Both the position numbers and the translations under genes were made by a program. Positions 1 to 64,000 of a stretch of DNA of 64,000 nucleotides are shown here, in pieces. Position 1 is the first letter of the stretch, and every line of letters starts with the position of its first letter. Under the pieces are notes generated by a model. It saw only the letters and a list, made by a program, of their open reading frames with translations. It was not told the origin of the DNA and did not search any database. The stretch comes from an uncultured Acidobacteriota bacterium (GTDB lineage Bacteria; Acidobacteriota; Vicinamibacteria; Vicinamibacterales; Fen-181): positions 559,956-623,955 of the forward strand of contig CAVSGZ010000013.1 of assembly GCA_963727765.1 (NCBI GenBank), given 5' to 3'.

Positions 1-89
1 CCGAGCGCCGGAAGTGGGAAGCGATGTTCAAGGACCTGCCGCCGGTGAAGTTCGCGGGCGGGTCCGGTCCAACGCCGAAGCAGGAATAG
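1..89 (+). CDS. 3' end of an upstream gene (partial, unknown product)
   Basis: Frame reads ERRKWEAMFKDLPPVKFAGGSGPTPKQE* with GC-rich third positions; TAG at 87-89. Confidence 0.5.
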   Translation, partial: ERRKWEAMFKDLPPVKFAGGSGPTPKQE

Positions 90-121
90 GCCGGCGCCGC
101 GCCGGCGACGGCGGTCGCACC

Positions 122-1393
122 ATGACGAACCGTGTCCTGAGGGTCCTTCTCGTGGTGCTCGCCCTGGCGGCCCAGGCGGCCGCGGGGTTTTTCCTCGTCC
201 GCTCCGAACACCAGAAGGCCGTCGCCCGCGACGTTTACGCTGCGCTGATGCAGGAAACGGGGCGCGCGCAGACGCTGGTCGGCGAACTGCGCACCGCAGA
301 GGCCGGCCTCGTCGCCACGGGCCAGGACTCGGCGGAGTGGGCGAGCCGGCTGGCGGGCCTGATCCAGGGCACCTCGGACACGATCAAGAAGATCGATCGG
401 GCGTCGTTGTCGGCCGACTCGGCGCAGGATCTCGCGGCCGCCGCCGAGGCGGTCGCGGCCTTCTCCAGGCTGTCGGATCACGTGCGCGACCTGCTGGCGT
501 CCGAGCAGCCGCTCACCGCCTCGTCGATCGTGTTCGGCGACGCGGTCCAGCACCTCGGCACGGCGTCGGCCGCCCTGGCCAGCGTGGCCGCCACGCAGGG
601 ACAGGCGGTCGAACGGGAAATCGGCGGGCGCGATCTCGACGAAGCGTTCGCGCTCGGCGGCGCCGCAGCCTGGACCCTCGTCGTTCTGCTGGTCCTGCCG
701 CCGCGCGTCGAATCGGCCCCGGGCGTGGACCGGGGCGACGAGGGCGCCACAACGACACTCGGCCTGTCTCTGGACACGCCGCCAGCCGCTCAGGTCGAGG
801 CCTCCGCCGGCGTCGATCTCGACCTCGGCTACCACGATTCGCACGTCAGCCTCACCCCGCCGCCCGAGCCGCCGCACGAGTCCGAGCAGGAAATCGAGGA
901 AGGCCTGCGTGGCCAGTCGCGCCTGCGCCTGAACATGGACACGCCGGTGGACCTCGCCGAAGCGGCGCGTCTCTGCACGGACCTCGCCCGCGTCAAAGAG
1001 AGTGGCGAGCTGGCGGGTCTGCTGTCGCGGGCGGCGGAACTGCTCGATGCGTCAGGCCTCGTGCTGTGGATGGTCGGTCCCGACGGCGCGACCCTGCGGC
1101 CCGCTGCCAGCCATGGCTACAGCGACCACGCGCTGGCACGGATGAAGACGCTCTCCGGCCGGTCCGACAACGCCGTCTCTCTCTCGTATCGCACTGGCCG
1201 GCTGGAGGTGGTGCGGGGCGGCCGGGACAAGCCGGGCGCTGTCGTCGCGCCGATCGTCACGTCGAACGGCTGTGTCGGGGCGATGGCCGCGGAAGTCCGG
1301 CACGGCGCCGAGGCCAGCCCGTCGGTGCAGGCGGTGGCCACCATCGTGGCGGCGCAGCTGGCCTCGTTCGTGGCCGAGACGATCTCCTTCTGA
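122..1393 (+). CDS. Membrane protein: TM - extracytoplasmic helical region - TM - linker - C-terminal GAF domain
   Basis: ATG at 122 (MTNRVLRVLLVVLALAA), second hydrophobic stretch (ALGGAAAWTLVVLLVL), GAF-like C-terminus (LDASGLVLW...LRPAASHGY...VVAPIVTSNGCVGAMAAE). Confidence 0.75.
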   Translation: MTNRVLRVLLVVLALAAQAAAGFFLVRSEHQKAVARDVYAALMQETGRAQTLVGELRTAEAGLVATGQDSAEWASRLAGLIQGTSDTIKKIDRASLSADSAQDLAAAAEAVAAFSRLSDHVRDLLASEQPLTASSIVFGDAVQHLGTASAALASVAATQGQAVEREIGGRDLDEAFALGGAAAWTLVVLLVLPPRVESAPGVDRGDEGATTTLGLSLDTPPAAQVEASAGVDLDLGYHDSHVSLTPPPEPPHESEQEIEEGLRGQSRLRLNMDTPVDLAEAARLCTDLARVKESGELAGLLSRAAELLDASGLVLWMVGPDGATLRPAASHGYSDHALARMKTLSGRSDNAVSLSYRTGRLEVVRGGRDKPGAVVAPIVTSNGCVGAMAAEVRHGAEASPSVQAVATIVAAQLASFVAETISF

Positions 1394-1540
1394 CGACGAC
1401 CTCGTCAATTCAGCGAGCCTGTCTAGCAGCGGGCCTTCGTCCGCGCACGAGGGCAACATCCCGTCACAACATCAGGACGCTCCCGCCAGGGTCAGGTGCT
1501 GACAGGTCTGTTTCCAGGCCTTTTTCTGCAAGTTCGCGGT

Positions 1541-1556
1541 CGGCACGGATTTTGAT
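1541..1556 (+). promoter_or_regulatory. Putative sigma54 -24/-12 promoter (GG-N10-GA variant)
   Basis: CGGCACGGATTTTGAT versus consensus TGGCACG-N4-TTGC; lies about 12 nt before a structured region. Confidence 0.4.
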
Positions 1557-1566
1557 GGGGTGGGTA

Positions 1567-1661
1567 TCAGTCGCGCGGAATCGGCGGGGTGCACAACAAC
1601 TCAGGCAGGCGCTGGCATCGTCGCACCTCGAATGTCTGGCAGGGCATCCGGTTCCGCGCGA
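1567..1661 (+). ncRNA. Candidate structured small RNA (three-way junction)
   Basis: 14-bp stem 1571-1584/1648-1661, 8-bp stem 1585-1592/1623-1630, 6-bp hairpin 1632-1647 with GGCA tetraloop; all non-Watson-Crick pairs are G-U on the + strand. Confidence 0.5.
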
Positions 1662-1709
1662 TGTCGTGTGTACGGGCCCATCCCGGCCGTCGAGCGCCGC
1701 CTTCCCCGC

Positions 1710-3518
1710 TCAGGTCGTGATCCTCACCGCGACGGCGGTCATGTCGTCGTTCGGCGGCTCCTCTCCGCGGAACACCTCCACGGCCGCGAAGATCCGGTCC
1801 ACGATCTCGCGCGCCGACAGGCCGCGCGCCTCCCGCACGATGTCGATCACGCGCGCGGTCCCGAACTCGTCCTTCTCCGCGTTCATCGCCTCGAACACGC
1901 CGTCGGTGCAGAAGACGAAGAGGTCGCCCACCTGGAGGTCGAAGGCGATCTCGTCGTAGTGCGATCCGGCGAAGGCGCCGAGCGGCACGCCGGCAATCTC
2001 GACCGGCCCGCACGTCTCGCCCGAGGATCGGATCGGGTACGGCAGCCCGGAGTTCGAGAGGACGACCGTGCGGCGCTTGAGGTCGAACACGGCGTAGCAG
2101 AGCGTGCAGTAATACTCCGCGAGCTGCCGCTCGTGGAGGATCGTGTTGGCCGACGACAGCACGATGGCCGGGCCGAAGCTGTGCGGCGCGAACCGGCGCC
2201 GGAAGGTGCGCGAGCGAATCAGCTCGCCGGCGAAGGCGCCGTAGAGGGCCGCCGGCACCCCCTTGCCCGACACGTCGCCGACGGCGACGGCCAGGGTGTG
2301 GGCCTCCGGCGACAGGTAGTCGTAGAGGTCGCCTCCCAGTTCGCGCGCCGGGGCGAAGCGCGCCGCCACGTCGACGCCCTTGATCTGCTTCGGCACCTCG
2401 CTCGGCAGCAGCGCCGCCTGGACGCGCTGGGCGAACCGCAGCTCGCCTTCCAGCCGCACCTCGTTCCGGCGGATGGTCTCGTAGAGGCGCGCGTTGTCGA
2501 TGGCCACGGCGGCGTGGCCCGCGAGCATCGTCATCACCCCGACGTCGCTCTTGGTGAAGGCGTCGAGCTCCGGGCTCTCGAGGTCGATGACGCCGATGCA
2601 CCGGTCCTTGACGAGCAGCGGGATGACCAGTTCCGACCGGACGTCGTCCATCGCGTTCACGTAGCGGCGGTCGGCGTGGACGTCGGGCACCAGCACGATC
2701 TGCTTGTGCTCGGCCGCGTAGCCGACCAGGCCCTCGCCCATCTTCACCGCGCGCGGCGTGGTCTGCTCGTTGTACTTGAGCGCCAGCTTCGTCTCCAGCT
2801 CGCCGGTCGCCGGGTTGAGCAGCAGGATGCCGAACGTGCGGTATTCGATCAGCCGCTTGGTGAGCTGGGCCAGCCTGACCAGCAGGGCGTCGACGTCGAG
2901 GATGGACGACACCTCGCGGCTGACCTCCGCGAGTGTTTCCATCATCTCGGCGTTCTGCCGCTCCTTCTCGAAGAGCCGCGCGTTCTCGATGCCGATGGCG
3001 ACCGCGGCCGCGAACTGCCTGAGGATCGCCTCGTCGAGCTCGGTGAACTGCTCGGGCGACGGGCTGAGCAGGTTCAGCGCGCCGATCACCTTCCCCTTGC
3101 GGCGCAGCGGCACGACGAGCTCCGAGCGCGTGCCGGGGACGATTTCCACGTAGCGCGGGTCGGCGAGCACGTCGTGGACCAGGATCGGGCGCTCGTCGGC
3201 GACGGCCGTGCCGACAATCCCCTGCCCCACCTTGAGGCGTTGGGCGCGGACGAGGTCTTCCGGATAGCCGACCGCGTAGGCGATGTACAGATCGCGCCGG
3301 CGCTCGTCGATGAGATAGACGGCGAACGAGGTGAACGCCGTCAGCCGGCTGATGAGGTGCGGAATCCGCTGCAGCAGCTCGTCGAGGTCGAGCACCGAGG
3401 TCACCTGCCGCCCCAGGTCGAACAGCGTGGTGAGCAGCTGCTGGTCGCTCGGTCGCGGCGGGAGGTCGCCGGGCGAGCCCGTCGCGGACGGCCGGGGATC
3501 GGAAGAGGATGGCTGCAT
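1710..3518 (-). CDS. GAF-GAF-SpoIIE (PP2C, RsbU-like) serine phosphatase
   Basis: Two GAF repeats (DPRY...SELVVPL; DRRY...SELVIPL), then GGDLYD, VGDVSGKGVPAAL, CTDGVFE and DDMTAV motifs. Confidence 0.93.
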   Translation of the reverse strand: MQPSSSDPRPSATGSPGDLPPRPSDQQLLTTLFDLGRQVTSVLDLDELLQRIPHLISRLTAFTSFAVYLIDERRRDLYIAYAVGYPEDLVRAQRLKVGQGIVGTAVADERPILVHDVLADPRYVEIVPGTRSELVVPLRRKGKVIGALNLLSPSPEQFTELDEAILRQFAAAVAIGIENARLFEKERQNAEMMETLAEVSREVSSILDVDALLVRLAQLTKRLIEYRTFGILLLNPATGELETKLALKYNEQTTPRAVKMGEGLVGYAAEHKQIVLVPDVHADRRYVNAMDDVRSELVIPLLVKDRCIGVIDLESPELDAFTKSDVGVMTMLAGHAAVAIDNARLYETIRRNEVRLEGELRFAQRVQAALLPSEVPKQIKGVDVAARFAPARELGGDLYDYLSPEAHTLAVAVGDVSGKGVPAALYGAFAGELIRSRTFRRRFAPHSFGPAIVLSSANTILHERQLAEYYCTLCYAVFDLKRRTVVLSNSGLPYPIRSSGETCGPVEIAGVPLGAFAGSHYDEIAFDLQVGDLFVFCTDGVFEAMNAEKDEFGTARVIDIVREARGLSAREIVDRIFAAVEVFRGEEPPNDDMTAVAVRITT

Positions 3519-3557
3519 GGCTGTCGATCGACTGCGAGACGCGGGCGACGCACCCGG

Positions 3558-3565
3558 ATTATACT
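3558..3565. promoter_or_regulatory. Overlapping divergent -10 hexamers
   Basis: ATTATACT gives TATAAT on the minus strand (3558-3563) and TATACT on the plus strand (3560-3565) between divergent genes in GC-rich DNA. Confidence 0.45.
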
Positions 3566-3602
3566 TCTGAGCTTACCGCGGATGTCCGGGAGCGTTCATT
3601 TC

Positions 3603-4061
3603 ATGGATCTGCAGCTGCCACTCGACAACGCCACCATCGAGCGGATCCTCCCGCATCGCTTCCCGTTCCTCCTCGTGGACCGCATCACCGAGCTCGAGAT
3701 CGACAGGCGCATTGTCGGCATCAAGAACATCTCCGCCGACCAGTACTTCCTGAACCGGTCCGCCGAGGACGGCCCGACGCTGCCGCTCACCATCCTCACC
3801 GAGGCCGTCGGCCAGGTGGGGGCGATCCTCATCCTCGCCAAGCCAGAGAACCGCAACCGGCTCATCTTCTTCATGGGGATCGACCGCGTGCGCTACAAGC
3901 GGCCGGTGCGCCCCGGCGACGTGGTGGAGGTCGAGGCGACGGTGGTCCGCCTTCGCAGCAGGATGGGGATCGTCCGCGGCGTGGCCCGCGTGGACGGCCA
4001 GGTGGTGCTCGCCGGCACGATGACGTTCGCCCTCAGCCCGTCGAGGACCGAGGCGCCGTAG
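3603..4061 (+). CDS. FabZ-like hot-dog fold protein (3-hydroxyacyl-ACP dehydratase family, HFP motif absent)
   Basis: ILPHRFPFLLVDRI, GIKNIS, FFMGIDRVRYKRPVRPGD motifs; ATG at 3603. Confidence 0.85.
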   Translation: MDLQLPLDNATIERILPHRFPFLLVDRITELEIDRRIVGIKNISADQYFLNRSAEDGPTLPLTILTEAVGQVGAILILAKPENRNRLIFFMGIDRVRYKRPVRPGDVVEVEATVVRLRSRMGIVRGVARVDGQVVLAGTMTFALSPSRTEAP

Positions 4062-4071
4062 CGGCGGCCGC

Positions 4072-5025
4072 TCAGCCCTCCGCCGGCCCCTTCCAGAACA
4101 CGCGATCGAGGCGCTTGTGGTAGCCGGTGAATTCGCCGTCGCCGGTGTCGTCGCCAATCGCCTGGCGCACCATGTTGATCTTCGCGTCGAGGTCGTCGAT
4201 GAACGAGAGGATGAACGCCTCGACAGTCATCGGAACCACCGGCGACCCGTACTCCAGGCACCCGTGGTGCGAGAGGACGAGGTGCTGGATCTCGGACAGC
4301 AGCGTCGGCGGGAACCCCTCGATCGCATGCGCGGCGTCGCGCACGACCGCCGCGCCAAGCACGATATGACCGATGAGCCGCCCGTCGCGCGAGTAACTCG
4401 TCGCCACGTCGTAATCGAGCTCCTGCAGCTTGCCGATGTCGTGCAGGATCGCGCCGGCCAGCACCAGGTCGACGTCGGCACCGTAGGCCTTCGCCACCAT
4501 CTCGCCGACGCCCGCCATCTGGAGGATGTGCTCGAGGAATCCCGCGCGGTAGGCGTGGTGCAGCGTCTGCGCGGCCGGCCAGATGCGCAGCTTCGCTTCG
4601 TGGGCGGTCACCACGCTTGCGAGCAGCTGCTTCACGTACGGGTTGGCGGCCGACGCGATCCGTCCCTGCAGCTCGGCCCACATCTCGTCAACCGGCCGCG
4701 CCGAGGCGATCACGCAGTCCTCCTCGCGGAACCCTTCCGTCCGGTCCTGCTCGGGATGGACGCGCCGGATGTTCTCGACGATGAGCTGCAGCCGGTCGTT
4801 GTAGATGCTCGCCCGCGCCCTCACCTTGACGAACTCGCCCGCCTCGAATTCGCCCTTCAGCCGATCCACGTCGTCGAAGGCTCGCGCGGGCATGCGGCCG
4901 GTGGCGTCTTGCAGGGTGAGGAACAAAAAATCGCCGTTGCGCCCGGGGCGGATTTCCTTCTGCGTGCAGACGAAGAAACCGATGCCGGCCGAGTCTGAGG
5001 TCAGGTGGCGGATGGGCGGCAGCAT
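4072..5025 (-). CDS. OB-fold + HD domain 3'-5' exoribonuclease, YhaM/Cbf1 family
   Basis: LTLQDATG OB fold; PAAQTLHHAYRAGFLEH, LHDIGK, GHI, SHHG, IDDLDAK motifs. Confidence 0.9.
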   Translation of the reverse strand: MLPPIRHLTSDSAGIGFFVCTQKEIRPGRNGDFLFLTLQDATGRMPARAFDDVDRLKGEFEAGEFVKVRARASIYNDRLQLIVENIRRVHPEQDRTEGFREEDCVIASARPVDEMWAELQGRIASAANPYVKQLLASVVTAHEAKLRIWPAAQTLHHAYRAGFLEHILQMAGVGEMVAKAYGADVDLVLAGAILHDIGKLQELDYDVATSYSRDGRLIGHIVLGAAVVRDAAHAIEGFPPTLLSEIQHLVLSHHGCLEYGSPVVPMTVEAFILSFIDDLDAKINMVRQAIGDDTGDGEFTGYHKRLDRVFWKGPAEG

Positions 5026-5140
5026 GCACACAGCATAGGGCAGGTCAGCGCCCCGGTTCATCTCCAATCGCTCCGGGCGCCGCTCTCGGCAGTAAGATCG
5101 AGGTGGCGGCCCGTTTCCCGGGTCGCGCGCCGGAGATCCC

Positions 5141-7480
5141 GTGACAACCTCGTCTGCCAAGCCCGCGCCCGCACACGTCTCTCTGCCCGTCCTCGGCATG
5201 AGCTGCGCGGCGTGCGCCCGGACAATCGCGCTCACGCTCGAAGACACGCCGGGCGTCGAGGCGGCCGACGTGAACTTCGCCACGGGCCGGGCCGTCGTGA
5301 CGTTCGACCCCGCTACCGTGGGCGTCGGCGACCTTGTCAAGGCCGTTCGCGAGGTCGGCTACGACGTCATCGAGACAGGTCAGCCCGACCAACCCGAGGC
5401 GGGGGCGGCCGCCAACTCCGCGGGCACCGAGGCCGTCGAGGATCTCGAAAGGCAGGCGCACGAAGCCGCTTATCTGGATCTCCGGCGCCGGTTTGTCGTG
5501 GCCGTCTGCCTGACGGCGCCGCTGCTGGTCGTCAGCATGGTACATCTGCATTTTCCGGGGGCCGACCTCGTGCAGTTCGCGCTGGCGCTGCCGGTGGTTG
5601 CCTACTCCGGCGCCCAGTTCTACCGCGGCGCCTGGAACAGCCTCCGCCACCGGGCGGCGGACATGAACACGCTCATCGCCGTCGGCACCGGCGTCGCGTT
5701 CGGCTACTCCGTCATCGTCACGCTCGCGCCGGGACTGCTGGCAGGCGCGGCGCCCAGGCCTCACGGCGCGACGCCCGCGTCGCTCGATGTCTACTTCGAA
5801 GTCTCGACGGCCATCATCGCCCTCGTCCTGCTCGGCCGCCTGCTCGAGACGCGCGCCCGTGGGCGGACGTCCGACGCCATCCGGCGGCTGATCGGCCTCC
5901 AGCCGCGCACCGCGAGGGTGCTGGTGAGTGGCCAGGAGATCGAGATTCCGGCGGCGTCAGTCGCCGCGGGCCACGTCGTGGTGGTGCGGCCCGGCGAGCA
6001 GGTCCCGGTCGACGGCGAGATGCTCGACGGCGTGTCGGCCGTCGACGAGTCGATGCTGACGGGCGAATCGCTGCCGGTCGACAAGGCCGCAGGGGCGACG
6101 GTGTTCGCCGGGAGCGTGAACACGACGGGGAGCTTCACCTTCCGCGCGACGAGAGTGGGACGCGACACGGCGCTGCAGCAGATCGTCCGGCTCGTGCAGG
6201 AGGCGCAGGCGAGGCGCGCGCCGATCGCGCGCCTCGCCGACGTCATCTCGGGCTACTTCACGCCGGCCGTGATCTGCCTCGCCATCGCCACCTTCGTCAT
6301 TTGGTTCGACCTGCTCCCGGCCGGATCGCGATTCACGCCAGCCCTGGTCAGCTTCGTGGCGGTGATGATCATCGCCTGCCCGTGCGCGATGGGCCTCGCC
6401 ACGCCGACGGCGATTCTCGTGGGCACCGGGAAGGGCGCCGAGAAGGGGATCCTGATCCGCGGCGGCGAGATCCTCGAGCGCGCGGGGCAGATCACGACGG
6501 TCGTGCTCGACAAGACCGGCACGATCACGGTCGGGCGCCCGGAGGTCACCGACGTGGTGGTGGTGGGCGGCGGGGCCGAGACCGAACTGCTCGCGCTGGC
6601 GGCGTCCGCCGAGCACCGGTCCGAGCATCCACTGGCGGCGGCGATCGTCCGTGCCGCGCAGGAGCGCGCGCTGACGATCGGGGCCGTCGATGAGTTCGAG
6701 GCCGTTCCTGGCCGCGGAATCCTGGCGCGCGTCGGCGGCCGGCGCGTGGCCATCGGGAACGAGGCGCTGATGGACGACCGGGGCGTGGACCTCGCCCCGG
6801 CGCGGCGCGAGATCGAGCGGCTGGCGCGGGCGGCGAGGACGGTGATGATCGTAGCAGCCTCGCCCGCCGGCCCGGATCAGGGAGTGGGCCTGTCGGTCGC
6901 CGGCCTGGTCGGGATGGCCGACACGCCGCGGCCCGAGTCGGCGGCCGCGATCGCGCGAATGAAGGCGATGGGCCTCCACATCGTGATGATGACCGGCGAC
7001 AACCCCGCCACCGCCGAGGCCATCGCCCGGCAGGTGTCGCCGTCTGGCGCGATCGATCGGATCATGGCCGGCGTGCTGCCCGACCGGAAGGCGGCGGCCG
7101 TGAAGGCGCTCCAGGACGAGGGCCGCATCGTGGCCATGGTGGGCGACGGCATCAACGACGCGCCGGCCCTGGCGCAGGCCGATGTCGGGATCGCGGTCGG
7201 ATCGGGAACCGACGTGGCAATCGAGGCGGCCGACATCACGCTGATGCGCAGTGACCTGAACGGCGTGGCCGAGGCGATCCGGCTCTCGCGGCGCACGCTG
7301 CGCGTGATTCGGCAGAACCTGTTCTGGGCCTTCTTCTACAACGTGCTCGGTATCCCTCTCGCCGCTGGCGCGCTGTACCCGTTCACCGGCTGGCTGCTCA
7401 ACCCGATGGTCGCGGCGGCCGCCATGTCGTTCTCGTCGGTCTCGGTGCTCGCCAACAGCCTGCGCCTTCGCCGCGCCTGA
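5141..7480 (+). CDS. copA: Copper(I)-translocating P1B-type ATPase
   Basis: N-terminal GMSCAAC HMA domain, [26 protein letters not shown] and MSFSS transmembrane motifs. Confidence 0.93.
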
Positions 7481-7489
7481 GGAGCCGTG

Positions 7490-7591
7490 ATGGATTCGAC
7501 GCAGATTGTCGTGACGGCGGCCGGGGCGGGTCTCATTCTCGCCGTGCTGCTCTTCTTCTTCGGGCCGAGGCGACGGCGGCTTCCCGTATAA
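7490..7591 (+). CDS. 33-aa single-TM microprotein downstream of copA
   Basis: GGAG RBS at 7481; MDSTQIVVTAAGAGLILAVLLFFFGPRRRRLPV*; hydrophobic helix followed by a positive-inside Arg cluster. Confidence 0.6.
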   Translation: MDSTQIVVTAAGAGLILAVLLFFFGPRRRRLPV

Positions 7592-7592
7592 T
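7587..7592 (+). promoter_or_regulatory. Perfect -10 box 7 nt before a GTG start (probable leaderless mRNA)
   Basis: TATAAT at 7587-7592, GTG at 7600, no SD sequence between them. Confidence 0.5.
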
Positions 7593-7599
7593 CTCCCCC

Positions 7600-9138
7600 G
7601 TGGACCATGCTGCCGCGGAATCCAGGGGTCGCGCCTTCACGCGGCTGTTCGATCACGTCCGGATCGGCGCGTTCGTCGGAATCCTCTCCGACAGGGGCGA
7701 TCGCACGCTCGCCGCCAACGCGCAGCTCAGATTGATCTTCGGCTACCCGATCGAGACCGGTGATGCCGCGATCCTGCCGTTCGGCGCCGATCGGTTCATC
7801 GATCCGCTGGCGCGGCCGAACCTCATCGAGCGGCTTGGGCGCGACGGGTCGGTCGCCGACTTCCTGGTCCGCATCCGCCGCGTGGACTTCACGCCGATTT
7901 GGGTGGAGGTCACCGGCTGGGCGGAAGCCTCGGCCGACGGCGGCGTGCGCCTGGAGGCCCTGGTCCGCGACGTCAGCGACCGCAAGAAGCTCGACGATCA
8001 GACGCGGGACCTCTACCACCAACTGCTGCAAGCCGAGAAGCTCGCCTCGCTCGGCCAGACAATCTCGGGGATCGCGCACGAGCTCAACAACCCCCTGGCG
8101 ACGATCCTGACCTGGGCCGATCGGCTCTCGCACCGGCAGGTCGACGACCAGACACGCCGCGGCCTCGACGTCATCCTCTCTGAAGCCGAGCGCTCCGCCC
8201 GCATCGTCCGCAACCTGCTGACCTTCGCGCGCAAGCGCCACACGACGCGCACGATGGTCGACGTCAACCAGGTCGTCGAGGAGACACTGACGCTGCGCGC
8301 CTACGAGCAGCGGGTGACCAACATCAACGTCATCCGCGCGCTGGCGGCCGGCCTGCCTCAGGTGTTTGCCGACCCGCACCAGCTGCAGCAGGTGCTGCTC
8401 AACCTGGTGATCAACGCCGAGCAGGCGATGCTGTCGGCCCACGGGCACGGCACCCTCGTCGTGCGCACGTGGCACGACGGCACGAACGACCAGGTAGTGC
8501 TCGAGGTGAACGACGACGGGCCCGGGATCCCGGAGGAGGCGCGGACGAAGATCTTCGATCCCTTCTTCACGACGAAGGAGGTCGGCAAGGGCACCGGCCT
8601 GGGACTAACCGTGGCCTACGCGATCGTCCAGGAGCACGGCGGGCGGCTGTGGATCGGGACACCGGAGGGCGGGGGCGCCGGAGCGTCGTTCTTCGTGGCG
8701 CTGCCGACCGGAGACGCCAGCACGGTGCGCGCGCCGCAGCCGCCGCCCGAGGAGATCGCGAAGGACCTGCCGCGCGGCGCGTCGGTGCTGCTCGTCGAGG
8801 ACGAGCCGGCGCTGGCCCAGGCCGTCGGCGAAGGCCTCGCCGACGCCGGCTTCATCGTCGATCACGCAAGCGACGGCGAGGAGGCCCTGGCTCTTGCGGG
8901 AGCCAGGACCTACGACTTGATCGTGTGCGATTTGAAGATGCCGCGGGTCGACGGGATGCAGTTCTACCGGACCATCGCCGCGACCAAACCCGCGCTGGCG
9001 CGCCGGGTCATCTTCGTGACCGGCGACGTGGTCGGGACCGACGCGGAGCGGTTCCTCGAGGAAACCGGCTGCCGCTGGCTCGCCAAGCCGTTCAGGCTTG
9101 CCGACTTGCTGCGGGCCGCGCGCGAAGTCCTCGGATAG
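7600..9138 (+). CDS. Hybrid sensor histidine kinase (PAS-HisKA-HATPase-REC)
   Basis: AHELNNPL H-box, NLVINA N-box, [21 protein letters not shown], receiver VLLVEDE...CDLKMP...AKPF. Confidence 0.93.
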
Positions 9139-10022
9139 GACAACAGCGTCCCGCCGGCCGGGAGCCGCGACGCCGGCGCCCCCGGCAGCGTGGCCCTGGC
9201 CTGCACCGGTCGCGCGAACGGGAGCACGGGCCGCGCCGAGAGCGGCACGCGCGGCGTGAAGGCGGTGATGACCGGCGGCTGCTTGACGGCACCCGTCGCC
9301 CGCGCCGTCTGCGCCGACGGTTCGAGGGCGGCGCGCAGGCGCTGGATGGCGCGGGCGTGCAGCTGCGACACGCGCGATTCGTTCACGCCCAGCTCGGCGC
9401 CGATTTCCTTCATCGTGACATCGCCGAAATAGTAGAGGCTCACCAGGCGGCGCTCGCGCGCGGGCAGCGTGGCCATCGCGCTGCGAATGCGTTCCTTCTC
9501 CTCGGTGCGCTCGTAGGCAGAGTCGGGGGAAGCGGGCTCCGACGGGACGAGGACCGCCGGCAGCGAGGACTCGTCGAGACGGTCGGCGCTGGCCAGCGGC
9601 GACGTGGATTCGATCGTGTGGATCCGAACGATGGTGCGGCCCAGGCGCTTCTCGTCGGAGCCGACCTTGGCGGCCAGGTCGGCGATGGACGGCTCGTGGC
9701 CCAGCTCGCGGCGCAGTGTTTCGCGCGCGGCTTCGAGCTCGCGGCGGACACGGCGCACGCCGCGCGGCCACGCCTCGCGGCGCAGCGCGTCGATCATCGC
9801 CCCGCGCACGCGGCGCTCGGCAAAGGTCTCGAACTTGATGCCGCGCCCCTCGTCGAAGCGGTGAGCGGCGTCGATGAGACCCATGACCCCGTCCTGCACC
9901 AGGTCCCCGATGTCAATCGAGTGCGGCATCGAGGCCGCAAGGCGACGTGCGAGGGCTTCGACAAACGGCAGCCCGGCAACGACGCGGCGACTTTCGTGGG
10001 AGGGAATCGCTTGGGCCCGCAT
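8964..10022 (-). CDS. fliA: FliA/WhiG family sigma-28 factor (C-terminal tail overlaps the convergent kinase gene)
   Basis: DLVQDGVMGLIDAAHRFD...FETFAERRVRGAMIDALR region 2; LYYF...TMKEIGAELGVNESRVSQLH region 4; GGAG RBS before ATG 10022. Confidence 0.85.
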   Translation of the reverse strand: MRAQAIPSHESRRVVAGLPFVEALARRLAASMPHSIDIGDLVQDGVMGLIDAAHRFDEGRGIKFETFAERRVRGAMIDALRREAWPRGVRRVRRELEAARETLRRELGHEPSIADLAAKVGSDEKRLGRTIVRIHTIESTSPLASADRLDESSLPAVLVPSEPASPDSAYERTEEKERIRSAMATLPARERRLVSLYYFGDVTMKEIGAELGVNESRVSQLHARAIQRLRAALEPSAQTARATGAVKQPPVITAFTPRVPLSARPVLPFARPVQARATLPGAPASRLPAGGTLLSYPRTSRAARSKSASLNGLASQRQPVSSRNRSASVPTTSPVTKMTRRASAGLVAAMVR

Positions 10023-10081
10023 CTTCGTTTCTCCTTGGCGACGTGTTTGCGCCAACCTGTTGTCTGACGAGCCCAACCAAT

Positions 10082-10098
10082 CGCAACGTCAATGCCAG
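10082..10098 (-). promoter_or_regulatory. sigma54 -24/-12 promoter for fliA
   Basis: Minus strand CTGGCATTGACGTTGCG: TGGCA, GG-N10-GC spacing, TTGC. Confidence 0.75.
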
Positions 10099-10230
10099 AA
10101 CTGGACACTTGGCAAGATTGTCTCTTCGGCTGCAGCTGTTGTGCCGTCAAACGTCTGATTTTATTGTGTTTAGCAGAACACTAAAGGGCTGGCTCTTGCG
10201 TGGCTGGAGCTGTCTAGGCAGGCAATTCGA

Positions 10231-10278
10231 TGTCAAAATTTTGACAAACTAACGATTCTTGCTGTCAAAACCGTGACG
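10231..10278. promoter_or_regulatory. Tandem enhancer (UAS) boxes, GTCA-N6-TGAC
   Basis: Perfect palindrome TGTCAAAATTTTGACA (10231-10246) and TGTCAAAACCGTGACG (10263-10278), 32 bp apart and 130-180 bp upstream of the sigma54 promoter. Confidence 0.65.
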
Positions 10279-10356
10279 ACCAGTTGAGGAAATGGCTCTT
10301 TCCGGCACACCGCAATGCCGGTCGTTGTGGCGGTTGCGCAGGGCGCGCACCGGTGT

Positions 10357-10584
10357 TCAGCTGCCGGGCGGCAGGTCGTCGATCTGTGCCCGAATCTGCT
10401 TGGCCGTGCCCATCGCTTCGAGGGCGGCGGCAACGACCTGCGCCGCGCGCGATCGGTTCTTGTCCCCATCGCACTTGGCTTCGAGCAGTTCGGCGTGGGA
10501 GAGGATGACGCCGAGCTCGTTGTTCAGCCTGTGGAACAACTCGCTCAGGTCCTGGTGAACGCTTCGATCGGCGGCTGCTGCCAC
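10357..10584 (-). CDS. Stand-alone HisKA/DHp-like small protein (75 aa)
   Basis: LFHRLNNELGVILSHAELL resembles an H-box helix; GGAAGGAAG RBS before GTG. Confidence 0.7.
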   Translation of the reverse strand: MAAAADRSVHQDLSELFHRLNNELGVILSHAELLEAKCDGDKNRSRAAQVVAAALEAMGTAKQIRAQIDDLPPGS

Positions 10585-10718
10585 GGCTTCCTTCCGCGAG
10601 GCGAGAGAAACGAGTTCGCCCTGTCTATCGGCCGCATCCGGGGGAGACTGTAGAAAGTTGGTCCCGATCGGTCTTCTCTCGGCTGGCGACCTGTGTCAAA
10701 ATGTTGGCGCCCAACTAA

Positions 10719-12107
10719 ATGTCTGATACCGCTAAACATCTGCTCATCGTCGAAGACGAGGCGCCGCTGCGCGAGGTGGTGGCCGAGCGGCTGGCGGACC
10801 GCGGCTACTTCGTGGTCGAAGCCGCCAACGGCGAAGAGGCCATCGAGCGGCTGGCCGAGTTCGCCTTCGATGTCGTCATCACGGATCTCCGCCTGCCCGG
10901 CGTCGATGGCAGCAAGGTGCTCGAGGCCGCGATTGCGCGATACCCCGACATTATCGGCATCGTGGTCACCGGATACGGCACGGTGAAGGATGCGGTCGAG
11001 GCGATCAAGCGCGGCGCCACGGATTTCGTCACCAAGCCGTTCCAGTTCGACGAGCTGCTCCACGCACTCGAGTCGGCGCTCGAGCAGCGGCGGCTGCGGT
11101 CCGAGAACGCCTACCTCAGGTCGCAGCTCGAACGCCGCTACAGCTTCACCGGGATCGTCGGCCGCAGCGGGCCGATGCGCGATCTCTTCCAGCTGCTCGA
11201 GACCGTGTCGGTGACCAACAGCACGATCCTCGTCACCGGCGAGACAGGCACGGGCAAGGAGCTGGTGGCCCGCGCGATTCACCACAACAGCCTGCGGCGA
11301 AGCGGCCCGTTCGTGGCGCTCAACTGCAGCGCGATTCCCGAGACGCTGCTGGAGGCCGAGTTGTTCGGCCACGTGCGCGGCGCCTTCACCGGCGCCGTCG
11401 GCACGCGCGTCGGGCGGTTCGAGCAGGCGCACAAGGGCACGCTGCTGCTCGACGAAGTGGGGACGATGGGCGGGCCGCTGCAGATGAAGCTGCTGCGGGC
11501 GCTGCAGGAGCGCGAGGTGGAACGCATCGGCGACTCGCGGCCGATCAAGGTGGACGTGCGCGTGATCGCGGCCACCAACAGCGACCTCGCCCGGCTTGTC
11601 GCCGAGGGTCGGTTCCGCGAAGACCTCTACTACCGCCTCAACGTCATTCCCGTGAGGCTGCCGCCGCTTCGCGATCGACGCGAGGATATCCCGCTGCTCG
11701 TGCAGCACTTTCTCGATCGGTTCTGCCGCGAGTTCGCGCCGCCGCGGCCGCCGATGACCGTGTCGCAGCAGGCCATGCGCCGGCTGATGGCCTACTCGTG
11801 GCCCGGCAACGTGCGGCAGCTCGAGAACGCGCTCGAGCGCGCCGTCGCGCTCGGGGCCGGGCGCCCGCAGATCGAGCTCGTGGACCTCCCGCCGGACGTG
11901 CAGGAGCTGGGGCCCTCGCCTGCCTCCTCGGGGTTCGGGCTGCCCGAGGGCGGGATCGACCTGCAGGAGTACGTCTCGAACATCGAGCGCGCGCTGATCC
12001 ACCAGTCGCTCGAGCGCGCTGGCGGCAACAAGGGGCGCGCGGCGCAGCTGCTCAACCTGAAGCGCACGACGCTCGTCGAGAAGCTGAAGCGTCTAGACCG
12101 GGAGTGA
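10719..12107 (+). CDS. sigma54-dependent response regulator (REC-AAA+-HTH; NtrC/FleQ/FlrC family)
   Basis: Receiver with TDLRLP, GETGTGKE Walker A, GAFTGA loop, YRLNV, AAQLLNLKRTTLVEKLKR HTH (FleQ-type ending). Confidence 0.93.
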   Translation: MSDTAKHLLIVEDEAPLREVVAERLADRGYFVVEAANGEEAIERLAEFAFDVVITDLRLPGVDGSKVLEAAIARYPDIIGIVVTGYGTVKDAVEAIKRGATDFVTKPFQFDELLHALESALEQRRLRSENAYLRSQLERRYSFTGIVGRSGPMRDLFQLLETVSVTNSTILVTGETGTGKELVARAIHHNSLRRSGPFVALNCSAIPETLLEAELFGHVRGAFTGAVGTRVGRFEQAHKGTLLLDEVGTMGGPLQMKLLRALQEREVERIGDSRPIKVDVRVIAATNSDLARLVAEGRFREDLYYRLNVIPVRLPPLRDRREDIPLLVQHFLDRFCREFAPPRPPMTVSQQAMRRLMAYSWPGNVRQLENALERAVALGAGRPQIELVDLPPDVQELGPSPASSGFGLPEGGIDLQEYVSNIERALIHQSLERAGGNKGRAAQLLNLKRTTLVEKLKRLDRE

Positions 12108-12111
12108 CCGC

Positions 12112-12900
12112 ATGCCGCCTCGTTTCACGTTCTGGACGATCATCCTCGACGGGCAGCCGACCGCCTTTCGCGCAGCCGAACGAGAGGAGCTGCTGCCCAC
12201 GCTGAAACAGCTGCAGGCGAAGAACCCCGCAGCGGTCCTGAAGTGGTTTGCGCGCGGGCGGGTGTGGGAGTCGCCCGAGGAGGCGCGGCGCGTGCGCACC
12301 GAGGCGGAGACCTCGGCCCGCGAGGCGTTCCTCAAGGAGCGCCGGGCACGCGAGTGGCGGCCCGGGGGCGAGCACCGCGATCCCCGCGACAAGTTCAAGA
12401 AGGAGACGTTCCAGGCGAGGAAGCGGCGGGAGAAGAAGGCGGCGAACCTCGCGCACGCCCCGCGGCCAGACGAGGGCGCGGGGCAGGGCGGTGTCAGGCC
12501 CAAGGGACCAGGCCAGGGCGCGCCTCGTAGCGATCGCCCGCGGCCCGGTGGCTGGAACCGCGAAGGCAGCCGCCCGCCGCGACGGGATTCAGGCGGCGCC
12601 ACGGGCGGATTCCGCCCACAGGGTCGGGGACCGGATGGCCCTGGCCGCAGTCGTCCCCGCAATAAACCGTGGGGCGGGGGCGACCGCGAACGCCGGCCCG
12701 ATCGTCCGCCGCGTGAAGAGCGGCGACCGGCACCGCAGACGCCGCCGCAGGAACAAGCGCCAAAGCCCGTGGCGCCCGTCGAGCGCGTGGTGCCGCCAGT
12801 GGTTCAACCCGCCGCGTCCGAGCGAATCGTACCGCCGTTCGAGCCCGGCCCTCCGGCCCCGGCACACAAGACGAGGATGCCGCGTCTCAGGAAGCCGTAG
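12112..12900 (+). CDS. Hypothetical protein, folded N-terminus and R/G/P-rich disordered tail
   Basis: 4 nt after the upstream stop; MPPRFTFWTIILDGQPTAFRA...KWFARGRVWESPEEA; good codon bias. Confidence 0.7.
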   Translation: MPPRFTFWTIILDGQPTAFRAAEREELLPTLKQLQAKNPAAVLKWFARGRVWESPEEARRVRTEAETSAREAFLKERRAREWRPGGEHRDPRDKFKKETFQARKRREKKAANLAHAPRPDEGAGQGGVRPKGPGQGAPRSDRPRPGGWNREGSRPPRRDSGGATGGFRPQGRGPDGPGRSRPRNKPWGGGDRERRPDRPPREERRPAPQTPPQEQAPKPVAPVERVVPPVVQPAASERIVPPFEPGPPAPAHKTRMPRLRKP

Positions 12901-12907
12901 GCGAGCG

Positions 12908-12971
12908 GACTACTCAGCGAAGGACCCGATCCCTCGGCGAAGGCTCCGATTCCTCAGCGTCAGTTCCGATT
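12908..12971 (+). repeat. 20-bp tandem repeat array (3 units plus a partial), orphan copy ending at an ATG
   Basis: gactactcagcgaaggaccc / gatccctcggcgaaggctcc / gattcctcagcgtcagttcc / gatt then ATG at 12972. Confidence 0.9.
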
Positions 12972-13322
12972 ATGTTGTTCCACGTCGTCCTCTTTCGTCC
13001 CCGCACCGACCTGGGCGCCGCCGACCGGGCCAGTCTCGTGGAAGCGCTGGAGGCGGCCCTGCAGCAAGTTCCGTCCATCAGGCGCTTTCACGTCGGGCGC
13101 CGCGTGACGCACGGCGCCGGGTACGAGTCTGCCGTGCCGGCGCCGCTCGATTACGCGGCCATCATCGAGTTCGACGACCTGCCCGCGCTCCAGGCGTATC
13201 TCGGCCATCCGGCGCACGTGGCGCTCGGCCAGCGCTTCATGCGCTCGCTGGAAGCGTCGGCCATCTTCGATTACCAGATGCAGGACGTGGAGGAACTCCG
13301 TCGGCTCGCGCAGTCGGAGTGA
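12972..13322 (+). CDS. Dabb family (stress-responsive A/B barrel) protein
   Basis: HVVLF...VPSIRRFHVGR...IEFDDLPALQAYLGHPAH...IFDY pattern. Confidence 0.85.
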   Translation: MLFHVVLFRPRTDLGAADRASLVEALEAALQQVPSIRRFHVGRRVTHGAGYESAVPAPLDYAAIIEFDDLPALQAYLGHPAHVALGQRFMRSLEASAIFDYQMQDVEELRRLAQSE

Positions 13323-13335
13323 TCGGGGGACTTCC

Positions 13336-13587
13336 CTACCTGTCGTCGTGATTCTGGGCCCGCGCCACGGCGATGTCGATCGCCTCCAGGTTCGGGGCCG
13401 GCCGGGTCTTGCCCGCCGTGCCGTCGGCGCGCGCCGAGGCCGAACTCACCGTCCCCCATCCGCGCCAGCCGCACGCATGGCAGCGGTGGAGCCTCCGGTG
13501 GGTGAAGCCCTTGCGCATGCGCTCCCAGAAGTTCCGGCTTCGGGATCGGTGGATTCTCGGAGAGCCGCATTTCGGACAAGTGAGCAC
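13336..13587 (-). CDS. Small zinc-ribbon protein
   Basis: CPKCGS...IHRSRSRNFWER...HRCHACGWRGW (two CxxC). Confidence 0.7.
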   Translation of the reverse strand: MLTCPKCGSPRIHRSRSRNFWERMRKGFTHRRLHRCHACGWRGWGTVSSASARADGTAGKTRPAPNLEAIDIAVARAQNHDDR

Positions 13588-13674
13588 GAAACCTACCCTC
13601 GCAAGACGGCGCCCTGCGCGCCCGTCGGCCCTGGACGACGTCGGACCCGCTCGGGGGGAATCATAGCACTGGTG

Positions 13675-14034
13675 TCAGTCCGCCGGTCCATTGCCGGCCC
13701 CGTCATCGCCGGCCTCGCCGCCGCCACCCATCTCCTCTTCGATCGCCTGATCGAGATCCTCGCCGAAGTCCTCTCCCATCTCCCGCCCCATCTTCTTCAT
13801 GAGGCGGGCGACGCTCCTGGGATCGTTCTCGTCGATGTCGCCCATCGCCGACGGGTCGGCCAGCGACTCGAGGCGGGCGTCCTCGGACTTCGGTGATGCG
13901 AAGCGGGAGTAGAGTTTCTCGAGATCGGCGCCCCCGCACGCGCGGCAGCGCACCTCCGCGACCCGCGCTCTCGACAGGACGAGCGCCGTCGTCTTCATGT
14001 GGCAGCGTCGGCATTCGAACTCGTAGATCGGCAT
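13675..14034 (-). CDS. FmdB-family zinc ribbon protein
   Basis: MPIYEFECRRC...CRACGG...KLYSRFA. Confidence 0.85.
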   Translation of the reverse strand: MPIYEFECRRCHMKTTALVLSRARVAEVRCRACGGADLEKLYSRFASPKSEDARLESLADPSAMGDIDENDPRSVARLMKKMGREMGEDFGEDLDQAIEEEMGGGGEAGDDGAGNGPAD

Positions 14035-14046
14035 GGCGCTTGGCTC

Positions 14047-14788
14047 TCAGGATCCGATGAAGCGCTTGATCCGCGCCAGCAGGCCGTCCCGGCCCGGCCC
14101 CGCCGCAGACAGCAGATCGAGACAGGCTCCAATGCCGGCCACCGGCTCGATGCCGAGCCGCTGCGCGTTGGGCGGGATGTCCGCGAAGTCGCCACCCCAC
14201 ACCAGGATCGCACGAGCCCTGGACTCGAGCTTGACGTCGAGGCAGTTCTCCGGCCGGTCGTCGACGACGATGTCGAGCGAGAGGGCGGCGGCGACCTTGC
14301 CGCGCGAGCCCTTGATGACGAAGACACTGGGAAGGTCGAACCCGTGGGCCACCAGCCACCGCTGCGTCTGAATCTGAGTCATGTCCCCGCCGCTCGACGG
14401 CCGCTGCGTGATGAAGATCACTTCCCACTGCCGCTCCACGGCCAGCGTCGCAAGGCGGGCCACGGCGCCTGGCTCGGTCTCGGGAAGCGACTCCCAGAAG
14501 TTCCTCGTGCTCCGCACCGTCTCCCAGAATCTCGTGCTGCTGGTGCCGGGTGAGCGCACGGAACCGCGCCGGCTCGACCAGGACCTCCTCCGCTGTCGGC
14601 TGGTCATCCGGGGCGGGAGCGCTCGCATCGGCCCCGGCCGCGTCGGACGGGCCCCGGGCCCCCTCTTGCTGCGCCGGCTCCGGCTTCTCCTTCGGCGCCT
14701 CTCCAAACAGGCGCACGGCAATCTCTGCGAGGGCAGAGTCGAGATCGGCGATGACGCCATCGCAGTCGAACGCGATCCTGAGTGACAT
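14047..14788 (-). CDS. HAD-superfamily 5'(3')-nucleotidase-like protein; apparent +1 frameshift near 14528
   Basis: N-terminus RIAFDCDGVIAD in one frame; FWESL...VIFITQR...DIVVDDRPENC in another; removing one base of the minus-strand TT joins them. Confidence 0.75.
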
Positions 14789-14890
14789 GGAAAGTCCTGG
14801 GTTGGCCCGGTCCGCGGCCCGACACGCCGTGCCATGATAGCACCGCCGTCGGCGACGGCCGAAGCGCGGGTTCCGTGGCGGACGGGCTGG

Positions 14891-15958
14891 CTACGAAAAA
14901 TGCCGTGCAATCTCCCCGCGCAGCCCCGCGATCGAATCGACGTGGTTCACGGCGACGCGCAGGCGGGAGCCGCCGGGCAGACCCCTGGTGTACCAGGTGC
15001 ACAGCGCCCTGAGCTTGTTGATCACCCAGCGCTCGCGGCCGTGTGCCGGGTTCGCGTCGCGGGGTTCCCCGGCGGACTTGCGGTCGGCGTCCTCTTCCGG
15101 TCCGGTGGTGGCGGCGTCCGCCCCGTTGGCGACGTGGCGGAAGCCGGGTGATTCATCGGCCGGATCGGCGAGCAGCAAATCGATGTAGTCGAGCAGGAAG
15201 CGTCGCCGCTCGGCGGGCGTGATGGCCTGGATCGGGCGGTTCGCGGCACAGGAGGTCGCCTGGGCGAAGATCCACGGGTTGCGCAGTGCGCCGCGGCCGA
15301 CGAGCACGCCGGCCACGCCGGTTTCCTCCATCCGTCGCACCAGGTCTTCCGGCTCGACGCAGTCGCCGTTGCCCAGCACCGGGATCGACACCGCCCGCGC
15401 CACGCGCCCGATGAGCTCCCAGTCGGCGCGTCCGCTGTAGGCCTGTGCGGCAGTCCGCCCGTGCACTGTGATGGCTGATGCCCCGGCGTGTTCCAGTCGC
15501 CGCGCCAGCTCGGGCGCGTTCGTCTCGCGGTCGTCCCAGCCGGTGCGCATCTTCACTGTCACCGGGATCGAGACCGCCCGCGCCATCGCCTGTACGATCG
15601 CCGCCGCCCGTTCCGGATCGCGCATCAGGCTGCAGCCGGCGCGGTTCCTGGCGACTTTCGGCACCGGGCAGCCCATGTTGATGTCGACGGCATCGGCGCC
15701 GATCCGCTCGACAACCTGCGCCGCCACCGCCATCTTCCCGGGATCGCCGCCGAAGATCTGGACGGCGACCGGGCGCTCTTCCTCGGTGAACTCGGCGTAC
15801 TCGAGCGTCCGGTCGATCCCGCGCACGAGGCCCTCGCTGCTGACCATCTCGGTCACGACGAGGCCGCAGCCGCCGTGGCGCTTGACCAGGCGCCGGAACG
15901 CCGTGTCGGTCAGGCCGGCCATTGGGGCGAGGCCGAAGGGGGAAGACAGGGGGATCAC
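14891..15958 (-). CDS. dusB: tRNA-dihydrouridine synthase (DusB family)
   Basis: LAPMAGLTD, TEMVS, DINMGCPVPKV, VTVKMRTGW, VHGRT, GNGD, GRGALRNPWIF. Confidence 0.92.
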   Translation of the reverse strand: MIPLSSPFGLAPMAGLTDTAFRRLVKRHGGCGLVVTEMVSSEGLVRGIDRTLEYAEFTEEERPVAVQIFGGDPGKMAVAAQVVERIGADAVDINMGCPVPKVARNRAGCSLMRDPERAAAIVQAMARAVSIPVTVKMRTGWDDRETNAPELARRLEHAGASAITVHGRTAAQAYSGRADWELIGRVARAVSIPVLGNGDCVEPEDLVRRMEETGVAGVLVGRGALRNPWIFAQATSCAANRPIQAITPAERRRFLLDYIDLLLADPADESPGFRHVANGADAATTGPEEDADRKSAGEPRDANPAHGRERWVINKLRALCTWYTRGLPGGSRLRVAVNHVDSIAGLRGEIARHFS

Positions 15959-15959
15959 G

Positions 15960-16080
15960 GTAGTCGGTTACTTCGCAGAGTAGTCGGGTGTTTCACTGAG
16001 CGATCGGGGGCTTCGCAGAGTAGTCGGGGGCTTTGCTGAGTGATCGGTTGCTTCGCTGAATAGTTGGTTGGCTCGCCAAG
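15960..16080 (-). repeat. 20-bp tandem repeat array (about 6 units), downstream arm of the four-helix cassette
   Basis: Plus strand tagtcggttacttcgcagag / tagtcgggtgtttcactgag / cgatcgggggcttcgcagag / tagtcgggggctttgctgag...; reverse complement of the 16559-16783 family. Confidence 0.9.
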
Positions 16081-16103
16081 GAAATGACTCTCGCGTCAAG
16101 TCG

Positions 16104-16517
16104 TCAACTGCCCTGATGAGCTCTCGGCCATGGTGCCTGTCGTCTGTCCCTTCGGTCCGATCGGAGCAGGTAGTTGATGAGGCCAGAGAGCATGCGGAGA
16201 ATCTCCGCTCCGTCTCTGCCCAGCCTCTCGGCGTCCCCAACTGAGAGGCGGCCTCTCACGTGTGCCACCAACACGTGCGCCCTCGCTTCGGCGCACGATC
16301 CTCGCGCGATGCACAGGTAACGCGCGAAACCCCGATCCGTCCCCTGTTCAAACCCCTCCGACAGGTTCGCCAGGATGGAGTCTGCGCACGCGTCGATCTG
16401 CTCGCGGAGACGTTGGTCCTGCGACAGGCCCCCGCGGCGCACGACGGCAGAAAGCGCCTCGACAAACCGCCGCGCGGCTTGCCAAACCTGCAATTCCTCT
16501 ACTGAATTGACCTGCAT
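16104..16517 (-). CDS. Four helix bundle protein (TIGR02436 / 23S rRNA IVS protein family)
   Basis: SVEELQVWQ...LREQIDACADSILANLSEGFEQ...FARYLCIARGSCAE family pattern. Confidence 0.88.
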   Translation of the reverse strand: MQVNSVEELQVWQAARRFVEALSAVVRRGGLSQDQRLREQIDACADSILANLSEGFEQGTDRGFARYLCIARGSCAEARAHVLVAHVRGRLSVGDAERLGRDGAEILRMLSGLINYLLRSDRRDRRQAPWPRAHQGS

Positions 16518-16529
16518 GCGCGGCAGCCG

Positions 16530-16546
16530 TGCACCGCGCGTGCCAA
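16530..16546 (-). promoter_or_regulatory. sigma54-type promoter of the four-helix gene (probably near-leaderless)
   Basis: Minus strand TTGGCACGCGCGGTGCA (GG-N10-GC); ATG starts 14 nt after the GC; no SD. Confidence 0.6.
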
Positions 16547-16558
16547 GTTGCCACTCCG

Positions 16559-16783
16559 GACTACGCAGTGAAGGGTGCGACTTCTCCGCGAAGCCCCCGA
16601 TTCCTCAGCGTCAGTTCCGACTTCTCAGCGCAGGCCCCGACTTCTCGGCGTCAGGTTCGACTACTCAGCGAAGGGTCCGAATCTCGGCGAAGGCCCCGAC
16701 TCCTCCGCGAAGCCCCCGATTCCTCAGCGTCAGTTCCGACTTCTCAGCGCAGGCCCCGACTTCTCGGCGTCAGTTCCGACTAC
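16559..16783 (+). repeat. 20-bp tandem repeat array (11 units) with a 119-bp higher-order duplication; upstream arm of the cassette
   Basis: Units such as gacttctccgcgaagccccc, gattcctcagcgtcagttcc, gacttctcagcgcaggcccc; block 16579-16658 recurs at 16698-16777. Confidence 0.95.
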
Positions 16784-17274
16784 GTCAGGTACGGCTTGAC
16801 GTCCGCGGCATCCACCGTGGTGGCCACCGCCCGGCCAATCAGCTCGACCGAGAGCACGAGCCGCGCGTGCCGGTCCTTCTTGATGAGCAGGCCGGTGACG
16901 CCCTTGAGCGGGCCGTGGATCACTTCGACGCGGGACCCTTCGTTGATGAACGGGCACGGGTCGTACTGGAGGTCGCTCGTCACGAGCCGCCGCACCGCGT
17001 CCACCTCGACGTCGGGAATCGGCGCGAGCTTGCCGTCGAAGGAGACGATGGTCGCCACCCCGGTGCAGGCGAGCACGCGCAGGGCCTCGGCCGGGTCGAA
17101 GCGGGCGAAGCAGTAGCCCGGGAACAGCGGCCAGTCGATCTGCTTGCGGCGATCTTTCCAGCGGCTCCAGCGGGGCACCGTCGGCAGGAAGACCTCGACG
17201 CCTTTCCGCACGAGTTGCTCGTGGACCGCCTTCTCGGCGCGCGATCGCGTCCAGACGGCAAACCACGGCGGCAC
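16780..17274 (-). CDS. UpxY/NusG-family transcription antiterminator paralog
   Basis: WFAVWTRSRAEKAV...RWKDRRKQIDWPLFPGYCFARF NGN domain; GSRVEVIHGPLKGVTG KOW motif; GTG start 2 nt after the upstream stop. Confidence 0.88.
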   Translation of the reverse strand: MPPWFAVWTRSRAEKAVHEQLVRKGVEVFLPTVPRWSRWKDRRKQIDWPLFPGYCFARFDPAEALRVLACTGVATIVSFDGKLAPIPDVEVDAVRRLVTSDLQYDPCPFINEGSRVEVIHGPLKGVTGLLIKKDRHARLVLSVELIGRAVATTVDAADVKPYLT

Positions 17275-17276
17275 GG

Positions 17277-18335
17277 CTATTTCTTCTCCGGCGGGGGGGC
17301 GGCGGCGACAAGCGCGTCCTCCGCGACCTTCTGCTCGAAGAGCTTCTTGAGCTCCGGGTTCTTCCAGTCGAGCACGGCCTGCGCCCGGAGCTTCTGTATG
17401 TAGCGGCTGTACTCGGCCGCCTGCTTCGTGTTGGCCACGCGGTTCCCGATGTCCTCGCGCGCCTGATCCCACGGCAGCAGCGTCGGCTCGTTGAGCGTTT
17501 CGACCTTGAAGATCTGGTAGCCGCTCTGCGTCCGGATCACCGGCGTGATCTGCCCGGCTTTGAGCGGCTCGAGGATCTTCCGCAGTGCCGGCGCGAGGTC
17601 GGTCATGTTGATCGGCCCGATCAGGCCGCCGTTGGCCTTCGAGGCGGCCGTCGAGACCTCGGCCACGGCCTTCTCGAAGCTCTCGCCGCCCTGGAGCTGC
17701 TGGGCGAGCGCGTCCGCCTTGGCTTTCGCCGTCGGGTCGTCCGCGGTCGGCGACACGGGGATCAGGATCTCGCGCAGCATCAGCGTCGCCGGCGACGTGA
17801 ACTCGGCCTTGTGCGCCTCGTAGTACGCCTTCGCCTCGGCCTCGGTGACCGAGATGTGCCCGAGCACTTCGTTGCCCTGCACTTCCTGGATGATCATCGA
17901 CTTCTCGAGGCGCGCCCGCAGCTCGGCCATCGTCATGTTCTCGTTCTTGAGGGCCTGCTGAAACTGCTCTTCGGTCTCGATCTTGTTTTCCTTCTTGATG
18001 TTGTCGATGACCTGCTTGAGCTTCTCCTCGGTCAGGTGGTAGCCCAGCTCCTTGCCGCGCTGCAGGAGGAGCAGCTCGTCGACCGCCTCCACGATGACCT
18101 GGGGCGTGATCTCGGCCAGCATCTTCGTCAGTTCCGCGTTGGTCATCGACTGCGGGTTCTCCCGCCTCGCCTTGACGACCGCCGACTGCCGCGTCTCGAG
18201 ATCGCTCTGCGTGATGATGTCGTCGTTCACCTTCACGAGGACCCGCTCGATGATCTCCGCGCGCGGCACGGCCGCGCCGAGCGTGACCAGACCGAGGAGG
18301 ACGACGAGCCCGCGAGCGAGAGGATACTTGGTCAT
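17277..18335 (-). CDS. SurA/PrsA-type peptidyl-prolyl isomerase
   Basis: Signal peptide; IIERVLVKVNDDIITQSDL SurA N-domain; parvulin domain (LREILI...GESFEKA...ANGGLIG...GQITPVIRTQSGYQIFKV). Confidence 0.88.
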   Translation of the reverse strand: MTKYPLARGLVVLLGLVTLGAAVPRAEIIERVLVKVNDDIITQSDLETRQSAVVKARRENPQSMTNAELTKMLAEITPQVIVEAVDELLLLQRGKELGYHLTEEKLKQVIDNIKKENKIETEEQFQQALKNENMTMAELRARLEKSMIIQEVQGNEVLGHISVTEAEAKAYYEAHKAEFTSPATLMLREILIPVSPTADDPTAKAKADALAQQLQGGESFEKAVAEVSTAASKANGGLIGPINMTDLAPALRKILEPLKAGQITPVIRTQSGYQIFKVETLNEPTLLPWDQAREDIGNRVANTKQAAEYSRYIQKLRAQAVLDWKNPELKKLFEQKVAEDALVAAAPPPEKK

Positions 18336-18357
18336 TACACCTCGTGAACCAGTTATC

Positions 18358-21300
18358 TTACTTCGAACCGAGAAGTTCGCTCAAGACCCGCTGAACCCGC
18401 GTGAGCACGCCGTCTGGGCTCCGCGGGTCCTCTTTTTCCGGCCGGAGGATCGCGTCTTTGCTGAACCCTGGCCGCACCACGTCCTCGGTCGCGCGGGCGG
18501 TCCACCACGACCGGGCGGTCGGACCAAGCCGCCCGGGCACCGGGCGCTGGCCGGGGCGCGGCCTTCCCGCCGGCGCCGCGCTGGCCGGCGTGCGGCTGAC
18601 CAGGCCTGACCGGTTCGGGCCCGTGAGCGCCCTCGCCGGCGTCCAGTTCAGGTCGAGCTTCAAGCTCGACGGCGGCGCGAGCGAAACCTCCGGGTGGTCC
18701 CCGACCAGCCGGAGGACGCGCTGCGGGTCTGGCCCCCCCTGGCCCTTGAACGTAAAGACGACGGTCGAGCCCTGACGGTCGATCGATTCGACGCCCAGGC
18801 GGTCCGCGGTGATTCGGATCCGGCCGTAGTCGATGAGGTTCAGCACCTGCTCGGGCACGGGGCCGTAGCGGTCGATCGCCTCCTCGACGATCTCCTCGAG
18901 CTCCCTCTCCTTCCGCGCGGCGGCGACCCGGCGGTAGAGCGCGAGCCGCTGGGCCTGTTCGGGTACGTAGCGGCTGTCGACGCGCAGGTCGACGTTGAGG
19001 TTGACCGTCGCGCGCGTCTCGTCCTCGATCTCCTCGCCCCTCAGCTCGCGCACCGCCTGCTCGAGCAGTTTCATGTACATCTCGAAGCCGATCGCCTCGA
19101 TGTGGCCGCTCTGCTCGCCGCCCAGCAGGTTGCCGGCCCCGCGGATCTCCAGGTCGAGCGCCGCCACGCGGAACCCGCTCCCGAGGTCCGAGAACTCGCG
19201 GATGGCCGCCAGGCGCTTGCGGGCGACGGGCGACAGCGTGTTCCCCGGCGGGACCAGCAGGTAGGCGTAGGCCGGCCGGTCCGATCGCCCGACGCGCCCG
19301 CGCAGCTGGTAGAGCTGCGAGAGGCCGTAGCGGTCGGCCCGGTTGATCAGGATCGTGTTGACGTTCGGAATGTCGAGGCCATTCTCGACAATGGTGGTGG
19401 CCAGCAGGACGTCGAACTTGCGCGCGACGAAATCCACCATCGCGCGCTCGAGCGCCTCCTCGCCCATCTGGCCGTGGCCGACGACCACCCTCGCCTCCGG
19501 CACCAGCCGCGTCAGCAGGTTGCCGATCGAGTAAATCGACTCGACCCGGTTGTGGACGAAGTAGACCTGCCCGCCCCGCGCCAGCTCGCTCCGGACCACG
19601 CGCGCGATGAGCGGCTGGTCGAAGCGCACGACGTTGGTCTGGATGGCGAGGCGGTCCTTGGGCGGCGTCTCGATCACCGACATGTCGCGGATGCCGACCA
19701 TCGACATGTTGAGCGTCCTCGGGATCGGCGTCGCGGTCATCGTCAGCACGTCGACGCGCCGGCGCAGATGCTTGATGCGCTCCTTGTGGGCGACGCCGAA
19801 GCGCTGCTCCTCGTCGACCACCAGCAGGCCGAGGTCCTTGAAGACGACGTCTTTCGACAGCAGGCGGTGCGTCCCGACGATGACGTCCACGCGGCCGTCG
19901 GCGAGGTCGGCGAGCGCCTGCTTGATCTCCCCTCGCGTGCGGAACCGGCTCACCATGACGATGCGGATCGGGAAGCCGGCGAATCGCTCCCGCAGCGTCT
20001 TGAGGTGCTGGAAGGCGAGCACGGTGGTCGGCGCCAGAATCGCCACTTGCTTGCCGTCCATCACCACCTTGAATGCCGCCCGCATCGCCACCTCGGTCTT
20101 CCCGTAGCCGACGTCGCCACACAGCAGTCGATCCATCGGCGTGGGCGACTCCATGTCAGCCTTGATGTCGGCGATGGCCGCCCGCTGATCGACGGTCAAC
20201 TCGTAGGGGAACGCCCCCTCGAATTCCTCCTGCCAGTGCGTATCGGGCGCGAACGCGTGGCCGGCCATCGCCTTGCGCGCCGCATAGAGCTTGAGCAGCT
20301 CCTCGGCCATGTCGCGCATGGCCTTCTTGACGCGGGTTTTCGCCCGTTCCCACGTCGTGCCGCCGAGGCGATCGAGCGGCGGCCGGCTCGCGCCGGTGTA
20401 CTTCTGCAGCAGGTCGAGCCGCTCGACCGGGACGAACAGCTTGTCGTCGCCCGCGTAGCGCAGCTCCAGGAATTCCTGCGTCGTCTGGCTGTAGGGGTCG
20501 CTGGCGATCTGGCGCAGGCCGGCGAACCGCCCGATGCCGTGATCCACGTGGACGACGAAGTCGCCCGCCTTCAGGTCGCGGAAGTCTGACAGGAAGGCGC
20601 GGGCCGCCGAGCGCCGGCGCTCCGACGGCGCGCGCTCCTCCTCGAAGACATCGGTCTCGGCCACGACCTCGAGGCCGACATCCGGCAGGCGGAAGCCGCG
20701 CGAGAGGCTGCCGGTCGCCACGAGCACGGAGGCGGCGTGCGCCATCTCCCCGCGCGCCTCGGCATTCCCGCTGCTCCGGGGATCGAAGAAGACCGGCAGG
20801 GCCAGCAAATCGTAGTCGCGAAGCAGCTCGACGACGCGCTCGGCGCGGCCCGGCGTGGCGGCGACGAAGAGCACGGTCTCCGCGGCGTGGCGCGCGCGAC
20901 GCACCGCCTCGACGAAATCGCCGATGCGGCCGCGGAACTCCACGGCCGGCTGGCAGCGGACGGCCAGTTCGCCACGAGGCCGGCGGCCGGCCGCGGCTGA
21001 CGCGCCCTCCGGGCCCGCGTCAGCCGGCGCGCCGCCGCTGATCCCCAATTCATCGACGATGGTCGCCAGGTCGATCCAGGCGTCGATCTCGTCGAGCGCG
21101 TGGAAGATCCGCTCCGGTCCCGGCGCGGCCACGCCGCGCCCGGTGACGTCCCGCCAGCTCGCCGCGTACTGCTCGAGCGCCCGTTCCGCGCGCGCGTGGA
21201 CCTCCTCGGCTTCGCAGACAAGCAGCAGCGGGCGCCCGACGTAGTCGAGCAGCGACGCCGAGCGGTCGCCGCCCAGGTCCAACGCGTCGGGTAACGGCGG

Positions 21301-22206
21301 CTGGTCCCCGACGTCGTCCTGTTCCTCGCCACCGGCTTCCTCGCTCGACACGTCATCGTCGTCCCACCCGGCGGAGGCTGCATCCTCGGCGGGTAGAAGC
21401 TCCCCCCCTCCGCCTGCGAAAGCGTCTCCCGTCCCTCGTCCCTCGCCCCTCGCCCCTTCGTTGCTGAACACCTCGCGCAACGGGACGATGCTGAAGCGGT
21501 CGACTTCGCCGACCGATCGCTGAGTGGCCGGGTCGAAGGCGCGAATCGACTCGACGGCGTCGCCGGCTAGGTCGAGACGAAACGGCTGGGCGCTGCCGGC
21601 AGGGAAGATGTCGATGACGCCGCCACGGATGCAGAACTCGCCGTGGGCATCCACCGGGTCCTGGCGCGTGAAGCCGGCATCGACCAGCAGCGACGCGAGC
21701 GCGTAGGGATCGACCTCGTCGCCGGTCTTCACCTCCCGCGATGCAGCCAGCAGCCGACGGGCGGCGCTCACCCTGGGCAGCAGGGCCGTTGCCGACGCGA
21801 CAATGACCCGCGCCGTGCCGGTGGCGGCGGCGTGGAGTGCGCGGGTGCGCGCGGAGAGCACGCCGAGGTGCGGCGCCAGGCCGCGGTACGGGTCGACTTC
21901 GTGCGAGGGAAACGGCAGCACCGACTGGCCAGCCGCGGCGTCCGAGAGCCCTTCGAGCGCCGCCAGGAAGAAGCGGACGTCGCCGCTCACCTGCTCGACG
22001 TCGGCGTCGGTCGGCACGACGGCGACGATGGTCGCCACGGCCGCGCCGGTTGGCGTCAGCCTGGCGTCCCGGTTCGCGGCGGCCGCGAGGAAGAGGGCCC
22101 GCGCGGACGAGGAGAGGCCCGACACGCGCGCCAGGCCAGGCCCCGCGAAACCGGCGCGCGCGATCGCGCTCCTGAGCAACGTCTGGAGGGTCAGGGACGT
22201 GGACAC
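18358..22206 (-). CDS. mfd: Transcription-repair coupling factor
   Basis: RGGVIDIFP, GDFVVHVDHGIGRF, MDRLLCGDVGYGKTEVA, DEEQRFGV, QLRGRVGRS, DLEIRGAGNLLG. Confidence 0.96.
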   Translation of the reverse strand: MSTSLTLQTLLRSAIARAGFAGPGLARVSGLSSSARALFLAAAANRDARLTPTGAAVATIVAVVPTDADVEQVSGDVRFFLAALEGLSDAAAGQSVLPFPSHEVDPYRGLAPHLGVLSARTRALHAAATGTARVIVASATALLPRVSAARRLLAASREVKTGDEVDPYALASLLVDAGFTRQDPVDAHGEFCIRGGVIDIFPAGSAQPFRLDLAGDAVESIRAFDPATQRSVGEVDRFSIVPLREVFSNEGARGEGRGTGDAFAGGGGELLPAEDAASAGWDDDDVSSEEAGGEEQDDVGDQPPLPDALDLGGDRSASLLDYVGRPLLLVCEAEEVHARAERALEQYAASWRDVTGRGVAAPGPERIFHALDEIDAWIDLATIVDELGISGGAPADAGPEGASAAAGRRPRGELAVRCQPAVEFRGRIGDFVEAVRRARHAAETVLFVAATPGRAERVVELLRDYDLLALPVFFDPRSSGNAEARGEMAHAASVLVATGSLSRGFRLPDVGLEVVAETDVFEEERAPSERRRSAARAFLSDFRDLKAGDFVVHVDHGIGRFAGLRQIASDPYSQTTQEFLELRYAGDDKLFVPVERLDLLQKYTGASRPPLDRLGGTTWERAKTRVKKAMRDMAEELLKLYAARKAMAGHAFAPDTHWQEEFEGAFPYELTVDQRAAIADIKADMESPTPMDRLLCGDVGYGKTEVAMRAAFKVVMDGKQVAILAPTTVLAFQHLKTLRERFAGFPIRIVMVSRFRTRGEIKQALADLADGRVDVIVGTHRLLSKDVVFKDLGLLVVDEEQRFGVAHKERIKHLRRRVDVLTMTATPIPRTLNMSMVGIRDMSVIETPPKDRLAIQTNVVRFDQPLIARVVRSELARGGQVYFVHNRVESIYSIGNLLTRLVPEARVVVGHGQMGEEALERAMVDFVARKFDVLLATTIVENGLDIPNVNTILINRADRYGLSQLYQLRGRVGRSDRPAYAYLLVPPGNTLSPVARKRLAAIREFSDLGSGFRVAALDLEIRGAGNLLGGEQSGHIEAIGFEMYMKLLEQAVRELRGEEIEDETRATVNLNVDLRVDSRYVPEQAQRLALYRRVAAARKERELEEIVEEAIDRYGPVPEQVLNLIDYGRIRITADRLGVESIDRQGSTVVFTFKGQGGPDPQRVLRLVGDHPEVSLAPPSSLKLDLNWTPARALTGPNRSGLVSRTPASAAPAGRPRPGQRPVPGRLGPTARSWWTARATEDVVRPGFSKDAILRPEKEDPRSPDGVLTRVQRVLSELLGSK
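21424..21458. repeat. Heptamer tandem repeat inside mfd
   Basis: gtctccc gtccctc gtccctc gcccctc gcccctt. Confidence 0.7.
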
Positions 22207-22676
22207 GACACCCGGCTCCCGATCTTCTCGATCATACTCGTCGTCGAGAATCCGGGCGCGAAGGCGATGCGCACGACCCGGCCGCCCCGGGCCTCCACGA
22301 CGTCACGGCCGATGATCCGATCGGCCGCCCAGTCGGCCCCCTTCACGAGAACGTCTGGCTGGATCTCGGAGATGGCGGCGTGCGGGTCGTCCTCGTCGAA
22401 GATGACGACGGCATCGACCGCCGACAGCGCCGACAGGACCTCGGCGCGCTCGCGCTCCGGGTAGATGGGCCGGTTCGGTCCCTTGATGGCCCGCACCGAC
22501 CTGTCGGAGTTGACCGCGACGACGAGGGCGTCGCCCTGCGCGCGGGCCTCGGCCAGGTAGCGCACGTGGCCGGGGTGCAGGAGGTCGAACACGCCGTTGG
22601 TGAAGACCACCGTCTTGCCGGAGGCCTGCAGCGCGCCGGCCCAGGCGGCGGTTTCGGGACGGGTCAGGACAGGCAT
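22191..22676 (-). CDS. rfaE2: D-glycero-beta-D-manno-heptose 1-phosphate adenylyltransferase (HldC/RfaE domain II)
   Basis: VVFTNGVFDLLHPGHVRYL, VAVNSDRSV, PDVLVKGADW, GFSTT. Confidence 0.9.
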   Translation of the reverse strand: MPVLTRPETAAWAGALQASGKTVVFTNGVFDLLHPGHVRYLAEARAQGDALVVAVNSDRSVRAIKGPNRPIYPERERAEVLSALSAVDAVVIFDEDDPHAAISEIQPDVLVKGADWAADRIIGRDVVEARGGRVVRIAFAPGFSTTSMIEKIGSRVSCPRP

Positions 22677-22690
22677 GGCGGAAGTTTCGA

Positions 22691-23497
22691 CTACACGCTC
22701 ACCACGATGACCGTGATGTTGTCGGGGCCTCCGGCGAGGTTGGCGGCGTGCACGAGCGCGTCGCACACGGTGCCGCCAGGTGCCTTCCCGGCCCGGCCCG
22801 GGAGCCCCTGCGCCAGGATGCCCGCAATCTGCGCGTCGGTGAGCACGCCGCACAGGCCGTCGCTGCAGAGCAGCAGCGCGTCGCCCGCCCGGAGCGGGGC
22901 CCAGCCGAATTCGGAGACCGGTTCGGGGCCTCCGGTCAGCGCGCGCGTGAGCAGGTTCCGCCTGGGGTGGCGCCAGGCGTCCTGCTCGCTGATGATGCCG
23001 GCGCGCAGTTGCTCCTCCACCCACGAGTGGTCGCGCGTGAGCCGGTCCAGCTGGTCCGCCCGCCAGCGGTACACGCGGCTGTCGCCGACGTGGCCAATCG
23101 TGGCGCCGCCGACCGGCTCGCGCACGCCCGCCGTGTCGGCCTCGAAGAGCACCGCGGCGATCGTGGTGGCCATGCTGGCGCGCCCGCGCGTGCCGGCGCC
23201 CTCGGCTCGAAGGCGCAGGTTGGCCTGGTGCAGCGCCCAGTTGAGGCGGTTGCCATCGATGCCGAGCGACGCCTGGTAGTCGAACGGCCACGGGGTGCGC
23301 TCGGTCCAGCCGCGCGTCTGCTCGATCGCCTGCTCGACCGCGTCGATGGCGGCGCGCGAGGCGACCTCGCCGGCGTCGTGGCCGCCGACGCCGTCGGCGA
23401 CCGCGAACAGCCCGAGGTCCGGGCGCGCGCAGTAGCTGTCTTCGTTGATCTCCCGGCGGACGCCGGCGTGCGTGGTGGCGCAGAAGGACAGCGGCAT
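22691..23497 (-). CDS. PP2C-family Ser/Thr protein phosphatase (Stp1/PrpC type)
   Basis: THAGVRREINED, AVADGVGGHDAGEVAS, HVGDSRVY, TRDHS, LCSDGL, GGPDNITVI. Confidence 0.92.
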   Translation of the reverse strand: MPLSFCATTHAGVRREINEDSYCARPDLGLFAVADGVGGHDAGEVASRAAIDAVEQAIEQTRGWTERTPWPFDYQASLGIDGNRLNWALHQANLRLRAEGAGTRGRASMATTIAAVLFEADTAGVREPVGGATIGHVGDSRVYRWRADQLDRLTRDHSWVEEQLRAGIISEQDAWRHPRRNLLTRALTGGPEPVSEFGWAPLRAGDALLLCSDGLCGVLTDAQIAGILAQGLPGRAGKAPGGTVCDALVHAANLAGGPDNITVIVVSV

Positions 23498-23508
23498 GGC
23501 CCGCCTGC

Positions 23509-23931
23509 CTATCCTCGGGTGCGGGCCCGACCCGCCACGTTCAGCCGTGTCAGGGCTTTCATCAGGGCGACGCGGGCTCGCTCGAGGTCCTGGTCCCGCT
23601 GGCGCGAGGCCAGCCGCTGCTCGGCCCGCTGACGCGCCGCCTGCGCGCGGTCCACGTCGATCTCCTCGGCGCGCTCGGCGATCTGCGCGAGGATGACCAC
23701 CCGGTCGGGCAGCACCTCGGCCAGGCCGAACGCCACTGAGAGATAGAACTTCTCGATCCCCTTCCGGTACCACAGCTGGCCGACCTGCAGCATCGAGAGC
23801 AGCGGGGTGTGGCCCGGCAGCACGCCGAAGTAGCCTTCGGTGCCCGGCACCTGGACCTCGTCCACCTGGTCGTGGACGATGGCCCGGTCCGGCGTGACGA
23901 TCTCGAGGGCGAGATGCGCGGGGAGTGCCAT
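23509..23931 (-). CDS. atpC: ATP synthase F1 epsilon subunit
   Basis: LEIVTPDR...PGTEGYFGVLPGHTP...AEEIDVDRA. Confidence 0.95.
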   Translation of the reverse strand: MALPAHLALEIVTPDRAIVHDQVDEVQVPGTEGYFGVLPGHTPLLSMLQVGQLWYRKGIEKFYLSVAFGLAEVLPDRVVILAQIAERAEEIDVDRAQAARQRAEQRLASRQRDQDLERARVALMKALTRLNVAGRARTRG

Positions 23932-23934
23932 GGC

Positions 23935-26261
<2,327 letters not shown>

Positions 26262-26285
26262 TGGGCGTCTTCGGCTCCCCTCCGA

Positions 26286-27809
<1,524 letters not shown>

Positions 27810-27816
27810 ATGCGAT

Positions 27817-28362
27817 TTACGTCGCGCTGGTCAACGCGTCCTTCATCTTCTCGAGCTGCCGCTTCACGCTGCCGTCGTACACCACGCTGCCGATCTTCGT
27901 CACGACGCCCCCAATGAGCGCGGCGTCGACGCGGGCGGTCATCGTCACCTGGCGGCCGGTCCGCTGCTCGATCGCGCGCCCGATCGCCTCGGCCGTGCCC
28001 GCCGGAAGCGGCACCGCGCTGGTCACCTCGGCCCGGACGACGTTCAGCAGATCGAGCAGCCGGCTTCGGTACTCCTCGAGCACCTCCGGCAGCAGGACCA
28101 GCCGGTCGCGCCCGGCCAGCAGGACGACGAGCTTCCTCACGATCGGGCCGATCTCGGCCCGCGCGGCCAGGTCTCCGACCAGGGCCACCTTGCGCTGGAC
28201 CGGGATCGACGGGTTGGCGAACACGCGCGCGAGCGGCTCGTAGCTGGCCGCGAGCGAGACGAACGCCGCGAGATCGCGCTCGACCGCCTGCGGGTCCCCC
28301 TCCGCCCGGCTCACGTCGAGCAGCGCCTTCGCATAGCGGGCGGCGGAACTGCGATTGGTCAT
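27817..28362 (-). CDS. atpH: ATP synthase F1 delta subunit
   Basis: AARYAKAL...VTSAVPL...[21 protein letters not shown]. Confidence 0.93.
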
Positions 28363-28384
28363 CCTGGTCGGCTCTCGACATCGC

Positions 28385-28453
28385 GGCGCAGGGCTGAAGC
28401 CCTGCGCTATCCCTTGTCAGTACCCGGATAGCGCAGGCCTTCAGGCCTGCGCC
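28385..28453. repeat. REP-like inverted doublet overlapping the atpF stop codon
   Basis: ggcgcagggctgaagccctgcgctatcc (28385-28412) and inverted copy ggatagcgcaggccttcaggcctgcgcc (28426-28453), each a hairpin. Confidence 0.8.
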
Positions 28454-29166
28454 CTCGGCCCGCGTCCCGTCTCTTCTCCGACCTGCGCCACGTACCGGTC
28501 GACGAGTCGCGCCTGGTCGGCGTCGGTGATCGCCTGCTTGACGCGCTCGGTGGCGACGGCGACGGCCAGTTCGCCGGCGCGCGTCTTCAGGTCGCGCTCC
28601 GCGACGCGCAGCTCGGTCTCGATCTCTCGCCTGGCCCGATCGAGCAGGCGCTGGCGCTCGGCCTCCGCCTGGACTCGGATGCGCGCCTCCTCGGCCGCGA
28701 CTTCTTCCTGGCCCCGTCGTCCGAGCGCCTCGATCTCGCCGGGCAGTGCCGTCATCCTGGCGTCGATCTCCGACATCTGCAGGCCGGCCTCCGCCTTGAG
28801 TTCCGCGGCCCGGCTCAGGTCGCTGCGCACCTGGATGCGGCGCTGCTCGAGATACGCCAGGAGCGGAGATCGCAGGAAATAGACCAGGCCCCCGGCCAGG
28901 ATCGCGAAGTTGAACAGCCGTCCCATGACGGCCCACACCGATTCGCCGTGCTCCGCCGCGGGCTGTTCGGCCTGCGGCGCCTGCGCTTCAGCCGCGGGCG
29001 GTGCGCCGGACTCCGGACGACTGGCGGCCACCGCCGCAACGGCCGGGCCGCAGAGCGTGCACACGACGAGGGCCACCACGGCCGCCACGCCGGCCACCCG
29101 GTGGCGTGCGGCGCGGTCGGTCGGCGTCGGGAAGATCGAGGATGGTCTGGCCGGAATGCGGGTCAA
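28441..29166 (-). CDS. atpF: ATP synthase F0 subunit b (start uncertain)
   Basis: GRLFNFAILAGGLVYFLRSPL TM segment followed by a coiled coil; position before atpH. Confidence 0.85.
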   Translation of the reverse strand: MTRIPARPSSIFPTPTDRAARHRVAGVAAVVALVVCTLCGPAVAAVAASRPESGAPPAAEAQAPQAEQPAAEHGESVWAVMGRLFNFAILAGGLVYFLRSPLLAYLEQRRIQVRSDLSRAAELKAEAGLQMSEIDARMTALPGEIEALGRRGQEEVAAEEARIRVQAEAERQRLLDRARREIETELRVAERDLKTRAGELAVAVATERVKQAITDADQARLVDRYVAQVGEETGRGPRAQA

Positions 29167-29170
29167 CGGG

Positions 29171-29596
29171 TCACGACACTTTCCGATCGAGCACGCGTTC
29201 GACGATGGCCTCGCCGAGAGCATTGGCCTCCTTCTCGAGCTGCGCCCGCGCCGCGCCGGCCTGCGTCTTCAGGCGCGCGCTGGCCTCGGCGACCTGGGCC
29301 TCGACCTCCTGGCGCGTCTGCGCCATCAGCGCGGCCCGCGTGTCGCCGGCCTCCCGGCGCTTCTCGTCCATCTCGCGGTAGATCTCGGCCTGCGCCGCCT
29401 TCGTGCGCCGCTCGAACTCGGCCGCCGCCTCGCGCGCCCTCTCGGCGGCCGCCTGCGCCGCGTCCCGGGCGGAGCGGATCGCCGCCTCGCGCTCCCGCAT
29501 GACGCGCCCGACCGGACGAAAGAGCCCGCGGTCGAGCACGACCACCACGAGCAGCACGATGAGGATGACCCAGAAGGTGGCGAGACCCGGCAGCAC
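29171..29596 (-). CDS. ATP synthase F0 subunit b'
   Basis: N-terminal TM, LFRPVGRVMRERE, long coiled coil, ends IVERVLDRKVS; GGAGG upstream. Confidence 0.85.
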   Translation of the reverse strand: MLPGLATFWVILIVLLVVVVLDRGLFRPVGRVMREREAAIRSARDAAQAAAERAREAAAEFERRTKAAQAEIYREMDEKRREAGDTRAALMAQTRQEVEAQVAEASARLKTQAGAARAQLEKEANALGEAIVERVLDRKVS

Positions 29597-29723
29597 CTGC
29601 GAGCACCTCCGTCCCGGACACGGCTTCGAGGCCGCGCCACGGGATCACCAGGATCCTGCGAGAGCCGAACAACGGGAAAACATTAACTTATACCACGACT
29701 TCCGAGCGGAATGGAACTCTCCT

Positions 29724-30758
29724 CTATCGCAGTTCGATGTCCGCGCCGGACGCGACGCGCGCGACACCGATGCGCGCCGCGGCGACGCCGGCCGCCGCGA
29801 ATGCCGCGGCCGCAGCGCCGGCCGCCGCCGGGTCCACGGCGGCCAGGAGGCCGCCCGAGGTCTGCGGATCGAAGAGGAGCGAGCGCGTCGCGGGATCCGT
29901 GCCGTCCAGCCCGCGCACGCCCTGGGCGAAGTACTGCTCGTTGGTCTTCATGCCGCCGGAGCGGTTGGCGGAGAGCTCGAGCGCCCCGCGGATGAGCGGG
30001 ATCGCGGCCACGTCCAGCGCGAGCGTCAGGCCGCTGCCCTGCGCCATCTCCGTCGCGTGGCCGAGCAGGCCGAACCCGGTGATGTCGGTGCAGGCGTGGA
30101 CGCTGCCGGGCGGCAGCGTCAGCAGGGCGCCTGCGGCCGCGCGGTTCAGCTCGAGCATCACCTCGATGGCGGCGTCCGCCGTGTCCGGCGCGGCGCGCTC
30201 GAACTTGATCGCCGTGGCGATGACGCCGGTGCCGATCGGCTTGGTCAGGAAGAGGACGTCTCCCGGCCGCGCGCCGGAGTTCCGCCAGACGGCGTCGGGG
30301 GAGACGACGCCGGTGACGGCGTAGCCGAACTTGATCTCGGGGTCCTGGACCGTGTGCCCGCCGAGCAGCGCCACGCCGGCCTCGCGCAGCTTGTGGAGGC
30401 CGCCAAGAAAGATCTCGCGGATGGTGGTCTCGTCGATCTCGTCTTTCGGGAAGCCGGCGATGGCCAGCGCGGTCAGCGGCCGGCCGCCCATGGCGTAGAC
30501 GTCGCTGAGCGCGTTGGCGGCGGCGATGGCGCCGTAGGTGGCGGGGTCGTCGACGACGGGGGTGAAGAAGTCGACGGTCTGGACCAGGGCGGCTCCCTCG
30601 TCCCACCGGTACACACCGGCATCGTCCGCGGTCCTGAAATCGACCAGGATGCGGTCGTCGCGCTGCGGCGGAATGTGGCCCAGGACCTGGGCCAGCTCGC
30701 CCGCGGCGAGCTTGCTGGCTCAACCCGAGCAGCTGGTCATCTGGGTCAGGCGTTTCAT
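29724..30758 (-). CDS. selD: Selenide, water dikinase, selenoprotein form (UGA codon 13 = Sec)
   Basis: GGAGAGG SD; MKRLTQMTSCSG-TGA-ASKL in frame with DDAGVY, VQTVDFFTP, NALSDVYAMGG, TDITGFGLLGH, DPQTSGGLL. Confidence 0.93.
30676..30712 (-). promoter_or_regulatory. Putative bacterial SECIS hairpin(s)
   Basis: mRNA after the UGA: AGCUCGCC-GCG-GGCGAGCU, then UGGCCCAG-GUC-CUGGGCCA (apical G/GU about 33 nt from the UGA). Confidence 0.65.
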
Positions 30759-30963
30759 GGATCCTCTCCGGTTCACGCCTTGCGACTGACGCCCTGCGGC
30801 TCGGGGCCCGGGCCCGGAGGCTTCACGGCTCGGGCCCGCTCGCCGTCGCGTCACAATGACCACATAGTCATTAGAGTGACCCTGCGGTCACCCTGCCGAC
30901 CAAGCGGTCTTTCGTCCGAACCGACCACACACTCGAAGGCGCCGATTGACAAGCGTCCGCTCT

Positions 30964-31048
30964 GATTCCTCTGCGTCAGCGCCGATTCCTCCGCGTCAGT
31001 GCCGATTCCTCACCGTCAGCCCCGATTCCTCTGCGTCAGTTCCGACTA
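30964..31048 (+). repeat. 20-bp tandem repeat array (4 units), orphan copy supplying the parB stop
   Basis: gattcctctgcgtcagcgcc / gattcctccgcgtcagtgcc / gattcctcaccgtcagcccc / gattcctctgcgtcagttcc / gacta. Confidence 0.92.
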
Positions 31049-31900
31049 TCTGCGATTAAGGGCCTCGTAGAGCCGCTGCAGTTCGTCCTCGGACTTGAAG
31101 TCGATCTCGATGCGGCCGCCCTTCCGGGCGCGGATGATGCGGACCGGTGCACCGAGTGCGAGCCGAAGCTCCTGCTCGGCGGCGCGTGTGTGGACGTCGG
31201 CGACCGCGGCGGTCTTGGACTTGGGCGGCGCGAGCAGGCGCTTGACGAGTGTCTCGGTCTGGCGAACCGACAGTTGCCTGGTGACGACGGTGGCGGCCGT
31301 CTTGGCGATGGCGGTTTCGGACTCGAGGCCGAGCAGCGCTCTCGCGTGGCCCATCGAGAGGGCGCCCGAGGCGACCTGCTCGCGGACGGCGAGCGGGAGG
31401 CGGAGCAGGCGCAGCGTGTTGGCGATCGAGGACCGGTCCTTCCCCATCGCCTCGGCGATCTGCTCCTGCGTGAAATCGAACCCGTCGATCATCTGCCGGT
31501 AGCCGAGCGCCTCTTCGATCGGGTTCAGGTCCTTGCGCTGCAGGTTCTCGATGAGCGCCATTTGCAGGAGCCGGCTGTCCTGCCCCGATTCGACGTCCTT
31601 CACGATGACCGGAACTTTGAGCAGGCCGGCGTGCTGGGCCGCGCGCCATCGTCGCTCGCCCGCGATGATCTGGAAGCCCGAGCCGTCGTGCCGGACGAGG
31701 ATCGGCTGGATGATGCCGTTGGCGCGGATCGACCGCGCGAGTTCCTCGATGTCGGCCCGTTCGACGTGCGCTCGCGGCTGGAACCGGTTGGGGGACAACC
31801 GGTCGATGTCGATCTCGAGCAGTGCGTTGCGCGGCTCGGGCGGCGCATCCGGGATGAGGGCGCTCAGGCCTTTGCCGAGCGCTGGGCGTTTCTCTGCCAT
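31046..31900 (-). CDS. parB: Chromosome partitioning protein ParB/Spo0J
   Basis: ALGKGLSALI, PNRFQPR, IIAGERRWRAA, ALIENLQRKDLNPIEEA. Confidence 0.96.
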   Translation of the reverse strand: MAEKRPALGKGLSALIPDAPPEPRNALLEIDIDRLSPNRFQPRAHVERADIEELARSIRANGIIQPILVRHDGSGFQIIAGERRWRAAQHAGLLKVPVIVKDVESGQDSRLLQMALIENLQRKDLNPIEEALGYRQMIDGFDFTQEQIAEAMGKDRSSIANTLRLLRLPLAVREQVASGALSMGHARALLGLESETAIAKTAATVVTRQLSVRQTETLVKRLLAPPKSKTAAVADVHTRAAEQELRLALGAPVRIIRARKGGRIEIDFKSEDELQRLYEALNRR

Positions 31901-31921
31901 GGCTGCTCTCGCTTCCAGTTC

Positions 31922-32734
31922 TTACACGGTCGGCGATGGACCCGGCGTGGAATTTCTGCGCGCATGGCGCGCGAGGAACTCCCGGGCCAGCGCCAGGTAC
32001 GCTTCTGCGCCGCGTGATTTCACGTCGTACAACACCACCGGAATCCCGTGGCTTGGCGCCTCTCCTAGCCTGATGTTGCGCGGGATCACGGTGTCGAACG
32101 TCTTCTCTTTGAAGAACTGTCGCACGTCGCGTGCCACCTGCTGCCCCAGGTTCGTCCGCTCGTCGTACATCGTCAGCAGCACGCCTTCGATGTCGAGCGA
32201 GGGATTGAGCGCCGCGCGGACACGGCGCATTGTCGCGACGAGGTCGGCGAGCCCCTCGAGCGCGAAGTACTCGCAGTGCAGGGGGATCAGGACCGAGTCG
32301 GCGGCGACCAGCGCGTTGAGCGTCAGCAGGCCGAGCGACGGCGGACAGTCGATGAAGAGGTAGTCGAACCGCTCGGCCAGCGGCCGGACGAGGCGGCGCA
32401 GGCGCTGCTCGCGCGCCAGCAAGCCGACCATTTCGATCTCGGCGCCGGTCAGGTCGTGGTCGGCCGGAATGACCGACAGGCCCCCGATCGTCGTCGGCCG
32501 GATCATCGGCGCAAGGTCCATGTCGAAGTCTGCGGCGGTGAGGGCCGTATAGATCGACTGGTCGCGGGAGACCTGGTCGCGCATGCCGACGCCGCTCGTC
32601 AGGTTGGCCTGGGGGTCGACATCGATGAGCAACACCCGACGTTCGGCCAGGGCGAGCGACGCGGCAAGATTGATCGCCGTCGTGGTCTTGCCGACCCCGC
32701 CCTTCTGGTTGGCTACGGCAATTATCCTGCCCAT
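31922..32734 (-). CDS. parA: Chromosome partitioning ATPase ParA/Soj
   Basis: NQKGGVGKTTT, DVDPQAN, IDCPPSLG, EAPSHG. Confidence 0.96.
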   Translation of the reverse strand: MGRIIAVANQKGGVGKTTTAINLAASLALAERRVLLIDVDPQANLTSGVGMRDQVSRDQSIYTALTAADFDMDLAPMIRPTTIGGLSVIPADHDLTGAEIEMVGLLAREQRLRRLVRPLAERFDYLFIDCPPSLGLLTLNALVAADSVLIPLHCEYFALEGLADLVATMRRVRAALNPSLDIEGVLLTMYDERTNLGQQVARDVRQFFKEKTFDTVIPRNIRLGEAPSHGIPVVLYDVKSRGAEAYLALAREFLARHARRNSTPGPSPTV

Positions 32735-32899
32735 TTTCAACAACTTACAGCGTTTTACCGCGGGGCACATCGTGCGTGAAGACGATGTCGCGGTGCCGGG
32801 TCGTGCCGACGCCTGATGGGCGCCGGAGACTGGTCATTATTTCAGGCCGCGGCCGATATTGCGAGGGAATTCTGCTGGGACCACCAAGGCGGCGGAGAT

Positions 32900-32915
32900 T
32901 GTTCCACGTGGAACC
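32900..32915. promoter_or_regulatory. parS site 1
   Basis: TGTTCCACGTGGAACC matches the TGTTNCACGTGAAACA consensus. Confidence 0.9.
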
Positions 32916-32935
32916 CCGGCGGTGACTCCCGCGAC

Positions 32936-32951
32936 TGTTCCACGTGAAACA
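32936..32951. promoter_or_regulatory. parS site 2
   Basis: TGTTCCACGTGAAACA. Confidence 0.95.
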
Positions 32952-33632
32952 TCAGCTATTGCACGGCGCTGTCGCGGCCGCTGCTTCCCTCTTCCTCAGC
33001 ACGAGCAGCCGGCTTTGCAGCGATTCGACGAGGCCGTAGGTTGCCTGCGGCACAAGCAGCGGCGTCAGCGTCGCCGGCAGGTCGGCCGCAGAGGGTCCGC
33101 GAAACAGCAGGAACTCCCCTCCCGGCTTGAGGAACGCCTGCAGGCCGAGCAGGATCTTCGGCTCCACCCTGACGGCGCGCAGCGTGGCCGCGTCGAAGGC
33201 CTCATGGAATTCCGGGCGGCTCAACAGCATCTCGTAGCGCGCCGTTTCCACTAGAAGGTCGACGCCCAGCTGTCGCCCGGCCTCGCGCAGGAACGCGCAC
33301 TTGCGCGTCTTTGCTTCGACGAGCGTGAACGCCACCTCAGGCCTTGCGAGCTTCATGGGGATGGCCGGAGAGCCGCCGCCTGAACCGATATCGATCGCCG
33401 TGGCTACGCCGGCCTCCAAGTGCCTGATTGCCGCAAGCGGCTCGATCAGCAGGCGGTCCACCGCCTTGTCGGCGTCGCGCGAAAGGTCCAATGCTGTCAG
33501 GTTGATCTTCGCGTTCCACGCGGCAAGCAGACGGAAGTAGGTCTCGAGCCTTTCGAGAAGTTCGTCGGACACTTGCACGTCGGCCTTTCTGGCCCGTCGG
33601 CGCACGCGTTCGGAGAACTCCTTGCTGGTCAT
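32952..33632 (-). CDS. rsmG: 16S rRNA m7G527 methyltransferase (GidB)
   Basis: WNAKINLTA, DIGSGGGSPAIP, LVEAKTRKCAFL; position between mnmG and parA. Confidence 0.92.
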   Translation of the reverse strand: MTSKEFSERVRRRARKADVQVSDELLERLETYFRLLAAWNAKINLTALDLSRDADKAVDRLLIEPLAAIRHLEAGVATAIDIGSGGGSPAIPMKLARPEVAFTLVEAKTRKCAFLREAGRQLGVDLLVETARYEMLLSRPEFHEAFDAATLRAVRVEPKILLGLQAFLKPGGEFLLFRGPSAADLPATLTPLLVPQATYGLVESLQSRLLVLRKREAAAATAPCNS

Positions 33633-33701
33633 GATTCTCCCGCAATCCTTACACACTATCGGCCCGATAATCCGACGACTTTCATGCGGTTCTCGATTTC
33701 G

Positions 33702-35588
33702 CTAGGCCTCGTCCGTCTCCGGGGCGCCTCGGCGTCTGCGCCACTGCTCGACATGAAAGCCGATGACCGCGACGGCTGCCGGCGTGACACCTGGTATACG
33801 GCTCGCCTGGCCAAGCGTCTCCGGCCTGACGAGCGACAGTCGCTCGACCGCTTCGCGCGTCAACCCCGGCAGCCCGCTGTAATCGAAGCCGTCAGGGATG
33901 ACCCGGTGTTCTTCCCTCTTCGTGCGGGCCACGGCCGCCCGTTCTCGCTCGATGTAACCGGCATACTTTACGTCGGCTTCGATCGCCGCGCGGTCGGTGT
34001 CCTCGTAGCCAGGCTCCGTCTCGAATTCCACCTGCCCGGACGTCAGAAGGTCGGCCAGCCGGACTTCGGGCTGGCAGAGGAGTTGCTCGGCCGGCACCCG
34101 CGCGCCTGTCATGGTCGAGCGAACCAGCGCGCCAGCCAGTCGGGCGCGGTTCCGCTCGAACCGCCCCTGCCGCGCCTCGAATCTCCGCCACTGTTCGTCG
34201 CCCACCAGTCCCGCACGGCGTCCCCTTGGTGTCAGCCGCAGGTCGGCGTTGTCGGTCCGAAGCAGCAGGCGCCGCTCGGCTCGAGACGTAAACATCCGGT
34301 ACGGTTCGACGCAGCCGTGCGTCACCAAGTCATCCACCATCACGCCAATATAGGCCTCGTTGCGATCGAGCAACAGCGGCGGCTCCCCTTTCACCGCCAC
34401 GGCCGCGTTGAGGCCGGCCAACAACCCCTGGCCTGCCGCTTCTTCATACCCGCTGGTCCCGTTGATCTGCCCGGCGAGGAACAGGCCTCTCACCCGCTTG
34501 GTCTCGAGCGTGGCCCTGAGTTCGGTTGGCTGGATGACGTCGTACTCGACCGCATACGCCGGCCTCAGCATCTCGGCGTTCTCGAGCCCGGGCAGCGCGT
34601 GCACGATCGCGAGCTGCACGTCCGCCGGCAGGCTCATCGACAGGCCATTGACGTAGATCTCGTCAACGTCAATGCCCTCCGGCTCGAGCACCAGATGGTG
34701 GCGCTCCCTCTCCGGGAACTTCACGACCTTGTCCTCGATCGACGGACAGTAACGCGGCCCGATGCCGGTAATCTGGCCGTTGTAAAGAGGCGACCTGGCG
34801 AGGTTCAGGCGCACGAGCCCGTGGACGGTCGCGTTGGTGTGCAGTTGGTAACAGGCCACCTGCCGCCGTGCGATGCGCCCACTCGAAAACGAGAACGGGA
34901 CAATTGGGTGGTCGCCTTCCTGGGGTTCGAAGTGCCCGGCCGCGACTCCCCTGTCGAAATCAATCGATCGGCGATCGAGCCGTGGCGGCGTGCCCGTCTT
35001 GAGGCGCCCCCACCTGAAGCCCTGGGCCTTCAGGGCCTCGCTGAGACCCCGCGTCGATGGCTCCCCGAGCCTGCCGGCCGGCCATTGTTCGGGGCCGACG
35101 TGGATCACGCCGTTCATGAATGTCCCGGCCGCGATCACGAGCGCCCGGCAGCCGACTTCCCTGCCGTCCTCGAGCCGAAGCCCGACGACGGCGCTGCCTC
35201 GGAAAATCGGCGCAGCGGCTGCGCCCTCGATCCATTCGATCCCCGGCTCCCCCTCGAGCGTCGTGCGCATCCAATCCCGATAGGCCCTCTTGTCCGCCTG
35301 CGCCCGCGGTGACCAGACCGCCGCACCGCGGCTCCGGTTCAGCACGCGGAACTGGATGCCCGTCGCGTCGATCGCGCGGCCCATCAGGCCGCCCAACGCG
35401 TCGATCTCGCGCACGAGGTGGCCTTTTGCCGTCCCTCCAATCGCCGGGTTGCACGACATCAGCGCCACTGTCTCGCGCGACAGCGTACAGAGGCCGACCC
35501 TGAGCCCGAGCCGCGCGCCGGCCCATGCCGCTTCGCAGCCGGCATGCCCCCCACCTACGACGAGGACGTCGAATGGGCCGGTCATCAC
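33702..35588 (-). CDS. mnmG: tRNA uridine-5-carboxymethylaminomethyl modification enzyme (GidA)
   Basis: [50 protein letters not shown]. Confidence 0.97.
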
Positions 35589-35622
35589 CGCGGCCGGATA
35601 TCTGAAACCAAGTTCAAGAAGG

Positions 35623-37059
35623 TCATTTCCCGATGCAGAACCGCGAGAAGATGGCGGTCAGCAGATCGTCGGTCGTCCGTCGTCCTGTGATTTCCTGCAA
35701 CAACTCAGCTGCCAGCCTGACGTCAGACAAAACAATTTCTTCTGGCGTTTGACCCCCGCCGGCGACCAGCGCAGTTTCTGCTCCTCGCAACAATTCTGCC
35801 GACTGACCTAATAATCCAATGTGCCGTATATTGCTAATATAAACAGGCTCATTTGCGTTACAAAGACCAGCCACTTTGTCAATTGACCAAATCAGCCGGT
35901 CTATGCCTCGCCCTGTTGTTGCAGAAATGGACAGAACGTCCGCCTCGTCGTTTACCAGGCCATCGCTCGAGAGATCTCGCGCCGCCCACGCGCCCGGCAG
36001 GTCTCTCTTGTTGGCGACAACGATTCGAGCGGCCGTGTCAGTGGCCCTCAGCAGCCGCCGGTCGTCCTCGGTCAGCGGCATCGAGGCGTCGAGCACCACG
36101 AGGACAACGTCCGCCGCGGCGCTCGCTTTCTCGGCGCGGGCCACGCCTTCGCGCTCGACGGGATCTGACGTCAACCGGACGCCTGCCGTGTCGACCAGCG
36201 TCACCCGCGTCGCCCCCAGCACCACCGCCTCGGTCAGCAGGTCTCTGGTCGTACCGGGCACCGGAGTGACGATCGCGCGGTCGACGCCAGCGAGCTGGTT
36301 GAACAGCGTCGACTTCCCCACGTTCGGCCGCCCGGCGATCGCCACCACGATCCCCTCGCGCACGAGCCGCCCGCGGCGTGCGTCGCCAAGCAGTGTGTCG
36401 ATCCGCGCTCGCGCCGCGCGAATCCCCTCGCACGCGTCTCCCGGCGAGATGAAGTGATAGCCCTCCTCCCCGAAATCCGCCGAGGCCTCGAGCCCCGTCA
36501 TCAGCTCGAACAGCGCCCGCTCGATTCCGCCGATCCGTTCCGCCAGCGCCCCTTGCAACTGATCGAACGCCACCTTCGCTTGCAGCGGCGTCGTCGACTC
36601 CACAAGATCCCGCACCGCCTCGGCCTGCGTGAGATCGAGGCGCCCGTTGAGGAAGGCGCGCAGCGTGAACTCGCCGGGGCCCGCCAGCCGCGCGCCGGCC
36701 CCGACGCAGGCGGCGATCGCCTCACCGACGATCACCGGGCTTGCGTGCAGGCTGAACTCCACGACGTCCTCACCCGTGTACGAGGCTGGCGCGGCAAACC
36801 AGGTGACGACCGCCTCGTCGACCACTGCCGCCGGCCGTTCGGCGGGCCGCCCGGTGGCGCCGGCGGCGCCAGCGGCCGGATCGTCGGCGACCATCGTGAG
36901 GTGCACGAGCGTGGCGTGCCGGGGTTGAAGCGTAGTGGGGAAGTCGATGAGCCGGGCCGCGATCTCGCGGCTGCGAGGCCCGCTCAGTCGCACGACGGAG
37001 AGGCCTCCGCGGCCGGGCGGGGTCGCGAGGGCGACGATGGTGTCGTCGGGGGAGAACAT
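35623..37059 (-). CDS. mnmE: tRNA modification GTPase (TrmE)
   Basis: [44 protein letters not shown]. Confidence 0.96.
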
Positions 37060-37096
37060 CGCCTGCCGTGCGCGGCGGGGCCAGCCCCGCCCGCGC

Positions 37097-37564
37097 CTAC
37101 TTGCGTTCCCTCTTGGCCGTGATGAGCACGGTCTTCACGGCGGCGTCGCCGATGCTCTCGGTGTCGGCGAGTCCCTGTTCGGCCACCGCCATGTGGACGA
37201 TGCGCCGCTCGTAGGCGTTGAGCGGGCCGAGCTTCTGCTCGAGGCCGGTGCGCTTGGCCTTCTCGCCGAGGAAGAGCGCCATCTGGCGCAGCTCGGCGTC
37301 CTTGTCGCGGCGAAAATCCATGCAGTCGACAACGACGCGCTGGTGGTCGGGCAGCTCGTCTCGGAAGATCACGGAGGTGATGTGCTGCAGCGCTTGCAGG
37401 CCGTCGGCTTTGTGCCGGAGCAGCAGCTCGCCGTCGTCGCCGGTCAGGTTCACCCGCGGCCCGTCGGGCGTGTCCTCGACCGCCGCCTCGAGCGACAGGC
37501 CCATGGCCGTCGTCACGCTCTTCACGAAGTCCAGCAGCCGCGCGTTCAGGTCGAGATCATCCAC
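37097..37564 (-). CDS. Jag/KhpB (KH + R3H) RNA-binding protein, short form
   Basis: LQALQHI KH-like region; PLNAYERRIVH R3H motif; TESIG; position after yidC. Confidence 0.88.
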   Translation of the reverse strand: MDDLDLNARLLDFVKSVTTAMGLSLEAAVEDTPDGPRVNLTGDDGELLLRHKADGLQALQHITSVIFRDELPDHQRVVVDCMDFRRDKDAELRQMALFLGEKAKRTGLEQKLGPLNAYERRIVHMAVAEQGLADTESIGDAAVKTVLITAKRERK

Positions 37565-37592
37565 GTCGGTTCTCCCTCTTTGTGCTTCGCAG

Positions 37593-37677
37593 CAGGATTC
37601 AGGAGTCGGGAATCAGGAGTGAGTGGGGCGCACTCAATCCCGAGTCCTGAATCCCGATTCCTGAATCCTGACTTCTG
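37593..37677. repeat. Inverted heptamer arrays forming a long hairpin
   Basis: caggatt caggagt cgggaat caggagt - gagtg gggcg cactc - aatcccg agtcctg aatcccg attcctg aatcctg acttctg. Confidence 0.85.
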
Positions 37678-37692
37678 CGGCCCGCGAATCGC

Positions 37693-39453
37693 TCACGCGG
37701 GCTTCGTCTTCAGTCTCCGCTCGGCCGGCGGCCGCGGCGTGTTCGGCGGCCCCACCACCTTGTTGGTGATGTACTGCTGGCCGATCGCGAGCAGGTTGCT
37801 GAAGAACCAGTACACCGTCAGGCCGCTCGGCATCCACAGGAACATGAAGGTGAAGACGAGCGGCATCATCATCATCATCTTCTGCTGCGCCGGGTCGCCG
37901 CCGGTCGGCGTCATCTTCTGCTGCCACAGCTGGCTGGCGCCCATCAGGATCGGCGTCACGTAGTACGGGTCGTGCGCCGAGAGGTCCTTGATCCACCAGA
38001 TGAACGGCTCGCCGCGAAGCTCGATCGCGGCGGAGAGCAGCGAGTAGAACGCGAACAGCACGGGCAGCGTGAGCAGCATCGGGACGCAGCCGCTCGCCGG
38101 GTTCACGCCCTTTTCCTTGTACAGGCTCATCATCTCCGAGTTCATCTTCTGCCGCTCGGGGTCGGTCGCCTTCAGATTCTTGTAGCGATCCTGGATAGCT
38201 TTCACCTGCGGCTGGATCTCCTGCATCTTCCGCATCGAGACCATGCTCTTGTGCCGCAGCGGGAACATCACCGCGTTGATCAGGAAGGTGAGGAGGATGA
38301 TCGCCCAGCCGTAGTTGCCGACGTAGGAGTGGATCCAGACGAGCGCCCGCAGCAGCGGAACCGCGAGGAAATCGAAGATCCCGAAGTTGATCACGCGCAC
38401 CAGCTGCAGGTCCGGCCTCGCCGCCTGGAGCACGTCGAAGTCCTTGGGCCCGAAGAAGAACGCCAGGTCGTCCATCGACCGCGCCTGGCGGACGCCGAAC
38501 GCCACCAGGTCGGCCAGCTTCGGCGCCGGTGTCTTCTGCGGATCCGCGCCGGCCGGCTCCGGCTCCGTGAACACCGCGCGCGCGTAGTCCACGCGCACCG
38601 TGCGCCTGGGCAGCGCCATCGCGATGAAGTACTGGTCGTCGACACCGGCGGCGGAGAAGTCGCCCTCCTGGACCGGTTCCTTCGAGAGCGCGATCGCCGC
38701 GATCCGCTGCACCTTGCTGCCGCGGACGATGATGGCCTCGGGCTTCTGGATGTAGCGGTTGCTCTCGGCGCCGGGAACCTGGTCGCCGAGGCCGGCGCCC
38801 CACAGCACCGTCGGATTCATCGTGCGGCCGCCGACCTGCACGTCCGCCGCGACCCGGACGATGTAGCCGCCCGGCTCGAAGGTGAAGACCTTGCGCGCCT
38901 TCAGGCCGAATCCGTCCTCGAACTCGAACACGATCGTCTGCCCGACGCGCGTCGCGTCCACGCTGCCGGCCGCGGCCGCACCGGTCACCCGGTAGAGCGC
39001 GTCCTTCAGACGGGCGGTCGCGTTCGCATCGTCGACCATCAGATCGAACGGGCGGGTCCGGCCAGGCTCGAGATAGCCCGGCACCAGTTCCTGCGGCTGC
39101 TTCTGCAGGTCGCGGAACGCCTTCAGCTTCCAGCTCTTGAGCTTGGCGCCGCGAGTGGTGAACACGGCCCTGATGGTCCGCGTCTCGACGACGATGTCGC
39201 GCTCCAACGCGTCGGCCACAACCGCCTGCGTGGGCGCCGCGGAAGCCGCCGCGGCGGCCGACACTATCGCCGCCGTCTGGGCCGCCCCGGTCGATCCGGT
39301 CCCCGTGTTCGCCACAGGGGCGCCCGGGCTGGCCGTGGCTGCCGCCGGCGTCTCGCGCTTCGCCTTGTCGGCCGCCGGCTTCAGGACGAAGAGCTGGTAG
39401 GCGTAGAGCACCAGGAAGGAGAGGAAGATCGCGACGAGAAGACGTTTTTCCAT
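37693..39453 (-). CDS. yidC: Membrane protein insertase
   Basis: MEKRLLVAIFLS, FFGPK, GNYGWAIILLT, NPASGCVPML, WIKDLS, PSGLTVYW. Confidence 0.96.
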   Translation of the reverse strand: MEKRLLVAIFLSFLVLYAYQLFVLKPAADKAKRETPAAATASPGAPVANTGTGSTGAAQTAAIVSAAAAASAAPTQAVVADALERDIVVETRTIRAVFTTRGAKLKSWKLKAFRDLQKQPQELVPGYLEPGRTRPFDLMVDDANATARLKDALYRVTGAAAAGSVDATRVGQTIVFEFEDGFGLKARKVFTFEPGGYIVRVAADVQVGGRTMNPTVLWGAGLGDQVPGAESNRYIQKPEAIIVRGSKVQRIAAIALSKEPVQEGDFSAAGVDDQYFIAMALPRRTVRVDYARAVFTEPEPAGADPQKTPAPKLADLVAFGVRQARSMDDLAFFFGPKDFDVLQAARPDLQLVRVINFGIFDFLAVPLLRALVWIHSYVGNYGWAIILLTFLINAVMFPLRHKSMVSMRKMQEIQPQVKAIQDRYKNLKATDPERQKMNSEMMSLYKEKGVNPASGCVPMLLTLPVLFAFYSLLSAAIELRGEPFIWWIKDLSAHDPYYVTPILMGASQLWQQKMTPTGGDPAQQKMMMMMPLVFTFMFLWMPSGLTVYWFFSNLLAIGQQYITNKVVGPPNTPRPPAERRLKTKPA

Positions 39454-39458
39454 GAAAG

Positions 39459-39854
39459 CTAGCGAAGGCGTCCGCCCGGGCAGCCGGGCGACGGCGAAAG
39501 GGAAGTCCGCTGTTCCGGAACCGGGTCGAAGCCGCTCGATCCAAACGGGTGGCACCTCGCCAGGCGCCTCAGTCCCAGCCATCCGCCCGACACGACGCCG
39601 TGGCGGCGCACCGCCTCAGCCATGTACTGCGAACAGGACGGCGCGTAGCGGCACGAGCCGCCGACAAGCGGCGACAGGGTCACCTGGTAGCCGCGGACGG
39701 CGGCCAGCAGCGCGCGCGCCGCCCACGACGGCCGCTCCTGCGTCTGCGGCCCGTTCGACCCGGGGCCGGGCTCCTCATCGCCCGGCCGGCCTGGCCTGCC
39801 CGGCCCGGCGCAATGCGTAACGGAATTCGGCGTCAAGCGTGTGGTTGTCGGCAT
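39459..39854 (-). CDS. yidD: Membrane protein insertion efficiency factor (true start uncertain, probably near 39780)
   Basis: YQVTLSP...[10 protein letters not shown]...[18 protein letters not shown]. Confidence 0.85.
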
Positions 39855-40146
39855 TGAGCATGTCCGGCCGAGGGATCACCACGATATCGAGCCCCTGGGG
39901 GAGGTCGTTCTGCCTGAACAGCTCGCGCACGAGGCGCTTGGCCCGGTTTCGGACGACCGCGCCGCCCAGCTTCTTGGTGGCGGCGATCCCGAGACGGCTG
40001 CCGCCCGAGGCGTTGCGGAGGGCGATGACGGTCATCAGCCGCGCGCGGATCCGCACCCCTTGTTCGTAGACCCGCAGGAACTCGGGGCGACGCCGTATCC
40101 GCGCCGAGGCGGGGAAGGCGTGCGGCCTGGTCGAACCGTGCTCCAC
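39775..40146 (-). CDS. rnpA: Ribonuclease P protein component
   Basis: [37 protein letters not shown]. Confidence 0.93.
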
Positions 40147-40167
40147 GGGAATGCCCGCTGGCGGCGG

Positions 40168-40308
40168 CTACACCGAAACGGTGAGGCGCTTGCGGCCCTT
40201 GGCGCGGCGCCGCTTCAGCACGAGCCGGCCGCCCTTGCTGGCCATCCGAACGAGGAACCCGTGTGTCTTCTTCCGACGACGATTATTGGGCTGAAACGTG
40301 CGCTTCAT
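40168..40308 (-). CDS. rpmH: 50S ribosomal protein L34 (not in the ORF track)
   Basis: [46 protein letters not shown]. Confidence 0.97.
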
Positions 40309-40366
40309 GGTCAGTTCCTGTCCGCCGAAACTCGGCCGTCACTTGTCACGAGATGCCGAACTTTTA

Positions 40367-40396
40367 ATTGTACCGGAGCGCTTTGCCCACTGTCAA
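40367..40396 (-). promoter_or_regulatory. sigma70 promoter for the rpmH operon
   Basis: Minus strand TTGACA-18 bp-TACAAT. Confidence 0.8.
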
Positions 40397-40558
40397 ACCG
40401 CGGCGCGGGGAGGCCGCACGAGTTCACCTCGCAAATCTAGCGTGCGCCCCACCCGAAAGCTCGCCCCCCGGGCGGCTGATTCTGTGGTACATTGGCGAGC
40501 CTTCCTCCCTCTCGCTCGGGCCGGAGGACGCGCACCAGCGGCCGGCTCATCAGGGCAG

Positions 40559-40590
40559 TTTTCCACATCTGTGGAAAAATCTGTGGAAAA
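40559..40590. promoter_or_regulatory. DnaA-box cluster upstream of dnaA
   Basis: TTTTCCACA (40559), TGTGGAAAA (40570), TGTGGAAAA (40582). Confidence 0.85.
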
Positions 40591-40795
40591 CGGCCCTGCC
40601 AAAGCCCGCGCCCCGCAAAAGGGCTCGATTTTGCGCGATTCCCGGCGGGCGAAGGCGGCCCGGAGCCATGCCGGAAGGGCCGTTGGCGCGGTCCGGGGGC
40701 TGTGGAAGGGCCCCGTTTCGGCGCCTCGCGTGGCGAAAGTCGGGCGGGGCCGCCGGAAATCAGGTCGTTTCGGCGGACCGGACGGGCGGGACATC

Positions 40796-42133
40796 ATGGA
40801 CGAGACGAACATCTGGGAGCGCGTGCTCGATCGGGTTGCCACCAAGGTGAACCAGCACACGTTCTACTCGTGGTTCAAGGGCACGAGCCTCGAGCGGGAC
40901 GAAGGCGCCGCCATCGTGGTGCGCGTGGCGAACCCGATGGTGAAGAACTGGCTGCAGCGCAACTACGCCGCGGTCCTCGACGAGGCCGTTCGCGAGGCCG
41001 AGCGGCCCGGCTGCCGCCTCGTGTTCGTCACCGCGGCCAGCGACGCGCCGGCCGCCGGCGGGGCGGCCCCCGCCGAAGCCCCGGAGCCGGAGGCGGAGCT
41101 CGCGCCAGTGACGTCGCTCGGCGGGCTCAATCCCAGGTACGCCTTCGAGACGTTCGTCGTTGGTCCGTCGAATCAGTTTGCCGAGGCGGCCTGCCGCGCC
41201 GTGGCCGAGGCGCCGTCGCGCTCGTACAACCCGCTGTTCATTTACGGCGGCGTGGGCCTGGGCAAGACGCACCTGATGCACGCGATCGGGCACTACGTGC
41301 TCCGGCACCACCCGAACATGCGCCTGACCTACATCTCGACCGAGCGCTTCAAGAACGAGATGATGAACGCCGTCAAGAACAACCGCGTCTACGAATTCCG
41401 CGAGCGCTACCGCACGGTTGACGTCCTGCTGGTCGACGACATCCAGTTCCTGGCCGGCATGGAGGGGACGCAGACGGAGTTCTTCCACACCTTCAACTCG
41501 CTGTTCGACGCGCAGAAGCAGCTCGTCATCAGCAGCGACCGCACGCCGCGCGAGATTCCCTCGCTCGAGGAGCGGCTGCGCTCGCGCTTCGAGTGGGGCC
41601 TCATCGCCGACATCCAGCCGCCCGACCTCGAGACGAAAGTCGCCATCCTCAAGAAGAAGGCCGAGGCCGAGGCGATCCCGCTGCCCGACAACGTCGCGCT
41701 CTACATCGCGGGCAAGATCAAGTCGAACATCCGCGAGCTCGAGGGCTCGCTCGTGCGGCTGATCGCATACGCATCGCTGAAGGGGCACGACATCACGCTC
41801 GCGCTCGCGCAGGACGTGCTCAAGCACGTGCTCGACCACGACGAGAAGGCCGTAACGATCGAGGTGATCCAGAAGTACATCGCCGACTACTACCACCTCC
41901 GGCCCGGCGACCTGAAGGCGCGCAACAACTCGAAGTCGGTCGCGCGGCCGCGCCAGGTGGCGATGTACTTGTGCAAGATGCTCACCAACGCCTCGCTGCC
42001 CGAGATCGGCCGCAGCTTTGGCGGCAAGCACCACTCGACGGTGATCCACTCGATCAAGATGGTCGAGAAGCTGAAGGACTCGAACTCGGATTTCAACACC
42101 CTTCTCAACAGTTTTGTCGAGTCGTTGAGGTAG
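40796..42133 (+). CDS. dnaA: Chromosomal replication initiator protein
   Basis: LNPRYAFETFVVGPSN, YNPLFIYGGVGLGKTHL, DDIQF, RSRFEWGL, RQVAMYL, HSTVIHS. Confidence 0.98.
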   Translation: MDETNIWERVLDRVATKVNQHTFYSWFKGTSLERDEGAAIVVRVANPMVKNWLQRNYAAVLDEAVREAERPGCRLVFVTAASDAPAAGGAAPAEAPEPEAELAPVTSLGGLNPRYAFETFVVGPSNQFAEAACRAVAEAPSRSYNPLFIYGGVGLGKTHLMHAIGHYVLRHHPNMRLTYISTERFKNEMMNAVKNNRVYEFRERYRTVDVLLVDDIQFLAGMEGTQTEFFHTFNSLFDAQKQLVISSDRTPREIPSLEERLRSRFEWGLIADIQPPDLETKVAILKKKAEAEAIPLPDNVALYIAGKIKSNIRELEGSLVRLIAYASLKGHDITLALAQDVLKHVLDHDEKAVTIEVIQKYIADYYHLRPGDLKARNNSKSVARPRQVAMYLCKMLTNASLPEIGRSFGGKHHSTVIHSIKMVEKLKDSNSDFNTLLNSFVESLR

Positions 42134-42455
42134 CGTTGGAGTCCGCGCGGGGCAGCGGAATCGCGCGGGGCGGGGCGAGCGCTGGCGGGGTTTTCCACAG
42201 CCTGCGGCTTCAATCGACGATCGGGGTTGTGGATAACCGGGGCCCTCGCGCGGGCCTCCCGGGCGGGGCCCGTGGGCGCACAGAGCTTCCACAGCGCAAG
42301 TGGTTCAAAAAAAAGGACTAATCTCGGTTGTTCGTCATTTCCACACGATATCTTTTCCTATATAATTAGTTGTTTCAGATCTTGAGATCTTCAAGACTAA
42401 TTGGCGACAGTCACCGGAGCGATCACCAACTCTCTCTCGCGAGGTCAGAGGCGCC
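42134..42455. other. Probable oriC (dnaA-dnaN intergenic)
   Basis: DnaA boxes TTTTCCACA 42191, TGTGGATAA 42228, GCTTCCACA 42285, ATTTCCACA 42337, followed by an AT-rich tract of about 42348-42402. Confidence 0.88.
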
Positions 42456-43565
42456 ATGGAACTAGTTGTCCGCAAGAGCGACCTGCTGCGTGAACTGCAA
42501 CTCTTCCAGGGAATCGTCGAGCGGAACAACACGATTCCCGTGCTCGCCAACGTCCTCATGGAGGCCGAAGGCGACCAACTCCGGTTCCTGGCCACCGATC
42601 TCCAGGTGGCGCTGCGCAGCCAGTGCCCGGCGTCGGTCGCCAAGGGCGGGAAGCTGACGCTGCCGGCCAAGAAACTCTTCGAGATCATCCGCATGCTGCC
42701 CGAGACCGAGATCCGGATCGAGCAGGACAAGTCGGGCGTACGCGTGGCGGCCGATCGCTTCGACTCGAGGATGCAGGCAATGCCCGCCGACGACTTTCCC
42801 ACGCTACCGCACCCGTCCGGCACCGCGACGCTGACGCTGCCCGCTGCGAGGCTGGGCGAGATGATCGCGCGCACGCAGTTTGCGACGACGAGCGACGACA
42901 CGCGGTACTTCCTCAACGGCGTTCTGCTCGTCGCCGGCGCCGGACACTTCTCGCTGGTGGCCACCGACGGGCACCGCCTCTCGCTCGTCAGGGCGGACAT
43001 CGACGGCGAGGGCCCGGCTGAGGAAGTGCGGGTGCTGCTGCCGAAGAAGACCGTGGCCGAGCTCGCGCGGCTGGCGTCGGAGACGGAGAACCCGGTCGAG
43101 TACGAGCGCCAGGAAAACCACCTCTTCTTCAAGGTGGGGGAGCGCGTGCTCATCTCGCGGATGATCGAGGCGCAGTTCCCGGCCTTCGAGCGCGTGGTGC
43201 CGAAGGGGAACGACAAGGTGATCGAGTTCGAGCGCGAGCGCCTCGCCAACGCCCTCAAGCGCGTCGGCCAGCTGTCGCCCGAGCGCTCCAAGGCCGTCCG
43301 GTTCGCGATCGAGGAGGGCAAGGTCGAGGTGTCGTCGAGCAGCCCCGAGTTCGGGGAGGCGAAGGAGACGATCCTCATCGACGACTACAAGGGGAGCCCG
43401 CTGCAGATCGGCTTCAACGGCCAGTACGTGCTCCAGTTCCTCGACGTGGTCGGCACCGACAAGGTGGCGCTCGAGCTCAAGGACGAAGTCAGCCAGGCCG
43501 TCATGAGACCGGTCGGCCAGGACGGGTTCGCCTACACGTACGTGCTGATGCCGATGCGGTTCTAG
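42456..43565 (+). CDS. dnaN: DNA polymerase III beta clamp
   Basis: [40 protein letters not shown]. Confidence 0.97.
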
Positions 43566-43593
43566 GTCGCGTCCCCCGCGACGCGTTCCCGAG

Positions 43594-46177
<2,584 letters not shown>

Positions 46178-46182
46178 CTGCA

Positions 46183-48637
46183 ATGACCATCGCCGCCTCG
46201 AAGCTCCCGGTCAACATCGAAGACGAGATGAAGCGCTCGTACATGGATTACGCCATGAGCGTGATCATCGGGCGCGCGCTTCCCGACGTGCGCGACGGCC
46301 TCAAGCCGGCCCACCGCCGCGTGCTCTACGGCATGCGGACGATGGGGCTCTCGAGCACCCGCGCCTACCGCAAGTGCGCCAAGATCGTCGGCGAGGTGAT
46401 GGGCAACTACCATCCCCACGGGGACGCGGCGATCTACGACACGCTCGTCCGCCTCGCGCAGGACTTCAACATGCGGTCGCCGCTCGTCGACGGCCAGGGG
46501 AACTTCGGCTCGATGGACGGCGACCCGCCGGCGGCCATGCGCTACACCGAGGCCCGGCTCAAGCCGCTCGCCGAGGCGATGATGGCCGACCTCGAGAAGG
46601 AGACGGTGGATTTCGTCCCCAACTACGACGAGACCACCGAGGAACCGACGGTCCTGCCGGCGCCGTTCCCCAACCTGCTCGTCAATGGGTCGGTCGGCAT
46701 CGCCGTCGGGATGGCCACCAACGTCCCGCCGCACAACCTCCGCGAGGTGATCGACGGGACCCTCTGGCTCATCGAGCATGCGGCCGAGTCGGCCGAGGCC
46801 AAGCTCAAGGGACTGCTGCGCCTCATCCCCGGGCCGGATTTCCCGACCGGCGCCCGCATCGTCGGGCGGTCGGGCATCGTGCAAGCCTACATGACCGGCC
46901 GCGGCAGCATCACGATCCGCGCGAAGACCGCGGTGGAGGAGTCGGCGAAGGGCGATCGCAGCGCGATTGTCGTGAGCGAGGTTCCCTACCAGGTCAACAA
47001 GGCGAAGCTCATCGAGAAGATCGCCGAGCTCGTGCGGGACAAGACGATCGAGGGGGTTTCCGACCTGCGCGACGAGTCGGACCGCGACGGCCTCCGGATC
47101 GTCATCGAGCTGAAGCGCGGCGAACTCGCCGACGTCGTTCTCAACAACCTGTACAAGCACACGCCGCTCCAGGTGAATTTCGGCGTCATCGCGCTCGCGA
47201 TCGTCGGCGGCCGGCCCCGCTACCTGTCGCTCGTCGAGGCGCTCGAGCACTTCATCGAGTTCCGGCGCGAGGTCGTGCGGCGGCGGACCGAGTTCGAGCT
47301 CCGCAAGGCGGAGGCGCGGGCGCACATCCTCGAGGGGCTCAAGATCGCCCTCGATCGCCTCGACGCCGTCATCGCGCTCATCCGCGCTTCGAAGGCGCCG
47401 GCCGAGGCGCGCGAGGGGCTGATGGCCAGCTTCGGCCTGAGCCAGATCCAGTCCCAGGCCATCCTCGACATGCAGCTCCAGCGGCTCACCGGCCTCGAGC
47501 GGCAGAAGATCCTCGACGAGCTGGCCGAGGTGCGGGCCCTCATCGAGAGGCTGCGGGCCATCCTCGGCAGCGAAGCGCTGCTGACCGGGATCGTCGTCGA
47601 CGAGCTGAAGGAGATCCGGGAGAAGTTCGGCGACGCGCGCCGCACCGAGATCATCGAGGAGGCGGGGGAATTCCGGATCGAGGACCTCATCGCCGACGAG
47701 GACATGGCGATCACGGTCAGCAACACCGGCTATATCAAGCGCACCGCCGTGTCGAGCTACCGGACCCAGCGCCGCGGCGGACTGGGCCGCAAGGGGATGA
47801 GCATGCGCGAGGAGGACTTCGTCGCGCACCTGTTCATCGCCTCGACCCACGCCTACATCCTGATCTTCAGCGACAAGGGCCGGGTCTACTGGCTCAAGGT
47901 CTACGAAATCCCGGACGTCGGCCCCGACGGCAAGGGGAAGGCGATCGCCAATCTGGTCTCCATGCTGCCCGACGAGAAGATCGCCGCGCTGCTGGCAGTC
48001 CGGGAGTTCGAGGAGGGGCGGTTCGTCGTCATGGGCACCCGGCGGGGGGTGGTCAAGAAGACCGATCTCGCGGCCTTCCGGAACCCCAGGGCGGCCGGCA
48101 TCATCGCCATGGGCGTCGAGGAGGGGGACGCGGTGATCGCCGTGCAGCCAAGCGACGGGCAGGGCGAGGTCTTCATCGGGAGCAGGGACGGGATGGCCAT
48201 CCGGTTCCCGGAATCCGAGGTCCGATTCGACCGGGCGGGGGGCGTTCGGCGTCCGGGGCATCGCCCTTCGCGACGACGACGCGGCGGTGGCCATGGAAGT
48301 GGTGACCCCGGGGGGAACCGTCCTGACCGTGTCCGAGAACGGATTCGGCAAACGGACCGACCTCGACGAATATCGCGTGCAGTCGAGGGGCGGTTTGGGT
48401 ATTATCAACATCCACACGACCGACCGGAACGGGAAAGTTGTGGGCATCGCCTACGTGCGCGACGAGGATGAGCTGATGCTCATCACCCAGCAGGGGAAAG
48501 TCCTGCGGACGGGCGCTCGCGACGTCCGGACCATCGGACGAGCCACGCAGGGCGTGCGGCTCATCGGCGTGGAAGAGGACGACCGGGTCGTTTCGATCGC
48601 TCGGCTCGCAGAACGAGAAGAAGATCTCAACGAGTAG
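46183..48637 (+). CDS. gyrA: DNA gyrase subunit A; apparent +1 frameshift at about 48226
   Basis: [32 protein letters not shown] GyrA-box; deleting one T restores [15 protein letters not shown] and joins the last C-terminal blades. Confidence 0.93.
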
Positions 48638-48651
48638 AGAAGGAGGCTGGC

Positions 48652-49380
48652 ATGCATCGGCCGCGTTATCTTCGGTGTTTACTCCTCGCTCCCGTCCTGA
48701 TCGGCCTCGCGCTCGCCGCCGCGGGCTGCGGCGGGTCCGAGAACGACCTGATGATCAAGAAATTCTTCATGGCCTCAGGCGCGGGCGACACGGTCACGAT
48801 CGGGAACATCGCGACCGTCTCGTTCGATCCTAACCGGGACGGCCGGGCGCAGAACGTGTCGTTCGTCAGCGAGACGCCCGAGCAGACGCGGGTGCTGAAG
48901 ATCAAGGAGCTCGACCAGGCGTTCAAGGACGCCCAGGCCGCGGCAGCCGCCGTCAGCAAGGACATGAAGGACTACCAGGACAAGAACACCGAGGCGATCA
49001 ACCGGGTGCTCAAGGTCGAGCAGTCCGGCACCGGTCGGGTGACCGGCCGCGACGCCGACGTGCAGAAGGCCTGGACGGTCTGGCGCGAGAAGTCGTCGGT
49101 GGCCGAGAAGAAGCTGTCCGAGGCGCGGCAGGCGCTGCAGGTCGAGCGGAGGGTGGCCGACCTGAGCGTGCCCGACAAGGACGCGACCGCGTTCGACGCG
49201 ACCGAGGTGACCAAGGAAGTCACCGTCACGGCGAACGTGCGGACGCCCGACAACGAGACGACCAAGAAGACGCTGGTGCTCACGCTGCAGCGCGTCATTC
49301 TCAAGGACGCCAGCGGCAAGCCGCCGATCGAGGGCAAGTGGATGATCACCGACCTCAAGACGGCGCCTGCCGCCAAGTAG
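48652..49380 (+). CDS. Putative lipoprotein with coiled-coil insertion
   Basis: AGGAGG SD; signal peptide ending LAAAG-C lipobox; strong codon bias. Confidence 0.8.
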   Translation: MHRPRYLRCLLLAPVLIGLALAAAGCGGSENDLMIKKFFMASGAGDTVTIGNIATVSFDPNRDGRAQNVSFVSETPEQTRVLKIKELDQAFKDAQAAAAAVSKDMKDYQDKNTEAINRVLKVEQSGTGRVTGRDADVQKAWTVWREKSSVAEKKLSEARQALQVERRVADLSVPDKDATAFDATEVTKEVTVTANVRTPDNETTKKTLVLTLQRVILKDASGKPPIEGKWMITDLKTAPAAK

Positions 49381-49433
49381 GCCAGGCCGCGTCGGGTCGG
49401 AACGGGTGACCGGGCGGGCGGGACCGCCACACG

Positions 49434-49462
49434 AAGGGGCGCCGGACGGCGCCCCTTTATCT
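49434..49462 (+). terminator. Intrinsic terminator between convergent genes
   Basis: AAGGGGCGCC-GGAC-GGCGCCCCTT followed by TATCT. Confidence 0.7.
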
Positions 49463-49494
49463 TCGTACGGAAGCGCACCCCCGAGGGTGCGCGG

Positions 49495-51765
49495 TCAGAT
49501 GACTTCCAGGTTGGCGTAGCGGGCCAGCAGGCGTTTGGCGCCGACGCCGGCGAAGCGGACGACGAGCTTGACGTCGCCGTCGGCGGGCTCGACGCTGACC
49601 ACCGTTCCCACGCCGAATTTCTCGTGCCGCACCCGCATGCCGGGCGCGAGATGGCCGGGCCGCGACTGGTCCTCGTCCTCGTAAGCGTAGGCCGGCGCCC
49701 CCTCCCTGACCCTCGACGGCCCGCGCCTGGGCGATGACGTGCCCCGAACCGGCGGCTCGGCCCGATTCCAGCCGCCGCGCCGGCTGGCCCAGAGGGCCGG
49801 CTGGTAGAGCCCCGTCCCGAGCGGCTCGACCCGCTCGATGAGCTCCTCGGGCACTTCGTCGATGAACCTGGACGGCGCGGCCGGCCGGAACTCGCCGTAC
49901 CAGCGGCGGCGGCCGGCGCTGCCGAGATGGAGCTTGCGCTGCGCGCGCGTCATGCCGACGTAGCACAGCCGGCGCTCCTCCTCGAGCTCGGCTTCGTCCT
50001 CGCTCGACCGCGAGTGGGGGAACAACCCCTCCTCGAGGCCCGCGATGAAGACGACGGGGAACTCGAGCCCCTTGGCGCTGTGCAGCGTCATCATCATCAC
50101 GCGGGCGTCGGCCGCGCCCTCCGACTCGTCGGTGTCCGAGAGCAGCGAGAGCGTGTCGACGAAGCCGCCGAGCGAGGCTTCCCTTTCGCGCAGTTCGTAC
50201 TCCCGGGCCGCCGACACGAGCTCCGCGAGGTTCTCGATGCGCCCCTCGGCTTCCTCCGTGCGGTCCTCGCGCAGCGCCGACAGGTAGCCGGTCCGATCGA
50301 GCACCTTGCCGATGGCCGCGGAAGGCGGCTCCTGGCGCGCGACCTCCGCGAGGCCGAGGATGAGGTCGCGGAACACCCGCAGCGACGAGGCGGCGCGCCC
50401 GGTGAAGACGCCGCGGTCGAGGCCGCCGAGAAGCCGCGACCAGAGCGCGTGCGGCGAGATCTCCTCTCCGCCGGCGAGGCCGAGGCCGGCCGGCGCGGCG
50501 TCAAGCGCGTCCATCACGCCCTTGCCGATCCCCCGCGGCGGCACGTTGATCACGCGCCGCAAGCTCACGTCATCGGCCGGGTCGAGAACGAGCTTCAGGT
50601 AGGCGAGCGTGTCCTTGACTTCCTTGCGCTCGTAGAACCGGACGCTGCCGACGATCCGGTACGCGATTCCCTCGCGGCGCAGCGCGTCCTCGATCACGCG
50701 CGACTGCGCGTTGGTTCGGTAGAGGACGGCCATGGGCGTGTCGCCCGGCGTCCGTACCGCCTCGCGCGCGACGCGCGCGACCTCGTCCGCCTCCTCGAGT
50801 TCGTCGTTGGTCTGGTGGTAGCGAATCTTGTCCCCGCCCCGGGCCTCGGTCCAGAGCCGCTTGTCCTTGCGGTTGCGGTTCCGGCGAATGAGGGCCGAGG
50901 CGGCGTCGAGGATGACCTCCGTCGACCGGTAGTTGCGCTCGAGGCGCACCACGAAGGCGTCCGGGTAGTCGGCCTCGAAATCGAGGATGTTCCGCAGGTC
51001 GGCGCCGCGCCACTTGTAGATGGACTGATCGGGATCGCCGACGACGCAGATGTTGCGGTGCGCCTCGGCCATCCGCTTCATCAGGAGGTACTGCGGCCGG
51101 TTGGTGTCCTGGTACTCGTCGACGAGCAGGAAGCGGAACCGGGACGCGTAGCGCGCGCGGATCTCGGGCTTGTCGAACAGCGTCACCGTCTTGAGCAGCA
51201 GGTCGTCGAAGTCGAGCGCCTGGCTGTCCTCGAGCGCATGCTGGTAGCGCTCGAAGATTTTCCCGAGCTGCGCGTCGCGGGGATTGTAGCTGTCGGCAAA
51301 CGTCTCGGGCCCGAGGCACAGGTTCTTGGCGTGGCTGATCCGGCCGAGCGCGGCCCGGGGCTGCAGCAGCGAGTCGTCGATGCCCAGCTCGCGCATCGCC
51401 TGCCTGACCGCCGAGAGCTGGTCCGAGGAATCGTAGATGACAAAGTCGCGGGAGAGCCCGAGCGCCGGCGCCTCGCGCCGCAGCAGCCGGGCGCACAGCG
51501 AGTGAAAGGTCGATACCCACGCGCCGTCGGCCGCGCTGCCGAGCAGCGCCGCCACGCGCTGCTGCATCTCCTCGGCCGCCTTGTTGGTGAAGGTGACCGC
51601 GACGACCTCGCGCGGGTCGGCATGTCCCGCGCCGATCAGGTGGGCGATCCGGTAGGCGATGACGCGGGTCTTGCCCGAGCCGGCGCCGGCGAGGATGAGC
51701 AGGGGGCCGTCGACCCGCAGCACGGCGTCGCGCTGCTCGGGGTTCAGTTCGTCGAGAAAATCCAC
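49495..51765 (-). CDS. pcrA: ATP-dependent DNA helicase UvrD/PcrA
   Basis: LAGAGSGKT, VDEYQDTN, GDPDQSIY, NYRST, TLHSAKGLEF, EERRLCYVGMTRA, C-terminal Tudor-like domain (VRHEKFGVG). Confidence 0.94.
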   Translation of the reverse strand: MDFLDELNPEQRDAVLRVDGPLLILAGAGSGKTRVIAYRIAHLIGAGHADPREVVAVTFTNKAAEEMQQRVAALLGSAADGAWVSTFHSLCARLLRREAPALGLSRDFVIYDSSDQLSAVRQAMRELGIDDSLLQPRAALGRISHAKNLCLGPETFADSYNPRDAQLGKIFERYQHALEDSQALDFDDLLLKTVTLFDKPEIRARYASRFRFLLVDEYQDTNRPQYLLMKRMAEAHRNICVVGDPDQSIYKWRGADLRNILDFEADYPDAFVVRLERNYRSTEVILDAASALIRRNRNRKDKRLWTEARGGDKIRYHQTNDELEEADEVARVAREAVRTPGDTPMAVLYRTNAQSRVIEDALRREGIAYRIVGSVRFYERKEVKDTLAYLKLVLDPADDVSLRRVINVPPRGIGKGVMDALDAAPAGLGLAGGEEISPHALWSRLLGGLDRGVFTGRAASSLRVFRDLILGLAEVARQEPPSAAIGKVLDRTGYLSALREDRTEEAEGRIENLAELVSAAREYELREREASLGGFVDTLSLLSDTDESEGAADARVMMMTLHSAKGLEFPVVFIAGLEEGLFPHSRSSEDEAELEEERRLCYVGMTRAQRKLHLGSAGRRRWYGEFRPAAPSRFIDEVPEELIERVEPLGTGLYQPALWASRRGGWNRAEPPVRGTSSPRRGPSRVREGAPAYAYEDEDQSRPGHLAPGMRVRHEKFGVGTVVSVEPADGDVKLVVRFAGVGAKRLLARYANLEVI

Positions 51766-51768
51766 TCC

Positions 51769-53628
51769 CTATTCTACCGTGACGCTCTTGGCGAGGTTGC
51801 GCGGCTGGTCGACGTCGCAGCCCCGGCGCACCGCGATGTGGTAGGCGAGCAGCTGCAGCGGGATCACGGTGACGAGCGGCGTGAGCCGCGGCGGCGCCTC
51901 CGGGAGGCTGACGATCGAGTCGTGCTCGGTGTCGAGCAGGCTCTCGACCAGCTCGTCGCGGCCGGTGGTGAGCGCGATGACCGAGCCGCCGCGCGCCTTC
52001 ACCTCCTGGATGTTGCTCAGCATCTTCTCGAACACGTGATCGCGCGGCGCGAGCGCCACGACCGGCATCTGCTCGTCGATGAGCGCAATCGGCCCGTGCT
52101 TCATCTCGCCGGCGGGGTAGCCCTCGGCGTGGATGTACGAGATCTCCTTCAGCTTGAGCGCCCCCTCGAGCGCGATCGGGTAGTTGATGCCGCGGCCGAG
52201 GAACAGGAAGTCGCGCCGGTTGTAGAAGCGCCGCGCGATCTCGTCCACGAGCGCCGAGACGCGCAGCGTCTGGTCGATGAGCGTCGGCACCTGGAGCAGC
52301 CCCTCGATCTCCTGGCGCGCCTGCTCGGGCGCGATCGCGCCGCGCACCTGCGCGAGGTGCAGCGCCAGCAGGTGCAGCGCGACGAGCTGCGAGGTAAAGG
52401 CCTTGGTGGAGGCGACGCCGATCTCGGGCCCCGCGTGCGTGTAGATCGTCCCCTCGCTCTCCCTCGTCGCCATGCTGCCGACGACGTTGCAGATCGCGAG
52501 GCTGCGGGCGCCGTGCGACTTGGCCTCGCGCAGCGCGGCCAGCGTGTCGGCCGTCTCGCCCGACTGCGTGATGACCACCGCCAGGGTCCGACGGCCGACG
52601 ATGGGCGAACGGTAGCGGTACTCGGACCCGTAGTCGATCTCGACCGGGAGGCGCGCGAGGCCCTCGATGAGGTACTTGCCGACGAGCCCGGCGTGCCAGG
52701 AGGTCCCGCACGCGATGATCGTGACGCCATCGACGGCGGCCAGGTCCGCGTCAGGCAGCGTCATCTCCTCGAGAAAGACGCGGCCGGTGTCGAGCGAGAC
52801 GCGGCCGAGGACCGTGTCGCGCGCGGCCTGCGGCTGCTCGAAGATCTCCTTGAGCATGAAGTGCTTGAAGCCGGCCTTCTCCGCCTGGATCGGGTCCCAG
52901 AGCACCCGCTGCGGCCGGCGATCGAGCGCCGTTCCTGAAAAGGTGCTGAAGGCGACGCCGGACGCGGTGAGCACCGCCATCTCCTCGTCGGCGAGGAACA
53001 CCACGTCTCGCGTGTGCGCGAGAATCGCGGGGATGTCCGAGGCGACGAAGTACTCGCCGTCGCCCAGGCCCACCACGAGGGGCGGCCCGTTGCGGGCGGC
53101 GACGATCTTCTGCGGCTCGGTGGAGGAGAGCACCACCAGCGCGAACATCCCGCGCATCCGGGCCAGCGCCCGCCGCGTCGCCCCCTCGAGGCCGCCGCCG
53201 TTGCCGCCCGCCGCCTTCATCTCCTGCTCGATGAGGTGCGCCACGATCTCGGTGTCGGTCTCGGTGACGAACGCGTGGCCGAGCGCCTGCAGCTCGCGCT
53301 TGAGCTCGAGGTAGTTCTCGATGATGCCGTTGTGGACCACGACGATGCGGCCGGTGCAGTCGCGGTGAGGATGGGCATTCTCCTCGGTCGGGCGGCCGTG
53401 GGTGGCCCAGCGAGTGTGGCCGACGCCGTACTCGCCGTCGAGCGGGTCGGCGGCGATGACCTCCTCGAGGCGCGACAGCTTGCCGGCGCTGCGTCGCAGG
53501 CTGATCACGCCCTGGCGCACGACGGCCACGCCAGCCGAATCGTAGCCGCGGTACTCGAGACGCCGCAGGCCGTCGAGCAGGACCGGGACAACGGGCTTGG
53601 GGCCGATATAGCCGATGATGCCGCACAT
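51769..53628 (-). CDS. glmS: Glutamine--fructose-6-phosphate aminotransferase
   Basis: [38 protein letters not shown]. Confidence 0.97.
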
Positions 53629-53642
53629 GGCCGTCTTCGCTC

Positions 53643-55040
53643 CTAGGTCTTCTTTTCGGCTCCGCGCCCCATCTTCTTCAATGCGACCCAGCCCTCCTTG
53701 TTCTCCTGGCGGCCCCGGGCGATCCCGAGCGCCCCGGCCGGCACGTCCTTCGTGATGGACGAGCCGGCCGCGACGTAGGCCCCGCGCCCGATTCGGACCG
53801 GCGCGATGAGCTGCGTGTCGCTGCCGATGAAGACCTCGTCCTCGATCACCGTCGGGCTCTTGCGCACCCCGTCGTAGTTGCAGGTGATCGTGCCCGCCCC
53901 GATGTTCACCTTCTCGCCGATCGTCGCGTCGCCGAGGTAGGCGAGGTGGCTGGCCTTCGACCCCGCGCCGAGCCGGGTTTTCTTGAGCTCGACGAAGTTC
54001 CCGACCCGCGAGCCGGCGCCGAGATCCGATTCGGGGCGGAGGTGGGCGAAGGGGCCGACGCGCGCGCCGGCCGCGATTCGTGCGCCGACGATCAGGCAGT
54101 GATCGAGCACGGTGACGTCGTCGGCCAGCTGGGAGTCGACGATGCGAACGCCGCCGTGGATGACGGCGCGAGCCCCGATTCGGGTCCGGCCCAGGAGGTG
54201 GACGCCGGGCTTGATCACGCTGTCCGGCCCCACGATGACGCCGGCGTCCACGTAGACCGTGGCGGGGTCTTCGAGCGTCACGCCCGACGCCATCAGCGCG
54301 TCGCGCCGCCGCTGCCAGACGCGGGCGCTCATCGCGGCAAGCTCGGCGCGTGTGTTGACGCCGAGGATCTCCTCGGGACGGGCGACCGGGATCGCCACCA
54401 CGCGACGGCCGGCGCGACGGTAGATCCCGACCAGGTCCGGGAGGTAGTACTCCCGCTGCGAGTTGGTCGACGCGATCTGGTCCAGGGCTGGAAAGAGCGG
54501 CTCGAGGTCGAACGCGTAGATCCCGGCGTTGATCTCGCGGATCTCCCGCTCGGCGGCCGACGCGTCGTGGTGTTCGACAATGCCCGCCACCGCCTCGCCG
54601 TCGCGGAGGATGCGCCCGTAGCCCGACGGATCATCCACCACCGCCGTCAGGAGCGTGGCGGCCGCCCCGGCTTCCTCGCGCCGCGCCACCAGCGCGCGAA
54701 GCGTCTCGGGCGAGAGCAGCGGCACGTCGCCCGAGAGGACGACGAGCGTGCCGCGCAGGCCCGACAGCAGCGGGGCGGCCTGCTGGACGGCGTGCGCCGT
54801 GCCAAGCTGCGGCTCCTGGAGCACGAAGCGGAGATCGGCGTCGGCGGCCAGCGCCGCGCGCAACTCGTCGGCCTGGTAGCCCACGACCAGCGTCCTGGTG
54901 GCGGCGCCGAGCGACGCCGAGGCGGCGAGGACGTAGTCGATCATGGGGGCGCCGGCCACAGCGTGGAGCACTTTCGGCCGGGCGGACTTCATGCGCGTGC
55001 CCTTGCCGGCGGCAAGGATCAGGACGTGACACATGGACAT
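53643..55040 (-). CDS. glmU: Bifunctional UDP-GlcNAc pyrophosphorylase / glucosamine-1-phosphate acetyltransferase
   Basis: [39 protein letters not shown]. Confidence 0.96.
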
Positions 55041-55093
55041 GCGCCTATTGAAGCACACTTGCGGGCCGGCCCGTCGACGGTTGTCGAGCGGGC

Positions 55094-55849
55094 CTACCGC
55101 CTGCGCGCGGTGGTCCGACGCTGGGGCGCCGCCGGCGGCGGCGCGACGGAGGCATGGAAGCCGGCGTTCTGCCGTAACGGCTCGAGGTCCGCGTCCGCCG
55201 ACGACAGGAACCTGTTCTCCGGGTTCAACTCGACCGCGCGCCGGAGGTGCGCCAGCGCCTGCTCGACGTCGCCCATCGAGGTGAGAGCCACCGTGAGCAG
55301 GTATTGCACGTGATCGCTTTCGGGGTTCTCCGCCTCGAGCGTCCGCAGCAGCCGCAAGCCCTCGTCGAGCGATCCGCGGTTGATGGAGACGGTGGCGGCG
55401 TTGAGCCGATCGTCGAACGAGCGCGGCTTGAGTCCCGCGCCCCTCGCCTGGCGCTCGCAGATGCTCAGGTAGACGCGCGCGCGCTCCTGCATCTCCTTCT
55501 CGTCGGGAAAATCGGAGACCACCGCCTTGAACGCCGCCGCCGCCCGATCGAACTGGCGCTGTTGCAGCGCCTTGAACCCTCGCTCGAAGGCCTGCACGGC
55601 GTGATGGTGCGAAGGCGCGTGAGAGGGCGGAGCAGGTTGGGGGCGCTTGAGCTTCGGCCGCGCGACAGGCGGCCTGGCCGTCGGCTTTCTGGCGGGCTTC
55701 TTGCCAGCCGGCGGGGCCGCGCTGCGCCGCTTGGCTGGAGCCGCGGACGCACGAACTGGCTTGCGGACCCTCTTCGTCCTGGAATTGACACGAGCAACCG
55801 GCTTCTTCTTCGCGGTCGGCCTGGAGACGGTGCGTCGCTGCTTGGGCAT
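55094..55849 (-). CDS. TPR protein with a K/R/A/P-rich basic N-terminal tail
   Basis: MPKQRRTVSRPTAKKKPVAR...; TPR-like helices; LRRAVELNPENR...DADLEPLR ending. Confidence 0.8.
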   Translation of the reverse strand: MPKQRRTVSRPTAKKKPVARVNSRTKRVRKPVRASAAPAKRRSAAPPAGKKPARKPTARPPVARPKLKRPQPAPPSHAPSHHHAVQAFERGFKALQQRQFDRAAAAFKAVVSDFPDEKEMQERARVYLSICERQARGAGLKPRSFDDRLNAATVSINRGSLDEGLRLLRTLEAENPESDHVQYLLTVALTSMGDVEQALAHLRRAVELNPENRFLSSADADLEPLRQNAGFHASVAPPPAAPQRRTTARRR

Positions 55850-55974
55850 GAGCTTGTCCACCGAGAAGGCGGCGCCCGGATGACGAGTCGTGATTGGCGG
55901 CGCTAACTTAACAAATGGGCTGGATTCGGTCAAGCCGGCATTGCGCGGGTTCTTGCTGGCCAGGCGCTATTTTG

Positions 55975-56827
55975 TCATTCGACCGAGCGCCTGGCGTCCT
56001 CGATGGCCTTGTAAATATCGCGTGAACTCATGCCGTAGCGGTCGGCCAATCGCCCAATGGCCTCTCTTCGGGACAAACCCTCGTGTTCTGTTATTTGACA
56101 GAACACGTCCAGCAATATCGACGATGACGGCAATGGTTCGGCTGGCGCGTTGTCGTCTTGGGCCCCGCCGAGCACGATTGTAAATTCACCGCGTGATTTC
56201 GGTCATTCGACCAATGACATCGGAGATCTTTCCACGAATCAGCTCCTCGTGGACCTTGGTCAGCTCCCGTCCGACGACAACGGGCCGGTCGCCAACGACG
56301 CGGAGGATGGCTTCGAGCGTCCCCCGCACCCGGTGCGGAGCCTCGAAAAAGACGAGGGTCTCGCGGCGGGCGCCCAATTCGGCAAGCCAGCGGTCCCTGG
56401 CTTGTTGCCGGGGTGGCGGGAACCCGACGAACGAGAACGAACTCGTCGGCAGGCCGGAGGACACGAGCGCCGTCAGCACCGAGCTTGCGCCGGGGATGGC
56501 CTCGACCCTGAATCCGGCATCGATGGCCGCCCTGACCAGCCGGTATCCGGGGTCGGAAATGCCGGGGGTCCCGGCGTCGGAGACGAGCGCCACGCTCTCG
56601 CCGGCGGCCAGCCGGGCGAGCAGCCGCGGCGTCTTCTCGCGCTCGACCTGTTCGTAGAAACTCGTCGTGGGGGTATGGATGTCGAAGTGAGACAGGAGCT
56701 TGGCTGTGCGGCGCGTGTCCTCGGCCGCCACGAGCGCGACCTCGCGGAGCACCCGCAACGCCCGAAGCGTGATGTCCTCGAGATTGCCGATCGGCGTGGC
56801 GACGAGAAACAGCGTGGGTGAAGCCAT
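55975..56827 (-). CDS. rsmI: 16S rRNA C1402 2'-O-methyltransferase; apparent +1 frameshift at about 56198
   Basis: LVATPIGNLEDITLRA, AEDTR, VSDAGTPGISDPG, FEAPHR, RELTKVHEE; deleting one A restores RGEFTIVL and the C-terminal HTH. Confidence 0.9.
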
Positions 56828-56971
56828 GCCAGTCCAGCGTAATGACCGCGGCGCTTGAGATATTGTACCATTGGAATGAGGGGCAGTTTGCCGGCCGAAG
56901 GCTGGCGAGGCGGGCCTCGGGCCGCCGAGCCCATCCGACTTCCTGCAGGGTCGCCGAATTCGAGGGCACGC

Positions 56972-58633
56972 GTGCAATCATCCGAACCGCTCCATCATTT
57001 TGTCGACGACTACCTGGGCTACTTGTACGAGGCCTGTCCGACCAGTGCCACGCTCGACGGCGTGCACACTTACGACGATCTGCTCGAGGACCTCAGCCGC
57101 AGCGCCCTCGAGGCGCAGGCCCGCGCGCTCTCGGGCTTCAGCCGGCGCCTCGACGAGATCCCGATCGAAGGTCTGACCGAGGTCGAGCGGATCGAGCACC
57201 CGGTGATCGCCGCGAACATCCGCGCCAGGGCCTTCGAGCTCGAGGAGGTCCGCACCTGGGAGCGCAACCCGCAGTTCTACGCCGACGTGTTGGCGACCAG
57301 CCTGGCGACGCAGTCGATCTTTCCCTACGCGCCCGAGGAAGAGCGGGCCCGCCGCATGTTGTCCAAGCTGAGGCAGGCTCCGCGGCTCATCCAGGCGGCC
57401 CGCGACAACGTCAAGGAGCCGCCCGGAATCTTCGCCAAGATCGGGCTCGAGACGATGCGCGGCGTGTTGAAGTTCATCGAGCACGACCTCCCGCGCGCCT
57501 TTTCGACCGTGGACAACCTGCATCTGCTCGGCGACCTGGCCGACGCATCGGTCGAGGCGGCGGATGCCGTGAAGGGATACGCCGGTTATCTCGAGGCCGA
57601 GCTGGCGCCGAAGGCGCGGACATCCTTCCGCCTCGGCCGCGACAAGTTCGAGAAGAAACTGCAGCTCGAAGAAGGCATTTCGCTGGGCGTCGACAAGCTG
57701 CTGGCGATCGCGACCCGCGAGCTGTGGGCGGCGCAGGAGGAATTCCGGCGCACGGCCGCGCGCCTCAACGGGGGCGGCGACCCGATGGAGGCGTGGCGAA
57801 AAGCGAAGGGCGAGCACCCCGGCCCCGGGCACATGGTCGAGATGGCGCAGTCGCAGGTCGCTCAGCTTCTGACCTTCATCACGCGCCACGACCTGGTGAC
57901 CATCCCGCCGGCCGAGCCGCTGGTGGTGGCGCAGACGCCGGACTTCTACCGCTGGTCGTTCGCGAGCCTCTGGACGCCCGGGCCGTTCGAGTCGAAGCCG
58001 GCGCGCTCCTACTACTACATCACCGATGCCGATCCGTCGTGGCCGCCCGAGCGCCAAGCCGAGCACCTGCGCGACTTCGCCGCCGCGACACTGTGGTCGA
58101 TCTCGATGCACGAGGCCTACCCGGGTCACTTCGTCCACGCCTTGCACCTGCGGCGCATCGAGTCCAAGCTCCGGAAGTCGTTCCTCTTCTCCCCGGCCTC
58201 TGCCGTCGAGGGGTGGGCGCACTACTGCGAGCAGCTGATGATCGAGGCCGGGTTCGAGAAGGGCAACCCGACGGTGCGCCTTGGCCAGATCGCCGAGGCG
58301 CTCATCCGGCTCGCCCGCTTCATCGTCGGCATCCGCCTGCACGCCGAGGACATGTCGGTCGAGGCCGGCATGCGGTTCTTCCGCGACGAGGCGTTCATGG
58401 AGGAGGCCGGCGCCAGGCGCGAGGCCGAGCGCGGAGCCTTCGACCCGACCTACCTGGTCTACAGCGCGGGCAAGCTGATGCTGCTCAAGCTGCGCGCCGA
58501 CTACAAGGCGCAGCAGGGGAGCAGGTTCTCGCTGCGCGCGTTCCACGACACCTACCTCGGCAACGGCACGCTCCCGATCTGGGCGCAGCGCCGGCTCATG
58601 CTGCCAGGGGATCGGGGCGAAGTGATCGAATAG
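56972..58633 (+). CDS. DUF885 family protein (zincin-like)
   Basis: HEAYPGHF and EGWAHYCE motifs; FSLRAFHD C-terminus. Confidence 0.88.
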   Translation: MQSSEPLHHFVDDYLGYLYEACPTSATLDGVHTYDDLLEDLSRSALEAQARALSGFSRRLDEIPIEGLTEVERIEHPVIAANIRARAFELEEVRTWERNPQFYADVLATSLATQSIFPYAPEEERARRMLSKLRQAPRLIQAARDNVKEPPGIFAKIGLETMRGVLKFIEHDLPRAFSTVDNLHLLGDLADASVEAADAVKGYAGYLEAELAPKARTSFRLGRDKFEKKLQLEEGISLGVDKLLAIATRELWAAQEEFRRTAARLNGGGDPMEAWRKAKGEHPGPGHMVEMAQSQVAQLLTFITRHDLVTIPPAEPLVVAQTPDFYRWSFASLWTPGPFESKPARSYYYITDADPSWPPERQAEHLRDFAAATLWSISMHEAYPGHFVHALHLRRIESKLRKSFLFSPASAVEGWAHYCEQLMIEAGFEKGNPTVRLGQIAEALIRLARFIVGIRLHAEDMSVEAGMRFFRDEAFMEEAGARREAERGAFDPTYLVYSAGKLMLLKLRADYKAQQGSRFSLRAFHDTYLGNGTLPIWAQRRLMLPGDRGEVIE

Positions 58634-58637
58634 TCCA

Positions 58638-58964
58638 ATGCCACTCTACGAATATCAGTGCGAGAGTTGCGGCGCCAGGTTCGAAGTGATTCAGCGGTTC
58701 ACCGATCCGGTCGTGGGCACCTGCAAGAAGTGCGGCGGGACGGTGCGGCGGTTGCTGTCGGCCCCGGCCATCCAGTTCAAGGGAACGGGCTGGTACATCA
58801 CGGACTACGCGCGCAAGGGCATGACTGGCGGCGACGCCGACAAGTCGTCGTCGGCTCCAGCCACAACCGCCGCGGCCGACAAGACGACCGCCGCGACCGA
58901 CAAGCCCTCCGCCGCGCCTGAAACCTCCAGCGCGAAGCCGTCGGGGTCGCCGCCCAAGTCCTGA
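58638..58964 (+). CDS. FmdB-family zinc ribbon protein
   Basis: MPLYEYQCESCG...CKKCGG...FKGTGWYITDY. Confidence 0.9.
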   Translation: MPLYEYQCESCGARFEVIQRFTDPVVGTCKKCGGTVRRLLSAPAIQFKGTGWYITDYARKGMTGGDADKSSSAPATTAAADKTTAATDKPSAAPETSSAKPSGSPPKS

Positions 58965-58968
58965 GCGC

Positions 58969-59840
58969 TCACTGCTCCAGGACAGACCGCAGGTAGTCCT
59001 TGAACGCGCCGGCCAGCTCGGGCCGCCGCAGCGCGAAATAGACCATCGCCTTCAGGAGCCCGAGCTTGTTGCCCGTGTCGTGGCGGACCCCCTTGACCTC
59101 GCAGGCGTAGATCGGCCGCTGCCGCAGCAGACGGCGCAGGCCGTTGGTGAGCTGGATTTCGCCCGTGCGGTCGACCTGGGTCTCGGCCAGCGCCGGGAAG
59201 ATGTCTGGCGTCAGGATGTAGCGGCCGATGATGGCGAGGTTCGACGGGGCCTCCTCGCGCTTCGGCTTCTCGACCAGATCCTTCACCCGATACACGCCGT
59301 CGCCGAGCGACTCGGCGATGTCGACGATCCCGTAGGCCGAGACGGTTCCTCCGGCACGCGCTCGACGGCGAGCACCGGCCCCTGCACGCGCTCGAAGAGG
59401 TCGATCATCTGGCGCAGCGCCGGCGGATCGGCGTCGATCACGTCGTCGCCGAGGATGACCGCGAACGGTTCCTCGCCCACCAGCTCGCGCGTGACGAGCA
59501 CCGCGTGGCCCAGGCCGAGCGGCTCGCGCTGGCGAACGTACGCGAAGTTGACCAGGCTCGAGACCTTCCGGACCTCGGCGAGGAGGTCGGTCTTGCCGCG
59601 CGACTGAAGGAACAACTCCAGTTCGACCGACGTGTCGAAGTGATCCTCGATCGCGTTCTTGCCGCGGCCGGTGACGAGGATGACGCTCTCCACGCCCGAG
59701 GCGATGGCCTCCTCGACGCCGTACTGGATCACCGGCTTGTCGACGAGCACCAGCATCTCCTTCGGCTGGGCCTTGGTCGCCGGCAGGAACCGGGTGCCGA
59801 GGCCGGCGGCGGGGAACACGGCTTTGCGAATGCTGGTCAC
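58969..59840 (-). CDS. galU: UTP--glucose-1-phosphate uridylyltransferase; apparent -1 frameshift at about 59346
   Basis: [31 protein letters not shown]; second frame VSAYGIV, LVEKP, GRYIL, GEIQLT. Confidence 0.92.
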
Positions 59841-59959
59841 GGGCGGGCCTCCTCGCGGGAGATCGTATCCGAGGTTCGGTCCGGGAGGAAGAACCGGCCC
59901 GGATCCGGGGCGAAACGTCTGGCCCGGCGTCGCCGGAATCGCGTAGGATGGCAGGAGAC

Positions 59960-61249
59960 ATGCTCGATCCGAACTTCGTCCGCGACCACCTCGATCTCGT
60001 GCGGGCCGGCCTCCGGAGCCGCGGCATCGACCCCGACGCCGACCTTGCTGCGCTGGCCGGGTTCGACACGCGCCGCCGCGCCGTCATCGTCGAGGTCGAA
60101 GAGCTGAAGCGGCAGCAGAACACGTCGGGCGAGGAAGTCGCCCGCGCCAAGAAGGAAGGGCGCGACCCGAGCGCCGTGTTTGCCGCCAACCGCGAGCGCG
60201 GCCAGCAAATCAAGCGGCTCGAGGCGGACCTCGAAGCGATCGAGCGGCTGCGCACGGGGCTCCTGCTGACGATCCCCAACCTGCCGGCGGCGCGCGTGCC
60301 GGTGGGGAAGAGCGCCGCCGACAACCTGGAGGTGCGGCGGGTCGGCGAGCCGCGCGCGTTCGACTTCGAGCCGCAGGCCCACTGGGATCTCGGGCCCGCG
60401 CTCGGCATCATCGACTTCGAGCGCGCCACGAAGGTGTCGGGGGCGCGGTTCGCCTTCCTGATGGGCGACGGCGCCCGCCTCTCCCGCGCGCTCATCAACT
60501 TCATGCTCTCGCTGCACTCGACCGAGCACGGCTATCTCGAGGTCGAGCCGCCGTTCATGGTCAACGCGGAGGCGCTGACCGGCACCGGCAACCTGCCGAA
60601 GTTCGAGGCGGACCTGTTCAAGATCGCCGGCGACTGGGATCTCTATCTCGTGCCGACCGCCGAGGTCCCGCTCACCAACCTGCATCGCGGGGAGATCCTC
60701 GACGGCCGCCGGCTCCCGCTCAAGTACTGCGCCTACACCCCGTGCTTCCGCAGCGAGGCCGGGTCGTACGGCGCGGACGTGCGCGGCCTCATCCGGCAGC
60801 ACCAGTTCGACAAGGTGGAGCTGGTCAAGTTCGCGCACCCAGACAGGTCGCACGAGGAACTCGAGAGCCTGACGCACGACGCCGAGCAGGTGCTCGTCCG
60901 GCTCGGCCTCCCGTTCCGGACCGTGATGCTCTGCACCGGCGACATGGGCTTCGCCTCGGCGACGACCTACGACATCGAGGTGTGGCTGCCGAGCCAGCGG
61001 ACCTACCGCGAGATCTCGTCGTGCAGCAACACCGAGGCGTTCCAGGCGCGCCGCGCGAACATCAAGTTCCGCCCCGAGGGGAAGGGGAAGGCGGAGTTCG
61101 TGCACACGCTCAACGGATCGGGGCTCGCCGTCGGCCGCACGCTCATCGCGATCGTCGAGAACTACCAGCAGAAGGACGGGTCGATCGTGATCCCGGAGGC
61201 GCTGAGGCCGTTCATGGGAGGGCAGGAGCGCATCGTCGCACGGGCGTAG
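59960..61249 (+). CDS. serS: Serine--tRNA ligase
   Basis: AGGAG SD; [45 protein letters not shown]. Confidence 0.97.
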
Positions 61250-61252
61250 AAT

Positions 61253-61358
61253 GGGGAACCGGGATCGGGGATCAGGGTTCAGGGATCAGCGATCGGGGAT
61301 CGCGATCCGGCGCATCGTGCGTCCCTGATCCCGGACCCCCGGCCCCCGATCCCTGATT
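61253..61358. repeat. Inverted heptamer arrays forming a long hairpin between serS and tRNA-Ser
   Basis: ggggaac cgggatc ggggatc agggttc agggatc agcgatc ggggatc ... gtccct gatcccg gaccccc ggccccc gatccct gat. Confidence 0.85.
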
Positions 61359-61375
61359 GCGTCAGGTCCGAGAGC

Positions 61376-61465
61376 GGAGAGGTGGCCGAGCGGTCGATGG
61401 CGGCGGTCTTGAAAACCGCTGCACGGGGAACCGTGCCGGGGGTTCGAATCCCTCCCTCTCCGCCA
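61376..61465 (+). tRNA. tRNA-Ser (anticodon TGA)
   Basis: GGAGAGG/CCTCTCC acceptor stem, G discriminator plus CCA, GCGGT-CTTGAAA-ACCGC anticodon arm, long variable arm, GGTTCGAATCC. Confidence 0.97.
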
Positions 61466-61648
61466 ACCTTCGCTCTCCCTCGGCTTGCTCGACCCTCGGG
61501 AGAGCTACGGTTGGCAAGCCAGCGGCAGGCGAAGGTTGTCCCGCCGTAGCGGGGGGAGGAGTGAGGCTTGCCGGACCGCCGCGAAGGCGGACGGCTAGGC
61601 TCACCTCCGGCTTGCTTCCCTCCTCGGCGAGCCACGGTTGGCAAGCCA
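61462..61648. repeat. REP-like composite element abutting the tRNA 3' end
   Basis: GAGCYACGGTTGGCAAGCCA at 61502 and 61629; hairpins with a TTC/TAC (or GTA/GAA) internal loop in alternating orientation. Confidence 0.65.
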
Positions 61649-61710
61649 TCCCGCTCGTTTCCGGCGCGGGCGCGCCACAGTCCGCAGCGCTTTCCGCCGA
61701 TAAACAGGGA

Positions 61711-63837
61711 GTGGAGACGACCAGCCCGGGGCCGGGCGCGACAGACGAGCTGGATCAGGGCAAGGCCGGGTCGGCGCTGAACGAGACGTGCGCCGACAGC
61801 CGTCGAGCCGTGCTGCGGCCAGACCTGAGTCGGTTCCTCGTCGATTTCTCGATCGCCCTACACCGCATCGCTTTGTATCCCCGCGACCATCCGTCGCTCG
61901 TTCCCGTCCTCGACGCCCTGGCCAGGCGGGCGGACGAGATGCTGCAGGACCGCCCGCGGCTCGCGGTGGGCGTGGCGCGTGACCGGCTCGTGATCGAGGG
62001 GGTCGTCAGCGAAGCGCGGCATCCGCTGCTCCGCGGGCTCGCCGAACACCTCCACCGGCACCACGTGGCCGCCATTTCATTCCTGCGAGGGGTGGACAGG
62101 TCGGAGCTCACCGATGTCGTGGCTGCGCTGGCCGAAGACCCGAACCGCGGAAAGGGCTCAGTGGGCCGGCTGCCGAGAGAGCAGGCGCCCTCCTGGCCGC
62201 ACGTCACCCTCCATCCGCTGACCATCGACGGCCTCGAGATCGTAGACAGCGATCCCGAGTCGGCCACCGGCGCAGCGGGCCGGTACGCGGACCTGTGGCT
62301 TGGGCTGGCGCGCGCCGCCCTGGAACGAAGCGCCGGCGACGACCTGGGCACGTCGGCGGGAGGGCCAGCGGCCGTGGCCCGGGCCATCAACGATCACCAG
62401 CCTGTCGAGGCTTACGACCAGGTCATTGTCGGCTACCTCACGGAGATTGCCGAGGACCTTCGCGCGGCGGGCAGCACGGACGCAGTGGAGCTGCGGCACC
62501 GCGTGTCGAGCCTCGTCTCGACGATGCATCCCGAGACGCTTCGGCGCCTTCTCGAGATGGGTGGCGACACGCTCGGACGGCAAAAGTTCCTTCAAAACGC
62601 CGCCGTCGGCATGAGTGCCGGCGCCGTCGTCCACCTCGTGAAATCCGCAGCCGAGGCGGCAGACCAGACCGTTTCGACCGGCTTCGTTCGGTTGCTGACC
62701 AAGCTCGCGGCGCATGCCGAAGGCGGCAGCCCGGCGGTGCGGCCGCTCGCCAACGCTGCGCTTCGGTTGCAGGTCGACCACTTGATTGCCGGGTGGTCGC
62801 TGCCCAATCCAACCTCCCCCGATTACGCCGCCGCGCTCGACCGAATTGCCCGCGGACAGGTTACGCCGGGCCGGGCGGGCACATCTGCCGGGAGTACGCC
62901 GGCCGAACCCCTGCGGATGGTCCAGATGTGCCTGGAGCTCGACCAGGAAGCACCCGCGCTCTGGCGGGCCGTTGATCGGCTGGTGGCAGAGGGCCACATG
63001 GCTCGGCTGCTGGATACGCTGGACGAGGCGGGCGCCGGCGAGCTGGCTGAGCGGGTGCGGGCTCACGTGGCGTCGCCAGAGACGGTACGCGGACTGCTCT
63101 CGCGCGTGCCGCCGGATCTGGCCTCGTTGGATTGCCTCTTGCCCCGCCTGGGCGGCGGGGCCCTGTCGCCGCTCTTCGACCTGCTGCCGTCGGACGACCG
63201 GACAATGCGCCGCGCGGTCTTCGATCGTCTCCGGCGCGCGGGAGAGCGGGGCGTGGCGGAGATCAGGGTGCGCATGGACGACGATCGGTGGTACGTGCTC
63301 CGGAACCTGCTGGCGCTACTTGCGGAGATGGAGCACCTGGCCGCGGACTTCGATCCGTTGCCCTGGCTGGCGCACGAGGACGCGCGCGTTCGACGCGAAG
63401 CGCTGCGGGCGGCCTTGCGCCTCCCGGCGGCGCGCGCGAAAGCCCTTTCGGCCGGTCTCGCCGACGGCGATCACCGCGTGCTTCGCATCGCATTGGCCGC
63501 CGCCCGGGAGTGGCGCCCACCGGCCGCGCTGCGGCAACTCGTCGCCCTGATCGGGCAGGAGACACTCGCCGACGACTTGCGGGCCGTCGCCGTGGAGGCG
63601 CTGGCGCGGGCGAACCGCAGTCCGCATGCGCTGAATATCCTCCTCCGAGCGGCCCTGCGGAGCGGGCGGTTCCTGCGCAAGCCGGTTCTGGCGCACAAGA
63701 GCGCCACGGTTCTGGCAGCCCTGTCGGGCCTCGCCGCGAACTGGGCACGCGACCCGCGGGCGGCCGCCGCGATCGGCCTGGCCGCGTCCTCGTCTGACCC
63801 CGAGATCCGTCAATCCGTGAGCGGGGTCTCCCAATGA
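61711..63837 (+). CDS. HEAT-repeat protein (start uncertain)
   Basis: ALYPRDHP N-terminal motif; DDRWYVLRNLLALL, HEDARVRREAL, DGDHRVLRIAL, SSDPEIR HEAT-like repeats. Confidence 0.8.
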   Translation: METTSPGPGATDELDQGKAGSALNETCADSRRAVLRPDLSRFLVDFSIALHRIALYPRDHPSLVPVLDALARRADEMLQDRPRLAVGVARDRLVIEGVVSEARHPLLRGLAEHLHRHHVAAISFLRGVDRSELTDVVAALAEDPNRGKGSVGRLPREQAPSWPHVTLHPLTIDGLEIVDSDPESATGAAGRYADLWLGLARAALERSAGDDLGTSAGGPAAVARAINDHQPVEAYDQVIVGYLTEIAEDLRAAGSTDAVELRHRVSSLVSTMHPETLRRLLEMGGDTLGRQKFLQNAAVGMSAGAVVHLVKSAAEAADQTVSTGFVRLLTKLAAHAEGGSPAVRPLANAALRLQVDHLIAGWSLPNPTSPDYAAALDRIARGQVTPGRAGTSAGSTPAEPLRMVQMCLELDQEAPALWRAVDRLVAEGHMARLLDTLDEAGAGELAERVRAHVASPETVRGLLSRVPPDLASLDCLLPRLGGGALSPLFDLLPSDDRTMRRAVFDRLRRAGERGVAEIRVRMDDDRWYVLRNLLALLAEMEHLAADFDPLPWLAHEDARVRREALRAALRLPAARAKALSAGLADGDHRVLRIALAAAREWRPPAALRQLVALIGQETLADDLRAVAVEALARANRSPHALNILLRAALRSGRFLRKPVLAHKSATVLAALSGLAANWARDPRAAAAIGLAASSSDPEIRQSVSGVSQ

Positions 63838-64000
63838 CACCAGCCGCCTGTTTCCTGGGTTCGTTCGGTCGCGCCCTCGCGACGACGGCGCTGTACGGCG
63901 AGGGGCACCCCGCCCTCGAAGACGCCATCGACCGCGCGTGGCGCGACCTCGAGGGCCTCCTCGCCGTCGCGCCGCGGGCGGTATTCACGTTCCTTGGCGA
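63834..64000 (+). CDS. Partial gene translationally coupled to the HEAT gene
   Basis: ATGA overlap; MTPAACFLGSFGRALATTALYGEGHPAL...VFTFLG, open to the window end. Confidence 0.7.
   Translation, partial: MTPAACFLGSFGRALATTALYGEGHPALEDAIDRAWRDLEGLLAVAPRAVFTFLG

Follow-up and report, generated by a model that had tools for sequence, protein, structure and literature searches.

Arrays of a 20-nucleotide repeat with a tagged end adjoin genes, often at the stop codon, in a Vicinamibacterales genome

Four repeat arrays and the genes they touch

The window, by which we mean the whole stretch of DNA analysed (64,000 nucleotides), belongs to a genome of the Vicinamibacterales (Acidobacteriota; 3.71 Mb, a 13-contig assembly, 97.8% complete). 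It contains four arrays of a 20-nt repeat, all of them detected by TRF, in the following setting.

12906..12971, plus strand: array A, four CCGAYT units, C-rich sense on the plus strand
12972..13322, plus strand: Dabb-domain gene (PF07876, E 1.4e-15), its start codon touching the head of array A
14891..15958, minus strand: dusB (TIGR00737, 318.8 bits), GTG start at 15958
15960..16075, minus strand: array B, six units, the C-rich arm of a cassette in mRNA sense
16104..16517, minus strand: gene for a four-helix-bundle / 23S rRNA intervening-sequence protein (IVP), 137 aa, in the hairpin loop
16531..16544, minus strand: sigma-54-type -24/-12 motif GGCACGCGCGGTGC, its first base 27 nt upstream of the IVP ATG
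16554..16782, minus strand: array C, about 11 units, the G-rich, stop-rich arm of the cassette in mRNA sense
16780..17472, minus strand: UpxY-family NusG paralogue (NF033644, 108 bits, cut-off 100)
30921..31048, minus strand: array D, 5 to 7 units, a solo G-rich-sense array 3' of parB
31046..31900, minus strand: parB, its stop at the ancestral position and within the head of array D

The initial annotation set these arrays against the stop codons of upxY and parB and the start codons of dusB and the Dabb-domain gene, and all four arrays and junctions lie where it put them. In mRNA sense, the TAG of upxY (CTA at 16780-16782) forms the first three bases of array C and the TAG of parB (CTA at 31046-31048) the first three of array D, with TCGGAACTGACG following both stops. 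On the plus strand, the Dabb ATG at 12972 follows directly on CCGATT, the head of array A; the tail of this array begins 5 to 8 nt past the TAG (12898-12900) that ends an upstream proline-rich ORF, and a partner arm is absent. The CCGATT-ATG junction also occurs in a congener, G010, and the Dabb start is kept in G010 and in a second congener, G013. The dusB GTG lies 3 nt past the head of array B (GTAGTCGG at 15960-15967, in plus-strand letters; CCGACTACC-GTG), and ATG or GTG stands at the same position in G013, G010, L011, and G014. The earlier impression that neither start has an obvious SD holds, as GGAG, GAGG, and AGGA are absent from the 30 nt before both, and an SD is absent before dusB in every genome looked at. 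An SD-like 4-mer precedes just 36% of the predicted genes, so that a start lacking one is ordinary here. In the relative G018, a reading of the spacer suggests that 5 nt separate the upxY stop from the dusB start.

Arrays C and B are the arms of a cassette that encloses the IVP gene. Folding of 15940-16800 (minus strand) gave an MFE of -418.1 kcal/mol (z -5.67 against 20 shuffles) with the outer units of the two arrays paired and GUAGUCGG joined to CCGACUAC; the stem proposed to bring the upxY stop beside the dusB start is therefore real as a computed fold. The geometry of this junction is common to four genomes (this one, G013, G010, and L011): the upxY stop lies at the stem base or at most 2 nt from it and dusB starts 2 to 3 nt after, around an interior of about 90 nt to 820 nt. 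The stem shows one compensatory change, with UAGUCGG/CCGACUA in two of these genomes and UAAUCGG/CCGAUUA in the other two. A second stop-hairpin-start case is found at tsaD, whose ATG is flush with a head while the upstream stop lies 19 nt inside the other arm.

The enclosed gene matches PF05635 (E 1.1e-21) and TIGR02436 (74.7 bits). The genome has three IVP genes, two of them among the loci of the 45 arrays described below. The upxY-dusB junction holds an IVP gene in this genome and in L011, G006, and G019, and inverted repeat arrays, judged by eye, flank the IVP gene in 11 of 11 loci of relatives. The motif GGYAY-N5-NTGC stands 27 to 31 nt upstream of the start at 13 of 16 IVP loci, against 52 of 20,000 random 70-nt windows.

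The cassette has the build of the ORF-bearing intervening sequences of 23S rRNA, but it sits between protein genes of an operon. Leptospira has one such ORF-bearing sequence. In that of Coxiella burnetii, as described in PMC4990558, a PF05635 ORF (S23p) lies in a long stem that is cut by RNase III; the window cassette likewise combines a PF05635/S23p ORF with complementary arms that close a stem. However, its stems are tandem-repeat arrays and its neighbors are a UpxY-family gene and dusB instead of an rRNA helix; there is no rRNA match in 12000-33500.

A polar unit and a polar hairpin

Scanning the genome for chains of CCGAYT spaced 19 to 21 nt apart recovered 45 arrays, against 5 in the reversed sequence used as a control. 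Two lie inside predicted genes and were dropped, which left 43 for the tally. Arrays hold up to 12 copies here and up to 18 in G013. Each is polar, with one tagged end, the head, that reads 5'-(G)TAR-TCGG-AACTGACG and adjoins the neighboring gene; 19 of the 43 heads read CCGAYTAC (GTARTCGG on the other strand). The last core is followed by an A in 29/43 heads, versus 33/143 interior units, and preceded by CGTCAGTT in 15/43 heads, 17/127 interior units, and 2/43 tail units (Fisher p 0.003). The 15-mer TARTCGGAACTGACG, with one mismatch allowed, occurs 40 times and never in the control. Besides the detection core, one further position, the C at +12, is nearly invariant (139/143 units). The copies are not near-identical and the flavor of the unit differs from array to array. 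Most units lack a run of at least three G residues, and AACTGA occurs inside the unit. Over 3,661 nt, the G-rich sense contains 179 stop triplets and the C-rich sense 65. Self-complementary units, with at least 6 of 7 pairs between the halves, number 21 of 143 (3 of 2,000 shuffles); since the other 122 are not palindromic, filing the units under REP is loose.

The near-invariant C, the period held to 19-21 nt, and the sigma-54-type promoter that adjoins arrays in 13/16 IVP loci would suit phased protein-binding arrays, with one core per 20 bp (two turns) read by an enhancer-binding protein for the enclosed gene's promoter or by a nucleoid protein. We regard this as very improbable: an IVP gene accompanies the arrays at only 2 of the 45 loci, with three such genes in the whole genome, sister genomes have periods of 7, 8, or 17 nt at the same sites, which do not fit helical phasing, and the contact with stop codons would be left unexplained.

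The 20-nt arrays are hairpin arms or lone surviving arms. In a hairpin the G-rich, stop-rich arm always precedes the C-rich one, whichever strand is read, so that the two heads face outward. Intergenic arrays of 7-9-nt (heptamer) repeats, 176 in number, also occur in the genome and have the same polarity. Adjacent pairs of opposite polarity are G-rich-first in 22 cases (16 heptamer, 6 20-mer) and C-rich-first in none. Five of the 22 hairpins lie between convergent genes; among 14 co-directional ones, the gap between the C-rich arm and the predicted start is 11-65 nt in 10 and 129 and 382 nt in 2 more. Among the 7-9-nt arrays, 122 have the 5' end of the G-rich strand closer to the gene, against 53 that do not, and 70/105 stop-facing ends lie within 10 nt of the codon, compared with 11/71 start-facing ends. 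In a hairpin at the cytochrome oxidase III gene (coxIII) of G013, the arms are, by eye, complementary in the core only.

Contact with stop and start codons across the genome and in relatives

Genes were taken from our own codon-usage caller, and stops are therefore exact and starts approximate. A gene running into a head uses the TAR of the tag, or a TGA 10 nt further in, as its stop codon. Of 23 stop-facing heads, 9 overlap the stop exactly (d=-2, the TAR of the tag being the stop codon), where uniform placement predicts 0.21, and 9 was reached in none of 200,000 simulations. The other 14 lie at -53, -42, -22, -19, -12, -12, +2, +3, +4, +15, +31, +35, +84, and +113, which brings 12/23 to within 5 nt. 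Where a gene runs away from a head, the start codon or the -10 box comes directly, or a short distance, after the end of the C-rich sense. Start contact is rarer: the 20 start-facing heads lie 0, 0, 3, and 5 nt from the predicted start in four cases and 15 to 222 nt in the remainder, and two of the four flush arrays (Dabb and ybaB) have no partner arm. The proposal that array ends are registered to codons according to orientation is borne out to the base for stops in 9 of 23 cases and holds for starts in only 4 of 20. In 400 kb from each of two congeners, d=-2 was found for 4/11 arrays (G013) and 2/9 (G010), although most of these sites are orthologous to sites in the present genome and are not independent replicates.

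In four of five genes compared with relatives, the TAR of the tag stands where the ancestral stop was. The products concerned are ParB, Kbl, cytochrome oxidase III, and acetate-CoA ligase, each of which ends at the same residue position in 4/4 relatives (congeners in the case of ParB), and relatives without the 20-nt repeat stop where the genes ending on the tag do. UpxY is the fifth; a 1-nt insertion, one extra C, has made it two codons longer than its relatives, and it ends on the TAG of the array head. G013 and G010 have different units at the same sites, related arrays at the same sites of sister genomes have periods of 7, 8, or 17 nt, and other genera have 7-8-nt repeats or none at the same stop codons. 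The junctions are vertically inherited per locus, and the interior turns over fast in unit sequence, copy number, and repeat family. We found one clean case of presence and absence, a hairpin of about 1 kb between two parS sites in G013, whose ends are without TA and abut neither a stop nor a start.

On a neutral reading, slippage repeats would arise anywhere in dispensable spacers and deletion with purifying selection would trim all remaining spacer DNA, leaving arrays that end where constraint begins, at a stop codon, start codon, -10 box, or parS. The unrelated repeat families in the same spacers of different lineages fit this account, as do the heads that halt just before a -10-like box (TAGAAT/TATACT, 6-8 nt before the ATG) in about six start-facing cases, the G013 hairpin that fills the gap between two parS sites, and the lack of a replication-strand bias (22 versus 21 arrays). 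We nevertheless consider neutral filling unlikely. It predicts that both ends abut constraint equally, whereas in the 28 of 29 solo arrays that have genes on both sides the nearer end is the head 26 times and the tail twice (p 1.5e-6). Heads also have a fixed unit phase and a conserved tag where arbitrary phases would be expected, the pair polarity is 22 to 0, and flanking unique DNA is not consumable by slippage.

One of the two readings in the initial annotation was translational coupling preserved by the stem. In such a device a long stem would join the upstream stop to the downstream start, a ribosome that terminates at the head would open the base of the stem and pass to the SD-less start, and the registration would be kept by selection. 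For upxY-dusB this is plausible: the computed stem, the geometry kept in four genomes with a compensatory G-C to A-U change around an interior of about 90-820 nt, and the second case at tsaD all agree with it, the SD-less dusB everywhere looked at together with the apparent 5-nt spacing in G018 suggests ancestral coupling, and a coupling role is proposed in PMC2670836 for STRR hairpins between hupS and hupL. As a general cause, however, coupling is excluded, since the rule also holds for solo arrays and for convergent gene pairs. Heads are equally flush where coupling is impossible (the solo array at parB, the 5 convergent hairpins, and the 70 heptamer arrays after stops), and the Dabb and ybaB arrays are C-rich and flush yet lack the partner arm. 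Moreover, the distance of 11-65 nt in 10/14 co-directional hairpins leaves room for ordinary initiation, an SD-like 4-mer is missing from 64% of predicted genes, and the G013 coxIII arms pair in the core only. Overall we judge coupling quite unlikely as the explanation of the arrays.

An account that takes the G-rich-first polarity and the base-exact stop contact as design features of a self-installing hairpin cassette, with ribosome shunting at upxY-dusB, appears quite unlikely. Here the stop-rich, purine-rich arm would emerge first in either direction of transcription, end translation, and be unable to load Rho, and the C-rich arm would then pair at once; the terminating ribosome would melt the stem base and cross up to 820 nt, including a sigma-54-driven gene, to the SD-less start. 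If true, this would be a bacterial counterpart of ribosome shunting.

Related repeats and the preferred reading

The stop/start-flush behavior belongs to a whole class of intergenic hairpin repeats, of which the 20-nt arrays are a variant without a new principle; both rules are already published for related repeats, in the accounts of GTAG-tagged REPs (PMC3733652) and GGGAATC heptamers (PMC4692102). As Di Nocera et al. (2013, PMC3733652) describe them, GTAG-tagged REPs carry a GTAG tag, or a degenerate GTRG/GYAG, at one end, and their termini supply TAG stops. They keep to within 20 bp where a flanking ORF presents its 3' end, the spacing to a downstream ORF being variable, and occur predominantly as dimers with the tags outside, some families being clustered in tandem. 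The present arrays share the tetranucleotide tag at one end (GTAG or GTAA), the position near ORF 3' ends with a tag that supplies the stop (9/23 at d=-2), the outward-tagged dimers, the tandem clustering, and the variable distance to downstream ORFs. They differ in forming regular head-to-tail 20-nt arrays and in that a PF05635 gene can lie inside the hairpin. The published units are stem-loops with a stem of 5-13 bp and a loop of 2-20 nt; of the units here, 21/143 are self-complementary. The published RAYT (Y1 transposase) is flanked by the same repeats, but the 20-nt arrays flank no such gene: next to the sole Y1 transposase gene of the genome (PF01797, C5:13141-13485, E 4.2e-8) stand three copies of another, 19-nt palindrome.

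The GGGAATC and GGGGA(C/T)T heptamers of Xanthomonas and Nostoc are described by Rehm et al. (2015, PMC4692102) as intergenic tandem repeats that lie closest to the 5' neighboring ORF in any orientation, some overlapping stop codons, and the cyanobacterial STRR hairpins (PMC2670836) are a related heptamer-type system. With what these accounts report, our arrays share a G-rich strand that is coding just after stops and non-coding just before starts, a G-rich 5' end nearest the ORF (26/28 solo 20-mers; 122 versus 53 heptamers here), inverted pairs that form hairpins, and a copy number that varies between relatives at a kept site. The unit, however, is 20 nt (period 19-21) rather than 7, and contact is base-exact in 9 cases. 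Since most 20-nt units are without a run of at least three G residues, the G-quadruplex account given for the heptamers is not transferable to them.

Two further systems resemble the arrays in part. MIRU, as summarised in PMC12548453, contains a small in-phase ORF that overlaps the stop and start codons on its flanks and is coupled, at -4 spacing, to the start downstream; both elements sit at operon stop/start junctions with little harm to the flanking genes, but the G-rich sense here is closed by stops (179 triplets in 3,661 nt) and no stop overlaps the ATG in CCGATT-ATG. The TAACTGA direct repeats of Beggiatoaceae, Cyanobacteria, and Bacteroidetes, reported in PMC4679880 as mostly upstream of starts, are likewise intergenic, stop-rich, tandem, and a few nucleotides from start codons that lack canonical ribosome-binding sites; in that description they are heptamers of other phyla, and AACTGA also stands within the present unit.

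We favor, with a probability of about 60%, the reading that each 20-nt array is a tandem run of REP-like units, tagged at one end, and that such arrays occur as hairpins or single arms flush to genes. In line with the proposal for GTAG REPs, the repeats would arise by seeding or insertion at the ends of genes and would survive only where the gene end stays intact, which a stop-bearing tag would guarantee. The orientation rule would then derive from the fixed polarity of the hairpin rather than from a translational function, and effects on the mRNA, such as RNase III cutting of the stem or ribosome hand-over from upxY to dusB, may come in addition. The alternative in the initial annotation, an element that targets stop/start junctions, fits the data and the published behavior of GTAG REPs; we could demonstrate neither a mechanism of insertion nor a duplicated target or an enzyme for mobilisation. 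The 97.8%-complete genome yielded no mobilising enzyme, with no match to DDE_3 (PF13358) or reverse transcriptase, and no target duplication was seen, TA standing at both outer ends in just one of eight hairpin pairs. A MITE with TA duplication (IS630/Tc1 type) was considered and rejected on the TA count, the lack of PF13358, and the differing unit flavors. Against the REP-like reading we count these negatives, the G013 hairpin between parS sites, copies that are less alike than fresh MITE or REPIN copies would be, the 122 non-palindromic units, the 14/23 stop-facing heads not at d=-2, and the 16/20 start-facing heads at least 15 nt off; it also has no account of the strict G-rich-first polarity.

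In summary, the literatures on GTAG-tagged REPs, heptamer/STRR repeats, and rRNA intervening sequences, which do not cite one another, converge in one genome on a single rule set: an outer tag flush to stops, a G-rich arm that comes first, and a PF05635 gene that is sometimes enclosed. The value of the 20-nt variant is that a long unit allows the register to be read to the base, and its units, mostly without G-tracts, weaken the G-quadruplex account of the heptamers. For annotation, it means that in such genomes repeat termini write dozens of stop codons, and that, as upxY illustrates, the repeat also provides a reserve stop when a gene has shifted frame.

Codon junctions of the arrays in the window

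Four arrays of 20-nt units, which read CCGAYT-N14 in the C sense, were delimited by TRF with boundaries uncertain by a few bases:

12913-12959, C sense on the + strand: array A, before the Dabb-domain gene
15960-16064, C sense on the - strand: array B, before dusB
16554-16769, C sense on the + strand: array C, after upxY
30953-31039, C sense on the + strand: array D, after parB

The initial annotation had claimed that these arrays are registered to stop and start codons according to their orientation, and in the window its arrays and junctions are where it placed them. The junction reads TAG-TCGGAACTGACG at the ends of upxY and parB, CCGACTACC-GTG at the dusB start and CCGATT-ATG at the Dabb start, all four junctions being exact to the base. 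Profile matches also bear out its gene names (Dabb, DusB, a UpxY-family NusG paralogue and ParB), with NF033644 giving the UpxY-family assignment at 108 bits (cut-off 100). No known RNA family was found on the arrays; the sole match was a sub-threshold hit to Acido-Lenti-1 at 28387-28414.

Near array D lies a selD-like gene with AIRS domains (29724-30758, - strand), in which an in-frame TGA at 30720-30722 forms codon 13 (MKRLTQMTSCSG*ASKL). This TGA is kept in four congeners, a plain ORF listing gives only the part 3' of it, and the product is probably a selenocysteine-containing selenophosphate synthetase. Two TGACC-N4-GGTCA-type palindromes between array D and selD (~30760-30920), conserved by eye in the source genome (G000), its congeners G013 and G010, and G014 and G006, look like an operator.

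A tagged array end in the genome-wide tally

A chain scan of the source genome (3.71 Mb, 68% G+C, 13 contigs), in which the window spans C13:559956-623955, recovered 45 arrays, compared with 5 in the reversed sequence; a search for three exact cores spaced 20 nt apart gave 37 matches, compared with none in the control. The tally of array ends against stops and starts that the initial annotation had proposed was run on 43 arrays, two within genes being left out, against 3,111 genes (88% coding) from a home-made codon-usage caller, whose starts are approximate.

The two ends of an array differ. One, the head, reads ...CGTCAGTT-CCGAYT-A, and we call the other the tail. An A follows the last core in 29/43 heads versus 33/143 interior units, and CGTCAGTT precedes it in 15/43 heads versus 17/127 interior units; the head is a defined terminus, not an arbitrary break. 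Among the 29 solo arrays, which lack a partner arm, 28 have a gene on both sides, and the end closer to a gene is the head in 26 of them, compared with 2 for the tail. This asymmetry between head and tail, and the fixed phase of the heads, contradict a pure filler model.

Nine of the 23 stop-facing heads overlap the stop codon, the complement of YTA being a TAG or TAA stop, whereas uniform placement predicts 0.21, and at least nine overlaps arose in 0 of 200,000 simulations; one head-on-stop case and one mini-hairpin are counted twice, because contig C2 (2166 and 7210) duplicates part of the start of C13 (9067 and 3998) in reverse orientation, probably through assembly redundancy. Two further genes stop at the TGA of AACTGA, 12 nt within the array, four end deeper inside and three end 2-4 nt ahead of the head; the other five heads are 15-113 nt off. 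Contact with stops is thus far above chance, and the registration of arrays to codons is real and sharper than chance. Flushness with start codons held only in part: 4 of the 20 start-facing heads lie within 5 nt of the start (Dabb 0, tsaD 0, dusB 3, ybaB 5), but the others are 15-222 nt away.

At six start-facing heads a -10-like box (TAGAAT, TATACT, TACAGT, TAGCAT) lies 3-39 nt past the head, with the start codon 6-8 nt further, which suggests leaderless mRNAs. Their positions in the source genome are:

C13:272815
C4:209865
C12:269143
C12:249033
C7:306552
C7:61467

The idea that arrays act as promoter -35 elements was rejected, as the spacing to these boxes, judged by eye, is variable. At the tail of five arrays stands a GC-rich double hairpin, CCGCCTTCGTCGC-N4-GCGACTTCGGCGG, followed by ACAAGC:

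C4:168760
C7:304943
C7:306512
C8:90005
C13:392642

About three more copies occur without an array. Only the five clear copies were used, a permissive search being mostly noise (73 matches versus 57 in the control).

The 20-nt arrays are the long-unit members of a general repeat population in this genome, which has 176 intergenic TRF arrays of 7-9-nt units (AATCCTG, GGGGATC and others), two of them in the window:

37636-37671, heptamer array
61253-61307, heptamer array

In these heptamer arrays, which obey the polarity rule of the 20-mers, the end nearer to a gene is the 5' end of the G-rich strand in 122 cases versus 53 (p ~1e-7), with a median distance of 7.5 nt versus 56 nt for the opposite end, and ends within 10 nt of a gene make up 70/105 of the stop-facing and 11/71 of the start-facing ones. 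Where arrays of opposite polarity lie less than 200 nt apart, the G-rich arm comes first in 22 cases and the C-rich arm in none, with the tagged ends outward. Co-directional genes flank fourteen of these hairpins, in which the first arm typically stands -2 to +5 nt from the stop, the second preceding the start by 11-45 nt; five lie between convergent genes (three of them within 5 nt of both stops) and three between divergent genes. The units contain 179 stop triplets in the G-rich sense and 65 in the C-rich sense. Outward heads hence present a G-rich, stop-rich strand to the incoming gene and a C-rich strand to the outgoing gene, which yields the orientation rule seen in the window. That G-rich-first polarity reflects avoidance of Rho is speculation.

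Published accounts describe comparable placement: REPs lie <20 bp from the 3' ends of ORFs, and their spacing to downstream ORFs varies (Di Nocera et al., PMC3733652), and GGGAATC heptamers, for which G-quadruplexes have been suggested, lie near the 5' neighbouring ORF in either orientation, stop-codon overlaps included (Rehm et al., PMC4692102). Our arrays likewise lie close to this ORF in either orientation. Our literature search found no account of such 20-nt arrays, nor of such repeats in Acidobacteria; the arrays are a clean 20-nt variant of an already known repeat class.

The upxY-dusB cassette

Arrays C and B flank a gene and form a hairpin between upxY and dusB:

16104-16517, - strand: 137-aa ORF matching PF05635 (E 1.1e-21) and TIGR02436, here called IVP
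16531-16544, - strand: sigma-54-type -24/-12 motif, ending ~13 nt ahead of the IVP ATG

From these profile matches, the predicted product is a 23S rRNA intervening-sequence protein of the four-helix-bundle family. In Coxiella, an intervening sequence with an S23p ORF is reported to be excised by RNase III (PMC4990558). The motif GGYAY-N5-NTGC is found 27-31 nt upstream of the IVP start at 13 of 16 loci, versus 52 of 20,000 random windows, and at two more loci a GGCGC variant occupies the equivalent position; an mRNA starting from it would be leaderless or nearly so. In a second IVP cassette of the genome (C12:269143-269823) the gene stands between two C-rich arms, with a G-rich arm ahead of them, so that this first arm could pair with either C-rich arm, with the gene inside or not.

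The initial annotation had the stem place the upxY stop beside the dusB start, and the predicted fold agrees, pairing GUAGUCGG with CCGACUAC (MFE -418.1 kcal/mol, z -5.67). Its suggestion that the stem preserves translational coupling is a reasonable local hypothesis that fits upxY-dusB and the tsaD hairpin; for STRR hairpins between hupS and hupL, transcript stabilisation or translation coupling was likewise proposed (PMC2670836). Coupling is, however, not the cause of the rule, since it accounts for neither solo arrays, convergent pairs nor heptamers. Moreover, starts lacking a Shine-Dalgarno (SD) sequence are the majority here, an SD-like 4-mer being present at 36% of genes versus 16% in a control window.

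The insert varies among relatives, several loci being judged from sequence by eye:

G013: mini-hairpin, ~90 nt
G010: hairpin of 8 and 17 units
G000 and locus L011: 20-mer hairpin that encloses the IVP gene
G006: IVP gene flanked by heptamer arms
G019 (another genus; L024, G019:C19): broken IVP gene with heptamer arms other than those of G006
G014: three 17-nt units
G018, G015 and G022: plain spacers, 23 to 120 nt

The G019 gene has an internal stop, and its N-terminal part is in another frame. The IVP protein shares 66% identity with that of L011, 58% with the second G000 copy and 51% with that of G006, values compatible with, but no proof of, long residence at this site. A upxY-dusB fusion in relatives was rejected, as long open frames extend upstream of upxY and not into dusB.

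Conservation and origin of the junctions

The 20-nt family has a narrow distribution. Of 400 other genomes sampled from the phylum, only three matched the three-core pattern (G394 7 times, G218 and G077 once each), and in G394, from another family, 20-nt GCCGATT arrays at five loci are by eye not flush with stops. Within the genus it is present in G010, G011 and G008, by a scan at 21-nt rather than 20-nt spacing that shows presence only. Over 400 kb each, G013 and G010 follow the same head rule, mostly at orthologous sites, so that sites common to these and the source genome are not independent. Their unit sequences are unlike those of the source genome; after coxIII, G013 has 17 copies of CCGATTGATCCGCCCGTCCT and the array of G000 comprises 10 units of the CCGACTACTCTGCGAAG type, which indicates that the junction is kept while the array interior turns over.

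ParB, Kbl, cytochrome oxidase III and acetate-CoA ligase each end at the same residue in 4/4 relatives, other genera included, and the head-written stops stand at the ancestral stop position. At these stop codons other genera have unrelated 7-8-nt repeats, or none. UpxY of relatives terminates directly after Y/F/M; one extra C in the G000 gene shifts the frame and makes it two codons longer, onto the TAG of the head, where the repeat served as a back-up stop.

Downstream of parA, near the GC-skew minimum of the contig, are two parS-like sites, GTTCCACGTGGAAC (32901-32914) and GTTCCACGTGAAAC (32937-32950), separated by 22 nt. In G013 a ~1-kb repeat hairpin lies between the two sites.

Several routes of mobility were considered and rejected. 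The genome has a single gene for a Y1 transposase (RAYT-like), in the region C5:12860-14320, and its flanking palindromes are different, three copies of AATCACTCCCGGAGTGATT that form a separate small repeat family. The genome has no PF13358 match for an IS630-type, TA-targeting transposase (DDE_3) and no PF00078 (reverse transcriptase) match for retro-mobility with an Avd-like partner. TA target duplication appeared in 1/8 pairs and not at the sole clean gain, that between the G013 parS sites. The arrays show no replication-strand (single- or lagging-strand) bias (22 versus 21).

In summary, our work showed repeats with a polar tagged end, a tag that serves as the exact stop where the ancestral stop stood, hairpins of one fixed polarity, vertically kept junctions with fast interior turnover, and occasional PF05635 cargo. 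We hypothesize that gene ends are where such repeats seed or insert, and that the repeats would persist only where the gene end remains intact.

Follow-up and report, generated by a model that had tools for sequence, protein, structure and literature searches.

Proteins of the PF05635/TIGR02436 family are numerous and widespread and are known mainly as open reading frames (ORFs) in intervening sequences (IVSs) of 23S rRNA; we know of no function for them outside DGRs. Genes between inverted repeats are also familiar from REP/BIME and RAYT systems (REPINs), in which short intergenic repeats are dispersed and inverted, and the RAYT gene is flanked by inverted repeat copies. In Coxiella burnetii, the 23S IVS is 428 nt long, has a 28-bp stem formed by terminal inverted repeats, carries an S23p ORF, and is excised by RNase III (PMC4990558). 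Such IVSs occur sporadically and are regarded as selfish (PMC4990558). Rehm et al. (2015, PMC4692102) described convergent GGGAATC heptamer pairs in Xanthomonas and GGGGA(T/C)T repeats in Nostoc. These heptamers are G-rich, tandem, and intergenic, and often form convergent pairs able to adopt stem-loops or cruciforms; the position of the arrays is kept among close relatives while their length varies, and the role of the over-represented heptamers was left open (PMC4692102). In addition, 23S_rRNA_IVP genes were found in cas operons, e.g., between cmr3 and cmr2 in Pleurocapsa PCC 7327 (Zhang and Ye 2014, PMC3936711).

We analyzed a window of 64,000 nucleotides (the whole stretch of DNA under study) from an uncultured Acidobacteriota bacterium, in which a PF05635 gene separates two inverted tandem arrays between upxY and dusB. 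The features are, in the sense of the gene:

16780..17472, minus strand: gene of a UpxY/NusG-like antiterminator; upstream host gene (NF033644, 4.7e-31, 108 bits, cut-off 100; PF02357, 2.1e-17)
16554..16783, minus strand: 5' arm, built of ~11 degenerate 20-mer units whose minus strand is G-rich (Tandem Repeats Finder [TRF] and register print)
16530..16545, minus strand: sigma-54-type -24/-12 element TGGCACGCGCGGTGCA, 10/11 consensus positions, GG and GC in place
16104..16517, minus strand: gene of a PF05635/TIGR02436 four-helix-bundle protein, 137 aa, pI 9.6, with a basic C-terminal tail
15959..16085, minus strand: 3' arm, built of ~6 reverse-complement 20-mer units whose minus strand is C-rich (TRF and register print)
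14891..15958, minus strand: dusB, encoding a tRNA dihydrouridine synthase; downstream host gene (PF01207, 1.8e-84)

The upxY ORF start as listed is probably too far upstream, with the NusG domain beginning at residue 70.

TRF called period-20 arrays at 15960-16064 (5.2 copies) and 16554-16769 (10.8 copies), and called the right array also as period 40 at 16578-16781. Printed in register, the right array resolved into ~11 units, each consisting of CCGAYTNCTC and a variable half, and the left array into ~6 units of the reverse complement. The original prediction of a gene at 16104-16517 enclosed by inverted arrays was thereby borne out. Reading of the sequence showed that the stop codon of upxY (16780-16782) belongs to the first arm unit and that the last unit of the 3' arm directly adjoins the GTG start of dusB (15956-15958), so that the element takes up the entire upxY-dusB spacer. 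No transposase or integrase was present among the ORFs read or annotated between 10.5 and 22.2 kb of the window, again as predicted. Within 15700-17000, there was no rRNA match and no Rfam hit near gathering score; Rfam also returned nothing for 20 loci of the broad survey described below, picked mostly for weak flank scores. Among the DNA contigs of the sequencing runs X1-X4, a single joint was seen, in X1, leading from 16627 to 16755 (127 letters skipped) with a shorter side of 21 letters; these contigs are short and fragmentary and leave several parts uncovered.

The predicted family assignment held, with matches to TIGR02436 (6.2e-21, 74.7 bits, cut-off 24) and PF05635 (1.1e-21, 77.5 bits, cut-off 33.8; profile positions 1-106 of 106). 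In an alignment of 16 sequences including the cassette protein, L9, Q40, S47, N51, E54, G55, S74, and E77 were invariant, and the cassette protein retains S-x3-N-x2-E-G and G-S-x2-E, both conserved in the family. Its subfamily lacks the R of the family motif GxxRxxxSxxxNxxE as published (PMC3936711). The sequence also matched PDB 2GSC (XCC0516; E = 1.3e-5, residues 7-119), the structure of which is a pentamer of four-helix bundles, as given in a title cited in PMC3936711. Family proteins are basic (median pI, 9.25; n = 32), with a value of 9.58 for the cassette protein. The homologous four-helix-bundle fold and the basic character are shared with the DGR accessory protein Avd (PMC10053308). 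Unlike Avd of DGRs, which is encoded beside a reverse transcriptase, the cassette gene stands alone: RVT_1 gave 0 matches in this genome (97.8% complete), there were no template/variable repeats, and an Avd-type DGR context was hence lacking.

The two arms have the potential to pair around the gene. Minus-strand RNA of 15950-16790 folded at -416.2 kcal/mol, compared with -357.3 ± 7.75 kcal/mol for 20 dinucleotide shuffles (z = -7.61; reached by 0/20), and both the MFE and the centroid structure joined the arms around the ORF, in agreement with the original prediction. Local alignment of the 200-nt upstream flank to the reverse-complemented 200-nt downstream flank scored 55, with a maximum of 36 among the controls (3000 random segments of the same genome). 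Two other metrics were given up. Sharing of 8-mers between flanks was dropped as a genome-wide metric because this genome, at 68% GC, gave too noisy a background (99th percentile, 14; upxY-dusB locus, 20; a copy on contig C7, only 9). RNA duplex energy of 160-nt flanks, in which the GC-rich background dominates (2/31 loci under the control 1st percentile; upxY-dusB locus, z = -7.9), was replaced by the stringent local alignment.

Comparison of the upxY-dusB junction across relatives revealed a polymorphic site, ranging from arms plus gene to empty, as the search for an empty site had been meant to reveal. Both arms and gene were present in the genome under study (G000) and in G009, G006, G002, and G005. 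G010 and G011 have arms but no gene, G001 has one unit, and G003 and the outgroups G025 and G019 have neither arms nor gene. Unit numbers at this one site amounted to ~19+8 in G010, 1+4 in G011, and 11+6 in G000. Even sister genomes differed (G005 from G001 and G002 from G003, each pair supported 100/99), and the sporadic presence among close relatives that is a criterion for IVSs was thus observed here. In a DusB tree, every subclade of the genus has arms and gene and all 5 outgroups are empty, a distribution that fits a single gain in the genus followed by losses. At the seemingly empty junction of G003, UpxY and DusB are fused in frame, with 204 open codons upstream, as expected if a deletion took out the upxY stop, since this stop lies inside the first arm unit. 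Arms and gene are accordingly gained and lost at this junction, and we consider it probable that the element is an inserted cassette that has repeatedly been lost. Two further ideas about the junction were abandoned. Empty sites might couple upxY to dusB translationally, but outgroup spacers measure ~26-90 nt and G003 is a fusion; an inversion switch is not supported, because the gene is co-directional with its neighbors in 5/5 upxY-dusB carriers.

The search of G000 yielded 4 PF05635 matches. Each of the three intact PF05635 genes is embedded in tandem arrays, and two of the three occupy the apex of a split inverted hairpin. Elsewhere in this genome, copies and remnants are located as follows:

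C12:269386-269703: PF05635 copy inside 20-mer arrays
C7:43501-43812: PF05635 copy between inverted 7-mer arrays
C8:480243-480365: truncated PF05635 remnant
C11:107100-107480: internally deleted PF05635 remnant at the thiS site, still flanked by GGATTCG-type and CCTGAAT-type arms

Across the genome, copies of the core CCGAYT lie 20 nt apart in 84 instances, compared to ~2 at neighboring spacings. A census of 40 20-mer loci comprised 31 single arrays, 7 tight hairpins, and 2 split hairpins, with no pairs in the opposite order, and both split hairpins enclose PF05635 genes. The proposed link between the arrays and four-helix cargo was therefore recovered in the genome scan. GxxExxY, DUF559, and TA cargo, also proposed, was not seen in split hairpins of G000, where the other cargo was an IS256-family transposase in another split 20-mer hairpin (C4:209866-211597). 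The only Y1_Tnp gene of G000 (C5:13141-13485) is flanked by its own AATCACTCCGGGAGTGATT palindromes and not by arrays of this kind. In REPIN/RAYT systems, the flanked gene is a Y1 transposase, whereas the cassette encodes a four-helix bundle and its units are tandem and not individually palindromic.

As the thiS site illustrates, arms outlive the gene. Cargo-less tight hairpin pairs numbered 34 in G000, and G015, a genome with no PF05635 match, yet had 2 tight hairpins in 200 kb; arms therefore do not need the gene. G028, with 6 PF05635 matches, had 0 tight hairpins in the 200 kb sampled. Overall, tight hairpins numbered 2 in 510 kb of three genomes without PF05635 matches versus 8 in 600 kb of three genomes with them, G015 and G028 each running against this difference. 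Among the ~7 distinct sites of G000 that correspond to cassette sites of relatives, 3 have arms (2 of them with gene remnants) and 4 have no TRF arrays, so lost cassettes do not always leave arms behind.

The hairpin-around-gene architecture is very probably real and family-wide. In relatives, flank alignment placed 21 of 32 PF05635 loci above the 99th percentile of 3000 random segments and 18 of 32 above the 99.9th. G024 alone had 15 of 17 PF05635 copies with scores of at least 36, the unit being different in each and the best nucleotide identity between cassettes being 67%. Beyond the relatives, the family was sampled by the best 80 of 580 matches to one subfamily query. Among these best 80 of 580, 60 of 78 scored loci from other phyla showed z of at least 5, with 0/100 shuffles reaching the score, 53 of 78 had TRF arrays on both sides, and 59 of 76, from many phyla, had complementary flanks versus 0/145 matched pseudo-cargo positions at the same loci. 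The flank test was failed by 17 of 76 of these broad loci (from the best 80 of 580) and by 11 of 32 loci of relatives, some of the misses being artifacts of start/stop picks.

In general, the arms consist of 7-mers in tandem, in some cases of 8- or 9-mers; the 20-mer described originally turned out to be only a local variant. The unit differs from locus to locus while both arms stay complementary, and G exceeds C in the 5' arm at 88 of 93 loci. Median sizes are 34 nt for the arm, 429 nt for the loop, and 504 nt for the element; for comparison, the Coxiella IVS has 428 nt and a 28-bp stem (PMC4990558). Cultured carriers include Luteimonas soli KCTC 42441 (L068) and Ramlibacter cellulosilyticus USB13 (L075). 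The upxY-dusB element does not qualify as a MITE or insertion sequence: it contains no transposase, and cassette copies within a genome share no more than 67% nucleotide identity and have different arms. Paralogs within a genome are old and lend no support to recent mobility. We identified no transposase, integrase, or target duplication, the last without a systematic search.

In this lineage, a sigma-54-type element stands at a fixed 11-12 nt before the ATG. At the upxY-dusB locus, TGGCACGCGCGGTGCA, scored against the 11 positions of the sigma-54 -24/-12 consensus, ends 12 nt before the ATG, a distance which implies a leaderless or near-leaderless transcript. The element is kept at the orthologous locus in G009, G006, G002, and G005. 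Matches to at least 9 of 11 consensus positions were found in 11/111 sense-upstream sequences versus 0/111 antisense, 1/109 downstream, and 1/111 far-upstream sequences. Nine of the 11 sense-upstream matches belong to this lineage, 5 of these lying 11-12 nt before the ATG; outside it the motif is rare (2 of 11 matches), and its distances are atypical. Both rpoN and rnc are present in G000, and no sigma-70 promoter-like or intrinsic terminator-like site was detected in 15800-16900. Since every locus has its own unit sequence, we rejected the idea that the arrays serve as enhancer-binding-protein sites for the sigma-54 promoter. With a promoter-like element of its own, the gene need not "hide" in the operon mRNA, as had been proposed, and a transcript from this internal promoter would hold the 3' arm only.

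A stem selected in the sense RNA should have more G·U than A·C pairs. Over 93 loci, we counted 3294 Watson-Crick positions, 129 sense G·U, 159 A·C, and 282 transversion mismatches. The difference between G·U and A·C lay in the wrong direction (binomial p = 0.087; per-locus sign test, 30 versus 36). Nothing in these counts points to RNA-level selection on the stem, and they speak against reading the element as an mRNA IVS. This central part of the original prediction was thus upheld in part: architecture, insertion polymorphism, and Coxiella-like size favor it, while the absence of a G·U bias (129 versus 159) and the gene's own sigma-54-type element do not.

As in the 23S IVSs of C. burnetii and Leptospira, the PF05635/S23p ORF lies inside stem-forming terminal inverted repeats (PMC4990558), and like them the cassette is sporadic. 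The 23S IVSs are located in a helix of 23S rRNA (9, 25, or 45), whereas the cassette lies between the protein-coding genes upxY and dusB, its arms are tandem arrays of short units, and it has, in this lineage, its own sigma-54-type element. We interpret it as an IVS-type hairpin cassette, with a PF05635 gene in the loop of a tandem-unit inverted repeat, gained by the ancestor of the genus, and put the chances of this interpretation at roughly even. Mechanistically, the gene would be transcribed alone from the -24/-12 promoter as a leaderless mRNA. In transcripts reading through from upxY, the arms might pair and loop out the cassette, and the paired arms might serve as a double-stranded substrate for RNase III, insulating the host operon as in 23S rRNA; that such pairing and insulation take place is, in our assessment, doubtful. 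Complementarity of the arms would be kept at the DNA level, by slippage and templated correction within the hairpin and not by RNA-level selection, because mismatches are strand-symmetric.

The same symmetry is compatible with the arrays being autonomous. Inverted arrays might be REP-like or SSR-like hairpins arising from slippage and palindrome correction, whose apices are insertion hot spots where PF05635 genes, like IS elements, land and survive, the arms being useless to the gene. We regard this as unlikely, although it accommodates the 34 tight cargo-less hairpins of G000, the predominance of tight over split 20-mer hairpins (7 versus 2), the hairpins of G015 in the absence of a PF05635 match, and the arms-only junctions of G010 and G011. 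The IS256-family transposase in the split hairpin on C4 fits apices as general insertion sites, and the 70 and 75 convergent heptamer pairs of Xanthomonas have no stated cargo in the main text of PMC4692102. Against it, some mechanism of unknown nature would have to aim a transposase-less gene at hairpin apices in many phyla; arms are found at 59/76 PF05635 loci (best 80 of 580) and at 0/145 neighboring control positions, and G028 combines 6 PF05635 matches with no tight hairpin in the 200 kb sampled. Moreover, the decayed gene with arms left at the thiS site means that cargo-less hairpins can be relics, and the tree of the upxY-dusB site favors joint gain of arms and gene, then loss.

We also considered that the basic, Avd-like protein could bind hairpins of tandem repeats and either maintain or propagate them, so that the gene would be flanked by the repeats that its protein serves, in analogy to RAYT and REPINs. 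A gene between inverted copies of a repeat dispersed genome-wide, as RAYT genes lie between REPs, would be in line with this, as would the basic pI values (median 9.25, n = 32; cassette protein, 9.58), the conserved 7-nt period with free unit sequence, and homology to the XCC0516 pentamer of four-helix bundles and to Avd (PMC10053308). It appears very unlikely, however: the PF05635 family is without a known catalytic domain, unit families in G000 far outnumber the genes, G015 has hairpins without the gene and G028 genes without sampled hairpins, each G024 copy has its own unit with no evidence of unit dispersal, and the lack of RVT_1 in G000 leaves no DGR-type partner. Equally slight is the probability we assign to a switch at the DNA level, in which the arrays act as contingency-type simple sequence repeats or a cruciform, and their copy number, or their extrusion, adjusts either the cassette's sigma-54 promoter or dusB expression without RNA processing. 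Unit number at the same site indeed varies widely (~19+8, 1+4, and 11+6), the arms are in contact with the stop of upxY and the start of dusB, the promoter lies between arm and ATG, and strand-symmetric mismatches fit a DNA structure. Yet the sole joint seen in the DNA contigs had a shorter side of just 21 letters, very different downstream genes follow this architecture elsewhere, and the sigma-54 element is missing at most loci outside this lineage.

Returning to the hairpin cassette, its stem-plus-ORF layout matches that of the RNase III-excised 23S IVS, and we therefore treat the latter as a special case: the analogy suggests that the ribosomal IVS may be one instance of a general hairpin cassette. 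Searches of the open-access literature, with the supplementary neighbor-gene tables of PMC4692102 and PMC4679880 outside this scope, turned up no description of PF05635 genes flanked by inverted tandem arrays. The main text of PMC4692102 contains neither "23S" nor "four-helix bundle" and names no cargo, whereas here a PF05635 gene splits the pair. The cas-operon genes are wedged between two operon genes (PMC3936711) much like the cassette between upxY and dusB; the account of that case in PMC3936711 mentions no flanking repeats and reads the association as functional with CRISPR-Cas. A far-reaching version, which we hold to be quite improbable, would make all "IVS proteins" the cargo of one ancient, widespread class of hairpin-bounded cassettes, with tandem-heptamer arms both created and held complementary in cis by a dedicated mechanism of 7-nt period that ignores unit sequence and uses the Avd-like pentamer, and with ribosomal IVSs, the abundant cargo-less heptamer hairpins of many genomes (such as the Xanthomonas GGGAATC pairs), and the 20-mer arrays as products or relics of one element.

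If PF05635 genes generally ride in the loops of tandem-repeat hairpins, the ribosomal IVS would be an instance of a general cassette, and the heptamers of bacterial genomes, whether over-represented repeats or convergent pairs, would gain a concrete genetic partner. Reported links of PF05635 to cas and other operons may then be insertions and not functional associations. Complementary arms with locus-specific units also offer unusually clean natural covariation data on selection for structure at the DNA versus the RNA level.

The window is C13:559956-623955 of its host genome (G000; 3.71 Mb, 68% GC, 13 contigs) and encodes a small ORF between upxY and dusB on the minus strand, arranged as follows.

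Features of the upxY-dusB locus, in gene order
Most upstream of the listed genes, minus strand: Mfd, then a SurA-like isomerase
16780-17472, minus strand: UpxY/NusG-like factor, 5' of the small ORF
16554-16769/16781: 5' arm array, period 20 (Tandem Repeats Finder [TRF]; ~11 units in register)
16530-16545: sigma-54-type element TGGCACGCGCGGTGCA, separating the 5' arm from the ATG (10/11 consensus positions)
16104-16517, minus strand: PF05635/TIGR02436 ORF, 137 aa, between upxY and dusB
15960-16064: 3' arm array, period 20 (TRF; ~6 units in register)
14891-15958, minus strand: dusB, 3' of the small ORF

Profile searches identified the 137-aa ORF as a full-length member of PF05635 (77.5 bits; cutoff, 33.8)/TIGR02436 (74.7 bits; cutoff, 24). 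Its sole solved relative by sequence was XCC0516 (PDB 2GSC, E = 1.3e-5). According to the consulted sections of several papers taken jointly, four-helix bundles assemble into a pentamer in XCC0516, and the family name stems from the ORF of an intervening sequence (IVS) in 23S rRNA (PMC3936711, PMC10053308, PMC10910872, PMC4692102, PMC4679880, PMC4990558). Printed in register, both arrays proved to be built from a single degenerate 20-mer, inverted in one arm relative to the other, in agreement with the original observation of a gene enclosed by inverted arrays. Since the upxY stop codon lies inside the first arm unit and the last unit directly adjoins the dusB start codon, the element makes up the entire upxY-dusB spacer. 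Neither a sigma-70-like promoter nor an intrinsic terminator was found within 15800-16900, and comparison with Rfam gave no family match at the locus.

The arms were able to pair and, as had been anticipated, did so better than shuffled controls. The minus-strand RNA of 15950-16790 folded at -416.2 kcal/mol, compared with -357.3 ± 7.75 kcal/mol for 20 dinucleotide shuffles (z = -7.61; 0/20 as low), and the MFE and centroid structures alike joined the 5' arm to the 3' arm around the ORF. Because tandem arms pair in several registers, a full stem is obtained even with unequal unit numbers. Under stringent local alignment, the 200-nt upstream flank and the reverse-complemented 200-nt downstream flank scored 55, while 3,000 random gene-sized segments of the same genome had a 99.9th percentile of 35 and a maximum of 36.

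Within G000, the CCGAYT core occurred 84 times at 20-nt spacing, versus ~2 times at other spacings. A census of the 20-mer (TRF plus core) yielded 40 loci: 31 single arrays, 7 tight hairpins with a G-rich arm followed by a C-rich arm (gap ≤58 nt), and 2 split hairpins (gaps of 489 and 533 nt); none of the 9 pairs had the opposite arm order. The proposed link between the 20-mer and four-helix cargo held, as both split hairpins (window locus and C12:269386-269703) contain a PF05635 gene. A further split hairpin at C4:209866-211597 (11 units, then 5 reverse-complement units, 1.5 kb apart) encloses an IS256-family transposase gene (210198-211457; PF00872, 2.8e-118); therefore, hairpin apices host an insertion sequence too. 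Arrays of 7-mers and 14-mers numbered in the hundreds, with 34 tight inverted pairs lacking cargo. On either strand, the G-rich arm came first in 88 of 93 PF05635 cassettes and in 26 of 34 cargo-less hairpins of G000, a polarity for which one possible reason is that it keeps C-rich RNA from exposure to Rho.

One hairpin of G000 (C10:22911-23082) had a left arm of CAGGATT heptamers and a right arm of 20-mers; at its site, the related genome G026 carries a PF05635 cassette (locus L014). This mixed hairpin, together with period-21 arrays in relatives, suggests that three heptamers gave rise to the 20-mer as a higher-order unit. Elsewhere in the window, a 2.3-unit 20-mer array (12913-12959) lies ahead of a Dabb-domain gene (12972-13322, PF07876), a 4.3-unit 20-mer array (30953-31039) lies beside a putative ParB-like gene, and 61253-61348 forms a tight GGGGATC heptamer hairpin.

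PF05635 was represented in G000 by three intact genes plus a truncated match. Of the intact genes, the third (C7:43501-43812) is flanked by inverted 7-mer arrays of the ACGCCTT and GTAAGGC types. At the thiS locus (C11:107100-107480), GGATTCG-type and CCTGAAT-type heptamer arms surround a 286-nt, internally deleted remnant with N- and C-terminal residues still recognizable; the gene is intact there in at least five relatives. A truncated remnant is also kept at a histidine-kinase/response-regulator locus. When TRF was applied to the flanks of 30 loci from 24 related genomes, most had an array on the upstream side matched by its reverse complement on the downstream side, with units specific to the locus (CAGTTTT/ACTGAAA, GGATTCG/GAATCCT, CGAGTGA/TCACTCG, 8-mers, 9-mers, and, in the ortholog of the window locus, 20-mers). 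By flank alignment, 21 of 32 loci in relatives exceeded the control 99th percentile and 18 the 99.9th; several misses arose because ORFs run into the array, so that the flank windows began too late. In genome G024, 15 of 17 PF05635 copies scored ≥36. The unit is different in each copy, and the cassettes represent old paralogs (top nucleotide identity between them, 67%).

A broader sample, taken by pattern search with one genome per species, comprised the best 80 of 580 matches to one subfamily query and covered Chloroflexota, Planctomycetota, Acidobacteriota, Gemmatimonadota, several proteobacterial classes, Bacteroidota, Verrucomicrobiota, and others. Flank complementarity reached z ≥ 5, with 0/100 shuffles equaling the score, in 60 of 78 scorable loci, and TRF arrays, mostly of 7-mers, stood on both sides in 53 of the 78. 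In the matched control, 59 of 76 real loci were positive versus 0 of 145 pseudo-cargo positions within the same loci. The extreme case was a Planctomycetota MAG locus (L088) with ~34 CGGTGGA copies upstream and ~34 CCACCGT copies downstream of the gene (score, 260; z = 63).

Comparison of the dusB neighborhood in 15 genomes bore out the expectation that relatives would include an empty upxY-dusB junction. Arms and gene were present in G000, G009, G006, G002, and G005, with units ranging from 20-mers to ~7-8-mers (G006). Arms without the gene were found in G010 (~19 + 8 units) and G011 (1 + 4 units), and a single unit in G001. The junction held neither arms nor gene in G003 and in two outgroups (G025, G019); four more genomes had no upxY at dusB. 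In the DusB tree, carriers occurred in every subclade of the genus, all five outgroups were empty, and two sister pairs with 100/99 support each, G005/G001 and G002/G003, differed in state. The simplest reading is one gain and four losses. In G003, UpxY and DusB are fused in frame (L124, on its contig C13; one 538-aa open frame, with 204 codons open ahead of dusB), apparently the leftover of a cassette deletion that took the arm unit with the upxY stop codon. The arms outlast the gene, and the cassette comes and goes as a block.

The sigma-54-type element TGGCACGCGCGGTGCA ends 12 nt ahead of the PF05635 ATG. Elements matching ≥9/11 positions were found in 11 of 111 sense-upstream regions, compared with 0/111 antisense, 1/109 downstream, and 1/111 far upstream; 9 of the 11 belonged to the window lineage, 5 of these lying 11-12 nt from the ATG. 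The element is kept in the orthologs of G009, G006, G002, and G005, whose arms differ. Similar -24/-12 boxes occur at the C7 and C12 copies of G000 and at loci L014 and L018. The genome contains rpoN, and window positions 10719-12107 (plus strand) encode a predicted sigma-54 enhancer-binding response regulator. Judged from sequence, the PF05635 transcript is probably regulated independently and leaderless, and the element, at its fixed distance of 11-12 nt from the ATG in the window lineage, would give rise to it.

Geometry was determined for 93 loci past a looser threshold, which 3.7% of random segments also pass; medians were 34 nt for the aligned arm, 429 nt for the loop, and 504 nt for the whole element. 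The layout, a stem surrounding an ORF, and its dimensions resemble those of the Coxiella 23S IVS. According to the consulted part of PMC4990558, that IVS spans 428 nt, a 28-bp stem of terminal inverted repeats encloses its S23p ORF, and RNase III excises the element. By this analogy, the arms of a read-through transcript would form a double-stranded stem cleaved by RNase III, and rnc was found in the genome. Among 3,864 aligned arm positions, however, 129 sense G·U, 159 A·C, and 282 transversion mismatches were counted, which does not back RNA-level selection on the stem. The proposed mRNA counterpart of the IVS stands in its architecture and insertion behavior; its RNA pairing or excision is unproven and, in the mismatch test, unsupported. 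The arms stay complementary while their sequence turns over, and the symmetric mismatches fit a DNA-level process (slippage with templated correction in the hairpin) or DNA structure. Alternatively, turnover may be too quick for selection to be visible.

Hairpins might instead have come first, their apices serving as insertion sites for genes. The transposase within a split 20-mer hairpin, the numerous cargo-less hairpins, and genome G015, with hairpins yet no PF05635 match, favor this order of events, but the contrast between PF05635 loci and matched control positions and the hairpins containing gene remnants weaken it, and we consider it unlikely. Still less probable is a RAYT/REPIN-like role in which the PF05635 protein serves the repeats: it is basic (pI 9.6; family median, 9.25), but unit families do not match genes in number, G015 has hairpins only, and G028 has genes with no tight hairpin in the 200 kb sampled. 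We regard a DNA-level switch operated by the arrays as similarly improbable. The only Y1 transposase-like gene of G000 (PF01797, 34.9 bits), within C5:12842-13645, has palindromes of its own, AATCACTCCGGGAGTGATT on both sides. The arrangement is RAYT-like but has no relation to the tandem arrays; a RAYT system was accordingly rejected. Avd is homologous to PF05635 proteins (PMC10053308, consulted sections); a DGR at the locus was excluded, as a search of the genome for reverse transcriptases came up empty.

In the consulted sections of earlier work, PF05635 genes are seen wedged in cas operons (PMC3936711), and Xanthomonas and some cyanobacteria are rich in heptamer repeats and in convergent heptamer pairs, to which no function is assigned (PMC4692102, PMC4679880). 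Our literature search, which covered main texts, returned no paper tying the family to flanking inverted tandem arrays. The gene-in-hairpin observation is confirmed here and extended beyond the window locus: flanking arrays go with the PF05635 gene family, not with the 20-mer.
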